Positions 1 through 64,000 of a stretch of 64,000 nt of DNA are shown here, piece after piece (within the stretch, counting starts at the first letter, position 1; each line of letters starts with the position of its first letter). The stretch comes from Mytilus californianus. Lineage: Eukaryota. The stretch is from positions 19,220,001 to 19,284,000 of the forward strand of contig NW_026262679.1 of NCBI RefSeq assembly GCF_021869535.1. Direction: 5' to 3'. Both the position numbers and the translations under genes were made by a program. The notes under the pieces were generated by a model. It was not told where the DNA came from. It did not search any database and worked only from the letters and a program-made list of their open reading frames with translations.

Positions 1-446
1 GTTGGATAAAAACCGCAATTTTTATACGTGTGCATGCAAAACAAATTTCTTGTTAGAGGGGTCTAAATACAGCACAAACAACATTTTCCAAAAGACTAAA
101 AAAGTGAAAAAGTATATTTTAACAAAACGCATTTGACTAACAGGTCGAACAACGTATGTTCTTAAACCCCGCTGACTGCCATTGGCGATGTAATAAATGG
201 ATCTTAATTATAAATTTAATACTAAACAGAAAACAATAAACTTGCGGAAAAGATGGTATACCGTAAACAAAAGGGGCAAAGGTTTTTGTACACCATATCC
301 GGATTTCGACAATTAATGTCTCTTCAGTGATGTTAGGAATCGAAACGGTATTTGGAAAGCCATACAATTTACCTCAATTTAGGATGGACTCTTGAATTTT
401 GAGGAGTCAAAATAGGATGAACGGATCATATAAACCCGAAGGCAAA
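1..446 (-). mobile_element. Non-LTR retrozyme-like repeat (one ~450-bp monomer visible, minus orientation; may extend past the window start)
   Basis: Reverse complement of the ~488-bp unit seen at 6696-7475; contains a hammerhead core at 290-333; ends at a TA run (447-460). Confidence 0.8.
290..333 (-). ncRNA. Type I hammerhead ribozyme, intact core
   Basis: Minus strand reads ACAUCA-CUGAAGA-GACA(UUAAU)UGUC-GAAA-UCCGG-AUA/UGGUGU: CUGANGA and GAAA cores, stem II GACA/UGUC, short palindromic stem III, stem I ACAUCA/UGGUGU, NUH triplet AUA. Confidence 0.85.
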
Positions 447-989
447 TAATATATATAATAAGCAAGTCTAAAAGGGTACATCTCCAAAAAAATAGTAAAA
501 TCATGAACAAATATTAAATAATTCGGATAACTAATATCCTTTATCAGTAAGATGTCAAATGATTCTTTTCTTGACATGTGGTAGTCCTGTACTGAAGCCT
601 GAGTTACAGGAAACAAGTGATGGTAGGGACTCATTTTATGTTTTTTTGTTATTTATCGATGGCTATTTTATATGTGTGTGTGTGTGTGTGTGTGACATTT
701 TAATCTGTATAATTGGTCATTTTGCGTTGTTTATCATACCGCGAAACTTTGGCCCATTTTTTTTTGTTTCGTTCAATTTGTTTGTAAGTGTTTGTTTGGT
801 ACTATCAAAAAAAAAAATACTGAATCAGACTTTCAGATCATTTCAAACAAATAAGGCCCATAAAGAAATACTGAACTAAAAAATTCTATTTATAGAAACT
901 TTAATAACAAAAATATAGAAACGGATTAACAAAACATAAACTGTAATAAAACAAGTCAATAGCGACTATTATAACATAACATTAAATCA

Positions 990-1250
990 TATCACAGTTA
1001 CTTTGTATCACAGATAGTTGTATCACAGTTATTTTGTATCACAGTTTGTTGTATCAGTTACCATGTTGTATCACAGTTAGTTGTATCACAGTTTCTTGTA
1101 TCACAGTTACTTTGTATCACAGTTACTTTGTATCACCTTGTATCACAGGTACCTTGCATTACAGTTACTTTGTTGTATCATAGTTAAATTTAACATATCA
1201 CAGTAAGGTTGTTGTATTACAATTATTTATTTAATATCACAGTTACTTTG
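990..1250 (-). repeat. 15-16 bp satellite in the cdc25 copy 1 3' flank; array of K-box (CTGTGATA) motifs on the mRNA strand
   Basis: Plus-strand unit TATCACAG + variable 7-8 nt spacer; 11 perfect TATCACAG counted by eye; begins ~100 nt after the stop codon. Confidence 0.9.
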
Positions 1251-1346
1251 ATCTATAGCACTATATTAGCTTTCCGTAAAATGTTTTCTTTTGAGTAGTA
1301 CTACCATAAGAAACATTTTCAATCACTTTTCATAAAAAAGTTCATA

Positions 1347-2120
1347 TTACAAGCGTATGGATCTTTTTGCATGTCGCCGTTTTTCTCCAGCGGTCCAAGA
1401 CTTTGACTTTGCCCGGAAATGACGTAAATCGGACGAGTGTTCATAATGGATCATTGGTTTGTAATTAATTGGATCGCAATACATCGACTTTTCGTTGAAA
1501 AAAGATTTGTATCCTTCATCCAGTAAATATACTTCTGGGTAGTTCAAGGCAGGATAGTTTTCTTTATTCAATTCACGATCTTTACTTCTCAGGAATCGCA
1601 TCATCTTTGGGCCTCGTTCTGATGAAAACTCACAGTGAAAAACAAGAATTTGCTTCTCTGCAGTCGACTGTTGAAGAAGTTCCAAGATGGATGCATGTAA
1701 ATACCTGTTTTCGGCACCTTCGATGTGACCTCCTTCGAATTCATACGGGTATCTGCAGTCGATGATTCGATAACTATTGATGACGTTTTTGTATCTACCG
1801 TCAATGACATCAGAAAGTGTCTGTGGAGAGATGCTTTTCAGATCCTGGTGTTTTCCTGCAACTGATGGAAGCGAGTAGGTTCTGCTGCAATCAGCAATTA
1901 AGTCTTCATTCAGTGTAAGTTTGTTGACGACAGTCTTTAAATCTCTGCAAGCTTTAACGGAATCACCCTGGTGATATTTTGTCAACGACCTCTTGGCACC
2001 AGGAGTCATAAAAGAAATAGTGTCTGCCTTTGGTTTTGTTGCTTTGAATCCAAAGGGTTCCATGTCACTAATCATCTGGTAACATTCGTCATCGTCCTGA
2101 AATAGTTGTTTAGGGAGCAT
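1347..2120 (-). CDS. cdc25: Cdc25 M-phase inducer phosphatase, intronless short form (257 aa), copy 1
   Basis: IIDCRYPYEFEGGHI, active site FHCEFSSERGP (HCx5R), YPEVYLL..GYK.FF, C-terminal FRAKSKSW; single ORF; A-rich start context ACAAAAATG. Confidence 0.97.
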   Translation of the reverse strand: MLPKQLFQDDDECYQMISDMEPFGFKATKPKADTISFMTPGAKRSLTKYHQGDSVKACRDLKTVVNKLTLNEDLIADCSRTYSLPSVAGKHQDLKSISPQTLSDVIDGRYKNVINSYRIIDCRYPYEFEGGHIEGAENRYLHASILELLQQSTAEKQILVFHCEFSSERGPKMMRFLRSKDRELNKENYPALNYPEVYLLDEGYKSFFNEKSMYCDPINYKPMIHYEHSSDLRHFRAKSKSWTAGEKRRHAKRSIRL

Positions 2121-2400
2121 TTTTGTTGTGGTAGGTTACTTCACAAAAGTCGTGATTGAATTTGACTTTTTAAGGTAAAGCACGAATATTTATGGAGAAC
2201 GAACATTTTGACAAATCATAATTTTAAAGAACCGTGTTCACTTCATTACTCAGATCATTTCAGAATTAATCACTCGTTGTCTTTTGACCATAGCTTTGAC
2301 CTCTGATTAACCTTGTCAAAGATGAAAGCGCGGCTTATCATGGTTTGTCAAGATTTTTAATTAAAGTATAAGGCAATTAAGTTCAATGTTCAGCAGAAAC
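2121..2400 (-). promoter_or_regulatory. Putative cdc25 5'UTR/proximal promoter block
   Basis: About 250 bp upstream of the ATG stay near-identical even in diverged copy 4 (23259-23520), whereas more distal flank is much more diverged. Confidence 0.55.
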
Positions 2401-3048
2401 GATGATATATTTAATGTCTGAAAAAAGTTCACTTAATTAATGATACTTTTGTGTAATAATGAAAGACTAATTCAGTTTTTATATATGAAGTATTCCCATA
2501 CAATTTTTTTTTTTATTAAAATGAATAAATAAAATGAAAAGAAAATTTAAAATAAAAGAATAAATAATACAAAATAAAGTTGAAAAAAATAGCATAAATA
2601 TAACTGCTATAAATAAAATAAAATAACACTGTTTAAATAAAACTTGTTTTAAACCTTTATAGTAATAATTTTATTTATTTTTCAATTGTAGATTCTTAAA
2701 TATATAAATTGTTTATATGTATATCCAACAACATAAATAATGGTCCACTTTTTTCCTTATACAGAAGTTTCATAATTTTTTGTTTATGCAAAAAAACTAA
2801 CTTTAGTATGTTTTAAGCGTATTAACCTGGAAATTAATTTATGGGTTTATAAACAAGTTTTCGTTTTAGTGTCGACCTTCGTTGTGCTCGTCCAATTAAA
2901 AAAAAATATGAGTTATAATTAGACAATTTCAAATTTGTCATTAGAACAAACTTCGATAAGAAACTAGGCATAATTTTACTTTTCTATTTTTTTCAGATTT
3001 AAATTTACACCCGACATTTTCCTCTTTTCTTTTGTTTGTTTTAAATAT

Positions 3049-3368
3049 AAAAATAAGGAGATGTGGTGTGATTGCCAATGAGACAACCATCCACCAAAGT
3101 TCAAATGAAGTGGATGTAAGCAATTTTAGGCAACCGTACGGCCTTCAACAATGAGAAAAAACCAATACCGTAAAGTCGGCTATAAAAGACCCTACATGAA
3201 AGAAGATGAAACAATTCAAACGAGAAAACTAACGGCCTAATTTATAACAAAATTTACGAAAAACAAATATGACGGACATGAACCAACGACAACCACTGAA
3301 CTACGGGCTCCTGACTTGGGACAGGCACATAAAGAATGTGGCGGGTTTAAACATGTTTGTGAGCGCTC
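3049..3368 (+). mobile_element. Abundant interspersed repeat (AAAATAAGGAGATGTGG...GCCAATGAGACAAC family)
   Basis: Same sequence recurs across the window (10186, 17565, 30683, fragments at 4304, 4788, 28894, 31536; reverse copies at 46.3 and 58 kb); absent at the homologous site upstream of copy 4 (~24110). Confidence 0.75.
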
Positions 3369-5681
3369 AAAATTATCTTTTTAAGTAGTCAAAAGTTGGA
3401 ATTAAACAAAAATGTCCTTTTTACAAATGATATTTATGACTCCCAAACATTGTGTAAAAGTTTTGACTTTTTCAAACAAATTTTAAAAAGTTACATACAA
3501 AAGAAATAATTACTCCATAGAAATTAATGTTGTTCTTTTGTTTCTTTTGTTGTTCAGTATATAATGTCGTGCTATATACTTGTCTTGCAGTCTTCTAAGA
3601 TCAATTCATGGACCTTTTGATAATATGGAGTATTATCTGAAATTAGAAGTACGTGTGTCCAGTGACTGTAGTAATACCTTCTTATTTTTGTAACGAGAGC
3701 ATATACACTTTTTTATACGTATAGCAACATAAGAGAGACGACCATTTAATTCTCATGGTTAAAAAAAAGGGGTGGGGTATTTGTGGATTTTTTTTCTTGG
3801 CTGGTGAAATATTCATTTTTCCTTTTGCTAGTCCGGCTTTGTTTTGATAGCAGTAACCAACATTGCTTTGAAACCTTCACCTACATGTTAGACCACATAG
3901 ATTTTACAGTGTTTTCCAACGTTGGCAGTACGTGGTACTCTTCGAACATTTGGTATTGAATTTAATGAATATCCCTATCCGATTGAATGTGATTGCGTAT
4001 AAAAGCAGATAAAAAGACGCCCTCCAGTCTTAGAATTGAAAATTCTTCCAGATAAGATAAGAAATCTCAAAATTTTGCGAAGAAGAATTCATTGATTTTG
4101 AGCAATACTCTTAAACGATTGTCTTAGTGGTCTAAATGAATTGTTTTATTTAAGGTAGTAACTCACAGTTGCCATTCTGGTTGACATTATTGAATTCAGA
4201 AACATGCGAAAAGAGAGAACTGTAGTTAGAAATGAGAAAAACATTGGGTCAAAATTATTTTTGAGCCATTATATAACAGCTTGGTCATTCCCGAACCCAT
4301 TATAAAAATAAGGAAATGTGGTATGATTGCCAATGAGACAACTATCCACCAGAGTTCAAATTATCCAAAATAAGTAATAACCATAACTTAAATTGCATGA
4401 CTATTTTCCCAAATCGGTGAAAAACTTACTATGGCACTAATTTAATTTCCCTCAAGTTACCAGTAATATATATAGCGGTTATTTAAGTAATCTCGCATCG
4501 CCAAAAACAAATGACACATGAAAAGCAAACGGTGAAGTTTTGGACAGCGGAAGCATGTTTTCTATATTGTTGTGATAAGATGTAATATTTGCCACTGAAC
4601 GTTAAACGAAATTCAACATCACCGTCATCATTGTTCTGTTATGATTCGAACGCAAATGATGAATCTTATGTAGGATAAAACACATGTCTGGGGGACTATA
4701 CAGAGATCGTCAGTCCAGTAGCATCTAGTCGAATAGTAGATATGAAGATTGTCAGTCCAGTAGCACCTAATCGGATAGTACATACATAAAATAAGGAGCA
4801 GTAGTGTGATTGCCAATAAGACAACTACAAAAGAGTCCAGATATTAAAACTAATAATAAAAACTAAAGGTACACAGTTATATACGTCACGAATGTGATAC
4901 GAAAATGAACCCTGCTTTGTGTTGAAAATATATTGAATTTGTAAATCACTTGCAATGAAATCGCTTCAAGAACTATTTTCTATATTTCCAGATTTGAAAG
5001 ACGCATGTTGATATAGTACATCTTACTTTATCGAAAAGTTTTTGATTTGTTTTCGTGACTTTTAGCCAGAAAATACCTTTTTATGTATTACATTCCTTCT
5101 ATAAAAAGAGGCAGAAGTTACCAAAGAGATAGTCGACCTCATAAGTTGAATACAAGCTGATAGCGCCATGGTAAACACGAAAAATGATGAACAGACCAAC
5201 AACTGTCTTCAAAATACAACATAGAAAAATAAATACTGAACAACACGAACCTCATCAAAATCCGGAGGTGATAACAGGTGCTCTATAAGGGTAGTCAGAT
5301 CCTCCTCCACATGTGGCACCATCGTTTTGTACAAGTTCGATGAAAAGTCTCATTCGGAGATGTTGCATACAGAAGAATGAATCCTCTAAAGAATCCATCC
5401 TACTATTTGTTTTTTTATTCTTGTATACTTTTAAACTAAAGATAGTCATAGTCACCAAAATCTGTCAAGAGAGTCTTTTATTTTGTTAAAAAAACCCATT
5501 GCAATATCGATTTTTAATCAAATACAAAGGTAACGGCATGGTTAGTAACATTATCAACCTTTACGACAGACAAAACAGCTAATCTGAAAGGTACACCATC
5601 TACTTGCCACTATACATCATGTACTGTGTTACAACCCTTGATTAAGCTGAACTGGAACTAACAAAAGCTATGTTATGTAAA

Positions 5682-5780
5682 GCCTAGTCGAGTGGTCTAT
5701 GGCGCTGGACACAGTGCAGGAGTTCGAATCCCGCTGAGGGAAGAACAAAAATTTACTAACATATTTCGGCTAAATTTGAT
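5682..5780 (+). mobile_element. tRNA-derived SINE head (internally deleted)
   Basis: A-box-like TGGTCTATGGCGCTGG and B-box GAGTTCGAATCCC; the homolog at 21516 has 21 extra nt between the boxes. Confidence 0.7.
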
Positions 5781-5884
5781 ATGAAGGATATATAAGTCAT
5801 GGTGTTTGCCCTGTATAACCACGGGATGTCCGATGGAGAACGTCTTTCGTAAATTTGTCTCATGTTTAGAAGTATATATATATG

Positions 5885-6540
5885 AAACATTTTAATCTGT
5901 ATAATTTGTCATTCTGCATTGTTTATTATACCGCGAAACTTTTTTTGTGTTTTTATTGTTTCGTTCAATTTGTTTGAAAGTGTTTGTTTGGTTTTATTAA
6001 AAAATTGAAATACTGAATAGACTTTTAGATCATTTCAAACAGATTAAGCGCATAAAGAAATACTTAACTAAATAATTCTATTAACAGAAACTTTAATAAC
6101 AAAAATATAGAAACGGATTAACAAAACATAAAACAAGTCCAATAGCGACTATTATAACATAACATTAACTATATTATATCACAGCTACTTTAATTCACAG
6201 TTACTTTGTATCACAGCTACTTTGTATCACAGTAAGTTTGAATCACAGCTTCTTTGTATCACAGTTAGTTTATATCACAGCTACTTTGTATCACAGCTAC
6301 TTTGTATCACAGTTAGTTTGCATCACAGCTACTTTGTATCACAGTTAGTTTATATCACAGCTACTTTGTATCACAGCTACTTTGTATCACAGTTACTTTG
6401 TATCACACTTTGATGTATCACAGTTAGTTCGTATCACAGTTACCTGGCATCAAAGTTACTTTGTTGTATCATAGTTAAATTTGTCATATCACAGTAAGGT
6501 TGTTGTATCACAACTTTTTATATAATATCACGGTTACTTT
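5885..6540 (-). repeat. Orphan copy of the copy-4-type cdc25 3' flank including a K-box satellite (6177-6540), with no CDS attached
   Basis: Near-identical to 21744-22370 but breaks at GGTTACTTT into a SINE fragment instead of continuing to the cdc25 stop. Confidence 0.85.
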
Positions 6541-6680
6541 GGTCTAGAGAGCTGAAAATGAGGCTAAGCGATTGGTGCTGTAGTGTATCTAAGGTGTCAG
6601 TTCAAATCCCGTTGAGGGACAAAAATTTGTAAGCATAAAAATCTAATTCTTAACACTGTTGGGTTTAATTTTCAGACTTA
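6541..6680 (+). mobile_element. 5'-truncated tRNA-derived SINE followed by (TA)n
   Basis: GGTCTAGAG...GTTCAAATCCCG...CAAAAATTTG...TAACACTGTTGGG; same family as 5682 and 25020. Confidence 0.7.
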
Positions 6681-6695
6681 TATATATATATATAT

Positions 6696-7475
6696 TGTGG
6701 CATACCATCTTTTCCACAAGTTTATTGTTTTCTGTTTGGCATTAAATTAATATTAAGATCCATTTTGTAAGATCTGGTGATCAATTTATTTGGCAATCGC
6801 CAATGGCAGTCAGCAGGGTTTAAGAACATCAGTTGTTCGACCTGTTAGTCAAATGCGTTTTGTTAAAATAGACTTTTTCACTTTTTTTGGTCTTTTGGAA
6901 ATTGTTGTTTGTGCTGTATTTAGACCCCTTTATCAAGAAATTTGTTTTACATGCACACGTATAAAAATTGCGGTTTTTATCCAACGCAATCATATGTTTG
7001 AACGTTTGCCTTCGGGTTTATATGATCCGTTCATCCTATTTCGACTCTTCAAAATTCAAGAGTCAATCCCAAATTGACGTAAATTATATGGCCTTCCAAA
7101 TACCGTTTCGATTCCTAACATCACTGAAGAGACATTAATTGTCGAAATCCGGATATGGTGTACAAATTTTTGCACCTCATGTTTGCGGTATACCATCTTT
7201 TCCGCAAGTTTTTTGTTTTCTATTTGGTATTAGATTAAAATTAAGATCCATTTTGTTACATCTGTGATCCGTTTATTTGGCAATCGCTATGGCATTCAGC
7301 AGGGTTTAAGATCATCCGTTGTTCGACCTGCTAGTCAAATGCGTTTTGTTAAAATATACTTTTTCACTTTTTTGGTCTTTCGGAAAATGTTGTTTGTGCT
7401 GTATTTAGACCCCTCTAACAAGAAATTTGTTTTGCATGTACACGTATAAAAATTGCGGTTTTTATCCAACGCAAT
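6696..7475 (+). mobile_element. Non-LTR retrozyme-like tandem repeat (~1.6 monomers of ~488 bp)
   Basis: ATACCATCTTTTCC recurs at 6702 and 7190; hammerhead at 7118-7161; flanked by TA runs on both sides. Confidence 0.8.
7118..7161 (+). ncRNA. Type I hammerhead ribozyme, intact core
   Basis: ACATCA-CTGAAGA-GACATTAATTGTC-GAAA-TCCGG-ATA/TGGTGT; predicted cleavage after 7155. Confidence 0.85.
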
Positions 7476-8126
7476 ATTATATATAATAAGCAAGTCTAAA
7501 AGGGTACATCTCCAAAAAAATAGTAAAATCATGAACAAATATTAAATATTTCGGATAACTAATATCCTTCATCAGTAAGATGTCAAATGATTCTTTTCTT
7601 GACATGTGGTAGTCGAACTGAAATAATAATCTTGAACGTCATACAAATTATCACAAATCAATACGCTGGTAATTTTTTTCAATATTGATGTTTGGATGGA
7701 GGAATAAATTGCTTAATACTATGAGAGTCCTGTACTGAAGCCTGAGTTACAGGAAACAAGTGATGGTAGGGACTCATTTTATGTTTTTTGTTATTTATCG
7801 TTGGCTATTATATGTGTGTGTGTGTGTGTGTGACATTTTAATCTGTATAATTGGTCATTCTGCGTTGTTTATCATACCGCGAAACTTTGGCCCTTTTTTT
7901 TTTGTTTCGTTCAATTTGTTTGTAAGTGTTTGTTTGGTACTATCAAAAAAAAAATACTGAATCAGACTTTCAGATCATTTCAAACAAATAAGGCCCATAA
8001 AGAAATACTGAACTAACAAATTCTATTTATAGAAACTTTAATAACAAAAATATAGAAACGGATTAACAAAACATAAACTGTAATAAAACAAGTCAATAGC
8101 GACTATTATAACATAACATTAAATCA

Positions 8127-8387
8127 TATCACAGTTACTTTGTATCACAGATAGTTGTATCACAGTTATTTTGTATCACAGTTTGTTGTATCAGTTACCA
8201 TGTTGTATCACAGTTAGTTGTATCACAGTTTCTTGTATCACAGTTACTTTGTATCACAGTTACTTTGTATCACCTTGTATCACAGGTACCTTGCATTACA
8301 GTTACTTTGTTGTATCATAGTTAAATTTAACATATCACAGTAAGGTTGTTGTATTACAATTATTTATTTATTATCACAGTTACTTTG
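8127..8387 (-). repeat. K-box satellite in the cdc25 copy 2 3' flank
   Basis: Near-identical to 990-1250. Confidence 0.9.
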
Positions 8388-8483
8388 ATCTATAGCACTA
8401 TATTAGCTTTCCGTAAAATGTTTTCTTTTGAGTAGTACTACCATAAGAAACATTTTCAATCACTTTTCATAAAAAAGTTCATA

Positions 8484-9257
8484 TTACAAGCGTATGGATC
8501 TTTTTGCATGTCGCCGTTTTTCTCCAGCGGTCCAAGACTTTGACTTTGCCCGGAAATGACGTAAATCGGACGAGTGTTCATAATGGATCATTGGTTTGTA
8601 ATTAATTGGATCGCAATACATCGACTTTTCGTTGAAAAAAGATTTGTATCCTTCATCCAGTAAATATACTTCTGGGTAGTTCAAGGCAGGATAGTTTTCT
8701 TTATTCAATTCACGATCTTTACGTCTCAGGAATCGCATCATCTTTGGGCCTCGTTCTGATGAAAACTCACAGTGAAAAACAAGAATTTGCTTCTCTGCAG
8801 TCGACTGTTGAAGAAGTTCCAAGATGGATGCATGTAAATACCTGTTTTCGGCACCTTCGATGTGACCTCCTTCGAATTCATACGGGTATCTACAGTCGAT
8901 GATTCGATAACTATTGATGACGTTTTTGTATCTACCGTCAATGACATCAGAAAGTGTCTGTGGAGAGATGCTTTTCAGATCCTGGTGTTTTCCTGAAACT
9001 GATGGAAGCGAGTAGGTTCTGCTGCAATCAGCAATTAAGTCTTCATTCAGTGTAAGTTTGTTGACGACAGTCTTTAAATCTCTGCAAGCTTTAACGGAAT
9101 CACCCTGGTGATATTTTGTCAACGACCTCTTGGCACCAGGAGTCATAAAAGAAATAGTGTCTGCCTTTGGTTTTGTTGCTTTGAATCCAAAGGGTTCCAT
9201 GTCACTAATCATCTGGTAACATTCGTCATCGTCCTGAAATAGTTGTTTAGGGAGCAT
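8484..9257 (-). CDS. cdc25: Cdc25 phosphatase, intronless short form (257 aa), copy 2
   Basis: Same motifs; differs from copy 1 by two residues (VAGK>VSGK, LRSK>LRRK). Confidence 0.97.
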   Translation of the reverse strand: MLPKQLFQDDDECYQMISDMEPFGFKATKPKADTISFMTPGAKRSLTKYHQGDSVKACRDLKTVVNKLTLNEDLIADCSRTYSLPSVSGKHQDLKSISPQTLSDVIDGRYKNVINSYRIIDCRYPYEFEGGHIEGAENRYLHASILELLQQSTAEKQILVFHCEFSSERGPKMMRFLRRKDRELNKENYPALNYPEVYLLDEGYKSFFNEKSMYCDPINYKPMIHYEHSSDLRHFRAKSKSWTAGEKRRHAKRSIRL

Positions 9258-10185
9258 TTTTGTTGTGGTAGGTTACTTCACAAAAGTCGTGATTGAATTT
9301 GACTTTCTAAGGTAAAGCACGAATATTTATGGAGAACGAACATTTTGACAAATCATAATTTTAAAGAACCGTGTTCACTTCATTACTCAGATCATTTCAG
9401 AATTAATCACTCGTTGTCTTTTGACCATAGCTTTGACCTCTGATTAACCTTGTCAAAGATGAAAGCGCGGCTTATCATGGTTTGTCAAGATTTTTAATTA
9501 AAGTATAAGGCAATTAAGTTCAATGTTCAGCAGAAACGATGATATATTTAATGTCTGAAAAAAGTTCACTTAATTAATGATACTTTTGTGTAATAATGAA
9601 AGACTAATTCAGTTTTTATATATGAAGTATTCCCATACAATTTTTTTTTTATTAAAATGAATAAATAAAATGAAAAGAAAATTTAAAATAAAAGAATAAA
9701 TAATACAAAATAAAGTTGAAAAAAATAGCATATATATAACTGCTATAAATAAAATAAAATAACACTGTTTAAATAAAACTTGTTTTAAACCTTTATAGTA
9801 ATAATTTTATTTATTTTTCAATTGTAGATTCTTAAATATATAAATTGTTTATATGTATATCCAACAACATAAATAATGGTCCACTTTTTTCCTTATACAG
9901 AAGTTTCATAATTTTTTGTTTATGCAAAAAAACTAACTTTAGTATGTTTTAAGCGTATTAACCTGGAAATTAATTTATGGGTTTATAAACAAGTTTTCGT
10001 TTTAGTGTCGACCTTCGTTGTGCTCGTCCAATTAAAAAAAAAATATGAGTTATAATTAGACAATTTCAAATTTGTCATTAGAACAAACTTCGATAAGAAA
10101 CTAGGCATAATTTTACTTTTCTATTTTTTTCAGATTTAAATTTACACCCGACATTTTCCTCTTTTCTTTTGTTTGTTTTAAATAT

Positions 10186-10505
10186 AAAAATAAGGAGATG
10201 TGGTGTGATTGCTAATGAGACAACCATCCACCAAAGTTCAAATGAAGTGGATGTAAGCAATTTTAGGCAACCGTACGGCCTTCAACAATGAGAAAAAAAC
10301 AATACCGTATAGTCGGCTATAAAAGACCCTACATGAAAGAAGATGAAACAATTCAAACGAGAAAACTAACGGCCTAATTTATAACAAAATTTACGAAAAA
10401 CAAATATGACGGACATGAACCAACGACAACCACTGAACTACGGGCTCCTGACTTGGGACAGGCACATAAAGAATGTGGCGGGTTTAAACATGTTTGTGAG
10501 CGCTC
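10186..10505 (+). mobile_element. Interspersed repeat, duplicate of 3049-3368
   Basis: Near-identical sequence at the same position in unit 2. Confidence 0.75.
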
Positions 10506-12993
10506 AAAATTATCTTTTTAAGTAGTCAAAAGTTGGAATTAAACAAAAATGTCCTTTTTACAAATGATATTTATGACTCCCAAACATTGTGTAAAAGTTT
10601 TGACTTTTTCAAACAAATTTTAAAAAGTTACATACAAAAGAAATAATTACTCCATAGAAATTAATGTTGTTCTTTTGTTTCTTTTGTTGTTCAGTATATA
10701 ATGTCGTGCTATATACTTGTCTTGCAGTCTTCTAAGATCAATTCATGGACCTTTTGATAATATGGAGTATTATCTGAAATTAGAAGTACGTGTGTCCAGT
10801 GACTGTAGTAATACCTTCTTATTTTTGTAACGAGAGTATATACACTTTTTTATACGTATAGCAACATAAGAGAGACGACCATTTAATTCTCATGGTTAAA
10901 AAAAAGGGGTGGGGTATTTGTGGATTTTTTTTCTTGGCTGGTGAAATATTCATTTTTCGTTTTACTAGTCCGGCTTTGTTTTGATAGCAGTAACCAACAT
11001 TGCTTTGAAACCTTCACCTACATGTTAGACCACATAGATTTTACAGTGTTTTCCAACGTTGGCAGTACGTGGTACTCTTCGAACATTTGGTATTGAATTT
11101 AATGAATATCCCTATCCGATTGAATGTGATTGCGTATAAAAGCAGATAAAAAGACGCCCTCCAGTCTTAGAATTGAAAATTCTTCCAGATAAGATAAGAA
11201 ATCTCAAAATTTTGCGAAGAAGAATTCATTGATTTTGAGCAATACTCTTAAACGATTGTCTTAGTGGTCTAAATGAATTGTTTTATTTAAGGTAGTAACT
11301 CACAGTTGCCATTCTGGTTGACATTATTGAATTCAGAAACATGCGAAAAGAGAGAACTGTAGTTAGAAATGAGAAAAACATTGGGTCAAAATTATTTTTG
11401 AGCCATTATATAACAGTTTGGTCATTCCCGAACCCATTATAAAAATAAGGAAATGTGGTATGATTGCCAATGAGACAACTATCCACCAGAGTTCAAATTC
11501 TGTTGCATGACTATTTTCCCAAATCGGTGAAAAACTTACTATGGCACTAATTTAATTTCCCTCAAGTTACCAGTAAATATATAGCGGTTATTTAAGTAAT
11601 CTCGCATCGCCAAAAACAAATGACACATGAAAAGCAAACGGTGAAGTTTTGGACAGCGGAAGCATGTTTTCTATATTGTTGTGATAAGATGTAATATTTG
11701 CCACTGAACGTTAAACGAAATTCAACATCACCGTCATCATTGTTCTGTTATGATTCGAACGCAAATGATGAATCTTATGTAGGATAAAACACATGTCTGG
11801 GGGACTATACGGAGATCGTCAGTCCAGTAGCATCTAGTCGAATAGTAGATATGAAGATTGTCAGTCCAGTAGCACCTAATCGGATAGTACATACATAAAA
11901 TAAGGAGCAGTAGTGTGATTGCCAATAAGACAACTACAAAAGAGTCCAGATATTAAAACTAATAATAAAAACTAAAGGTACACAGTTATATACGTCACGA
12001 ATGTGATACGAAAATGAACCCTGCTTTGTGTTGAAAATATATTGAATTTGTAAATCACTTGCAATGAAATCGCTTCAAGAACTATTTTCTATATTTCCAG
12101 ATTTGAAAGACGCATGTTGATATAGTACATCTTACTTTATCGAAAAGTTTTTGATTTGTTTTCGTGACTTTTAGCCAGAAAATACCTTTTTATGTATTAC
12201 ATTCCTTCAGTAAAAAGAGGCAGAAGTTACCAAAGAGATAGTCGACCTCATAAGTTGAATACAAGCTGATAGCGCCATGGTAAACACGAAAAATGATGAA
12301 CAGACCAAGAACTGTCTTCAAAACACAACATAGAAAAATAAATACTGAACAACACGAACCTCATCAAAATCCGGGGGTGATAACAGGTGCTCTATAAGGG
12401 TAGTCAGATCCTCCTCCACATGTGGCACCATCGTTTTGTACAAGTTCGATGAAAAGTCTCATTCGGAGATGTTGCATACAGAAGAATGAATCCTCTAAAG
12501 AATCCATCCTACTATTTGTTTTTTTATTCTTGTATACTTTTAAACTAAAGATAGTCATAGTCACCAAAATCTGTCAAGAGAGTCTTTTATTTTGTTAAAA
12601 AAACCCATTGCAATATCGATTTTTAATCAAATACAAAGGTAACGGCATGGTTAGTAACATTATCAACCTTTACGACAGACAAAACAGCTAATCTGAAAGG
12701 TACACCATCTACTTGCCACTATACATCATGTACTGTGTTACAACCCTTGATTAAGCTGAACTGGAACTAACAAAAGCTATGTTATGTAAAGCCTAGTCGA
12801 GTGGTCTATGGCGCTGGACACAGTGCAGGAGTTCGAATCCCGCTGAGGGAAGAACAAAAATTTACTAACATATTTCGGCTAAATTTGATATGAAGGATAT
12901 ATAAGTCATGGTGTTTGCCCTGTATAACCACGGGATGTCCGATGGAGAACGTCTTTCGTAAATTTGTCTCATGTTTAGAAGTATATATATATG

Positions 12994-13633
12994 AAACATT
13001 TTAATCTGTATAATTTGTCATTCTGCATTGTTTATTATACCGCGAAACTTTTTTTGTGTTTTTATTGTTTCGTTCAATTTGTTTGAAAGTGTTTGTTTGG
13101 TTTTATCAAAAAATTGAAATACTGAATAGACTTTTAGATCATTTCAAACAGATTAAGCGCATAAAGAAATACTTAACTAAATAATTCTATTAACAGAAAC
13201 TTTAATAACAAAAATATAGAAACGGATTAACAAAACATAAAACAAGTCCAATAGCGACTATTATAACATAACATTAACTATATTATATCACAGCTACTTT
13301 AATTCACAGTTACTTTGTATCACAGCTACTTTGTATCACAGTAAGTTTGAATCACAGCTTCTTTGTATCACATTTAGTTTATATCACAGCTACTTTGTAT
13401 CACAGTTAGTTTGCATCACAGCTACTTTGTATCACAGTTAGTTTATATCACAGCTACTTTGTATCACAGCTACTTTGTATCACAGTTACTTTGTATCACA
13501 CTTTGATGTATCACAGTTAGTTCGTATCACAGTTACCTGGCATCAAAGTTACTTTGTTGTATCATAGTTAAATTTGTCATATCACAGTAAGGTTGTTGTA
13601 TCACAACTTTTTATATAATATCACGGTTACTTT
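12994..13633 (-). repeat. Second orphan copy-4-type 3' flank with K-box satellite (13286-13633)
   Basis: Same breakpoint into a SINE (GGTTACTTT|GGTCTAGAG) as at 6540. Confidence 0.85.
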
Positions 13634-13790
13634 GGTCTAGAGAGCTGAAAATGAGGCTAAGCGATTGGTGCTGTAACTAGTGTATCAAAGGTGTCAGTTC
13701 AAATCCCGTTGAGGAACAAAAATTTGTAAGCATAAAAATCTAATTCTTAACACTGTTGGGTTTAATTTTCAGACTTATATATATATATAT

Positions 13791-14570
13791 TGTGGCATAC
13801 CATCTTTTCCACAAGTTTATTGTTTTCTGTTTGGCATTAAATTAATATTAAGATCCATTTTGTAAGATCTGGTGATCAATTTATTTGGCAATCGCCAATG
13901 GCAGTCAGCAGGGTTTAAGAACATCAGTTGTTCGACCTGTTAGTCAAATGCGTTTTGTTAAAATAGACTTTTTCACTTTTTTTGGTCTTTTGGAAATTGT
14001 TGTTTGTGCTGTATTTAGACCCCTTTATCAAGAAATTTGTTTTACATGCACACGTATAAAAATTGCGGTTTTTATCCAACGCAATCATAGGTTTGAACGT
14101 TTGCCTTCGGGTTTATATGATCCGTTCATCCTATTTCGACTCTTCAAAATTCAAGAGTCAATCCCAAATTGACGTAAATTATATGGCCTTCCAAATACCG
14201 TTTCGATTCCTAACATCACTGAAGAGACATTAATTGTCGAAATCCGGATATGGTGTACAAATTTTTGCACCTCATGTTTGCGGTATACCATCTTTTCCGC
14301 AAGTTTTTTGTTTTCTATTTGGTATTAGATTAAAATTAAGATCCATTTTGTTACATCTGTGATCCGTTTATTTGGCAATCGCTATGGCAGTCAGCAGGGT
14401 TTAAGATCATCCGTTGTTCGACCTGCTAGTCAAATGCGTTTTGTTAAAATATACTTTTTCACTTTTTTGGTCTTTCGGAAAATGTTGTTTGTGCTGTATT
14501 TAGACCCCTCTAACAAGAGATTTGTTTTGCATGTACACGTATAAAAATTGCGGTTTTTATCCAACGCAAT
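13791..14570 (+). mobile_element. Non-LTR retrozyme-like tandem repeat
   Basis: Copy of 6696-7475 at offset 7095. Confidence 0.8.
14213..14256 (+). ncRNA. Type I hammerhead ribozyme, intact core
   Basis: Identical to 7118-7161. Confidence 0.85.
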
Positions 14571-15227
14571 ATTATATATAATAAGCAAGTCTAAAAGGGT
14601 ACATCTCCAAAAAAATAGTAAAATCATGAACAAATATCAAATATTTCGGATAACTAATATCTTTCATCAGTAAGATGTCAAATGATTCTTTTCTTGACAT
14701 GTGGTAGTCGAACTGAAATAATAATCTTGAACGTCATACAAATTATCACAAATCAATACGCTGGTAATTTTTTTCAATATTGATGTTTGGATGGAGGAAT
14801 AAATTCCTTAATACTATGAGAGTCCTGTACTGAAGCCTGAGTTACAGGAAACAAGTGATGGTAGGGATTCATTTTATGTTTTTTGTTATTTATCGTTGGC
14901 TATTATATATGTGTGTGTGTGTGTGTGTGACATTTTAATCTGTATAATTGGTCATTCTGCGTTGTTTATCATACCGCGAAACTTTGGCCCTTTTTTTTTT
15001 GTTTCGTTCAATTTGTTTGTAAGTGTTTGTTTGGTTCTATCAAAAATAAAAGAAAGACTGAATCAGACTTTCAGATCATTTCAAACAAATAAGGCCCATA
15101 AAGAAATACTGAACTAAAAAATTCTATTTATAGAAACTTTAATAACAAAAATATAGAAACGGATTAACAAAACATAAACTGTAATAAAACAAGTCAATAG
15201 CGACTATTATAACACAACATTAAATCA

Positions 15228-15759
15228 TATCACAGCTATTTTGTATCACAGTTTGTTGTATCAGTTACCATGTTGTATCACAGTTAGTTGAATCACAGTT
15301 AGTTGTATCACAGTTAGTTGTATCACAGTTACTTTGTATCACAGTTTGTTGTATCACAGTTAGTTGTATCACAGTTACTTTGTATCACAGTTACCTTGTA
15401 TCACCTTGTATCACAGGTACCTTGCATTACAGTTACTTTGTTGTATCATAGTTAAATTTAACATAGTCACAGTAAGGTTGTTGTATCACAATTATTTATT
15501 TAATATCACAGTTACTTTGTATCACCTTGTATCACAGGTACCTTGCATTACAGTTACTTTGTTGTATCATAGTTAAATTTAACATATCACAGTAAGGTTG
15601 TTGTATCACAATTATTTATTTAATATCACAGTTACTTTGTATCACCTTGTATCACAGGTACCTTGCATTACAGTTACTTTGTTGTATCATAGTTAAATTT
15701 AACATATCACAGTAAGGTTGTTGTATTACAATTATTTATTTAATATCACAGTTACTTTG
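15228..15759 (-). repeat. Expanded K-box satellite in the cdc25 copy 3 3' flank, with a ~120-bp higher-order triplication
   Basis: 17 perfect TATCACAG counted by eye; TCACCTTGTATCACAGGTACC recurs at 15401, 15522 and 15642. Confidence 0.9.
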
Positions 15760-15856
15760 ATCTATAGCACTATATTAGCTTTCCGTAAAATGTTTTCTTT
15801 TGAGTAGTACTACCATAAGAAACATTTTCAATCACTTTTCATAAAAAAAGTTCATA

Positions 15857-16630
15857 TTACAAGCGTATGGATCTTTTTGCATGTCGCCGTTTTTCTCCAG
15901 CGGTCCAAGACTTTGACTTTGCCCGGAAATGACGTAAATCGGACGAGTGTTCATAATGGATCATTGGTTTGTAATTAATTGGATCGCAATACATCGACTT
16001 TTCGTTGAAAAAAGATTTGTATCCTTCATCCAGTAAATATACTTCTGGGTAGTTCAAGGCAGGATAGTTTTCTTTATTCAATTCACGATCTTTACTTCTC
16101 AGGAATCGCATCATCTTTGGGCCTCGTTCTGATGAAAACTCACAGTGAAAAACAAGAATTTGCTTCTCTGCAGTCGACTGTTGAAGAAGTTCCAAGATGG
16201 ATGCATGTAAATACCTGTTTTCGGCACCTTCGATGTGACCTCCTTCGAATTCATACGGGTATCTGCAGTCGATGATTCGATAACTATTGATGACGTTTTT
16301 GTATCTACCGTCAATGACATCAGAAAGTGTCTGTGGAGAGATGCTTTTCAGATCCTGGTGTTTTCCTGCAACTGATGGAAGCGAGTAGGTTCTGCTGCAA
16401 TCAGCAATTAAGTCTTCATTCAGTGTAAGTTTGTTGACGACAGTCTTTAAATCTCTGCAAGCTTTAACGGAATCACCCTGGTGATATTTTGTCAACGACC
16501 TCTTGGCACCAGGAGTCATAAAAGAAATAGTGTCTGCCTTTGGTTTTGTTGCTTTGAATTCAAAGGGTTCCATGTCACTAATCATCTGGTAACATTCGTC
16601 ATCGTCCTGAAATAGTTGTTTAGGGAGCAT
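15857..16630 (-). CDS. cdc25: Cdc25 phosphatase, intronless short form (257 aa), copy 3
   Basis: Same motifs; one residue differs from copy 1 (PFGF>PFEF). Confidence 0.97.
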   Translation of the reverse strand: MLPKQLFQDDDECYQMISDMEPFEFKATKPKADTISFMTPGAKRSLTKYHQGDSVKACRDLKTVVNKLTLNEDLIADCSRTYSLPSVAGKHQDLKSISPQTLSDVIDGRYKNVINSYRIIDCRYPYEFEGGHIEGAENRYLHASILELLQQSTAEKQILVFHCEFSSERGPKMMRFLRSKDRELNKENYPALNYPEVYLLDEGYKSFFNEKSMYCDPINYKPMIHYEHSSDLRHFRAKSKSWTAGEKRRHAKRSIRL

Positions 16631-17564
16631 TATTGTTGTGGTAGTTTACTTCACAAAAGTCGTGATTGAATTTGACTTTTTAAGGTAAAGCACGAATATT
16701 TATGGAGAACGGACATTTTGACAAATCACAATTTCAAAGAACCGTGTTCACTTCATTACTCAGATCATTTCAGAATTAATCACTCGTTGTCTTTTGACCA
16801 TAGCTTTGACCTCTGATTAACCTTGTCAAAGATGAAAGCGCGGCTTATCATGGTTTGTCAAGATTTTTAATTAAAGTATAAGGCAATTAAGTTCAATGTT
16901 CAGCAGAAACGATGATATATTTAATGTCTGAAAAAAGTTCACTTAATTAATGATACTTTTGTGTAATAATGAAAGACTAATTCAGTTTTTATATATGAAA
17001 TATTCCCATACAATTTTTTTTTTATTAAAATGAATAAAGAAAATGAAAAGAAAATTTAAAATAAAAGAATAAATAATACAAAATAAAGTTGAAAAAAATA
17101 GCATAAATATAACTGCTATAAATAAAATAAAATAACACCATTTAAATAAAACTTGTTTTAAACCTTTATAGTAATACTTTTATTTATTTTTCAATTGTAG
17201 ATTCTTAAATACATAAATTGTTTATATATGTATATTCAACAACATAAATAATGGTCCACTTTTTTCCTTATACAGAAGTTTCATATTTTTTTGTTGTATG
17301 CAAAAAAACTAACTTTAGTATGTTTTAAGCGTATTAACCTGGAAATCAATTTATGGGTTTATAAACAAGTTTTCGTTTTAATGTCGACCTTCGTTGTGCT
17401 CGTCCAATTTAAAAAAAAAAGAGTTATAATTAGACAATTTCAAATTTGTCATTAGAACAAACTTCGATAAGAAACTAGGCATAATTTTACTTTTCTATTT
17501 TTTCAGGATTAAATTTACACCCGACATTTTCCTCTTTTCTTTTGTTTGTTTTAAATACATGTAT

Positions 17565-17888
17565 AAAAATAAGGAGATGTGGTGTGATTACCAATGAGAC
17601 AACCATCCACCAAAGTTCAAATGAAGTGGATGTAAGCAATTATAGGCAACCGTAGTGGCTTCCAACAACTGAGAAAAAACCCATACCGTATAGTCGGCTA
17701 TAAAAGGCCCTACATGAAAGAAGGTGAAACAATTCAAACGAGAAAACTAACGGCCTAATTTATAACAAAACTATTTACGAAAAACAAATATGACGGACAT
17801 GAACCAACGACAACCACTGAACTACAGGCTCCTGACTTGGGACAGGCACATAAAGAATGTGGCGGGGTTAAACATGTTTGTGAGCGCT
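17565..17888 (+). mobile_element. Interspersed repeat, homolog of 3049-3368
   Basis: Same family and position, more diverged than units 1 and 2. Confidence 0.75.
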
Positions 17889-19489
17889 CAAAATTATCCT
17901 TTTAAGTAGTCAAAAGTTGGAATTAAACAAAAATGTCCTTTTTACAAATGATATTTATGACTCCCAAACATTGTGTAAAAGTTTTGACTTTTTCAAACAA
18001 ATTTTAAAAAGTTACATACAAAAGAAATAATTACTCCATAGAAATTAATGTTGTTCTTTTGTTTCTTTTGTTGTTCAGTATATAATGTCGTGCTATATAC
18101 TTGTCTTGCAGTCTTCTAAGATTAATTCATGGACCTTTTGATAATATGGAGTATTATCTGAAATTAGAATCACGTGTGTCCAGTGACTGTAGTAATACCT
18201 TCTTATTTTTACAACGAGAGTATATACACTTTTTATACGTATAGCACATAAGAATGACGACCATTTAATTCTCATGGTTAATAAAAGGGGGTGGGGTATT
18301 TGTGGATTTTTTTTCTTGGCTGGTGAAATATTAATTTTTCCTTTTGCTAGTCCGGCTTTGTTTTGATAGCAGTAACCAACATTGCTTTGAAACCTTGACC
18401 TACATGTTAGACCACATAGATTTTACAGGGTTTTCCAACGTTGGCAGTACGTGGTACTCTCCGAACATTTGGTATTGAATTTAATGAGTATCCCTATCCG
18501 ATTGAATGTGATTGCGTATAAAAGCAGCTAAAAAGACGCCCTCCAGTTTTAGAATTGAAAATTCTTCCAGATAAGATAAGAAATCTCAAAATTTTGCGAA
18601 GTAGAATTCATTGATATTGGGCAGTACTTTTAAACGATTGTCATAGTGGTCTAAATGAATTGTTTTATTCAAGGAAGTAACTCACAGTTGCCATTCTGGT
18701 TGACAAACCATTATTGAATTCAGAAACATGCGAAAAAAGAGAACTGTAGTTAGAAATGAGAAAAACATTGGGTCAAAATTATTTTTGAGCGATTATATAA
18801 CAGCTTGGTCATTCCCGAACTCATTCATGATAAAAATAAGGAGATGTGGTATGATTGCCAATGAGACAACTATCCACCAGAGTTCAAATTATCCAAAATA
18901 TGAATACCCATAACTTATATTGCATGACTATTTTCCCAGATCGGTGAAAAACTTACTATGGCACTAATTTAATTTCCCTCAAGTTACCAGTATATATATA
19001 TAGCGGTTATTTAAGTAATCTCGCATCGCCAAAAACAAATGACACATGAAAAGAAAACGGTGAAGTTTGGGTTAGCAGAAGCATGTTTCTATATTGTCTT
19101 GATAAGTATGTAATATTTGCCACTGGACGTTAAACGAAATTCAACATCACCGTCATCATTTTTCTGTTATGATTCGAACGCAAATGATGAATCTTATGTA
19201 GGATAAAACACATGTCTGGGTGACTATACGGAGATCGTCAGTCCAGTAGCATCTAGTCGAATAGTAGATATGAAGATTATCAGTCCAGTAGCACCTAATC
19301 GGATAGTACATACATAAAATAAGGAGCAGTAGTGTGATTGCCAATAAGACACTTACACAAAAGTCAAAATGACAAAATTTATAATAAAAACTAATGGTAC
19401 ACAGCTCCCTCACAAGTAAAAACCCATAACTGTAAAATATTAAAGCATACTGATGTTTTTGGTGGAGACATTACCACGTGTTTAAAAAT

Positions 19490-20587
19490 AAATCGTCAGA
19501 GGTTCCGCGGAAACCTGTGTCTCGCCTGCGATTGCTGCTGTCAGTGTAAAAGTGTTATGTTGACCTAAAACGTGAGTCCATTTATCAGTAAAATACAGAA
19601 TAAAAAAAAAAATCAAACCTTTTCTTTAGATGCTATTTTGGCCTTGACGATGAGCTTTTATGCAAGTTTCATAACAATCCATGGAGGTTTACAAATTTAT
19701 CATGTACATAAAATTTAATCCCAGACTGTCTGTAAATGTTAACTGTAAAAAATGAAGTCCATCCTTCAGAAAAATACTACAAATGAAAAAAATATATTTT
19801 CAAAGGTTTGCTTCAGACATTATCTCTTAATCATTAAATAGCTACTGCCAAAGTTTCATAAAACTCTATGAAGGTTTGACAAAGTAATTGATGTGTAACA
19901 AACTTTAACCCCAGACTGTATCTACTTGTTAACTGTAAAAAAAACAAGTCCATTTTTCAGTAAAATACGGAAAACTGAAAATAAATATTTCCAAAATGTT
20001 GCTCTGGATACTATATTTTGGTTATAAACAAGCTTCAGTCCAAATTTCATAAATTTCCATGAAGCTTTGACAAAGTTATTGAAGACTAAAAAACTTTAAC
20101 CTCAGACTGAGTCTGAGTGTAAACTGTAAAAAAAGTCTATTTATCAGTAAAATACGATAAAATGAAAATAAATGTTTTCGAAATTTTGCTCTGGATACTG
20201 TCTTTTGGTCATAAACAAGCTTCTGTACAAATTTTATAAAACTCCATGAAGGTTTGACAAAGTTGTTGATGACTGAAAAACTTTAACCTCAGACAAAATC
20301 TGAAGTTAACTGTAAAAAAAACAAACAAAGTCCATTTATTATTAAAATACGGAAAAATGAAAATAGATATTTTCAAAATTTTGCCCTGGATACAGTAGTT
20401 TGGTCATAAACAAGCTTCTGTCCCAATTTCATAAAATTCCATGTAGGTTTGACAAAGTTATTGATGTCCAGAAAAACTTTAACCACAGACTGAACTTAAA
20501 TGTTGACGCCGCCGACACCGACGACAACGGAATCTAGGATCGCTTTGTCTCGCTTTTGCAAAATAAATTTCGCAGGCTCGACAAAAA
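19490..20587 (+). mobile_element. HINE-type (Helentron-associated) non-autonomous element with ~190-bp internal tandem repeats
   Basis: Subterminal inverted repeat GTCTCGCCTGCGA (19519) / TCGCAGGCTCGAC (20570); AACTGTAAAA recurs at 19741, 19931, 20122, 20308; GACGCC/GACACC microsatellite before a 3' hairpin. Confidence 0.65.
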
Positions 20588-21515
20588 TTGTTTCTGTTGA
20601 AGGGTTGTCTTAGAAACAGATATCTGCACGCGTTGTATTTTACCAACTATATAATAATTCTTCTTCGATCTAATTTAAACTATAAATAGAGGAAGATTTG
20701 GTATATACGTCACGAATGTGATACGAAAATGAACCCTGCTTTGTGTTGAAAATATATTGAATTTGTAAATCACTTGCAATGAATCGCTTCATGAATTATT
20801 TTCTATATTTCCAGATTTGAAAGACGCATGTTGATATAGTACATCTTACTTTATCGAAAAGTTTTTGATTTGTTTTCGTGACTTTTAGCCAGAAAATACC
20901 GTTTTATGTATTACATTCCATCTATAAAAAAAAGGCAGAAGTTACCAAAGAGATAGTCGACCTCATAAGTCGAATACAAGCTGATAGCGCCATGGTAAAC
21001 ACGAAAAATGATGAAAAGACCAACAACTGTCTTCAAAACACAACATAGAAAAATAAATTCTGAACAACACGAACCTCATCAAAATCCGGAGGTGATCACA
21101 GGTGCTCTATAAGGGTAGTCAGATCCTTCTCCACATGTGGCACCATCGTTTTGCACATGTAAGTACAAGTTCGATGAAAAGTCTCATTCTGAGATGTTGC
21201 ATACAGAAGAATGAATCCTCTAAAGCATCCATCCTACTATTTGTTTTTTAGTCTTGCATACTTTTAAACTAAAGATAGTCATAGTCACCAAAATCTTTCA
21301 AGAGAGTCTTTTATTTTTTTTAAAAAAAAACATTGTATTATCGATTTTTAATCAAATACAAAGGTAACGGCATGGTTAGTAACATTATCAACCTTTACGT
21401 CAGACAAAACAGCTAATCTGAAAGGTACACCATCTACTTGCCACTATACATCATGTACTGTGTTACAACCCTTGATTAAGCTGAACAGGAACTATCAAAA
21501 GCTATGTCATGTAAA

Positions 21516-21635
21516 GCCGAGTCGAGTGGTCTATGGCGCTGGACACAGTGCAGGCAGTGATGTCACAGAAGCAGGAGTTCGAATCCCGCTGAGGGAAGAA
21601 CAAAAATTTGCTAACATATTTCGGCTAAATTTGAT
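21516..21635 (+). mobile_element. tRNA-derived SINE head
   Basis: A box TGGTCTATGGCGCTGG and B box GAGTTCGAATCCC. Confidence 0.7.
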
Positions 21636-22035
21636 ATGAAGGATATATAAGTCATGGTGTTTGCCCTGTATAACCACGGGTTGTCCGATGGAGAACGTCT
21701 TTCGTAAATTTGTCTCATGTTTAGAAGTATATATATATATATGAAACATTTTAATCTGTATAATTTGTCATTCTGCATTGTTTATTATACCGCGAAACCT
21801 TTTTGTGTTTTTATTGTTTCGTTCAATTTGTTTGAAAGTGTTTGTTTGGTTTTATTAAAAAATTGAAATACTGAATCAGACTTTTAGATCATTTTAAACA
21901 GATTAAGCGCATAAAGAAATACTTAACTAAATAATTCTATTAACAGAAACTTTAATAACAAAAATATAGAAACGGATTAACAAAACATAAAACAAGTCCA
22001 ATAGCGACTATTATAGCATAACATTAACTATATTA

Positions 22036-22367
22036 TATCACAGTTACTTTATATCACAGTTACTTTGTATCACAGCTACTTTGTATCACAGTAAGTTTGT
22101 ATCACAGCTACTTTGTATCACAGTTAGTTTATATCACAGCTACTTTGTATCACAGTTAGTTTGCATCACAGCTACTTTGTATCACAGTTAGTTTATATCA
22201 CAGCTACTTTGTATCACAGTTACTTTGTATCACACTTTGATGCATCACAGTTACTTTGTATCACAGTTACCTGGCATCAAAGTTACTTTGTTGTATGATA
22301 GTTAAATTTGTCATATCACAGTAAGGTTGTTGTATCACAACTTTTTATATAATATCAAAGTTACTTT
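22036..22367 (-). repeat. K-box satellite in the cdc25 copy 4 3' flank
   Basis: 13 perfect TATCACAG counted by eye plus several 7-mers; unit mostly TATCACAG(C/T)TACTTTG. Confidence 0.9.
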
Positions 22368-22454
22368 ATGGCACTATATTAGCTTTCAATATTTTCTTCT
22401 GAGTAGCACTATCACAAGAAATATATTCAATAACTTTTCATAAGAAAGTTCATA

Positions 22455-23258
22455 TTACAAGCGTATGGATCTTTTTGCATGTCGCTGTTTTTCTCCAGCG
22501 GTCCAAGACTTTGACTTTGCCCGGAAATGACGTAAATCGGACGAGTGTTCAGAATGGATCATCGGTTTATAACTAATAGGATCGCAATACATCGCCTTTT
22601 CGTTGAAAAATGATTTGTACCCTTCATCCAGTAAATATACTTCTGGGTAGTTCAAAGTAGGATAGTTTTCTTTATTCAAGTCACGATCTTTACTTCTCAA
22701 GAAACGCATCATCTTTGGGCCTCGTTCTGATGAAAACTCACAGTGAAAAACGAGAATTTGCTTCTCTGTAGTCGGCTGTTGAAGAAGTTCCAAAATGGAT
22801 GCATGTAAATACCTGTTTTCGGCACCTTCGATGTGACCTCCTTCAAATTCATATGGGTATCTGCAATCGATGATTCGATAACTATTGATGAAGTTTTTGT
22901 ATCTACCGTCAATGACATCAGAAAGTGTCTGTGGAGAGATGCTTTTCAGATCCTGGTGTTTTCCTGCGACTGTCGGAAGCGAGTAGGTGCTGCTACAATC
23001 AGCAATCAAGTCGTCATTCAGTGTAAGTTTGTTGACGACAGTCTTTAAATCTCTGCAAGGTTTGTTTTGCTTGTCGACGGCAGATGGTGATTTAACGGAA
23101 TCACCCTGGTGACATTTTGTTTTCGACATCTGTGCATCAGAAGTCATAAAAGACATAGTGTCTGCTTTTTGTTTTGTTGCTTCTAATCCAAAGGGTTCCA
23201 TACAACTAATCATTTGGTAACATTCGCCATCGTCCCGAAATAGTTGTTTAGGGAGCAT
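22455..23258 (-). CDS. cdc25: Cdc25 phosphatase, intronless short form (267 aa), diverged copy 4
   Basis: Active site intact; ~25 substitutions plus a 10-aa in-frame indel versus copies 1-3, concentrated N-terminally. Confidence 0.97.
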   Translation of the reverse strand: MLPKQLFRDDGECYQMISCMEPFGLEATKQKADTMSFMTSDAQMSKTKCHQGDSVKSPSAVDKQNKPCRDLKTVVNKLTLNDDLIADCSSTYSLPTVAGKHQDLKSISPQTLSDVIDGRYKNFINSYRIIDCRYPYEFEGGHIEGAENRYLHASILELLQQPTTEKQILVFHCEFSSERGPKMMRFLRSKDRDLNKENYPTLNYPEVYLLDEGYKSFFNEKAMYCDPISYKPMIHSEHSSDLRHFRAKSKSWTAGEKQRHAKRSIRL

Positions 23259-25019
23259 TTTTGTTGTAACTGGTTATTTCACAAAAGTCTTGATTGAATT
23301 TGACCTTGTGAGGTAAAGCACGAATATTTATGGAGAACGGACATTTTGACAAATCATAATTTCAAAGAACCGTGTTCACTTCATTACTCAGATCATTTCA
23401 GAATTAAAACTCGTTGTCTTTTGACCGTAGCTTTGACTTCTGATTAACCTTGTCAAAGATGAAAGCGCGGCTTATCATGGTTTGTCAAGATTTTTAATTA
23501 ATGTATAATGCAATTAACCGAAATGAGGATTTTAAAGGTAATGTCTGAAATATGGTCACTTGATTAACGATACTTTTGTTTGTTGATGAATTTTTTTTTT
23601 CTGTTTTGATATGAAATAAATCCGCTTTATTAACAATAACAAAATAATTAAATGAAAAAAAATAGGATTAAGAAATTAAAAATAAACATTTTACTGAAAG
23701 GAAATAAAATAACACGACTTGAAATAAAACCATTTTTAAACATTTATGTTCCTACATGTAGTAATTTTGTTCTCCATTGCTGATCATTTCAATATATGTA
23801 TTGGTATATGCATACTCAACAGCATAAATAACGTTCAACTTCAAAATAAAATATTTTCAAAATTTCTTGTTTTTGCAAAATGGCAAAACTCTTGTATATT
23901 TTAGGCATATTAACCTCGAAATTAGTACATGAGTATACAAAGAAATTTTGGTTTAAAAAAGTATGAGCCATAATAAGTTACTGTCAAAGTGGTCAAAAGA
24001 ACAAACTTCAATTCAGAAACTAAGCATTAAATTAAATTTCTTTTTTTTTAAAGGTTAACATTTTTTGTTGTTAAAGGTTAACATTTTTCGTTTTTTGTGT
24101 GTTTGTAAATAAAATGTGTTTTCTTATAAAGTCAAAATTTAGAATTAAAAAGGGGTCTTCATTTTCAAATACATTGATTTGTTCGAATCCAAAATGTTTT
24201 GTCAAAATTTTGACTTTTTTCAATCACCTTATGAAATAGAAATGTTTACTCAAAAAGAAATGAATGTAGTTGTATCGTTTCTTTTTGTTGTTGAGTATAT
24301 AATGTCGTGCAATGTATTTGTCTCTACTTTTGACTGTAGCATCCTTATACCAAAACTATAAAGTGTCATCTGAAATTTAATTATGTCTATAATACACATC
24401 TCCTTGTTTTTATATCGGAAGCGCATACAATTGTTGTACATGTAAACATTTTGCTAAATTCAGCTTATACATGTCAATTATTATTCTGTAAATAGGATTT
24501 TGGTGAACTAGCTAAGGGAATAAATATCAAATGAAAATAAAAGACCGTTTTATTGAGGAGAGGTACATGTATCAAACAAATGTTTCAAACATAGTGATTG
24601 TTAAATTTGAAAGCACAAGTGTCCTAAAATAAGACCAAGGGTGGAGATCATTGGCATTAAAAAACCCTCCCCGACAAAAAGAAGAAAAAGAAGAAAACAA
24701 AACAAAACATATAATAACATAACAAAAATTTAAAAAGACAAACAAAGAATGAAAGACGGGAAAACTGACAGTGTCACTTATATTTGAAAGAGTTTATTGC
24801 CGCAATAACGATTTTTACTACTAGAATTTGAAAAGGAGAGTGCATGGAAAAACTCTCAAAGAGATTACAAGGGAAAATGTTCCAAGATATTAAGAGGTTA
24901 ACATGCGGCCTTCAACAATAGATAAGTGTATAAACTATATAATTAGAACGCTAAACAAGTGACAACTCCATCCATTGGATCACGGCTGAAAACACATTAT
25001 ATTCATAATTACTCTAAAT

Positions 25020-25144
25020 ATCAGCACAACAATGTTAAATCTGCAAATTTGCGAAAGCAAATTTTTTGTTCTTCCTTCGCCGGGCTTCGAACTCATGCTA
25101 TTGGGATATCGAGACAACACCGCCTGCACCGTGTCCAGCGCTCA
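25020..25144 (-). mobile_element. tRNA-derived SINE fragment
   Basis: Reverse complement GAGCGCTGGACACGGTGCAGG...GAGTTCGAAGCCCG...GAAGAACAAAAAATTTGC. Confidence 0.7.
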
Positions 25145-25789
25145 TAAATTATATATGTTAGCGGCAATGAGTGAAATTAGGAACTAAGCTTAAATCTTAG
25201 GCAATAGGCTAACGCCTAGGCATTAAGTTATTGCCTGAAATTTTCAGACATTAAGCTTATTTCCTGTAATCTGATGAAGATTATTCAACCTATTACTGAA
25301 CATCATTTCAGGCAATAAGTTAAACTTGGGATTTTTGTTTTATATTCCAAATACAGGTACTTTGTAATTCTGTGAAATATTCTTGATGAATAATATTTAA
25401 AAAATTACATTCCAAAAATTGATATACATTCATTTAAAAGATCTTCAATTTTTCGTATTCAAAGCAGGACTTAACTCGTATTTCTATGTGGTATTGCAAA
25501 AATTATAAGTTTTAAACAAGTAATTGTGTCTAATGGAAAAGGGGGAATTGAAGAGTCTATCTGAAAGTTATCTAAAGAAAATTCACTCTTCACTAATGGA
25601 GCCAGTTTGAGCTGGTCACAAATAGACAACAGAGGATATGAATTTTTGCTGGTCACATTATCTTTCCATCGGTTTTATTGAATATATAAATTTTCTAAAA
25701 TACCCATCTAGTCTTTCTCAATTCTTAATCTGGATTATTAGCACTTAAGCGACAACAAATTTCTTGAATCTTTGCGGACAATAAATTTG

Positions 25790-27985
25790 AATCAGGGAAA
25801 TTTGTAAATGAATTTTTGAAAAGTACTGTTGACAAATTATTGCCTATATATATGAAAATATTTAATACTGTATTAGATACTGGGATTATTCCTGATGCAT
25901 GGTTAATTGGTATTATAAAACCTGTATTTAAAAATAAAGGAGATAAAAATGATCTCGATAATTATCGAGCGCTTTGCTTGACTTCAAATTTGGGCAAGGT
26001 GTTTACATCTATTTTAAACACAAGACTTAATAAATTGTCTGATGAAATAGGGATCATTTCGGACTCACAAGGTGGATTCCGCAAGGGATACTCTGTCCAA
26101 GATAACATGTTTGTTTTACATTCTATTATTACATTATATTTATCTGCCGGAAAGAAATTGTTCTGTGCATTTGTGGATTTTAAACGGGCGTTTGATACCG
26201 TTTGGAGGGCCGGACTTTTCCAAAAACTTATAAAAAATAACATCAGAGGGAAAATGTTTACGTTGATACAGAATATGTACACAGATATTAAGTCTTGTGT
26301 TAAACTTGATAATTTGAAAACTGCATTTTTTCCATGTGAAACGGGTGTTAGACAAGGAGAAAAATTATCTCCATTTCTTTTTGCCTTATACTTGAATGAT
26401 TTAGAAGACTTTTTAAATCAACATTTGGGCCATGGTTTAGAATACCTAGATTCAGAATGTATACATAGCATAGGTATTTATTTGAAAATGTTCATTTTAC
26501 TATATGCAGATGATACAGTTATCTTTGCAGATACTGCTGAAGATTTACAAAATACTTTAAATATATTTGAACAATATTGTAATACTTGGAAAGTTAAGGT
26601 CAATGTCTCAAAGACAAAAATTGTAATTTTTTCTAAACGTAACTGTAATAAGAAATTCAAATTTAATCTATGTAATGATGAAATTGAGATTCAAGATACA
26701 TATACATATCTTGGCTTGTTATTTAATTATAATGGTAATTTTTGTAAAGCCAGAAACAAATTAGTAGATCAAGCTCAAAAAGCTTTATACAGTCTGTACC
26801 AGAGAATTAATAATATTAGTATTCCTTTAGATTTACAGATAAAACTATTTGATTCTTTGGAAGCCCCTATTTTGACTTATTCCTCCGAAATTTGGGGATA
26901 TGAAAATAAGATGAATATTGAGAAGATACATTTACAGTTCTGCAAAAAAATTCTGGGGGTTAGGTCATCGACCGCAAATTTCATGGTCTATGGTGAACTT
27001 GGCCGATTTCCTATCGAAATTAGTATAAAGATGAAAATGATTTGTTTCTGGTACAAACTTGTAACAAATGTTGATAAACTGTCTGGAAAACTCTACAAGC
27101 TTATGTTTAATTTATTTGAAAATGGAAATAATTCTTTTAAGTGGATTAATTATGTAAAATCTATTTTTGATGAAACTGGTAACAGTGAAATCTGGCATGT
27201 ACAAGGAAACGTTAATTTGAATTTTTTAAAAATTAACGTTAAACAAAGACTCCATGATCAGTTCATACAAAAATGGTTTTCGGATATCGATAACTCATCG
27301 AGGGGGAAGTTCTATTCAAAATTTAAGACTGACTTCTGTATGGAACCCTATCTAATTAGACTTAGAAAATTTAGTAGACTCTATATTTGCAAACTTCGCA
27401 CTTGCAATATCAAATTTCCTATCGAAACGGGGAGATGGAATAGAATTCCAGAAATTGAAAGAAAATGTAAGCTTTGTAAGACTGGTCTTGGAGATGAGTA
27501 TCATTACATAGCGCTTTGTGACAATGCTGATGTTATTGAAGTAAGAAATGCATATATTCCTAATTACTACAGAATCAACCCAAATATCAACAAACTTTAT
27601 GGAATGTTGAAATATTGCAACTTAAATGTATTAACTAACCTTTCTATTTTCATTCAAAAGGTTGAAAAACTACTGCTTTCTCTGTAAATCATCACATATG
27701 AATATTTATATATGTTACACTTTTTGTTACTATCCATTATCATTTTATTGTGTTCATGTGATCACGTGGTTATTTAAACTTTACAGATTGCACGTACTTT
27801 TTGCGATCTGGTCAATAGATGTAGTATACATTTAGTTTTGTAAAAAAAAAAAAAAAATATTTATATTGTTTTATTTTATGTATTCTACTCATTTCGCTTC
27901 TATGTTATTTGTAAATTTATGTGTATTTGTCGCTCCTGTTACGCAGGAAATCTGCGTCTGAGTGTATTTTGAATAAACAATAAAC
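25790..27985 (+). mobile_element. 5'-truncated LINE (RTE-X/L2-like, clade tentative) nested in the Ginger element
   Basis: RT ORF plus ~300-nt 3'UTR ending in an AATAAACAATAAAC tail; no clear TSD identified. Confidence 0.8.
25816..27687 (+). CDS. LINE ORF2 reverse transcriptase, 5'-truncated (no endonuclease), with C-terminal CCHC-like tail
   Basis: NYRALCLTS, FVDFKRAFDTV, GVRQGEKLSP, LLYADD, YLG motifs; C-terminal IETGRW...CKLC...DEYHYIALC. The ORF start is the truncation point, not a real initiator. Confidence 0.93.
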   Translation: MKSTVDKLLPIYMKIFNTVLDTGIIPDAWLIGIIKPVFKNKGDKNDLDNYRALCLTSNLGKVFTSILNTRLNKLSDEIGIISDSQGGFRKGYSVQDNMFVLHSIITLYLSAGKKLFCAFVDFKRAFDTVWRAGLFQKLIKNNIRGKMFTLIQNMYTDIKSCVKLDNLKTAFFPCETGVRQGEKLSPFLFALYLNDLEDFLNQHLGHGLEYLDSECIHSIGIYLKMFILLYADDTVIFADTAEDLQNTLNIFEQYCNTWKVKVNVSKTKIVIFSKRNCNKKFKFNLCNDEIEIQDTYTYLGLLFNYNGNFCKARNKLVDQAQKALYSLYQRINNISIPLDLQIKLFDSLEAPILTYSSEIWGYENKMNIEKIHLQFCKKILGVRSSTANFMVYGELGRFPIEISIKMKMICFWYKLVTNVDKLSGKLYKLMFNLFENGNNSFKWINYVKSIFDETGNSEIWHVQGNVNLNFLKINVKQRLHDQFIQKWFSDIDNSSRGKFYSKFKTDFCMEPYLIRLRKFSRLYICKLRTCNIKFPIETGRWNRIPEIERKCKLCKTGLGDEYHYIALCDNADVIEVRNAYIPNYYRINPNINKLYGMLKYCNLNVLTNLSIFIQKVEKLLLSL

Positions 27986-28059
27986 AGAAAACAAAGATCA
28001 TAATTATACCCCAGGCAAAAGTACATGATCATTAGTTTTGGCACCAGAAGAGAAGGCAG

Positions 28060-28780
28060 CTATAGACTGTTACAACTAAAATGGTATGACATGTTTTACC
28101 ATTGGAGGTTTGAATGACTGGTTATTAAAGTAAAAGAGAACTGTATGGTATTTTGGGAAAGCACATAAAGAAATAGGTCATGGCAGCCTATTATTATTGT
28201 AAACCGTATAATAAAACAACCTAATAATGGCTTTGCAAACATTTTCCATGATTCCATTGTTCTATTTCTTCCATTTTGTTAAAATTGTAGCATGTTAAAA
28301 AGCGCATAGGGAAGGGGGTAGCAGTAAAACCCATTTTATCCAAAGAGTTATACAGAAGAGGACAGTTTGATTTAATGGATTTTCAATCAAAGTCAGATGG
28401 AAACTATATTGTCTTATGGTGTACCAAGATCACATGACAAAATTTTATATAATTAGAGCTCTTACGTCAAAAAGTGCTTCAAAGGTTGCTTCTAATTTAC
28501 TTGATGTTTTCAAAATATTTGGTGTGCCGAATAAACAGCAAAGTGAAAAAGTCGTGAATTTACAGATTTAATTATATCCGAATTAATGCCCCTGTGGCCA
28601 GAACTAGTTATTGCTCACGGGAAGCCAATACATCCCAAATCACATGGTAGTTTGAGTGGTCGAATGGAAATATTCATGACATGCTTACTGCATGGATGAG
28701 GGACAACGAATTAAAAAAGTGGTAAATTGGGATCGAATTCGTCCATATACAATAGAATTTTTGCTCTACACAAATGTATT
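28060..28780 (+). pseudogene. Frameshifted DDE integrase/transposase (KRBA2-like)
   Basis: Stitched across frames: GKAHKEIGHG, VKPILSKELYRRGQFDLMDFQSKSDG, MVYQDHMTKFYIIRALTSKSASKVASNLLDVFKIFGVP, LWPELVIAHGKPIHPKSHGS, NGNIHDMLTAWMRDN. Confidence 0.85.
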
Positions 28781-29861
28781 GAACGATCACCAGATGCAAA
28801 TGCTAGAAACTTAAAACTATGCAATCGTCTGTGCCATAGCTCCGCACCAAGTGAAAACAAATAAATTTCAATATAATTTTCTATCAATATTAAAATAAGG
28901 AGATGTGATATGATTGCCAATGAGACAACTATCCAACACGTTTACATATATTTTAAGAGGTTTATTCAATGAGTTTTGATATCAATATTTCTTCTTATTT
29001 TATTATGTGCCAAATGTATCTTAACTTTGAATAAATTTCTTTATATTTACTCTCATTTACATTTAAGGTATTAACATTAATGCCGGGACATAATTTTCAA
29101 GATTTAAGTTTAAATCCTAGTATTTAAGTTTAAATCCTAGGATTTAAGAGTAATGCCTTACTTTATTTAGGCAATAGACTTACTGCCTAGGCGTTAGCTT
29201 ATTGCCTAGGATTTAAGCTTTATCCCTAATTTCACTTTGCCGCTAACATATATATGTCAAGCTCTTAAGAGTCTAAAACCTGTCATCAATATCCAATTCC
29301 CTATATACACATGACAATGATAATATAACAAAATACCACCTATGACGACGTTCAAAACTATATAAATAATCAATGATTATAAAGATCGTCTTTTTATTAA
29401 GTATATATCGCAAGTCGTTTTAATATGTATTTCATTTTCCAGGTATCTTAAAATGCAAATAAGATATCTTATAAACTAACTGAATGTCGAGAAATAGAAA
29501 TTTAAAGTGTCAAAACTGCCTTTTCTTGTAGCTTTTTACGCACATTCTTTATATTTGATTCAATAACTTAATTTCATAACTTTTTAATTTAATTGGAAGT
29601 ATATTAAAATGTTTCATGATTTTTTTTTATATACTAGAACACACCCGTGACATGGCAGGTCCGTGACTGAATTAAAGTACCTACGTCTTATTTTTAGCGT
29701 GGAAACTACATGGGACATATACTATTGGCATCGGTATCGAATTCGACCCTGAACTTGTTGATTGGTGTAATTTTTAATCAACACCATCATCCTATATAAG
29801 TTATATAGAAAGTCGAATTCTTTGATTCGTCGTTTTTACGTCATGCCACGTTTTTGTTTAG

Positions 29862-30000
29862 GGACCAGCTAAAGCACGCCTCCGGGTGCGGGATTTTGTC
29901 GCTGTGTTGAAGACCCATTGGTGGCCTTCGGCTGCTTTCTGCTCTTTGGTCGGGTTGTTGTCTCTTTGACACATTCCCCATTTCTATTCTCAATTTTATT
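29862..30000 (-). mobile_element. Interspersed repeat fragment (AATAAAATTGAGAATAGAAATGGGGAATGTGTCAAAGAGACAAC type)
   Basis: Resembles the termini of the AAAATAAGGAGATGTGG family on the minus strand. Confidence 0.5.
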
Positions 30001-30682
30001 AACAAATTGGACCTCGTTATTTTAGTAGTATAGATTCATATGCAGTTTAAAAGAGTTCTAAATAAATACAAAATTTCAAAATAATCTGAATTACTGCCAA
30101 ATGAAATATTATACTTTGCCTTGAAATAAATGTTAATATAAGGTGTGGATACACGATTATGTCATTGAAGTGAAGTCACTGTCAAGAGATTTGCCAGATT
30201 TCAACTAACAGATTCACTTGCCTCGCCTGGAAAGAAAAGCAAAAGACTTCAGATTCAAATATCAAGAATGCAGAATGGAGAAAATTACATTCTTTACGTA
30301 AGGCCAAGTTCAAGACTAAATATTTTTAGGGCTATTTATAGCTCTTCACGTGTTTAGGTTCAATTCTTCTTGGCTTTCTAATACTTGGGTTTGAGTTTTC
30401 CTGATGAAGATAAATCCAAAAAAAAGCGCTAAGCACGCTAAAATCAATCAAAGAGCTGCAAGCTCTGAGGAAAAATAACGCCATTGTCTCTTATATTGGG
30501 ATATTTTTGATGCAAGTCTTGATTTTCACATGATTTACCTACTGAATCTTTAGAGACTTTTCAGTTCATGGTAGGTATGCTGACTGACAATAGAATAGAA
30601 ATGAATTGTTTTCAATGTCCATGGCTTGTTTATTTGTTTGTCAAGATATATATATATATATATATGTTTGAAGTGAATGTAA

Positions 30683-31035
30683 AAAAGAAGATGTGGTATG
30701 ATTGCCAATGAGACAACTCTCCACAAGAGACCAAATGACACAGAAATTAACAACTAAAGGTCACCGTAAGGCCTACAACAATGAGCAAAGCCCATACCGC
30801 ATAGTCAGCTATAAAAGGCCCCGAAATGACAAATGTTAAACAATTCAAACGAGAAAACTAACGGCCTAATTTACGTTCAAAAAAATGAACAAAAAACAAA
30901 TATGTAACACATCAACAAACGACAACCACTGAATTACAGGCTCCTGACTTGGGACAGACACATACATACAGAATGTGGCGGGGTTAAACATGTAAGCGGG
31001 ATCCCAACCATTCCCTTACCTGGGACAGTGGTGTA
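30683..31035 (+). mobile_element. Longer member of the AAGAAGATGTGGTATGATTGCCAATGAGAC repeat family
   Basis: Collinear with 3049-3368 and extends to CCTGGGACAGTGGTGTAAC. Confidence 0.7.
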
Positions 31036-34000
31036 ACATGACTATATTTATATACTGGTTGTTTCTTTTGTATAAAGAAATAGCTCAAGACTACGTGAAC
31101 GATCTACAATATTCAAAGTAATATGTGAATTTGTTTCTTGCAATTTCATTATTCTTAGTCAAGGATACATTAACAGACTATCCCCTTCTTTGTAGAATTA
31201 TTTAACAAAATGATGATGAAGAGCCTGCAGTAAGCAAGCTCTTATACCCCACATAGTCCTTATTTAAGAGATAAGTTACAAGTGACTTAGTGACATTTTT
31301 ATTTCTGTTACTTAAAGGATGATCAAATTCTGTAGATTTAGACAATAGTATTGTTATACTAGTTTGACAATTACAAATATAGTGACACCATTTATACAAC
31401 CAAATTTCATTGTTGATATTTATATATATATAAACTGAAATCTTTAAATGACAACATAAATCATTGCAGAATTATCTTTTTTTCAAATGATTTAATGTTT
31501 GTGGGTCATTTATTTCAAATAATTAACCCGTACTAAAATAAGGAGATGTGGTTACATGATTGCCAATGAGATAACAGTCTGATAACTAGCTAGCTATCCA
31601 CCAGAGTCTAAATAATTTGGCTGTTGGCAGTTATAAGTCACTTTACATCATTATAGCCTCATTTTTTGTAAGGAACTAGCTAGACCTTTTTCTTGGGCAA
31701 GGTGTATTATATAACTCTGAAAGCAATACAATCCAGTGTTCTTCCCAGGATTTTTTTTTATAGCGCTGTGGTATTAGCGCCCGATTTAAGATTGATTCAC
31801 CTTAAGTTTCATGTTTGTGACTTGATGTTACATTTATTTATAACTACCATGTTAGTTTTATTTTATTGAATAGACAAAGACCTGGATTTTTTATACATGT
31901 GCCATGTGCATTAACTGAAATGCAAATAAGTGACATTTCAATTATTAATTAAACTTTAAAAATTTAAAATGCGTAGATAACTTAAATAATTTGATTTTAT
32001 TACCACCCGTTCCCAAATGTAGCACAGAAGGTATATCTTTTTTTCTCACTTTCAGTTGTTTGACTTATAAACTAGTTGTATATCCTTTACAGCTTCATTA
32101 TTTATTTATACACATATTTAAGAAGGTTTACAATGACAAAATTGGAATTTCTTCATTAATTTTTATTTACATTTATCAAATTACAATTTTGCAATTAAAA
32201 TTGGCATATCCTTAAATATCAAAGGAAGAAATGGAATAACTCTTTCCATAAGTACTGAAATGTTATTAAAGGCATGTTTAAAATAGGCTAACATATTTGA
32301 TCATATTCCAAGATAAATATAATAGAAATCTTTTTTTTTAAGAAGTCTTTTTTTATCATTAAAGGTGGATTATCAATTAATAAATGTTTGCCAATTGAAA
32401 CATAACAACCACCTTTAAAAGTTGTGTTTGGTTATTTTATGAATATGTGAATTATTGCTATCAGAAATATTTTACAAGATTTGACAATACTTGTTTCAGC
32501 ACTTTTGAAATTGTCTCCCTTCACAACTTCCTGTTTACACATTTTGCTGTATCTCTATGAATCATTAAATGCCATTACTTATCCAAGTCATCCACAGTTA
32601 ACATTGATTTTAAATTAATATCCAATGAATATTTATTGAAAAGTGGATGGCAAATCTCAGTACTTTTTATTTATTTTTTAGAAATTTTCGTATCCGATTT
32701 TGAAAAAGTAATCGTAAAATACGGGCTTGTAATGAACACCTGGACAACGGGAATGCTTTTCTCAAAACAATACAGGTTCAATAGTTTAGTTGTTAACTCG
32801 AAAAAGGAATGAAATAATCGTAATGTTTCAAAAATGGACGAGACCACGTTGTCAGAGAAAGGGTACAACTTTCCTTAAATACTTTTGGTATGATTCATTG
32901 AGCACTGCCTACTCCTTTCATAAAGTATCTGCATCTTATAATTCTTTTTAAAGTGAAGAAATCCAGAAAGAAATAAAGTCTTTTTGACAGAAAAACTTCT
33001 GCAATTATCGCCATTGTATTCTTTAATACAACTGGCCCCTGCGATATTTGATCTATTCCATATAATTCCATTTAATAACAACAGAGACATATAATACAAG
33101 AGATTCGCAACTCAGCGAAATCCCGTAAAAACACGCGGCCACTAGTTAAACCTCGCGAGATCTCCTTAGGTAATAAAGTCATGAATAAAAGTATTAAAAG
33201 TACTCGAAGTAAGGACGAATGTTTAAGCATAACATAAACTGTTTCAGTGTTAAATTTATCATAATTAATTAAATAATTTGAGTTCATATATAATTATTTA
33301 TTTTAATGTAATTTTGATTTAAGATTTGTATTATAGAAAAAGAGACATAATTTGATATTGTATTTAAAAAAAAACTGATAGTAAATAATTAACACTTGAT
33401 AAATTGTGTCAGAGTTCATTTTATTTGATAGTTTCATAATAGGTTTCCATTGAATATACACCTGTCTCGGAGACATAATTTCACAGTGTGACATGTATAT
33501 TAGGTTTGAATTATTCGATGACCAGGTAAATCACGAACATGTTATAAATAATGAGTTTTAATTGACATCCTGTAAACAAGAAGTTGTTACACCACAGGTG
33601 TCCACACACGATTTCCAAAAATACAATTCACAAAATGTAAAATTAATTAATGTGGAAAAAAAGTTAATTTATTTGTTAATTAATTGTTAATCATGAAAAG
33701 CTTTGTTTTCTATTCTTGATATTTATAAATTATTAAAATTTTATTTATTTTTATATTCATCATTAATTGGGCTTGCATTGAGTTTTTTCTGTGGGATTGC
33801 CGGTAAATGTTTGATTTCTATGAGTTGTTTGACAGTTTCTTCATAGGCTTGCATTGAGTTGTTTTTTAATTGATTGTCGGTAAATTTATGGTTTCTTCAT
33901 GTTCGAAGTGTGTATTGAGAATTAATATTTAAGAAAATTACATTTAATTTCTCATTTGAATAAAGCTTCATTCATGTGCACGCAATATGGAAAATTCCGA

Positions 34001-35649
34001 TTTTATTTCGTGGGATGACAATCTTACTACTTAGATACTCTCCTAGTTGAATAAACTGATAACGAACTCTTTGTTGATAGTGAAAGTGACGAAGACATAA
34101 GCGAGAGACCCACCAACAAAAGCAATTGACAATACTGCATACATAGATGGATATGTGTGTCCTCGAAGCAACAAAAAATCTATAAAAAAACACAACATTG
34201 AAGTGGGAGCCGAGGTCATACATCAAAGCAACATGGAAGACACTATTTAAAAAGTTTTTTATAACCTTTTTTCCACGAGACAATCATTTGTAGTGGTTTT
34301 TGTCTTTAAATCATTTGTAGTGGTTTTTGTCTTTTTTATTCTGGGGTAAAGAGATGGCAGTTTAAAAGTAAGTGTGTATACATATACAAATCCTTGGTGT
34401 AAATACATTTTTTTATTATCAAATATATATATATATATATCTTTTGCAGTCACCATTGAAATGTCCTTAAATACGATTTTAATTTAAAAATGAATAAGTT
34501 CATGATTGAATGAGAAGCGTAGTCTGAAACGACAACAGATGCATGAAGCTCATTCATAATATTACGACCAGCAGAAGGTTTCCTTTACTAGGAAAATTTT
34601 ACTCCTTTTGTAAATTTACTGCATTCGTTCATCTTTGGCACGCCACCCTAAAAGGAAGAAAAAAACAATGACTTCAGAATAGGAGAAAATAAACAACTTT
34701 GCCATAAACAGAATGAAAAATGAATAAATTGCCAAACAAAATGCAGGCTATAAATTTCATAGTGCACAAAAATGAAGAACTGATTTAAGGAAATTTGTCC
34801 ATGAACAATTTCAATATTTAGCCAGTTTAATAAAAAAAAAAGAAATTGGGAGTAATATATATCCCCATAATATGACATATTTATTTGTAAATTTCTAGTT
34901 TTGACGAAACAGATTGAAATAATTAGCATAGCTGGCTTTGTGTATAAATGTTGATAATTTTGAAAAAAAAAAAAACACTTTAGGATCAAATTTTACGAAA
35001 ATAGTCTTATTTTCACGAAACAACATTTAGGAGTATTATTGCCCCATAAAATTATATATTTATCAGCATATTTCCAAGTTTAAAGAAAAAAATTGGGAGA
35101 TCAAATGGTTTCTACGGCAATAGGTGAAGTAAAATGGGCCGAGTTTTAACTTTGTTTGTATTTGATTAATCTCATCATTAGAACACATTTTATCAATATA
35201 AATTATTAGAATTCGTTTTTTGTAATTTTTAAATATACTTGCATGCTTTAGCTGTGAAAAGTATCGGCATTATCCATTATAAAAATCGTTAGGCGTAGGA
35301 CCTTTTTCACAACAATGGCGGATTTTACCCAAAAATCCATCGGTATAATCGGCTTTCCGGGGGCCAAGTCATTTCATTGGCTGTTGTATAGACTCCACTA
35401 GAGTTGCGAATCTCTTGTATTATATGTCTCTGATAACAATAAACATATGGACAGGTTAAGAATGAATTTCTGTACAGGACATAGTTATGTAAAATAAGGA
35501 ACCGAGTTCGGAAGGTGGCTTGGAAGCGACCGGAAGCGATAAAATTAAATCTGGTCAATGGTATAGTAAAATTGACGCTTTGACAGCGTCATTTTCCAAA
35601 AACAATACATATCTCATTTAAGAACAAATGTAAGACTATATATCGAATA

Positions 35650-36820
35650 CCAAGCATACAGAATGAAATACCTAACATTCTTTTCTCAGAACAAGTGTAG
35701 GACTACATACCAAATACTAAGAATGAAGAACGAAGGACCTAACATTTTGTACTCGGAACAAGTTTAAGGCTTAAAACCAAATACTAAGCAAGTAGAATTA
35801 TATACTCAGTACAAGTGTTAGACTAAATACAAAATAGAAAGCATGAATAGTGAAGTATCTTAAAATCTGTACACAGGACAAGTGTAAGAGTAAAAACCAA
35901 ATACCAAGCATGCAGAATGAAGGACTTTACAGTCTGTACTCAGAACAAGTGTCAGAATAAATATCAAATACCAAGTATGCAGAAAGAAGAACCTTATATT
36001 ATGTTCCCAGGACAAGTGTAAGATTAAAAACCAAATACCAAGCATATAGAATGGAGAACCTAATATTCTGTACTCAGAACAAGTCTCAGTCTAAAAACCA
36101 GATACCAAGAATGTGGAATGGAGAACCTAATATTCTGTACTCAGGACAAGTCTCAGTCTAAAAACCACATACCAAGAATGTGGAATGGAGAACCTAATAT
36201 TCTGTACTCAGAACAAGTCTCAGTCTAAAAACCAGATACCAAGAATGTGGAATGGAGAACCTAATATTCTGTACTCAGGACAAGTCTCAGTCTAAAAACC
36301 ACATACCAAGAATGTGGAATGGAGAACCTAATATTCTGTACTCAGGACAAGTCTCAGTCTAAAAACCAGATACCAAAAATGTGGAATGGAGAACCTAATA
36401 TTCTGTACTCAGGACAAGTCTCAGTCTAAAAACCACATACCAAGAATGTGGAATGGAGAACCTAATATTCTGTACTCAGGACAAGTCTCAGTCTAAAAAC
36501 CACATACCAAGAATGTGGAATGGAGAACCTAATATTCTGTACTCAGGACAAGTCTCAGTCTAAAAACCAGATACCAAGAATGTGGAATGGAGAACCTAAT
36601 ATTCTGTACTCAGGACAAGTCTCAGTCTAAAAACCACATACCAAGAATGTGGAATGGAGAACCTAATATTCTGTACTCAGGACAAGTCTCAGTCTAAAAA
36701 CCACATACCAAGAATGTGGAATGGAGAACCTAATATTCTGTACTCAGGACAAGTCTCAGTCTAAAAACCAGATACCAAGAATGTGGAATGGAGAATCTTA
36801 CATTCTGTACACTGGACAAA
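35650..36820. repeat. 67-bp satellite: ~11 homogeneous units (36050-36815) preceded by diverged units
   Basis: TAATATTCTGTACTCAG recurs every 67 bp (36061, 36128, ...); diverged units also at 39105-39495, 40253-40335 and 40545-40690. Confidence 0.95.
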
Positions 36821-36844
36821 TGATAATTGAAACTTAAATTAACA

Positions 36845-38910
36845 TAATTCATTGACTAATATCAGATGATTATAACACTGATTTTTCAAGTAAAACAGAC
36901 CCTGCTTGCATTTCTTCATACCTATTTTGTTTTTGTCTTTTCTTTGCAAAAAAACGCATATTTTTATTTTTATCCATAATCATTCATCTCATTTACAGAA
37001 TAATTTTATGTAGTGTAGACCAAAAGTGATAAGAGGTCTACCATTGAGGTCAATGTTATTGTGTCTATTCAATTATGGAACACAAGAGATATTAACTGTG
37101 GTCAATTAAGATTAGCCTTAAAGTGGAGGTGATTCCAATTTATACTCCCATATTTAAGTGAAATTATTTGTAAATAATGACAGTGTCTATCATACTATAT
37201 AAAGTATATTGTATCAGTACTCTTATTTGCCTAAGAAAAGAATTGGAACAATAGCATTTCAAAAAAAGTATGGGAATCAACTTTGATATCAATTACACAC
37301 CTTGTAGCAAATTTGACTCAATTACTTACACAAGCATAAGATAATGATAAAATACTTTCATAATTCTCATCAAGTGCTTAAATTTGATATATTACTTTTT
37401 CACATTAATTTATAAATAGTAATTTATTATAATTTTTGATTTACAAAGGAACTATATGCAAGTGTATATCTAAAATAAAGTAGCTGTTTGACCAATCTTT
37501 TCTTAATTTAAGAGTAAATAACATGTCAAAAGTTGACAATAGATGATTAATAAGGTGTATAAAGTCTCTGCAAGTCATAATCAAAGCATCGTTGATGTTG
37601 TGATCCAGCCATATTCATAGCTAGTCTCATATGCTTTCTGACCATACTTTTTTCTTAATTTTTTTCTCTTTTCATTTCAAATCTTACTGTAAAATTTCTA
37701 TGTTATTGTCCAAATGTAGGGAATTTCGCAATATTGATGCAATTATAGATATATATACTGATCTTTCAATTTTAGACTCTGTCAGATTTGATTTTTGACA
37801 AGAATGGAAAGGAAAATCGTCAAACAAGTAACATATTTTTTATATGCCTTTAATAATGACAGGTTTAATAATTTCCAGAAAGAGGCCTTATAAATGCACT
37901 TTCTCAACAACAAAAGTTAAAAAGAATAATAACTAATTTTTATCTAAATTGGTGTTCATTCTTCATTAAGAAAAAATACATTTCCTGTATTCAAATCTGA
38001 ATGTACAAATACCTAATGCTGATATATTTCCAATTACTGTTAAATAGCAATATAATGGGATATAAATGTAAAACAAACACATAAATTTTATTGCAGAAAA
38101 TGCTCAGGTAAGAGTTATGCAATTTTGTTTAATATTTCAACCAAATTTCTGATAATTGTAACTAATTAATTAGAACTTGATTTATTGACTTATGTCAGAT
38201 GATAATTGCACTGATTTTACAAGTAAAATAAAATTTGCTTGCATTTTTTATACATATTATTTTCATTTTAAGTATTTTCTTTGAAAAAAAACCACATCAG
38301 ATTAATCATTCAGCTACCTAGCAAAATTAACAGAATATTTCGATGTTGTGTAGGTAAAAAAAACCAATACATTCGTAGGTTTACTATTGAGGTCAAGAAT
38401 GTGTGTATTCATTTAGGTGTGTAATTAATTGTGTCTATTTAATTATGTAACAGGTCATGAGATATTTTAACTGTTTTGAATTAAGCCTGGGGTTGTTTCT
38501 AATTAATACTTATTTGAAAATCATGAGTTACTACTCATTCTGACTCTTCCTTGCCTATGGAAAGAATTGGAGTAATACCATTTCAAAAAAGTGTGGGAAT
38601 CAACTTAAATATATTAATACACATGTAGACCTACATTTCATTGAACAATAATTTACACAAACACAAGATACTAATATAATACTTTCAAAATTCTTATCAA
38701 CTGATTCAATTGATGTACAAATACTTTTTCAAATTAATTGATAAATAGTAAATCATCATAAATTTTGATTTAGAAAGGAACTATATGCAAGTGTAAATCT
38801 AAAACAAAGTCACTATTCGACCAATCTTTTCTTAATTTAAGGGCAAATAACATGTCAAAAGTTTGCAGTTGATGATTAAAAAGGTGTAGAAAGTTTCTGC
38901 AAGTCATAAA
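36845..38910. repeat. Old direct duplication of ~740 bp (36845-37585 and 38175-38910)
   Basis: Collinear blocks such as GAAAAGAATTGGA...GGGAATCAACT and AAAGGAACTATATGCAAGTGT...CTGCAAGTCATAA at ~1330-bp offset. Confidence 0.75.
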
Positions 38911-39496
38911 AACACATAATTAGTTTCATGATATGTCTTCAACTTAGTATTCTGCACCATCTCCAAAACCAGAGTGATCGCATAGATCCAGCATGGCTGA
39001 ATCAAAAACACATAATTAGTTTCATGATATGCCTTGAACTTAGAATTCTGTGCCGGCTCCAAATCCGGTGTGATCACAGAGATCCAGCATGGCTGAATCA
39101 AAAACAAATACCAAGTATGCAGATTGAAGGACTTTACATTCTGTACTCAGGACAAGTGTAAGACTAAATATCAAATACCAAGCATGCAGAAAGAAGAACC
39201 TTATATTCTGTACTCAGGATAAGTGTAAGACTAAAAACCAAATACCAAGCATGCAGAATAGAGAACCTAATATTCTGAACACAGAACAAGTGTTAGACTG
39301 AATAACCAAGCATGCAGAATGAAGAACCTAATATTCTGTACTCATGACAAGTGTAAGAATAAAAACCAGACACAAAGCATTCAGAAAGAAGAATCTAACA
39401 TTCTGTACTCAGGACAAGTGTAAGACTAAAAACCAAATACCAAGCATGCAGAATGAAGAATTTTATATTTTCTATACTCAGGACAAGTATAAGACT

Positions 39497-40252
39497 AACA
39501 CGCTGAAATGTCTTACCTGTTTTATTGACCATTAATTTTATCTTGAAAGTCTTAAAGATAAAGATTTTACTACAAGTATCACATAAACTTCACATTTTTA
39601 AATATCCATGACAATGAAGTCAAGGTCAGATAAATCCTGTCAGACAGACATGTTCACCTTACAATTATTCCATACACCAAATATAGTTGACCTATTGCTT
39701 ATAGTAATTGACACATTCCAAAACATAAAAAGTTAACACTGACCAATGTACGATGAAAATGAGGTCAATGGTCAGATGAAACCTGCCACACTGACATGTA
39801 CCCCTTACAATAATCATTCCATACACCACATATAGTTGACCTACTGCTTATAGTATCTGAGAAACGGACCTAATCACATAATTTAACCTTAATCACTAAT
39901 CAATATTATGAGGTCAAGGTTAGGTGAACTATGTCTGATGGACAAGTAGACGTTGCAAGGAATCCATATACCAAATATAGGTATCCTTTTACTCACAATA
40001 AGTGAGAAACTCACATGACAAAAAAACTATAATTTTTTTTCAAGCAGTCGCTGAACAATGAAAATTAGGTCAAGGACAATAGACTTATCACAGACGGAAA
40101 CTTCTTAACATAAGGCATCTGCATACAAGGTATGAAGAATCCAGGTCTTCTACCTTCTGAAATATAAAGCTTTATACAAATAGTTTACACTGCCACCGGA
40201 TGGTAATCCCTATGTCTCACATACTGTGACATTCATCGCAGTCGAGACAAAA
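39497..40252 (+). mobile_element. HINE-type element inserted into the 67-bp satellite
   Basis: Internal ~150-160 bp repeats (GAGGTCAAGGTCAG...CCATACACCAAATATAG) and 3' ATGTCTC...GAGACA hairpin; splits a satellite unit AAGACTAA|AAACCAAATACC without a TSD. Confidence 0.6.
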
Positions 40253-42698
40253 ACCAAATACCAAGCATGAAGAATGAAGAATCTAATATATTGTACTAAG
40301 GACAAGTTTAAGACTAAATACCAAATACCAAACATGCAGAATGGAGAAAATGACTTTCTTTTAAGGCCAAGTGAAAGTCTAAACATTGTTTTTTGGTTCC
40401 TTTAGGTGATATAGCTCTGCATGTGTTTAGGTCTTATACATTCTTGGCTTACAAATACTTGGGTTTGAGCATTCCTGATGAAGGAACACCTAGAAAAGAG
40501 TTTCAGACACATAAAATAAATAAATTGTTATTTTTAGTTAAGGATAAGTGTAAGACTAAATTCCAAATACCAGGCATGCAGAATGAAGGACCTAATATTC
40601 TATACTCAGGATAAGGATTAGACTAAACACCAAATACCAAGCATGCAGAATAAAGGACCTAATATTCTTTAATCAGGAAATTTTACGACCAAACACTAAG
40701 TATTTTATATATTTGTCTGCAAGCATCACTGAAGATACCTTAAATGTTTAAATGTGCATTTGGTGCAGCAAAATTGGCACTTAATATTATTAGGTAGAAA
40801 ATTACATATGAACAGGGCAAATAATTCGGATGCAAACTAATTGCAATTTCTTTAAACAATCTGTCTGAATGAGAGAAAATAGGACACCTGAATATTTTTA
40901 TGGTATCCCAAAAACAAATATCCAAAACTGTAAAAATATAAGAGCATATACCTCAAGCAATGGGAAATGGCCTTCACACAGCACAAAAACATTTATTTTA
41001 CATAGTTTTAATAAATTTTATTGCATAAAACATTTTGTTATCATTAAGGGTATCTCTGTATATAAAAAATATGTTATGATAAAAGGAGACAAAATGCCAA
41101 GGAAAAGTCCAATTTATTTATAAAACTTAACAAGATATAAAAAATACTATGTATAAAAAGATATGGTTGAGCACTTAAAAAGAATTGAATTTATCACTAA
41201 CTACATGAACTACAATGTATTAAAATGCCAAGTTTCTTTTCCTTAGTGCAAGTCAGTTGTCACTGCCATCAGCTGACAATCAAATTTAACAAATTCAATA
41301 TAAATATATAAGAGGAACTCTTTCCCACAAGTGACTCTTTGGTACCTGTATTCCTCTCCTGGTAACAATCACATGAAAATTGGAATTATTGTTAAAGAAA
41401 ATGCTTTCCAGATGATTGATGCAAAGTTTTGTCTTAGGGTTTCCAAGAAAATTTTGAGTGTACATTTTAACATGTATATTCACATAAGGTCTTATGTCAA
41501 AATATAGTTTAGCTTTTGAAACAAACTATTTCCCAACAGATTAGCTGGTCCTTTGTAACATTTAAAAACATTTTTTTTTTGCTTGATGGGTTTTTGTTAG
41601 TCAAATTTCCTTCTATTTTTAGCAACATTGAACAGACTTTTGATAATATTCCCTATGAATCTTTGACAGTTAAGCTTTATTCAAAATTGAGTAAGTGGTT
41701 TTTAAAAATTGTTCACCACAAATAAACAACAGACATCAGCTGATGACACTAACTCATGAGGTCCTGTTGTTGATATTTTAATAACAAACACACACACTGG
41801 TGTAAAAAATAACAAGTGTATACACAATGTATATAGGTAAAAATAATAATACTCTTAACACTTAAATGAAGAACAGTTATGTCATCTGTGTTACTAGTAA
41901 AACACATTAAAAAGCCTTACTACAGGCTATAGACAAACTTAATATTTCATGGCAAACAGTAACAGATTGATCATGAATCAACAAATTCTTAAGAAGCTGC
42001 AGAACATACTTGTCTGTGTAAAAAATTCATTAGACATTAGTAAAAAATAGAAAAGTAAATATAAATGTTCCTTTCCTAGTTGAAAAATTTTCGGAGCAAA
42101 CAATTGGATTCAATACATCCTTCAAGCTTTACAATAAAAGCATATATATTTTTTACAGTGATGAAATAATATCAAAAAGAAAATTTGTAATGTTTCAAAA
42201 CAATTTATCAGTCAAATTAACACAGGAAAAATGGTGGACAACAACCCTGGTTGGTCTGAATGTAGTCAAGGGCACTGGTTTGAAAATCAACCTCTTATGA
42301 ATGTAGAAAGATTCCAAAAACAGAAAGTAATAATCTTAAGCCAAAGGACAAGCTGCACCATGGCCAAACGAAAATTATACTAAAGATTTTTGCATGAACA
42401 TTTGATTAACTTAGCTAATGGTTTTTGATGTGGTCTGGTTGCCCAGTCTTCATTTTCTATGCAGTGTTTTGTGGACTTGTTCAGCTTTTCATTATTTTTG
42501 CCATGATGTTGTAAGTTTTTCTTCGATTGATGAGCTTTGAATGTTCCCTTGGTATTTTTTTAGTTAATTTTCAATATCATTTTTAAAAAGGGATGCATTT
42601 CATTTTTTTGCCCTGCAGTTAAAATGAATTAAATCCTTTCTACACTATATATGAGCAAAATAGAGCTATTTGTTGAATTCCTTGTGACAACAGATATG

Positions 42699-43539
42699 TT
42701 AAAGTGAAGGTTTTGATTTTAAAGTTTCAGATAATTTAAGATCATCTGAGGTGGTTATGATAACTAAATTATCCTTAGCTCTTGTAGCTAGACTGAGTAA
42801 AAACTTCTGTAAACTAGCATGTTCCTCATTAACATGGGGATTAACTCCTATAACAGCAAGTTTATCAAGACCACTAAACCGATGAACTGTGTCAACTAAA
42901 ACACCCTCCTTCATTTGAGCATCTTTTTGAATATCTTGCACAGCATGTTCTATTTCTTGTTTGTCTTTACTTTTCCCAACTAATATTGCGACATCACCAA
43001 TCTCTGTACCATTCTCCACCAACTGATTCAACACATTAGATATCGCTTTCTCAATATTTTCTTGTTTACATTTAATAATTTCTACTTCACATCCTGATGA
43101 ATATTCATGAGCTAAGTGAGGCTGGCTGTCAACTTTTTTCAAAGCTGCAGTTTCCTCTTGATCGTAAGATGTTTCATCTGTATCCAAAAACTGTTTGGCA
43201 AAGTCAAATATTTCTTTAGAATTTCGTGCCACTTCACTCAGCATGTAGTTATTTTTGCCAATCACAGATGGAAGCCCTGCTTTAAACTTGTGAACTTTCT
43301 GGGAATAGTCCATGAAAACCCAGAAATACCCACAACAGGTTTCCATTCCGTGATTAGTTTCATGTCTAGAAACCAGATGAGATGCCAAACCATACCAATC
43401 ACCGTCTCGATCCTTGAAATTCTGAGCCTCATCCACGATCACGTTTTTGACATTATGATATGTTTCATCAAATTTCTTTAAATCAAAGTAAAGTTCCAGT
43501 ATTTTTCTTCTTGTTGTTACTAGGCAGAAATTGAAGGAC
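42699..43539 (-). CDS. Schlafen-like terminal exon (Walker B and helicase C-terminal half)
   Basis: Acceptor TTTCAG|G in phase 2; VIVDEAQNF, FMDYSQ, RNSKEI, DTVHRFSGLDK; stop at 42699-42701. Confidence 0.9.
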
Positions 43540-46500
43540 CTGAAATAAAAATCATGATATATATTTAACTGTATAAGCAAAGTATTTAAAAAAAAAAACA
43601 AGATCAAAGTAAGAAGTTAACTATGTGAATTGTGTGGTTAGTATTTACTGAGATACAATATACTGAGTCACAGTGACATACTTTTTTCTTATGATTTTTG
43701 AACATTTTTATACTCATCTAAAGATATGATGATTAACAATTAAGAATGAAACATAATAAAGAATGATTTCATACAGAACATAATCAAAATTTACAATGTA
43801 GTATATATATATGCAACTATATAATATTGCACAAGTGCAAATAAAACTTCAAATTAGTTATGACATCCGTGACAGAAATATGTTTTAAATAGTTTTTTTA
43901 AGCTTTGCTATACAATAAATGGGTTTTTGCATGAATATTGGTGAATATTATCCCTTGTATTATATAGATGTAGTCATCTTACTATGAAACAAGCATTCTG
44001 TGAGTATTGACTGGCAATACATAGTCCCCTACCGGTCAAAAATTCATTGAACTGGAACAAAATGCTAACTTGATCTATAACTTGTCATGGTGTAAACTTT
44101 ATAACAAATATCAAGTCAATACCTTCAAGCATGAAGAAAAAAAATGTGGAAAAATGATTATTTGAGTGAATTTTCTAAGTCCAAGGACCTTAACTCTGCA
44201 CAAAATCATTAGACCGGAACAAAATTCGAACTTATCTGTAACTTGTCATGATAAAACTATATACCAATCATCAAATCAATATCTTCAAGCATGACAAAAA
44301 AAAGTACGGAAAACTGATTATTTGAGTGATTTTTCTAAGTTCAAGGACCATAACTCTGCACAAAATCATCAGACGGGAACAAAATTCGGACTTGATCTGT
44401 AACTTGTCATGATAAAACTATATACCAATTATCAAATCAATATTTTCAAGCATGACGAAAAAAAGTGAGGAAAACTGATTATTTGAATGAATTTTCTAAG
44501 TCCAAGGACCATAACTCTGCACAAAATCATTAGACCGGAACAAAATTCGATCTTGATCTGTAACTTGTCATAATAAAACTATATACCAATCATCAAATCA
44601 ATATCTTCAATCATGACAAAAAAAAATACGGAAAACTGATTGTTTGAGTGAATTTTCTAAGTTCAAGGACCATAACTGCATAAAATCGTCAGACCGGAAC
44701 AAAATTCGAACTTGATCTGTAACTTGTCATGATAAAACAATACACTAAATATCAAATCAATATCTTCAAGCATGAAGAAAAAAAGTGTGGAAAACTGATT
44801 TGCCGGACTGACAGATGGGCACACAGACAGACGGACAGAGTGCAAACCTAAAGTCTCCTTCAACTTCGTCGGTAGGGGACTAATAACATAGTTGTCTATA
44901 ACTCTGGTGGATAGTTGTCACATCTCCTTATTTTTTATATTTAAAACCTATTTTACTTGTATTTCACTTGTAAATAAATCAACATTTTCTGAACCAACAG
45001 ATTTTCCATCTTTACCTAACGTAGGAACACAAAAGTTCATTTTCAGCAAGGTACAATACTTCATCTTTCTGACATCCCCTTCTTCTGAGCTCTGCTATAA
45101 ACTGTACAGCAGCCACAGTCTTCCCTGAGCCTGGGGGTCCATGTACCCATAATTCCTTAGTAAACTGTTGTTTACATATCAAATCAAACTGGTCACAAGT
45201 CAACAAGAAAAAGTATTTGTCTGTAGCCAGAACTTCTCTCATTGACTTAGTTGAGTTTAAGGTAGAAAAATCAATCGGTTCATATGCCGCCATTGTTATA
45301 ATGAGAGATTGAACTAAACTGTCAAATTTACTTGGTGTGACGTAAAAATGAGATGGATAAAAATTTTCCCACAAACTGTTCTCTATTTCATCATTATATC
45401 CATCCATATTTGCAACATGACAAACCAGACCAAACTTTTCTATGCATCCTCCATGGCATACAAGCTTCTCTTTAATGAATGCTGCTACATAACGACAATG
45501 TTCCCAAATTTTCTCACTACTAGTTTGTGAAATTGTCACCAGGTGGCATCCCTGATTCTCTGTCAGTACCAGCACATCACAGATGGCGTCACTAGGTTGT
45601 AATGCTGTAACCTGCAGCCCCCAACAATTAACAACAATCATCATATGTCGATCCACATCAAAGATGCTAAGTACAGATCTAATGAAGTCTTTGATCTTGA
45701 GATCTTTAATGCAGTCCATGTAGTGATGAGGTAAAACTAAGTTCTTACTGGCATCTAGAATATCAATCATGTCAATGAGGCATATATTGAAATGGGTCAA
45801 ATTTGATTCATAAAATATACAAACATGTATTGTTATAATCTATATAAACTGCTGGTTGGATAGAAATTTTTGCCAGTCCTTGCAAAGGAATAATGCAAGT
45901 ATACATATATTTCCAAACTTGTTTTTTTTTTTTAATTCTTATTCCTATTTACCACAACTTTTAGTTCTTTATTCTAAAATGTTCAAGTTTCTATGCTGTT
46001 TTTTCCACATCTCCTGCTTTATCATATCCAACAAGTTTCAGCCATCTAACCATTTATCGTGTTGAAGATATATGTTATGTATTACTGTTGAAATTTGACC
46101 CCAAGATACTATATGATTTTTTCAACTATAATGCAGATCATCTTCAACACATCACTTTATTTATGAACTTGGAATGTAATATTGAACCTCTTTGTGATAA
46201 ATTCAAATAAAATATACTATGGCAGAGATAACTTCAAATTAACTAGAAAGAAATTCTTCATGTGCCTCTCCCTAGTCATTAGCATGTAATTCAGTGGCTG
46301 TCGTTAGTTGCTGTCTGTCATATTTATTTTTTAGCATTAATCAGGTTTTTTTTGTCATACCATAGCCTTTTGTAGCTTACTTTATGGTATGGGTTCCACT
46401 CATTGTTGAAGGCTGTACAGTGACCTTAAATTTTTTCGATCTTCATGCTTTCATTTCTGGTGCATATTTGTCGCATTGGCAATCATACCACAACTTTTTA

Positions 46501-49500
46501 CTTCTATATAGAAACTTATTTTGAAACTTTAACACCAACATATTTTCAGTATAGAATTAAAGAAAGTTCCTTATCTTACAATTTACTCATGCTTAGTTTG
46601 AGTGAGACTTTTTTATACTATTATTTTTATAACTGTAGATTCTGTATAAACAAACCTGATAGCAACCTCTTTTCTATTTTTTCTATACTTTGCTTTAGTG
46701 TGAAGATCAGAGGTGACTGAGGGACACTTATGGGGAGCTTGATAAATCTGTTATGTAGGTCGGGTTTATCTGGAAAAAAATCAATGTACAATAAATATGT
46801 TTGTAGTTCTAGTTTGTCTGGAAAGGACATAATTGTGCAATAAATCTGTCTTGTTTGAACAAAAACTCATTGTACAATCTGTTATGTAGCTCTAGATTGT
46901 CTGAAAAAAGGAAGACACCATTGAATATCTGTTATGTAGTTTGGCTTGTTTGAAGAAGAAAAAACATAATTATACAATAAATCTGTTTCTAGTTCTGCCT
47001 TCCCTTAAAATAGGACACTGTTTAATCTGTCATGTAGCTATAGTTTGTGTGAAAAAGACTATATAGTGCATTTTTAAAATTTTTAGTTTGGTCCTAGCAA
47101 TTATTGTTCAATCAATCAAATAAGAAAAAGATATCTATGTACAACAACAGTGCTACAGAGTTTATATTCTAAACCATCAATGTTGGTTTGTTGCCTCAAT
47201 AGCATATAACTTAACATATTTTATTCATAATACTAGTACATGTAATGGATTAACTACATGTACAGAGCATAGATAATATGACAATGATCTTTCAAAGGAA
47301 GAAATCACATATAACTTATAATTTACATTGTATTTGTACCTCTTAGTGGATTAAGCATTGATAGCTTCCACTCAGAAAATTTCCAGGTTTCTATATCACC
47401 AAACTCATTTACAAAATAACTGTCAGGTGAAGCTGTAAATACTCCCCCTGGGAACTTACATACTGACACAACAACTATAACTCTTCTGGCCTAGAAAATA
47501 AACAAAAGTATGCGTTAATTACTATACTTGAATCAAAGGAGATAAAACTGAAAACTGGTACCCACATCATAATTACAACTCTTCTGGCCTAGAAAATAAA
47601 CAATAGCATGAGTTAATTACTACTTATGAATAAAAAGAGATAAAACTATGTATGGGTTCCCACACCATAACTACATCTCTAGCCTAGAAAATAAACAACA
47701 GCATGAGGATAAAACTATGTACTGGTACCCATACCAAAACTACAACATGGCCTAGAAAATAAACAATAGTATGAGGATAAAAGTATTACTTTTACCCACA
47801 ACATAGCTACATCTCTTCTAGCCTAGAAAATAATCAATAGTATGAGTCATACTAGTAGGGCCACTACAACTGCAACTTTTCTTACCTAGAAAATAAACAC
47901 TAAGATTCCACTATATGCTGTCTAAAACCAGAATAAGATATATACATGTGGTCAAAAATGGTATCTATTGTATCAAATACCAATGAGTAAATTACATAAC
48001 ATTTTCAACTAGTGTGATACAATATATTTTTTTCAGTCCTCTCCATGTGTGTAAGTGTATCATTACAGCTTTTTGTAACCATGAGCTGTTCCCAGGTATT
48101 GTTAGACCTGAAGATCATAAAAGGCATTTATTTAATATATCGCACAGATATTGATTTTATTAACATGTCTACTATACTTAAAGTCTCTACCGTTCAAAAA
48201 CTTTGTTTATGATAACATAGAACCAGACTGCTTAATCATTACATTTTTTTTAACTTCAAGTCTAGTTTTCTTTATGAAAGAAGCTTAAATTACCCTCAAT
48301 ATGTATTTCATAAGGTTTTTGTTCTACTGGGTTTTTTTTATGTCTTGGGGGTTTGTCCAGATGGCTCACGTCCATGACCTAAGAAATTAATAAATTGATT
48401 ACTAATATGCCCATTTCTAGAATAAGAAACAAACTTTAAGTACTCACAAAGTGTTTGTTTTTGTATCGACCGACAAAAAATGGTTGTATGACAGATTGTT
48501 TCCTTTTCTAAATTTTAAAGTTTTCTTAAACTGATGAAGTTAAAATCATGGGCACTAAAAATCATTAGGTAAAAATTGTGTGCTTAAATTTTCTTGAAAG
48601 CTTCCAAATTCTTTAAATTCACAAGAACTTATAAAAATTAAGTTATCTCCCATTCTTTAAATGTTATAATTGTGTAAAATGGTTATTGTCAATAATAATC
48701 TTAATACTTTGAGAACATTGCCACAGTAACATATTTATAACCTTGCAAATTGATTAGAGGTTTTGGTGAATACCTGTCTCAAACTCATAAGATCTGATCA
48801 ATTCTAAAACTCAAATAAATCTGCAAGATAAATGTGACATTCAAAAATAGAAACATATATTAAAATGAGTAGGATTGGATCTTTGATCTTATCTTTAATT
48901 TACCTTTTTCTTTGGAGAGCCAATAACAGGTTTGAAACAGATGTCCCAATGTTTTCCTTGTTCTGGTATAAACTCTTCATCTCCCCAGATCACATTCTCC
49001 ATACGACCATTTATCAGCTCAACTATAAAATAAATTCTTAAGAACTAGATTTAATGACAATATAAATATGAATAAATGATATACATTGTTACATGCTCAG
49101 AAATACTACTGAAATATTACATATTATTATATACTTAGTAGTAAATACAGATAAATTGTATGTGTAATACAATCATTGGCAATCGTGCTGTATCAGCCAC
49201 CCGTGATGACATCGATATCAGCACGGTTGCAAAGGCTTTATCACACCTTTAATCTGTATGACGTCACGTCAGCGATTGTAGTCACTGTTGCAAACCCTAA
49301 TCTGTATGACGTCATGTCAAACCTATATTATAATCTGTATGACGTCATGTCACATAAAAAGCATCTACGTGAGGTATATATGTATACAATAAAGTGTATA
49401 TGATATGGCTTTTTCAATATCACACACTGTATCAACCCTCAACCAATATAATCCCTCGAGCAGAGCTCTTGGGATTATATTGGTGTCTCGGGTTGATACG

Positions 49501-51436
49501 GATGTGATATTGAAAAAGCCATATGATATTCTCTATATAATTAGATTATAGAGGGTAGTATATGCATTTGTAATTTATTATTCAATTCCTTTATGATCAG
49601 CAAAAATTAATTCAATTAGAGAAAATTTGAAGCTTTTTGCCCTCATTTCAGAAATACATCCATGACCAAACATATTTATATACATGTATGACTTCACTAT
49701 ACAATACTTGCAACTTAATATCATACTAAAAAACTATAGTAAAATGAATATCAACACCACCACATTATGTGTCAGCACTAAGACAGGCTATATGGATCCA
49801 TACATATTATGTTGTTATTTGTATGTCTTTATTGTTTTTAGAGGAGTTGCATATTGGTATGTTCTGCTGCACTGTCCAATATCTTTAATAATTATCATTA
49901 TCCTTTTTATGTAATATACAGTCTTACCTTGTTATGTCGAAAACACGGATGAGTCGAAGTTATTTCTCGGTCCCGGTAAAATTCCCGTTTGATCAATGCA
50001 TTTTAACCTCTGATGAGTGGAACTGGGTTGATTTCGAATTCTTGGTTAAGTTGAGTAAATGTCATAGTCCCGTCGATGTAAAATTAATGTAAATTGACCT
50101 CAATGTCTCGAAATTCGAAAGTAAGAAATTTTGAAAAATGTAGACTTAAAGATAAAATTCAAATCAGATGTTTTTTCGTATGTCACCTAATCATTTTCAT
50201 AAGTAATTAGAGCTGTGTAAGTATAATTGTTTGCATAACAGTTAAAATGAAATGTTTATGGTGACCGGTAATTAACACCTTGGTTCATCGTCCATAAGGA
50301 ACTTTAGTTTGCTTAACATATTTTACATAATATAAAAACCAAATTAGTGAATCGGTAGAATTAAAATTCATTAATTACAATGATCAAAAGGATTATGACA
50401 ATTATGACAAATTAACAATAATTGAATTCAAAACAGACCCTCATCAGTGATATTTCAACTCAGCGAATGATTCCGAAATTTATAGTGACTGAGCTTTGTA
50501 AATATTTGTCTACTGGCCTATTGATTTAAATTATTTGTGAATGTTTTTTATATGTACTTGTGTATTAAATTATAATGATGGATCAAAAAATATGGAGCTT
50601 GAATACACAATAAATTGTCATATCGAAAAAAAGGCAAACTGTTCAAAATATCTAGTTAACACAAATCTCATACCGTCTTTCATGCATTCCAAATTTATGA
50701 TGCCATACTTGACCTCGACCTCGAACCTAGGATGAGTTGAATACTTTTGTCTGGTCCTTTCGACTTTGACTTAACGAGGTTCGACTGTATAACAATTAAT
50801 GCATGTAATATAAGTGTAATAGTTTTCCATATTAAAGTGTCCAAACCTGTCCTGTCCTGGTCATCCTCAGATAACAGTTCACCCATTGCTGATGCCCTGA
50901 CATCATCAATACCAAATAAAATATGTCCACCTTCATGATTGGCAAATGCTGATATGTATTTCGATACCATTTGTTTGATTTTCTGTGGTATGGGTTTAGA
51001 ATCTTTTGATCCCCCTGATAGATATTTAAACTGTATTTGCTTGGTTTCTTGTTTTATTTTACTGTCAGTTCTAGCATATTCAAAATTCTCTGGAATTTGA
51101 GGTAAATCAGATATAGTACATGGTGCTCCTTTCTGTTGGAGTAATTTCATTACAGAATGGTAGGTAACTTCATGTGTTGCTGTGTCAGTTGGCAGACGAC
51201 AGTGGTAGTCAAGGGAACACAAATGTTCTGCAGATTTAACAAACAGATATAAATCTGGATCTGAATAATTTCCAACCATGTCAAAATAATTACAGATATC
51301 ATCACATGACAAAATGTCTGCAAATTTGTTTTCCATTCCACTCCACCAGGTATCTAGGTGTTTTGGTTGCACACCTATTTGAACATAATCTAGGTTTCTC
51401 ATATGTAGAATTCCACCTCCGGAGTTCAGGACAAAT
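42699..51436 (-). CDS. SLFN-like: Schlafen-like gene (AlbA_2 domain, SWADL-like linker, SF1 helicase); six coding exons; ~839 aa from Met at 51402
   Basis: Exons 50847-51436, 48904-49022, 47340-47490, 46656-46769, 45016-45754, 42699-43539 join with compatible phases and GT-AG introns. Motifs: LNSGGG, ISAFANHEGGHILFGIDD, ICDVLVL, LLTCDQ, GPPGSGKT, IVDEAQNF, DTVHRFSGLD. Confidence 0.88.
43987..44887 (+). mobile_element. HINE-type element in a Schlafen intron, ~160-bp repeat x5
   Basis: Perfect 13-bp subterminal inverted repeat TAGTCCCCTACCG (44022) / CGGTAGGGGACTA (44870); GACA/GACG microsatellite; GGAACAAAAT recurs every ~160 bp. Confidence 0.8.
45016..45754 (-). CDS. Schlafen-like exon (SWADL-like region and Walker A)
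   Basis: TTCTAG|AT acceptor, AG|GTAAAG donor; NCWGLQV...ICDVLVL, LWVHGPPGSGKT, LYLAENELL. Confidence 0.9.
46265..46505 (-). mobile_element. Interspersed repeat (AAGATGTGGTATGATTGCC family), reverse orientation, intronic
   Basis: GTCGCATTGGCAATCATACCACAAC and TCATTGTTGAAGGCTGTAC match the reverse complement of 3049/30683. Confidence 0.6.
46656..46769 (-). CDS. Schlafen-like exon (114 nt, phase 1-1)
   Basis: TTTTCCAG|AT ... TCAG|GTTTG; encodes DKPDLHNRFIKLPISVPQSPLIFTLKQSIEKIEKRLLS. Confidence 0.75.
47340..47490 (-). CDS. Schlafen-like exon (151 nt, phase 0-1)
   Basis: TTTTCTAG|GCC ... AGAG|GTAC; ARRVIVVVSVCKFPGGVFTASPDSYFVNEFGDIETWKFSEW aligns to vertebrate SLFN VxPFCCAVFSEAPxSW. Confidence 0.85.
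48904..49022 (-). CDS. Schlafen-like exon (119 nt, phase 1-0)
   Basis: TTTATAG|TT ... AAG|GTAAA; VELINGRMENVIWGDEEFIPEQGKHWDICFKPVIGSPKKK. Confidence 0.82.
49403..49524. repeat. ~120-nt foldback palindrome (MITE-like) in a Schlafen intron
   Basis: ATATGGCTTTTTCAATATCAC...GTATCAACCC...ACCAATATAATCCC is mirrored by GGGATTATATTGGT...GGGTTGATAC...GTGATATTGAAAAAGCCATAT. Confidence 0.85.
49919..50787. mobile_element. Tc1/mariner (pogo/Tigger-like) non-autonomous element
   Basis: Imperfect TIRs CAGTCTTACCTTGTTATGTC and reverse-complement CAGTCGAACCTCGTTAAGTC, both flanked by TA. Confidence 0.65.
50847..51436 (-). CDS. Schlafen-like AlbA_2 domain exon
   Basis: FVLNSGGGILHM..., QETKQIQFK, ISAFANHEGGHILFGIDD; donor ACAG|GTTTGG at 50847. 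The 5' boundary is inferred from a TG (not AG) ended pyrimidine tract. Confidence 0.85.
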
Positions 51437-51890
51437 CAAAGTAAAAGTAGATTTAAACATTTATTTAGATATTTCTTTATGCTGTTTCTGTGACTATGTA
51501 ATTGCTATGTTTTATCACATCAATTTTCTGATATTTTAATGTTTGTTTATTTCCTTTTTGCAACACATCTTAGAAAGTCTATTTTCAATTTCAACACTTC
51601 TGTGCATACATTTATTAAGTTTTATAAACAGATGTGAACAGTCCTAAGTAATATTCCAGTTAAATGTATGTATTTTCCTTATCAAATCATTTTATCATAG
51701 CTATTTCTGTTTATAAATCTACAAAGAGTTATCGTCCATTAATTTTCTTTCATTTGAGGCATTTATAATTATTTTTCAAACAGATCATACAGATGCAGCT
51801 TTACACTGTGATTTTATTTATTTTTATTTTCTTATTATACAATGTACATTTAAATCAAATAAGGTGCAATGATTGCTATGTTATTCTTAC

Positions 51891-54540
51891 ATTTCTTTAG
51901 CTTCTAAAGCTGATGTTCCACTAGACATTCTTTTTCTTTTTACTGTTGAATCATCTGAAACATACCACAATAAAAGATATAAAGAATATAGTTTTTTATT
52001 ATATTGTTGAGTTGCTTATCTTAGCTTTATGCAGCAATCTAGGTAGAGCAAAAAGATTGTTTATCAATTGCTGCTTTTCAAGTATCTTTTCATTTCTACT
52101 ACAAAATATTTGTTTAATGATTTGGTATCATATGCATGAGAGGATATGCTTAGCCTTCCAGAGTACCTGATATCACATAGATAAGATATAAGATAAGAAA
52201 AGAAAAATTTATTTTGATTTGGCACAAGTTAAAATACAAACACAAGCTCTAAGGAGCTTTTGACCGAATATAAAAACATATACATAACATAAAAACAGTC
52301 TAATTAAACATATATAACAACCTGTAATACAGAGTTGAACCTTACATACATAGCATGCAATAAAAAGTTAGCAACAAATTTATAATGAAGTGAAACATTT
52401 TTTACCTACATTAAAGTTTAAAATTTAGATTAAAAATATGGTAACTATTTAAATAAACAGATTACTTTTAAAATAGTACTTTTACACAGTTTACATTATA
52501 TCCTTCTGCTTTCAATATTCTATTTTCCTACCATTTTTGCATTTGTAACATTATGATTTATCTTTCTCAATCACTTGAAGTCTTCAATACACTTAAGCTT
52601 CTTTCTGGTATAGAGTGGCTTTAATGTTATTAAAGTTAACCTGTACTTTTGGTGTCATTCTTACTGATATGTTGACTTGCATTGTACTTAAACCTCCCCT
52701 AAATCAAGTAAATTCCTTTTAAAACCCTGTCCAGAAAAAAAATTGAACAGCAACTAGTCACATTAGGAGTAAATTTACCAAATAAAACTGCTGAGCAAAA
52801 AAAAAAAAAAAATACTGTATAGTGTGAAATTATTAAGTCTAGTTTATGTAATTTGGTCAAAATGTTTTTTCCATAGTTGTGAAAATAATTCTTTATACAT
52901 TTTTTGTTCAATATGAACACTTATCAGTTACAACCATGACAACAGTAGAGGACTAAATTGTCATTTTCATATAATTTAACATGTGAATAAAAGGAAATGT
53001 GGGGTATAAGAAATAGAGGTAATCGTACTGTCTACAACAACAAACAAGTGTCTACAACAACAGACAAGTGTCTACAACAACAGACAAGTGTCTATACAAC
53101 AGACAAGTGTCTACAACAACAGACAAGTGTCTATACAATATGGAAAGCTCTAAATCACCCAGAGTCTAGAAATGGTTAAATGTCATTGTCTAGATATCAG
53201 CTCTAAATGATAACTGTATATCACTACCTGTTGTTAATTCATCCCTGCTTACCCATTTTAGTTTTTGAACTACTTCATCCACACTAGCATGACTAGATTC
53301 ATGTACCAATCAGTCACCTTTTATTTTAGTTGTGATAATCACCTTCCAGGACATATCTAACTTCTTGTCTTTGTCTACAAAGAAGCATACATCAAACTTT
53401 ATAATAAATTTAATGAAAAAACAAATTTTGGCTTAATTTTTTATTACGATTGTTGAAAAATGCACAAAATAGTGAGATTATTTATAACATTTCAGGAAAT
53501 GATGCACAAAAAACTGTTATGAAATTTTAAAATGTGAGTTTTTATTTTGTGACACCTATCCTGTCACAATTACCACATTACATGCAATAAATTGTTACAA
53601 ACATTTCTGAATTTAGTACAGTATACATGTTATTTGCATGTATGGTAGCTAAGGCTTGTGTTAATATTTTGTTTTCAATGAATTGTTGTAAATATCAGAA
53701 CTACAATAAAGGAGCTTGATAGCTGTGATGGAAATGATGGCATATACAAATTGCCATTTAAAAGAAAATGTATGGGTCTGACATATGGCCATAAAGTGTA
53801 ATAGAATTTATCCTAATCCTTAAAACAAATCATAACAAATGTTGTAAGACATCCAAGAAAACCTATAAGTCTAGACTGCTGATTATAAATGTACATGTAA
53901 ATGACAGCTTTCAATACAATGCATGACAAATACAAATGAAATACGGATATTGTTTAATTTAAATTTGCTGCTAAAAGAAATATCTCCCTTTTGCCAATCT
54001 CTGATTTAGTTCCCAGGTTTGGTTACATTGATTGTTTTTTGCTTTATGTCCAGTGGCAAATATTTCATGCATGTTCAGGACAAGAACAAATGAACACTTA
54101 ATACAATACAATGTAGGCACTGGTAGTTCCTACAATAGGGGACCGACTGGGCTGATGGGTTGGAAATTAGTTGGAATGTCACTGAAAAGTAAAGGTATAT
54201 TGGATAGGGATAGAAATTCAGCCTTGTAACAGGTCACCTACAGACCCCTCAAAGAGTTGTTTCAAGGGTTCTTGTACATGTTGTAGTGCAGAGAGCATGG
54301 CACACTCTTTGAACAAGTCATCAGATTTAACATCTGTATTATGAGATGGCTACAAATTTATATATCCTGCAGAGCCAGAAAGATACCCCACTTTTCCAAG
54401 GGTTTTACTACTGGTTGGAAATAGACCAAGGGATGACCATATTTGAATACCCCAGTTAACTCTTTGAATTTTTGGTTTGTTTATCATGTTTATACTTTTG
54501 GTTCTTTTCTAACAGTTTAATCATCACTTCAACATTTCAA
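51891..54540 (-). pseudogene. Probable decayed upstream exons of the Schlafen-like gene (51891-51954, 53228-53374, ~54239-54540)
   Basis: Good AG/GT boundaries and mutually compatible phases leading into 51436, but TGA at 53310-53312 and frameshifts plus a TAG in the 54.3-kb exon; no recognisable domain, so homology is unproven. Confidence 0.5.
53030..53140. repeat. ~20-bp minisatellite (ACAACAGACAAGTGTCTAC-like) x5
   Basis: Direct tandem repeats visible. Confidence 0.9.
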
Positions 54541-54844
54541 TTCAGTTTTGGATTTTCAAATATTTTGGCCTCGGTCATCACTGAAGAGACCTTTTAAAAT
54601 TGTCAAGATGACCATCTGGCATGTCTGGTGAAGTTAACAGCTGGTTATTGTTATTTTAGAGCTGCATGTACTAATACCTGTACCTGTAAGATACCTGTAA
54701 GATCGTTGTGGGGCTCATATGGAAGGATCCTATCCTTTTTTAGCCCACCTTATTTTGGTACACTTTCAAAACTGATACAAACATCAATCCTGCATGGTTT
54801 GGTGCAATATTTCACACAATAAAAAAGTTATAGAAAAACTATTT

Positions 54845-55685
54845 GTGTCCTCATCAATTACTTAACTGATACATTACTGACTCCCAATGATGGTCTATAC
54901 TAATTTTAAAAGCTTCCACAGTTTTTGAAGAAATAACTTCAACTGGTAGGTTATTCCAATCATTTATAATACGTTGTGAATAATGTCTTAAACGAAAAGA
55001 AGTGTTACATCTAAGTTTTGCTAATTTCCAATTATGCCCACGGGTATTTGTCCTGATGACAGTAAAAAATCTTTCATAAGATATATCTTCGATTCCTTTT
55101 ATAATTTTAAAAGCTTGTATCATATCACCTCTTCGCCTTCTGTGAGTTAAAGAAGGAAGTTAAAGTACTTTTAATCTTTCTTCATAACCTAAATGTCTTA
55201 TATCAGGAATTAATTTAGTTGCTCTCATCTGCATTTTATCTACTGCATTTATATCTTTCCTCAAATGTGGATACCATATTGTGCTTCCATATTCCACCTG
55301 GGGTCGTACCAACGCAACATATAGTCTTAAAAATGTACATTGATCTTTAAAGCTAAAAGTCCGGTTAATCAACCCAAGTATACTATTGGCTTTATTTATT
55401 TTACTTGAAATGTGTTGTGAAAATTCAAGATCATTTTGAAAAATAATTCCAAGATCATTTTCTTGTTCATCTTTAGTGATATCAATATTGTTCGTGGTAT
55501 AGACATTTTCAGGATTGTTTCTTCCATAGTGGATTCGCTTACATTTGTTCACATTAAATTTCATATCCCATAACTTGGACCAGTTGTAGAGTATGTCTAG
55601 ATTATTTTGTAAGACATCAGATTTAGAAGTTGGTGCATAAATTTTGGTATCGTCTGCGACAATTTTTACTATATAGTTACACTTA
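54845..55685 (-). mobile_element. 5'-truncated CR1-type LINE fragment (RT 3' end, disrupted)
   Basis: ADDTKIY, MKFNVNKCK, ANSILGLI.RTF, YVALVRPQVEY, HRRRRGDMIQAFKII, TRGHNWKL, SQRIINDWNNLP; stops split the ORF. Confidence 0.9.
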
Positions 55686-56359
55686 AATCATGTGCAAATG
55701 GTAACATTCCCTTAGCCCTATAAAGCAACTAGTTAAATCTATTTTAATCTTACTTAAACTAGAAATAAATGATTTGCATTGTCTACAATAATTAACAGTT
55801 AATTAACTCCTAGTCTCCTTATTCAGTAAATGAGTTTTTGGAAATCTAAAAACCGGAAATTCAACATGTATAGTAATTTCAAACAATAATGGTATGGCTT
55901 TAAATAAAATACGGGTTTGTCTATTACGGAGGGGCATAATGATCCATAATATATTATAAAATAGCATAATGATCCATAATATATTATGAAATATTATATA
56001 ATAAAAATTAAAAAAAAAAAAGGTGGGGGTCCATTCCCAAAGCGTCTGTGGCTTTTATAATAAAAAAATAATTCGTTCTTGTCATACTCTATATATGCAC
56101 ATGTTAACATGGGTAGGCATTACATTTTCTCAATAACTTTAAATAATAATGATGTCTTTACACTAAATCCGTCGGAGGTGTACTGATCAGATGCGAATCC
56201 AGGATTTCAGTGAAAAGGGGACCCGCGGGCCCCTAATAGACAAAGTTTGGAGTGGAACCGGTAAAAAGTCTGGATTTACCATAAATGTATCTCCATAAGG
56301 TGGCCCTAAATCGGCCTCTATTGATGAACATTTTAGCCTTGGAGAATATGTTTTATTTA

Positions 56360-56660
56360 GGGAACGACCATTTAACTTCAAAAGGGGGGGGGGGGGGGGG
56401 GTTATTGTTTTTTCCTAAAAAAATATTCTGATCCCCAATTTGAGGAAAAAAATATTGTGGTCAAGCAGATGACAAAAAAAAAATATTCTGAATCCAGATT
56501 CTTCCCATACGACGGTATAGTGTTAAATTTTGAAAAAAAATAATTGGATTGATAGCGTCGAAAAACTAAAAAAAAATGTTCGTGTTTTGCGCGAAAATTT
56601 TTTCTGACTTGGACAAAAAAAACCATAACTCCTCCCCCTTGAAGTTAAATGGTTGCTCCC
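56360..56660. mobile_element. PIF/Harbinger-type MITE
   Basis: TIRs GGGAACGACCATTTAACTTCAA and TTGAAGTTAAATGGTTGCTCCC, flanked by TTA on both sides (3-bp TSD). Confidence 0.75.
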
Positions 56661-57904
56661 TTATGACCATATATTAGTTGAATTATTGGGCTTTGAACTA
56701 GCTTTCAGTAACTCACAACACTCCTAGATTGGTACTTTGTGTCTTTCGTCGTTTTGTCGATTTTCTCTCTCTGGGTGTTCAACTTTGACCAATTTACGCC
56801 AAGTTTTAAAAAAACATGTTCGTTTTTCTCATTAATTTCATTGGATTAATTTCCTTCTCACTTGAACCAGTATATAGCAAAATTTTATTCTGGATGGAGT
56901 TAAAAATACAACACTTACTGTATTTAAGGGGTTTGATGAAATAACATATACATGTTTCGTTTCTCAGAAGTTTTATTGCATGTATAGTACACACTGCTAG
57001 TATGTAGAAAATAACTACAAAAGGGTTTCTTCGTAAAAACCATTAAACTTGACTGGAATGATTTCTAGGTCATAGATGCTAAATATGCACCGGGTGATAG
57101 TCCGCTGTGCGATTCTGGCATGTTTGAGCCTCTAGTTTCTTACAACTTGCACTATTCATAAGGAGGAGGATGATAAGAGCTATCATAAGGTCCCGATAAT
57201 CACATTTGAAAATGGTAAATTATTCAATCCTTTCAAACTTATGTTTATTTGAATCATAAATGAATAAGATGATTTTCTTTCATGTAGACATATCCATTGT
57301 AATGTCACTGAGATATTTGATCTCAAATAGCCGTTTCTACCCACATTAGCTTCATAAGTAAATTATCACAAAATGAGGCTATTTTGACAATTTATGCAGA
57401 TCATCGTAACTACAAAAAGTAAAAAAGAAAACGAAATAAAATGCGCAAAAACTCAAGCATGGACATCATGACTTATATCTGAACACCTGGAGAATGTTAA
57501 CCGTCAAACATACATTTTGTGCATTGCACAAGGCCATAATTTTCTCAGACTGTTTATGACGTCTCAACACTATTATCAGTTGGATATGTACTGATTGATA
57601 TTCATGTCTAGAAAAAAATTATTTATTTATAAGTCGAAATTGACTTTGATCTAGCTTTCGGTAACTTTGAGTACTCTTAGATTGGTACTTTGTGCTTTTT
57701 TTGTCTATCTGTAAGTGTTTTGTTGTGCTTAGTACCGGTGATGAGCCAATCCTTTGTCAACGGCTTTCACCAATGAGTGAAATCAATGCCGTACAGAAAG
57801 CTATAAAAGATCTCGGCATGCCAATATGCATGGGAAACAATTCGATCTTGAGGAGTCAAGAAGCTTTGTTTGTTCTTATGATGTGCTGTATCACAACTGT
57901 TCCA

Positions 57905-58200
57905 AGGTTAGGGCAGAGTTGAGGACTCACACACATGTTTACCCATCCACATTCTGCATGTGTCTGTCCTCATTCAGAAGTCTGTAATTCAGTGGTTGTC
58001 GTCGGTTGCTGTCTGTCATATTGTTTTTTCTTTTATTACTTTTAGTAACTCTCTTTTGAATTTGTTTCATGGTTTGCCATGTCGGTGCCTTTAAAGCTGA
58101 CTATACGTTATTGGTTAAGCTTATTGTTGAATACCGTCCTTTGGTTTCTGGTAGACAGTTTCATATTGACAATCATACCACATCTTCTTATATATTCTTA
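57905..58200 (-). mobile_element. Interspersed repeat (AAGATGTGGTATGATTG family), reverse orientation
   Basis: TGTAATTCAGTGGTTGTCGTC and GACAATCATACCACATCTTCTT match the reverse complement of 30683-31035. Confidence 0.6.
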
Positions 58201-58713
58201 TACTAGTTTAAATATTTATTTAAATTACAAATTCGAGGTGCCACAACAATTGTTTTTAACACATCTTTTATTATCGTAAGCATTTGTTTTGCAGTGAAGG
58301 TTTCAATATATTCATAACATTATCATGGTATTTGTTTTTGTCGATGTAAAAGCAAATAAAACTTACATTCAGAAGTTAAAGTAGAGTTCAGTTCAAGATT
58401 TTCTAAAAAAAACCAACACGGATACACATGCACAAAGTTATATACATATAAGACCAGACAAACTTCCTGCAGGAAATATAATACATGTTAACGTACACGT
58501 TTCAATAACTTAAAACTATACGACGTATATATTTGTATTATATATTTTATTAGAATAGAAAAGAAAGGATATGGGGTATCCATCCATGACACGAAATCAG
58601 TATATGCACAGCAAAAAACACAAAAAGCAAAGGAACAAACAAACTCTCACTAATTGCTGTTCTTCATGTTTTTTACTTTGGAAAATTTGTTGCTGGATTA
58701 TTTACCTAACGCG

Positions 58714-58803
58714 CATCATCATCATCGTCGTCGTCGTCGTCGTCCTCCTCCTCCTCCTCCTCCTCCTCCTCCTCCTCCTCCTCCTCCTCATCATCATCAT
58801 CAT
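58714..58803. repeat. Compound trinucleotide microsatellite (CAT)n(CGT)n(CCT)n(CAT)n
   Basis: Directly visible. Confidence 0.95.
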
Positions 58804-58839
58804 TTGAGAACTGCACGAAGAGTTGCTTGCACAAAATAC

Positions 58840-59000
58840 ATAAAAAATCGTCATAGATACCAGGCTTATAATTTTGTACGCCAGACTCGCGTTTCGTCTA
58901 CAAAAGACTCATAAGTGACGTTCGAATAAAAACAGATAAAATGCCAAATAAAGTACGAAGCTGAAGAGCATTTAAGACCTCAAAATTCCATAACCGTTAT
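58840..59000 (-). mobile_element. Retrozyme fragment with a mutated hammerhead
   Basis: Minus strand CGTCA-CTTATGA-GTCTTTTGTAGAC-GAAA-CGCGAGTC/TGGCG; CUGAUGA core has G>U. Confidence 0.65.
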
Positions 59001-60210
59001 TATTGAATATTGCTGAAAATTTTCAAAGCTTCACAACACGAAAATCCACCAAAATGATCAAATGTATCTACAGTATGTGGTTCATGTTACAAACCTAAAT
59101 ATGGAAACAATTTACAAAGTTTGATTGTTTGATCGATTGGTGTTTAACGCCACTGTCAGCACTATTGTGCTATTTCGTGGTGGTCAGTTTTTATTGGATG
59201 GAGGAAGGCTCTTTGTTAATAACGATAAGAGTCCTAGTTTAGTTCAATCTGTTTTCTTTACCCGCCATCCAACATTTTTATCTATTAAACCGCACAATAA
59301 CAAAACAGATTTGCGCAATATGTTATTTATCAAAGTTATAGATTCCTATACATTATAGTTAGCCGTATTGTTTATATCACATTCATATATAATTAGAGCA
59401 AATGTACAAATATCGTTCTTGACGACTGACATGGATTTCTAAGTTGTGTTATTTTTAATTATATATATATATAATGAGGTTTGTATATTTTGTTCCTAAT
59501 TTTTTCCTTCTTTTATGAATTTATAGACTGTTACTCTCTGAAACAAACTTGAAAAAGTGTTACCAAGTAGTATTCAAGTGCGATATGAAAGTTTTACACT
59601 TCCTATTAAAAATCCTCGTAAGTTTAATTGTTTTTTTTTCAAATAATTTTAAATTTAAACACATGGATTTTAAATTATACCACAGAAGTATGTATATTGC
59701 AGTCATATATCTTTGCATGCAGTAATTTGATCATGTGTGTATGATTGTCACTTTGTATATGACCATGAGTGTTCTACATGCTTATTTTGATATTCATAAG
59801 TCACTGTAGTTAAAACATATTTTATTGTTCAGAAACTAAACAAACGATTTCTTCTCCAGTCCCTGTATTATAGAAACTGAAATTGTTATTGCTATTATAT
59901 TAATATATTCTACAGCTTTAATATTGAAAAACGTCTATGGTGTGTCAATTAATGACACAAAATAACTACCCGCACTAGAAATAACCAAAAGCAAAGGATA
60001 AGCGCTGCCAATGATATTCTCCGTCTCATCGTCATTAGACGTTCAATTAAACAGGTCATGTTTTCAGGAAACACTGCATGTGCTGTTGCTACATGATTTT
60101 ATTACATTCTGGTTTCGAAGTATACATTAGGCAATGTTATCAGGCTAATTAAACGTGTTTTGAAGAATGGTTTTAGAAGATGGTTGGTCGGTTCAATTAA
60201 AAAATGATTA

Positions 60211-63200
60211 ATAGGCGAGTGACATTTTTCAAAAAGACGCTTAGTTAACGACTTTAATGCACCCACCTAACATACGGCTATATTATATATCATTCGGAAG
60301 CTTATTATCTGTACTTTCTGTTTTGCCCGGTCGTTAATAATTCGTACGGTGCAATTTTTGTTAAATCAAGGTCAAAAATGAACATTCCTAAATTTCGCAA
60401 AAAATTAAACAAAATAGTCCTTGCTGGTTCTTGTGTGATAATTTTTTTTTCTTCAAAAAATCATATGAACATAATAGAACAGAATACCAGAATTCTAAAT
60501 CAAGTGCACATTAAAATGTTAATTGCGCAATAGTTACAGAAAATTAGCAATTTTTTAAAAATCCTTCAAAAATGATGAAATTGCGCTAAAAGCCAAATAT
60601 TTCTTTATGTATCAATATTAATATGTCAAAAATAGAAAAACAAATTATCGTTTATAGGTGAAGGAAACTTTTTTTTTCATATTAAATTGCAATTGATATA
60701 ATATTGGTCAGGAATCAGCCTTCGTAAGAAGCTTTTGCAGTTGCCTTTAAAACTACCATCTGCATATATGAATTATTTTGCTTTTCATTGTTTAGATAAC
60801 ATATCGATTGTTGTCAATATCAGGAGAAAATAATTAATCATATTTAAAAAAAGGGGTAATAAAAGTGAGTAAGGAATACACAAGGTATATATAATAGAAA
60901 TATATTTTTATTCGATGTCGAAAGTGGAGGACATTTCAAGAAGTTTATTCTCGTTCAATATTCGAATAATACTGTTTGCGCCACACGCTTTACAATCACA
61001 AATCCGGCTATTAGTTATTTTAGCACATTATTACAAACTAATTTAGTATGATATTTGTTTTATCAAATATGACTGAAAATTTATATTGTGGAAGATTGAT
61101 TACCCTTCCTGACCAACTTCAATCATCATTGGTTTCAGGTAGTGTCCGTACATTTAGGTGTAGTGTTTTGAGAATTGTTGTTTGTCTGTCCTACTTTTTT
61201 CGCTTCGTTCATGGTGTTATATGTGTGTTTATCGGAAATGTAGGCTTCATCTTGTCCCTACGCCCATTTGTGTTTTGTTCTTTCCATTCACATGTCAATC
61301 CATTAGTCTTTAAAACTTTGAAGATAACAATACTCCTATTACATTGCTTGGTATAGTAATTTAGTGAAGATCAAAACATGAAAACAACACGTTATAAATT
61401 TCATGTGTCCGAATCGCTTTTCTTGATTTTGCCTTCTTTAGGAACGCTCAAAGCCGAATATTTGAAAGCCAAGGATGTATAAGAACCGAAACAGTTGAAG
61501 AGCTGTATTACCAAAAAGGACCTAAAAATAGCCAAATTCATCTAAGGTCAAGTTTGCCTGAGGGAATGGATTTGATTCATGATAAACACATTCAAAAAGA
61601 GTTAAATAGCAAGCAATTCAAATTCACCATTACAGTCCTGGATGTAAGTTATCTTATTTTTTTTAACGCTTCTTTATCTTCATTTTAACATACCATCTTG
61701 CATGGTTATTTTAAGGTCAAATTATATCAGACACTTATTGCAGTTATGAGATCTTCGCACCATTAGAAAACCAAACGAATAGATTATAGAATGCAAAGCA
61801 TTGTAAAGTAAAAAAAAAAAAAAAAAAAAGAAAAAAGAAAAGACAATACTTCAAATCAACCTATTTTGGCAACCATTTTATTTACGTGACTTTTTTATTA
61901 GAAAAATAACGCAAAGGAAAAAACCTCGTTCTTCTTTAGTATGAAAATATGAAATCACCAAAAAATCGCTGCCAGGTCAATGTGCTATGTTTTGTTAGAG
62001 GTAGCTTACTTTTACAAAACATTCTTGGTGATGATTGGTTAAATTGTTGGTGTGACACATACCCAGTAATGTTTTTCTTTATAGCTATTTATTTTACATG
62101 TAAAAATTTAACCATTTAGGAAATCTAATTATAACTATAATTATTGCGAATTGCTAGAATTTTCAAATCAAAAGAAATAGATTGTAAGTTAATGTAAATA
62201 AAATCCTCTTAGATACCAGGCTTGGAATGTTGCACGCTAGACGTGCGTTCCGTCTACAAAAGACTCACCAGTGACACTAGAATAAAAAAAAAGCAGGAAG
62301 TTGAAGAGCATTGGGTACCCAACATTTCGAAAGGTTTTGTCTAATACAGCTAAGGTTATTTACTCCCGGGGTAGAAAATCCGTAGTATTTGTAAAAATGA
62401 AATGTTTTGTAAACAGTTGATTTATAATTATGGCCATATCAGTGATAATTCATGTCAACGCAGAAGTGCTGACGACTAGGCTGATGCTACCATCGGGTAG
62501 GAAACCCCAATCAGCAGTGTCATCGACCCAGTAGTTTTAAATAAACTCGTAGATACCTGGCTTAAATTTTGTACGCAAGACGCGCGTTTTGTCTACAAAA
62601 GACACATTAGTGACGCCCCAATCAAAAAAGTTAAAAGAGCCAGATAAAGTATGAAGTTGAAGAGCATTGGGGACCCAAAATTCCGAAATGTTTTGCAAAA
62701 TACAACATGCAACTGTATGTAACTGCAACATGTCAATTTTTTTACAAGAACATTACGTAGTTTGATAGGTTTTCCTACTTCGGACAGACACAATTATCAT
62801 TTTCAGTGTCTAGAATATAATAGTTTTTATTTTTTTTCGTCAATGCACGATGCAGTTGATGCAACCAAGAAAACATTTTTTTCTAATTTGTATAAGAGAA
62901 ATATTTGAAATTCAACTTTTCATTAATTTACTTACTAACTATGAAATTATCTATTAATGCATTTATTTTTTTTTGGCTAGCTTAATATTTATATATAAAG
63001 TCCTTTATTTCTTTTCATAATAATCATGAAATAACAAACAAAATAACAAGAAATGATAGTCTGGCTACTCAACTACATATTGAAATAATTTATCTCCCTA
63101 AATTCCCATAAAAACATGAATCCCGCGTGTATTATTGCCTTTAAACATTTATGCATTTTTATTTTTTTTTCTTCAACCTAATATTGACTACATAAAGATT

Positions 63201-63771
63201 GTTTTCACGTAAAACAGCTAAAAAGCAATTTTTTTGCAGATGGTGGTATTTTGGGCAACTGTATAGGTTATTATGATTGGTTGTGTGTAATTAGCAAAAA
63301 GCGTGATTGCAGTAACATAAGGATGCCAAAAGCTTCCTTAGCACGAAATGAAATATGCTATTTAGTTTTATAGTGATTAACAATTGAATCACAGACAAAT
63401 ATTCTGGTTTTCACTCATTTTTATCATTTGCACTGTAATTTCTGGAAAAAGGCGCTATTAATTAAAAATACGTCATTTATATTTTAAAGTGTGTTTGATA
63501 ATTGACAAAAATTCTCTGTTCGTAAAGTTTTTCACATTTCCATACAGAATTTTATTATTTCAAAGACAGAATATGCAAAAATCTTGTAAAATACGAAATT
63601 TTCCGTCCTTGATTTTTCATCGCGATTTGAAAAAAAAATGCACCGTCCAAATATTTGACGACCGGGCACAAAGATAGTACAGATGATATGCTTTCGAATG
63701 GTATATGATTTAGCCGTATGTTAGGTGGGTGCATTAAAAATAAAATTGTGTGGTTAATGTCACTCGACTAT
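60211..63771. mobile_element. Possible ~3.6-kb non-autonomous DNA element bounded by ~160-bp inverted repeats (or two independent inverted insertions)
   Basis: ATAGGCGAGTGACA...AATGCACCCACCTAACATACGGCT...GCCCGGTCGT at 60211-60360 is mirrored at 63630-63771. Confidence 0.5.
62205..62720 (-). mobile_element. Retrozyme relic, ~1.5 monomers with two degenerate hammerheads
   Basis: GTCTACAAAAGAC stem II at ~62250 and ~62590; cores mutated (CUGGUGA/GGAA and CUAAUGU/AAAA). Confidence 0.6.
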
Positions 63772-64000
63772 AAGCCGATCCTTTTCTCAGTAAAAAGTAT
63801 CTATAATATATAAAATATACATGTAGATGTACTTTTGTATTTATTTTTGTAATGAGTGGCTATTGAATGACGCATCTACCCACACATGACTTTATTCCAT
63901 ATAGACTTTTCGGGAGCAATGAATTAAAATAAATTTTGCATAGCCGGTGACTGTATCGACTGTTTATATTTCCTTAACAAGGAAGGATGACAAAATGTAA

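Follow-up and report, generated by a model that had tools for sequence, protein, structure and literature searches.

The window, a stretch of 64,000 nt of the Mytilus californianus genome (GCF_021869535.1, NW_026262679.1:19220001-19284000), carries copies 1–4 of a compact cdc25 gene on its minus strand. The coding sequence of copy 1 opens with a 9-nt exon at 4167..4175 (ATGGCAACT, then GT); its main coding exon, which includes the stop codon, lies at 1347..2096, is preceded by an acceptor AG at 2097-2098 and encodes a Rhodanese/Cdc25 catalytic domain with the motif HCEFSSERG. The 9-nt start exon is based on the RefSeq proteins, which begin MAT-DDDECYQ, and is found again at 11304-11312 in copy 2 and at 18686-18694 in copy 3. 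The main coding exons of copy 2 (8484..9233) and copy 3 (15857..16606) were placed by carrying over the coordinates of copy 1 with offsets of 7137 nt (the repeat offset) and 14510 nt, respectively. Copy 4 is represented by an ORF of 267 aa (22455..23258), 90% identical to copy 1. The host protein matches Pfam PF00581 (rhodanese fold, E = 1.8e-11), possesses the HCX5R active site, with HCEFSSERG invariant in the Cdc25 alignment, and its best homologues are annotated as M-phase inducer phosphatases. By domain and active-site motif, the host gene is a Cdc25 dual-specificity phosphatase, and the hosts of the arrays described below are a Mytilus-specific clade of compact Cdc25 genes with an intact catalytic motif. 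Orthologous Cdc25 proteins were matched on genome assemblies only (contig collection), and the exact 257-aa product was not found on Logan/ENA transcript contigs.

A search of the window gives 79 exact copies of the 8-mer TATCACAG, where dinucleotide shuffles predict 2.55 ± 1.74 (maximum 7). All 79 copies are on the plus strand, and read as CUGUGAUA in the sense of the minus-strand cdc25 mRNAs; 78 of them fall into six arrays with a unit of 15–16 bp, for which TRF also reports higher-order periods of 31/32/46/120. Four of the arrays, all in minus-strand sense, lie in the 3' flanks of the genes: A1 behind copy 1 (990..1242, 11 perfect sites, unit 15–16 nt), A2 behind copy 2 (8127..8379, 11 sites), A3 behind copy 3 (15228..15751, 17 sites, with a 120-nt higher-order unit present three times at 98% identity, 15383-15759) and C4 behind copy 4 (22036..22321, 13 sites). 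These counts agree with the 11, ~11, 17 and 13 sites estimated by eye in the first-pass annotation, as does its placement of the array start ~90–100 nt past the stop: degenerate units begin at ~90 nt, and the genic arrays proper are separated from the stop codon by 107–136 nt (first perfect site at 107, 108 and 136 nt in copies 1, 3 and 4). The same annotation had seen an array behind every cdc25 copy, which is correct, in sense orientation at all copies, but had overlooked two further arrays of the same strand, B1 (6177..6494, 14 sites) and B2 (13286..13587, 12 sites). B1 has neither a cdc25 ORF nor the proximal part of the UTR and is homologous to C4 with its downstream flank, and B2 has no adjoining cdc25 ORF. 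These orphan arrays are 93% identical to copy 4 and too young to serve as a neutral control, a use we rejected; they retain as many sites as genic copy 4, so that paralogues within the window are uninformative on selection. Hammerhead-like, SINE-like elements adjoin the orphan arrays, which lie ~2 kb upstream of the following gene's start exon.

The repeated 8-mer is the K box. TATCACAG equals nt 1–8 of the bivalve miR-2 members named below, and its reverse complement CTGTGATA provides a match to miRNA nt 2–8 plus an A opposite nt 1 (miR-2 family seed UAUCACAG). The identification of the motif as a miR-2 8mer, made earlier from Drosophila sequences, holds exactly for members of the family sequenced in bivalves: small-RNA reads from haemocytes of M. 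galloprovincialis include mir-2c (TATCACAGCCTGCTTTGATGAGCA) and mir-2d with the same nt 1–8 (PMC7773633 supplement), and oyster (C. gigas) miR-2a, 2b-1 and 2d share these eight nucleotides, seed included (PMC4941716). The arrays are a minisatellite with a 16-nt unit in which the K box CUGUGAUA, a canonical miR-2 8mer, forms the constant half, and they lie in sense orientation 3' of cdc25. They are probably a real, unusually dense microRNA control element. We rejected the possibility that they form a miRNA gene or mir-2 hairpin cluster, as there is no Rfam match to the mir-2 hairpin (none at the gathering score in the window, none at E ≤ 1 in 1-24000), no excess fold and no inverted partner, the arrays being one-stranded. 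Folding of the UTR is not stronger than in shuffles (z = +0.31), and the sites should therefore be accessible.

A conserved ATTAAA poly(A) hexamer lies ~85 nt 3' of A1 (900..905, minus strand), and further copies of the block are found at 6092-6097, 8037-8042, 13201-13206, 15138-15143 and 21951-21956. This block, TTATTAAAG, is invariant in seven aligned Mytilus flanks, ~70–110 nt past the array, and the array precedes the first poly(A) hexamer in five of the seven UTRs. Neither AATAAA nor ATTAAA occurs anywhere from the stop codon to the end of the array in M. coruscus, M. edulis, M. galloprovincialis, M. trossulus and M. californianus copy 4. Because the first canonical hexamer usually follows the array, we infer that the array lies inside the cdc25 3'UTR; in M. 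californianus copies 1–3, ATTAAATAAA directly after the first K box could cut transcripts short. The same layout bears on a role at the DNA level, as an array of transcription-factor sites, a recombination hotspot or a mobile-element fragment unrelated to the mRNA. The position of the orphan arrays upstream of a start exon and the elements adjoining them would suit such a role, but the orientation is strictly sense relative to the ORF in every species, the place between stop and poly(A) hexamer is fixed, and the orphans derive from a genic 3' end by truncation, all of which makes it very improbable.

Orthologues place the array in five Mytilus species, and every lineage of the array clade has kept it. 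There are 8 K-box sites behind the gene in M. coruscus, 18 in M. edulis, 23 in M. trossulus and 6 in M. galloprovincialis (two assemblies); with 11–17 sites per M. californianus copy, the range in the genus is 6–23. All orthologous arrays are in sense orientation, with the first site 52–123 nt past the stop. In the wider Cdc25 tree, mytilid subclades i, ii and iv have a common layout, in which the stop is followed after ~30 nt by TAGTGCTA and, 8–15 nt further on, by a K box: clade i (L090 and L088) has ATGTGATA, and clade iv (L092b) has CTGTGATA. Clade iii lacks the TAGTGCTA anchor and has five sites in each of two forms, with a 14-nt period and the spacer AAACTT in L089 and dispersed in L004. 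L091, sister of the array clade, has two copies of CTGTGATA. These non-Mytilus relatives (L004, L089 and L091), which make up a clade of their own or a sister branch, have 2–5 sites with unrelated spacers, and in an unbiased k-mer count ACTGTGAT and CTGTGATA were the only 8-mers repeated in every one of these UTR classes. The paralogues sharing the K-box position are only ~55% identical in protein. From the tree and the UTR alignments, a single K box here is demonstrably ancestral to all mytilid compact Cdc25 paralogues, and slippage or unequal exchange raised it to 6–23 copies in one clade and to 2–5 copies with other spacers in the relatives. Across 77 to 80 cdc25 loci from metagenomes, unrelated to the mytilid family, K-box counts are at background, which makes the association specific to that family; a general cdc25/K-box association was rejected on these grounds.

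The anchor TAGTGCTA is likewise conserved in the UTR, next to the ancestral K box, and has no evident miRNA counterpart, which raises the question of whether a sequence-specific RNA-binding protein, for example a translational regulator of maternal mRNAs, binds the repeated UGUGAUA instead of a microRNA. Oocyte Cdc25 and cyclin messages are classic targets of such 3'UTR-binding regulators. Several CDC25 probes also change between stripped and spawned clam oocytes (PMC4254928). Yet what is conserved corresponds precisely to a miRNA site of 8 nt, the terminal A included, and its variation fits seed rules. The Pumilio/PUF element UGUANAUA was rejected on direct comparison, as CUGUGAUA is followed by C or U and has neither an A in the fourth position nor the 8-nt register. 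We consider recognition by a protein improbable.

Variation within the arrays can be examined unit by unit. The 8-mer had been described as nearly invariant, which is too strong: it is intact in only 72 of the 110 units scored, leaving ~35% with a broken K box, and the units closest to the stop are the most decayed, so that individual sites are weakly constrained. What does stand is the relative constancy of that half of the unit, which varies 2–3 times less than the spacer. In minimum spanning trees, 63 steps within arrays fall in the spacer and 30 in the K box (p = 8e-4), corresponding to 2.7 per position for the seed core (t2–t7), as against 7 for t1 and t8 and 7.9 for the spacer. The commonest K-box variant, TTGTGATA, retains a 7mer-A1 site, and intact K boxes are flanked by 21 different spacers. 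The pattern of variation within units conforms to seed logic. The first-pass annotation had proposed comparing the conservation of 8-mer and spacers, and the comparison favours the 8-mer at both scales: the K box is retained at a homologous 3'UTR position over four mytilid compact-Cdc25 subclades while spacers diverge, and within arrays the seed core changes ~3 times less than the spacer.

The same data have to be weighed against a neutral minisatellite, in which the ancestral K box may be functional, its expansion is slippage without added regulatory meaning, and the 8-mer is constant as the copies are young. Much of the 8-mer identity does reflect recent amplification, as in the 15 near-identical units of the M. 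trossulus array. Besides such long runs and the higher-order repeats at 98% identity, site number differs widely even between the closely related members of the M. edulis complex (6, 18 and 23), gene-less orphan arrays are as intact as genic ones, and about a third of units are already broken. Youth of the copies does not readily account, however, for a spacer that varies 2–3 times as much as the seed core, for the ranking of t2–t7 above t1/t8 or for intact K boxes next to so many different spacers. Nor does it account for the unrelated spacers with which the K box has multiplied in L089, L004 and L091, or for the retention of the array by every array-clade lineage. We regard a purely neutral expansion as unlikely.

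How a single miR-2 molecule would pair with these units depends on the spacer. The earlier suggestion that pairing extends past the seed applies to part of the array: duplex energies exceed those of seed-kept shuffles for CAAAGTAG units (about -22 kcal/mol) and weakly for CAAAGTAA units, whereas the remaining Mytilus spacers tested and the 14-nt L089 array pair no better than such shuffles. Contiguous pairing past the seed, to ~nt 17, is restricted to CAAAGTAG and CAAAGTAA units, with a few scattered pairs farther on. The unit singled out previously for CTTTGATG at ~22230 does contain that sequence (at ~22234), but its K box is broken. None of the units shows full complementarity to a tested miR-2; even the best leave a position unpaired near nt 9–12, and most pair by the seed only. 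Extended complementarity, or a TDMD trigger, was rejected as a general feature, since most units lack 3' pairing above shuffles.

With 6–23 8-mers per UTR and no sliceable (fully complementary) duplex, these UTRs would suit a sponge, and the main role of the locus could be to soak up miR-2 as a competing RNA and de-repress other K-box targets, repression of Cdc25 being secondary. The 78 sites in 22 kb, a density comparable with known sponges, the several gene copies with their orphan arrays, and the predominance of seed-only pairing would fit this. Titration, however, calls for a very abundant transcript; the protein evidently matters, since its catalytic motif is intact and its ORF conserved; and the ancestral state of one site in an ordinary coding mRNA argues that target regulation came first. 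A sponge as the main role appears rather improbable to us.

We suggest, with somewhat better than even confidence, that the array grown from the ancestral K box is a 3'UTR element through which miR-2 would control this Cdc25 via many sites. Argonaute loaded with miR-2 would occupy many sites on each message, with alternate and not adjacent sites probably filled simultaneously, given the 16-nt spacing. Translation and stability of Cdc25 would become very sensitive to the level of miR-2, giving a sharp shut-off of the phosphatase wherever miR-2 is present, and repeat number would act as a fast-evolving dosage knob. The stage of shut-off might, speculatively, be the clearance of germline or maternal Cdc25 message. 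A more specific proposal, which we advance tentatively and regard as doubtful, is a fast-evolving rheostat in which repeat number (from 6 in M. galloprovincialis through 11–17 per M. californianus copy and 18 in M. edulis to 23 in M. trossulus) would determine how abruptly miR-2 eliminates a compact Cdc25 of germline or maternal origin. At high expression the multi-copy locus would, in addition, buffer free miR-2, and divergence in repeat number would be one source of the differences between species in the timing of meiosis or early cleavage.

K boxes (cUGUGAUa) were reportedly described by Lai and Posakony in the 3'UTRs of the Drosophila E(spl)-C and Bearded genes and are said to be regulated by miR-2/6/11/13. 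The mussel arrays resemble these in motif, miRNA family, sense orientation and, probably, 3'UTR position, often with more than one copy per UTR. Fly UTRs, however, have one to a few dispersed sites, as opposed to a tandem minisatellite with 6–23 perfect 8-mers; the fly targets are Notch-pathway and pro-apoptotic genes and not Cdc25; and fly K boxes have been tested experimentally. CDR1as/ciRS-7, a circular RNA with ~70 miR-7 seed sites, likewise has dozens of closely spaced seed matches to a single miRNA, none of them extending to full complementarity, but is non-coding and has no strict tandem repeat, whereas the mussel sites stand behind an intact CDS, presumably on a linear mRNA, and arose by recent repeat expansion. 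In C2H2 zinc-finger genes, work by Schnall-Levin et al. from 2011 is said to have found miR-181 or miR-23 sites multiplied in coding repeats. There, too, tandem duplication multiplies one miRNA site and targeting is unusually strong; those sites lie in ORFs under protein-repeat constraint, whereas the 16-nt mussel unit is non-coding and only its seed match is constant.

Classic multi-site UTRs include lin-14 with seven lin-4 sites, lin-41 and HMGA2 with let-7, and hid with bantam. As in our proposal, a developmental or cell-cycle regulator is repressed in a switch-like manner through several sites for the same miRNA, but the classic sites are dispersed, imperfect and evolutionarily stable in number, whereas the mussel number differs about four-fold between sibling species. 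Maternal messages are cleared by zygotic miRNAs of the miR-309 cluster in Drosophila, which includes the K-box miRNA miR-6, and by miR-430 in zebrafish, and string and twine mRNAs are degraded at the mid-blastula transition. Clam oocytes contain several CDC25 transcripts (PMC4254928). By analogy, maternal clearance is a plausible setting, Cdc25 messages being maternal and eliminated at a defined stage.

Both the K box and targeting by miR-2 are textbook material, and natural arrays of many perfect sites for a single miRNA are otherwise known, to our knowledge, mainly from a few non-coding sponges. The first-pass annotation knew of no description of this arrangement, and our full-text literature search likewise found no paper linking cdc25 to miR-2 or the K box and none describing the array. 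Here such an array stands on a coding cell-cycle gene, and its origin can be followed from a lone conserved site up to a hypervariable minisatellite. If the proposed control is real, it would tie miR-2 to Cdc25 regulation in lophotrochozoans, and the closely related species would offer a natural site-number series for how multiplicity and spacing shape miRNA repression. A human screen for miRNA-site clusters, which mentions CDR1as/ciRS-7, deliberately removed repeat-derived clusters (PMC6108476), and such arrangements may for that reason be under-reported.

We suggest, with moderate confidence, that the material as a whole is best explained by a sense array of miR-2 sites in the 3'UTR of cdc25, the repeat number of which would tune repression. 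The sequence, orientation and conservation of the arrays are observed directly, as are the identity of their repeated element to a miR-2 seed match and the existence of such a miRNA in the genus. This element, the K box (the 8-mer target site of the miR-2 family), was sought as TATCACAG and has 79 matches in the 64-kb window, against 2.55 ± 1.74 (maximum 7) in dinucleotide-preserving shuffles. All 79 are on the + strand and 78 belong to six tandem arrays, with a single stray copy at 40086. Arrays A1 (990-1242), A2 (8127-8379), A3 (15228-15751) and C4 (22036-22321) lie behind cdc25 copies 1, 2, 3 and 4 and hold 11, 11, 17 and 13 perfect 8-mers, exactly as counted in the first-pass annotation, which overlooked two further, orphan arrays, B1 (6177-6494, 14 perfect 8-mers) and B2 (13286-13587, 12). 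TRF assigns the arrays a period of 15-16 nt and, at higher order, periods of 31, 32, 46 and 120. Within A3 a 120-nt higher-order unit is triplicated at 98% identity (15383-15759), each unit copy comprising four K boxes and one ATTAAATAAA, and this is why copy 3 has 17 sites and copies 1 and 2 have 11. The other tandem repeats of the window, of 187-195 bp (4.4 copies at 19663-20494, between copies 3 and 4), 67 bp (14 and 6 copies at 35621-36819 and 39100-39498) and 161 bp (4.7 copies at 44054-44800), are not akin to the K-box unit.

The four genes are minus-strand ORFs with a Rhodanese/Cdc25 catalytic domain (copy 1, 1347-2120; copy 2, 8484-9257; copy 3, 15857-16630, each of 257 aa; copy 4, 22455-23258, 267 aa) and an intact active site, HCEFSSERG; among database entries, Mytilus proteins annotated 'M-phase inducer phosphatase' are closest to them. 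Copies 1-3 have RefSeq proteins that start with MAT|DDDECYQ. This N-terminus is matched by a short coding exon of 9 nt, ATGGCAACT with GT directly after it, ~2.07 kb upstream of each main exon (4167-4175, 11304-11312 and 18686-18694, all on the minus strand), with a tttcag acceptor at 2097-2098 in copy 1. Strictly speaking, then, these genes do have an intron, and the label of intronless retrogene is inexact.

The orphan arrays might be taken for independent satellites. However, the locus shows a tandem duplication of 7.1 kb (583-8390 and 7726-15523, 98% identity), and each segment contains one complete gene with its array plus the truncated 3' end of a copy-4-type gene (4878-6540 against 20702-22367, 93% identity). 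Homology to copy 4 ends exactly at the 5' edge of the orphan array, where unrelated repeat-like sequence begins, and tblastn revealed no additional cdc25 coding sequence. The orphan arrays are thus recent remnants of copy-4-type 3' ends, which rules out an independent satellite; they are also too recent for use as a neutral control. The repeat replacing the cdc25 ORF beside them carries hammerhead-like cores at 304-327 (-), 7124-7147 (+) and 14219-14242 (+), and also at 7549-7575 (-) and 14644-14670 (-), built as CTGAAGA with a GACA..TGTC stem and GAAA, or CTGATGA with a GGATA..TATCC stem and GAAA. Rfam gave no match to them even at E ≤ 1, so that the cores, if real, would be minimal or dimeric hammerheads of retrozyme or Penelope type.

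The array is present in sense orientation at the orthologous gene in four further Mytilus species, starting 52-123 nt past the stop, with 8 perfect 8-mers in M. coruscus, 18 in M. edulis, 23 (plus three 7mer-A1 sites) in M. trossulus and 6 in both assemblies of M. galloprovincialis. Copy number varies about four-fold inside the M. edulis species complex.

To trace its origin, a tree of 48 compact Cdc25 proteins was built and the DNA of at least one member per mytilid subclade was compared. The tree contains a mytilid-only clade (support 98/92) of four subclades. Subclades i, ii (the array clade) and iv share the start of the 3'UTR: the stop, ~30 nt, the second conserved motif TAGTGCTA, 8-15 nt, and the ancestral K box. 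Of the mytilid compact cdc25 paralogues compared, only L004 and L089 of clade iii lack TAGTGCTA; it lies at about 1256-1262 (-) of the window for copy 1 and at L090:1684-1691, L088:4849-4856, L092:10905-10912 and L091:1052-1059. Clade i has ATGTGATA in L090 and L088; clade iv has CTGTGATA in L092b, whose tandem twin has CTATGATA; in L091, which branches as sister to the array clade, there is a pair of 8-mers at a distance of 17 nt. In clade iii, K boxes follow shortly past the stop without the TAGTGCTA anchor, both loci being non-Mytilus and taken from environmental assemblies: the five sites of L089 recur every 14 nt with the spacer AAACTT, and those of L004, also five, are dispersed within 150 nt (in order TTGTGATA, CTGTGATA, CTGTGATC, ATGTGATA, CTGTGATA). 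Five TGTGAT hexamers per 200 nt were reached in 0 of 5000 shuffles of either flank. An unbiased count returned ACTGTGAT and CTGTGATA as the sole 8-mers repeated across all compared UTR classes, and in 27.6 kb from 77 other cdc25 loci of metagenomes K-box 7-mers numbered five, close to the background level. The K box is older than the minisatellite and has undergone multiplication repeatedly, the spacers differing from case to case; this removes the (look-elsewhere) objection that a minisatellite may contain a seed match by chance.

Within the arrays, wrap-around alignment assigned 110 units, drawn from M. coruscus, M. edulis and the non-redundant arrays of M. californianus; the 8-mer was intact in 72 and the most frequent spacer was present in 30, intact K boxes being flanked by 21 distinct spacers. 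Once M. trossulus and M. galloprovincialis were included, the distinct units came to 63; the spacer half took 63 steps of their minimum spanning tree and the K-box half 30 (binomial p = 8e-4). Steps per position were 2.7 for K-box positions t2-t7, ~7 for t1 and t8 and 7.9 for the spacer, a gradient that follows the recognised ranking of seed positions by importance. Constraint is seen statistically and does not hold for every unit: about one third of units are broken, chiefly by transitions, and decay is greatest in those closest to the stop. The most frequent variant, TTGTGATA, retains a 7mer-A1 site.

Neither AATAAA nor ATTAAA is present from the stop to the array end in M. californianus copy 4 or in M. 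coruscus, M. edulis, M. galloprovincialis and M. trossulus. The first hexamer in these five flanks sits inside an invariant TTATTAAAG block ~70-110 nt past the last K box (in the window, blocks at 900-905, 6092-6097, 8037-8042, 13201-13206, 15138-15143 and 21951-21956), and in the array-less paralogues the K box follows the stop and precedes the first ATTAAA. The Logan and ENA transcript contigs gave no match to the exact proteins; from the hexamer positions we infer that the array probably lies within the 3'UTR. In M. californianus copies 1-3 the second unit has gained an ATTAAATAAA, from which a short isoform with one site might result. A UUUUAU, resembling a cytoplasmic polyadenylation element, lies between array and ATTAAA in M. 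californianus (~925-945 (-)) and M. coruscus (L001 ~7165-7180); it is weakly conserved, M. edulis having UUUUGU.

Haemocyte small-RNA reads of M. galloprovincialis include mir-2c (TATCACAGCCTGCTTTGATGAGCA) and mir-2d (TATCACAGCCTGCTTGGATCAGTT) (PMC7773633 supplement), whose nt 1-8 are shared by C. gigas miR-2a, 2b-1 and 2d (PMC4941716); the K box was thus rightly read at first pass as a miR-2 family seed match. The further proposal of pairing past the seed holds for CAAAGTAG units, which pair to ~nt 9-11 and, after one or two unpaired positions, resume up to ~nt 17 (~-22 kcal/mol, equalled by ≤5% of seed-kept shuffles). It is borderline for CAAAGTAA units and fails for the other Mytilus spacers tested and the 14-nt array of L089, which pair no better than seed-kept shuffles. 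One unit type, TATCACAGCTA-CTTTG on the + strand, equals oyster miR-2b-1 nt 1-11 plus nt 13-17. Derivation of the array from a miRNA gene is not supported by a likeness confined to one unit type, and no miRNA hairpin or Rfam family is present; we treat the likeness as supplementary pairing in a subset of units.

Carried in the UTR of cdc25 mRNA, the array would load AGO at multiple sites per message and strongly repress array-bearing cdc25 in a miR-2-dependent manner, with repeat number as a dosage knob. Neighbouring miRNA sites cooperate at roughly 13-35 nt spacing; since the array's period of 16 nt stands at the bottom of that range, simultaneous occupancy is likelier for alternate units. 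Any developmental setting is speculative. The fly K-box miRNA miR-6 is a member of a maternal-clearance cluster. Bivalve oocytes contain several CDC25 messages, which change at spawning (PMC4254928).

The K-box motif, the miR-2 family and the general idea of UTRs with multiple sites are already known, as are dense site arrays for one miRNA in CDR1as and repeat-multiplied miRNA sites in zinc-finger ORFs. The arrangement had been thought undescribed, and a full-text literature search found no description of a K-box minisatellite or of a miR-2/Cdc25 link; one human screen for miRNA-site clusters excluded repeat-derived clusters by design (PMC6108476). New here are a minisatellite, itself non-coding and built of perfect 8-mers, that follows a protein-coding gene of the cell cycle, its conservation across a genus alongside hypervariable copy number, its descent traceable to one conserved site, and a putative link of miR-2 to Cdc25.

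Some further features of the paralogue loci were noted. L091 also carries TGGTGCTA, which would be a miR-29-type 8mer. L004 and L089, whose source is not any sequenced Mytilus, share a SINE-like repeat downstream of cdc25 (L004:1290-1440 and L089:2110-2375, 77% identity). The RefSeq model XP_052106143 (P0015; L088:4001-6892, M. californianus chromosome JAKFGE010000001.1) appears mis-spliced, its true C-terminus seemingly spliced away: a single-exon ORF with homology to L090 runs to near L088:4826-4832, the apparent true stop, and is followed by the layout TAGTGCTA, ATGTGATA, ATTAAA.

Follow-up and report, generated by a model that had tools for sequence, protein, structure and literature searches.

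Tandem intronless Cdc25 genes of the mussel Mytilus californianus as probable descendants of an old retrogene of a short multi-exon Cdc25

Copies of Cdc25 are normally few in a genome, and the product is heavily controlled post-translationally. It is a question how a stretch of 64,000 nucleotides of the Mytilus californianus genome (contig NW_026262679.1, positions 19,220,001 to 19,284,000; hereafter the window) came to carry, on its minus strand, four uninterrupted Cdc25 ORFs of 257, 257, 257 and 267 aa (ORF list). The genes are already present in RefSeq as 'M-phase inducer phosphatase-like' and their kind is ordinary. We hold it to be probable, with good confidence, that a short multi-exon Cdc25 once gave rise to a retrogene, now old, and that the four ORFs are functional and descend from it through DNA duplication.

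Four ORFs in tandem units

Copy 1 is a single-exon ORF of 257 aa (positions 1347-2120, minus strand) identified from the ORF list, Pfam and structure alignment, for which RefSeq has a model of 252 aa (P0158 family). Copy 2 (257 aa, 8484-9257, minus) differs from it by a dS of 0.006, copy 3 (257 aa, 15857-16630, minus) shows no synonymous difference from copy 1, and copy 4 (267 aa, 22455-23258, minus) is separated from copy 1 by a dS of 0.16 with a dN/dS of 0.30, these three also being taken from the ORF list. The coordinates of all four ORFs agree exactly with those of the first-pass annotation, made from the letters of the window, and the motifs HCEFSSERG and KSKSW are present in every one. 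Ten residues, SPSAVDKQNK, are retained in copy 4 and deleted in copies 1-3. The ORFs belong to a tandem segmental duplication that repeats every ~7.14 kb, extends over positions 583-23860 and was delimited by self-BLAST, the ORF list and comparison with M. coruscus and with the paralog at 19.128 Mb. In self-BLAST units 1 and 2 are 98% identical, while the identity is ~96% for unit 3 and ~90% for unit 4. A block of ~2.1 kb surrounds each ORF and the rest of the units consists of repeats with no other credible ORF. This supports local origin of the window copies through DNA duplication, as had been claimed for their amplification. The cluster also contains pseudogene fragments (C99:19.134 and 19.207 Mb).

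The only domain found by Pfam is Rhodanese (residues 115-208, E 1.8e-11), and residues 71-250 align end to end with the structures of human CDC25A and CDC25B (E ~1e-53), with HCEFSSERGP intact. Together, the HCX5R active-site loop and the Rhodanese fold mark the window ORFs as Cdc25 phosphatases. The segment RF[LI]R..DR is kept as well, and KSKSW aligns in the CDC25A comparison with human KSRTW, the counterpart proposed for it earlier. Structure alignment leaves 70-74 residues ahead of the catalytic region, in accordance with the initial estimate of ~70-80 aa. In the tree the window genes are nested among Cdc25, in a mollusc clade beside long forms from bivalves, cephalopods, a brachiopod and an annelid. 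Overall dN/dS is 0.25-0.31, with 0.13-0.18 in the catalytic domain and 0.55-0.79 in the N-terminus, which shows that the catalytic domain is under purifying selection. Judged from the sequence, the activity would be removal of inhibitory phosphates from CDK1.

These values bear on a less flattering explanation, namely that the copies are silent or decaying retro-pseudogenes with ORFs intact merely through recent duplication. Such an explanation is consistent with the dS of at most 0.006 that separates copies 1-3, with the pseudogene fragments of the cluster and with the RNA data, where not a single read fell on positions 700-2899 in run X4 (~6% of one run sampled, tissue unknown), the sole RNA run read against the window, as runs X1-X3 proved to be DNA. 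None of the runs recorded as RNA contained the window stretch, and probably-RNA runs with the same species label contained next to none of its words. Against decay stand the ORFs that are intact in four other species and in paralogs whose dS is 0.16-0.27, the catalytic-domain dN/dS of 0.13-0.18 across paralogs and the retention of every catalytic motif. A run search with the sister paralog at 19.128 Mb also found partial sequence in many small, probably-RNA runs from other organisms; the shares are small and the runs are only presumed to be RNA, which is suggestive but no evidence of expression. We consider decay quite improbable and retain the view that the genes are functional.

Retrogene origin and the age of the short form

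Introns of the catalytic domain, behind query residues ~102, ~134 and ~173 and within the interval ~208 to ~214, are shared by nine paralogs in the same genome. They are all absent from the window ORFs, which are continuous across all junctions. In M. californianus the Cdc25 complement comprises a single canonical gene, some eight short paralogs with several exons and some 25 copies that lack introns, the last including those at C99:19.1-19.2 Mb and on C1, C87 and C132. All clade A intronless genes group in the ML tree with a multi-exon gene, L021, and its M. galloprovincialis ortholog P0056 (UFboot 99 / SH-aLRT 92), and multi-exon L029/P0036 is sister to this whole group. L021 lies at C99:48.56 Mb, on the same chromosome as the window genes, and is their closest intron-bearing relative. 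P0056 encodes 282 aa in six coding exons over 18.5 kb, with exon 1 placed 13.7 kb upstream of exon 2; the parental exon 1 was not found within the 10-kb locus of M. californianus. Two marks of a retrogene, intron loss and an intron-bearing candidate parent at a separate locus, are thus present, and the retrocopy origin suggested by the first-pass annotation is supported, the search for a parent with introns, which it had recommended, having led to L021 as the likely parent. L021/P0056 form a polytomy with the intronless lineages and have a long branch (0.64), so that the tree does not fix the number of retropositions. A single origin of all intronless copies, clade A together with clade B on C121, was considered and set aside on a marginal result (AU p = 0.040) that involves a long branch; the two clades are probably two events.

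The retroposition is not an event of this locus but an old and family-wide one, seen in ~25 copies and in single-exon orthologs of four other Mytilus species (including M. coruscus, M. trossulus and M. edulis). The M. coruscus orthologs include two ~7 kb apart and three consecutive accessions in a cluster. Neither a poly(A) remnant nor target-site duplications were recognised, apart from a non-diagnostic A-rich tract at ~755-790, at the end of the conserved block; erosion of such traces is to be expected in an old insertion. The parental 3'UTR beyond its K-box is too diverged to align.

The short length of the products could easily be taken for a consequence of retrocopying, that is, for a 5'-truncated retrocopy of canonical long Cdc25 whose regulatory domain was lost at this step. 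The ORFs are indeed intronless and far shorter than the canonical gene, which is found at a separate locus (L024, C99:10.75 Mb) and whose M. galloprovincialis ortholog has 612 aa. However, this origin is contradicted by the sequence comparisons and we regard it as extremely improbable. L024 sits in a clade apart from all short forms, as do the long PF06617-bearing forms in general, and short Cdc25 of 260-380 aa make up a mollusc-wide clade (SH-aLRT 91 in one tree, 100/90 in the ML tree, where the chiton row was unresolved), with multi-exon members in Pecten, Haliotis, Mya and Mercenaria. The closest intron-bearing relative is itself a short gene of 282 aa. Shortness predates retroposition because the likely parent, L021/P0056, is already a short Cdc25, and the earlier claim that retrocopying of a long Cdc25 made these genes short is to be abandoned. 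Truncation at the 5' end, also claimed, did not occur either: MPVKRLF and MLSRRLF, with which the proteins of the parent and sister families begin, align with the MLPKQLF start of the window ORFs, which is why we take the 5' end to be intact and the loss to be internal. The PF06617 regulatory domain gave no Pfam match in the window ORFs; a search for it in the own genome matched nothing, and as its control did not match either, that search carries no information. A DSG degron-like motif and basic NLS-like patches, kept by the parent and sister families, are gone from the window genes. The notion of a loss is supported for these motifs, which went by internal deletion, and falls for retrocopying as the cause of shortness. 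The N-terminal KQLF resembles a cyclin-docking motif.

The exact start is given differently by RefSeq, whose models of copies 1-3 have 252 aa, a MAT start and a 3-codon mini-exon 2.05 kb upstream, with the proteins XP_052098725, -726 and -727 beginning with MAT followed by DDDE. Under a two-exon structure of this type, transcription would start ~2 kb upstream and the MAT exon would be spliced into codon 9, replacing MLPKQLFQ. The putative exon, ATGGCAACT followed by GT, is situated at 4167-4175 on the minus strand and repeated at 11304-11312 and 18686-18694, hence once per unit in units 1-3 compared with 0.16 expected, and an acceptor, tttcag before GAC, exists. The acceptor which the model requires is nevertheless present only in copies 1-3 and not in copy 4: its AG is a substitution particular to copies 1-3, CGG being found in copy 4, in the paralog at 19.128 Mb and in M. 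coruscus. MLPKQLF, on the other hand, is conserved across all copies and species, the RefSeq models disagree among copies (252 aa; 233 aa from M35; 265 aa full length), and the mini-exon received essentially 0 reads from run X4, whose reads within 700-6699 are confined to two high-copy repeats (2900-3500 and 4300-4500). An in-frame TAA stands 5 codons 5' of each ATG, with no AG between. The two-exon structure is in our opinion unlikely, and the 3-codon exon appears doubtful and not ancestral; this suggests that the RefSeq 5' ends of these genes should be revised. The catalytic region would stay intronless even under the MAT model, as it is unbroken by introns in every gene model, RefSeq included; the description of the whole genes as intronless carries the reservation that RefSeq adds a 5' mini-exon in copies 1-3. 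A TATA-like ATAAATAT is found 66-73 nt 5' of the ATG (2186-2193, minus strand); it recurs unchanged in copy 4, in the paralog at 19.128 Mb and in M. coruscus, and may represent the core promoter. On inspection the 5' flanks appeared strikingly conserved, but their identity (0.85-0.89) is the same as at third codon positions (0.85). They change at the synonymous rate and therefore give no sign of a constrained promoter, a claim which we dropped.

K-box minisatellites downstream of the genes

Each gene is followed by an array of miR-2 target motifs (K-boxes) on the sense strand. The proximal minisatellite of copy 1 (990-1242, minus strand) is built from a 16-nt sense unit, CAAAGTAACTGTGATA, and contains 11 CTGTGATA 8-mers, 104-349 nt past the stop. 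Copy 2 has 11 K-boxes at 8127-8379, copy 3 has 17 at 15228-15751, 15 of which are at most 600 nt from the stop, and copy 4 has 13 at 22036-22321, all on the minus strand. Two distal arrays on the same strand lie in unit 1 (6177-6494, 14 K-boxes in a variant unit, CAAAGTAGCTGTGATA, ~2 kb downstream of copy 2) and in unit 2 (13286-13587, 12 K-boxes). The former shares homology with the regions 3' of copy 4 and of the M. coruscus gene, and probably it is what remains of the 3' flank of a gene copy since lost. Altogether 79 K-box sites were counted in the window, where 2.3 are expected, and 79/79 are on the sense strand; all matches to the repeat dimer genome-wide (82/82) fall within this cluster. 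In the miR-2 of this genome, UAUCACAGCCAGCUUUGAUGAGC, nucleotides 1-8 and 13-17 are complementary to the repeat unit.

The 3' repeats had been taken for an array of miRNA genes. We rejected this candidate: the units gave no Rfam match at gathering scores nor at E<=1 (miRNA genes, hammerhead ribozymes), the repeat folds worse than its own shuffles on both strands (z = +2.1) and is unstructured, and the real mir-2 hairpins of the genome are on C121 and C143. What is present is a minisatellite of miR-2 target motifs, which from its position would lie within the 3'UTR.

Whether it regulates anything is a separate matter. The array could be a neutral local tandem repeat, outside the mRNA or with an accidental match to miR-2, and without regulatory role. 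Slippage expands minisatellites without selection, block duplication trivially carries the array along with the gene, and orphan arrays without an ORF are present in the cluster. In copies 1-3 a poly(A) signal (AATAAA) is placed 3' of the first K-box, and conservation within the repeat unit is only a little higher at K-box positions (0.93) than at the rest (0.86). Yet the seed motif is older than the array. The 3'UTR of the likely parent has a single K-box, which stands at +43 in M. californianus and at +50 in M. galloprovincialis, the sequence context being the same in both. The 291-aa family (4/5 copies), ENA contigs and a Logan contig have their first K-box at +39 to +55, whereas the six further multi-exon paralogs with a located stop have no K-box in the first 1 kb past it. 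All nine genes examined, from five species, retain arrays, with 8-23 intact sense-strand 8-mers per gene, and the additional pairing with miR-2 nucleotides 13-17 and the unstructured state of the array also speak against an accident. Neutrality thus keeps a considerable share of the probability, somewhat below one half.

Relation to known systems and a proposed history

Canonical Cdc25 (human CDC25A/B/C; L024) and the window genes are alike in the complete rhodanese-fold catalytic domain, HCX5R and the KSKSW/KSRTW tail, whereas the canonical proteins have >350 residues before the catalytic domain, compared with ~70-74 here, and the window genes differ in having no PF06617, no introns, many copies and a separate clade. 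The mollusc short Cdc25-like genes ('M-phase inducer phosphatase-like' in scallops, clams, oysters, abalone, limpets and chiton) belong to the same clade as the window genes and have in common with them a compact N-terminal plan, a [KR]xLF start followed by TP..KRS. Tandem arrays are frequent among them, for example in Mya with a period of ~6.5 kb, but those checked have 4-7 coding exons instead of one. Several aligned short forms (Mytilus, Argopecten) retain DEDSGLGMD, which was lost in the window genes along with the basic patches. The nearest system is the intronless 291-aa family of Mytilus (C1 and C87 arrays), which is of the same retrogene clade, single-exon and tandem, with a K-box ~40 nt past the stop; it keeps DSG, the KRxR/KRxK patches and 1-2 K-boxes, while the window family lost these motifs and has 8-23 K-boxes.

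Drosophila twine, an extra germline Cdc25 paralog which we take to be neither a retrogene nor orthologous to the window genes, is a possible analogy only. Retroposition followed by tandem duplication is known from lophotrochozoan families such as nAChRs (PMC6896357), where intronless copies multiplied locally in the same mode in a gene family other than Cdc25. K-box/miR-2 regulation has been described for the 3'UTRs of Drosophila grim, sickle and E(spl)-C (PMC1043860, PMC4238352). The sense-strand CUGUGAUA complementary to the 5' end of the miR-2 family and miR-2-specific 3' pairing are common to both systems, but grim has one K box and sickle two (PMC1043860), against 8-23 putative minisatellite-made sites here. 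Six CDC25 or CDC25-like probes were up-regulated in clam oocytes at spawning (PMC4254928). Beyond a passing remark in the same paper, no Cdc25 retrogene or mollusc Cdc25 expansion was found in the literature searched.

A history that would accommodate these observations begins with a short multi-exon Cdc25 paralog, for which the C99:48.56 Mb gene, ortholog of the 282-aa P0056, is the best candidate. Its processed mRNA would have been reverse-transcribed, and the DNA copy would have entered the genome before the split of the five Mytilus species sampled. The intronless gene would then have spread to several chromosomes by further duplication, and one lineage would have settled at C99:19.13-19.24 Mb, where ~7-kb units were amplified in tandem. 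Both the degron-like DSG motif and the basic patches resembling an NLS were lost in this lineage, and the single inherited K-box, ~40-55 nt past the stop in the parent 3'UTR, would have expanded into the 16-nt minisatellite. Loss of the DSG and NLS-like motifs alongside growth of miR-2 sites would be in accordance with a shift of control from the protein to the mRNA and miRNA level, leaving a minimal CDK1 activator cleared by miR-2, a proposal which we offer tentatively and hold to be rather doubtful at present. The role may be in the germline or early embryo.

The mussel Cdc25 expansion is not described in the literature searched, and the finding that shortness predates retroposition corrects an easy misreading of such genes. 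The window family is the most reduced form, a natural 'minimal Cdc25' of a docking-like motif and a catalytic domain, and its private array of miR-2 motifs makes it possible to test directly whether a minisatellite can give rise to multivalent regulation by a miRNA. If the proposed shift of control is true, these mussels would possess a stable minimal CDK1 activator with its dose set by copy number, which miR-2 would clear, perhaps in gametes or during the maternal-to-zygotic transition.

Tandem array and its reading frames

An ORF listing recovered the four Cdc25 reading frames described by the first-pass annotation, all uninterrupted and on the minus strand: copies 1 to 3 at 1347-2120, 8484-9257 and 15857-16630 (257 aa each) and copy 4 at 22455-23258 (267 aa). 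Their sole Pfam domain is Rhodanese, and residues 71-250 match the human CDC25A (8roz) and CDC25B (1cwr) catalytic domains over their full length, with E ~1e-53. Alignment to these solved domains also bears out the intact active site and the proposed match of KSKSW to human KSRTW, as HCEFSSERGP, the RF[LI]R..DR segment and KSKSW are all intact. The ORFs are carried by a tandem segmental duplication that repeats every ~7.14 kb, in which units 1 and 2 share 98% identity over 7.8 kb, unit 3 being ~96% and unit 4 ~90% identical. A block of ~2.1 kb surrounds each ORF and the rest of the units is made up of repeats, with no other credible ORF outside the gene blocks. Two of these repeats, at 2900-3500 and 4300-4500, are extremely high-copy (summed contig depth 1e5-1e6 in DNA runs vs ~50 in flanks) and are joined directly in many contigs. 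Adjoining the array, at 25816-27687 on the plus strand, lies a 623-aa ORF with a reverse-transcriptase domain (RVT_1, E 3e-36), probably a fragment of retrotransposon pol, which is an enzyme source of the kind that makes retrocopies.

The window Cdc25 genes themselves are already in RefSeq, where the four proteins (P0158, P0161, P0164 and P0003) have inconsistent 5' ends and the MLPKQLF start is used only for a fifth paralog of the cluster, at 19.128 Mb on the same contig (C99). The models of copies 1-3 are 252 aa long and start with MAT|DDDE, which needs a 3-codon exon ATGGCAACT|GT (4167-4175) spliced to tttcag|GAC at codon 9. This mini-exon is found once per unit in units 1-3, and its acceptor AG is a substitution peculiar to copies 1-3, the position reading CGG in copy 4, the 19.128 Mb paralog and M. 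coruscus. Neither the copy 4 model (233 aa, from M35) nor that of the 19.128 Mb copy (265 aa, full ORF) fits such a structure. MLPKQLF is invariant across copies 1-4, the 19.128 Mb paralog and M. coruscus, and an in-frame TAA stands 5 codons 5' of its ATG, without an AG in between. The MAT exon is questionable and, even if it is used, not ancestral.

Origin of the intronless copies

A six-frame search of the M. californianus genome, in which the window is C99:19,220,001-19,284,000, gave 73 Cdc25 matches, ~25 of them uninterrupted ORFs. Five lie at C99:19.13-19.24 Mb (the window copies and the one at 19.128 Mb), where pseudogene fragments also occur (19.134 and 19.207 Mb); contig C1 has five, C87 four, tandemly arrayed within 10 kb, and C121 about ten. 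RefSeq has proteins of this species that are identical to several of the genome's copies. In one member of the C87 array (L014, C87:1197441-1198046) Leu replaces a Ser in the active-site loop, which reads HCEFLSERG instead of HCEFSSERG. Nine other loci match exon by exon, with catalytic-domain introns at common positions (after query residues ~102, ~134 and ~173, and between ~208 and ~214), and all of these introns are absent from the window ORFs.

In the careful ML tree, rooted, like our other Cdc25 tree, on arthropods, a 99/92 clade holds every intronless gene of what we call clade A, i.e. the window family, the 291-aa family on C1 and C87, the family at C1:114.7 Mb, and ENA and Logan sequences, together with a single multi-exon gene, L021 (C99:48.56 Mb). 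L021 is the ortholog of the 282-aa M. galloprovincialis protein P0056, whose 6 coding exons are spread over 18.5 kb, and the multi-exon L029/P0036 is the next relative of this clade. Since all parental introns are missing at once and the copies are found on several chromosomes, the pattern is a signature of retroposition followed by DNA duplication. No poly(A) remnant or target-site duplications were identifiable. The proposal that the genes are retrogene-derived and then amplified is supported by the absent introns, the grouping of L021/P0056 with the intronless clade and the tandem duplication. As for a retrocopy at this locus, retroposition stands, but the event was old and family-wide rather than locus-specific.

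The C121 family (~41.38-52.89 Mb; L018-L020 and L033-L039) comprises about ten intronless copies, most of which have intact ORFs of 311-337 aa that start with MDC..., keep DEDSGLGMDF and are without K-box arrays (the K-box being a miR-2 target motif). It is placed elsewhere in the tree, and the AU test marginally rejects a tree in which it is constrained to group with clade A (p = 0.040), therefore it likely originated from a second, independent retroposition.

Expansion of Cdc25 by retroposition and then tandem duplication follows a route known in bivalves, and our literature search found no paper on Cdc25 expansion or its retrogene branch. As a general route of gene expansion, this sequence of events has been reported for bivalves (PMC6896357).

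The retrocopying had also been held responsible for the shortness of the proteins, which is not the case, as the parent was already short. Our homology search returned >1,300 proteins, in which short (260-380 aa) "M-phase inducer phosphatase-like" proteins occur in mussels, scallops, ark shells, clams, oysters, abalone, limpets and a chiton, and long forms that bear the regulatory domain PF06617 in M. galloprovincialis (612 aa), Tegillarca (582 aa), Ylistrum (573 aa) and also cephalopods. The long forms cluster together, including the multi-exon M. californianus locus L024 (C99:10.75 Mb), ortholog of the 612-aa protein, and the short forms make a separate clade (SH-aLRT 91 in one tree; 100/90 in the careful ML tree, with the chiton row unresolved there). 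The short genes checked are multi-exon (Pecten with ~7 coding exons, Haliotis, Mya with 4 exons, Mercenaria with 5) and in Mya they form a 6.5-kb tandem array, therefore both shortness and tandem arrays are ancestral in this short-form mollusc clade. Among the sequences checked, intronless short Cdc25 genes are found in mytilids only.

Single-exon orthologs are present in M. coruscus, M. trossulus and M. edulis. The M. coruscus cluster has three consecutive accessions, with two copies 6,956 bp apart; this pair is orthologous to the 19.128 Mb copy (dS 0.056), and the window copies diverged earlier from that lineage (dS 0.21-0.27). Within the window itself the oldest is copy 4, at a dS of 0.16 from copies 1-3, which hardly differ from one another (dS <=0.006). 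Other annotated Mytilus proteomes yielded no ortholog of the window copies above 82-87% identity.

N-terminus, selection and expression

The parent and the sister families have a common N-terminal plan, in which the start M..[KR][RQ]LF is followed by TP..KRS, D(E)DSGLG(M/L)D, basic KRxR/KRxK patches and the catalytic domain. We take these elements to resemble the RRLLF cyclin-docking motif, DSG beta-TrCP degron and NLS of human CDC25A. Of this plan, the window family retains MLPKQLF and the TP/KRS region but has deletions that remove the DSG block and the first basic patch; in copies 1-3, 10 more residues of the N-terminal tail are missing. The N-terminus is thus not truncated at its 5' end, as had been supposed, but reduced by internal deletions behind a retained start. 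Values of dN/dS are 0.13-0.18 in the catalytic domain vs 0.55-0.79 in the tail, therefore the former is under clear purifying selection and the latter is relaxed. Conservation of the flanks does not exceed that of synonymous sites.

Of the four sequencing runs aligned to positions 700-6699, X1-X3 cover every bin and are DNA. The one RNA run, X4 (tissue unspecified, ~6% sampled), has no reads on 700-2899; its reads fall only on the two very high-copy repeats (2900-3500 and 4300-4500). Probably-RNA runs labelled with the window species contain next to none of the sequence words. For the 19.128 Mb paralog, 5-29% of the sequence is found in numerous small runs, probably RNA, from other organisms, which is suggestive only, as their RNA status is guessed. 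Selection, as read from sequence comparison, is the only evidence of function for the window copies. In a clam, six CDC25 or CDC25-like probes are reported to be up in spawned oocytes, and seven CDC25 genes are mentioned for C. gigas (PMC4254928); a germline role of the window copies could be proposed only by analogy with these oocyte probes.

K-box minisatellite

The first-pass annotation had described an miRNA array 3' of the genes. Rfam cmscan of the units, run at gathering scores over 1-30000 and at E<=1 over 1-8500, matched no miRNA, hammerhead ribozyme or any other RNA family, so the array does not consist of miRNA genes; what it does hold are miR-2 target-site motifs. The genes are followed by a 16-nt minisatellite with the sense-strand unit CAAAGTAACTGTGATA, and the K-box CTGTGATA occurs 79 times in the window vs 2.3 expected, always on the gene strand and 78 times inside the array. 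Each window gene has 11-15 K-boxes within 600 nt of the stop and zero in the CDS; in copies 1-3 an AATAAA comes after the first K-box, so the mRNA may end ahead of most of the array. Five mir-2 hairpins on C121 (33359017-33359969) and one on C143 (111344239-111344304), all above the Rfam cut-off, were found in the same genome, with mature miR-2 being UAUCACAGCCAGCUUUGAUGAGC in most of them, alongside two variants. The repeat unit pairs with miR-2 nucleotides 1-8 and 13-17, its K-box positions score 0.93 for conservation vs 0.86 for other unit positions, and it is unstructured (z = +2.1 on both strands).

All 82 matches of a genome search with the repeat dimer lie within C99:19.129-19.242 Mb (reversed control 0), therefore the minisatellite is private to the cluster. 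Just left of the window, at C99:19211734-19218262, three orphan K-box arrays ~3.15 kb apart have no adjoining Cdc25 ORF; like the distal arrays at 6177-6494 and 13286-13587, they may be relics of deleted gene copies.

The orthologs have 8 K-boxes in M. coruscus, 18 in M. edulis (from +56) and 23 in M. trossulus (from +49). A lone K-box lies at +43 in the parent L021 and one, in matching sequence context, at +50 in its M. galloprovincialis ortholog; in the ENA contigs, the Logan contig and 4 of the 5 copies of the 291-aa family, the first K-box is found at +39 to +55. No K-box is present within 1 kb of the stop in the six other multi-exon paralogs for which the stop was located. These positions are most simply read as a miR-2 site, ancestral in the parent's 3'UTR, that would have travelled with the retrocopy and been multiplied by slippage at a later time in the window lineage. 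The K-box minisatellite is the part of this locus most worth experimental study.
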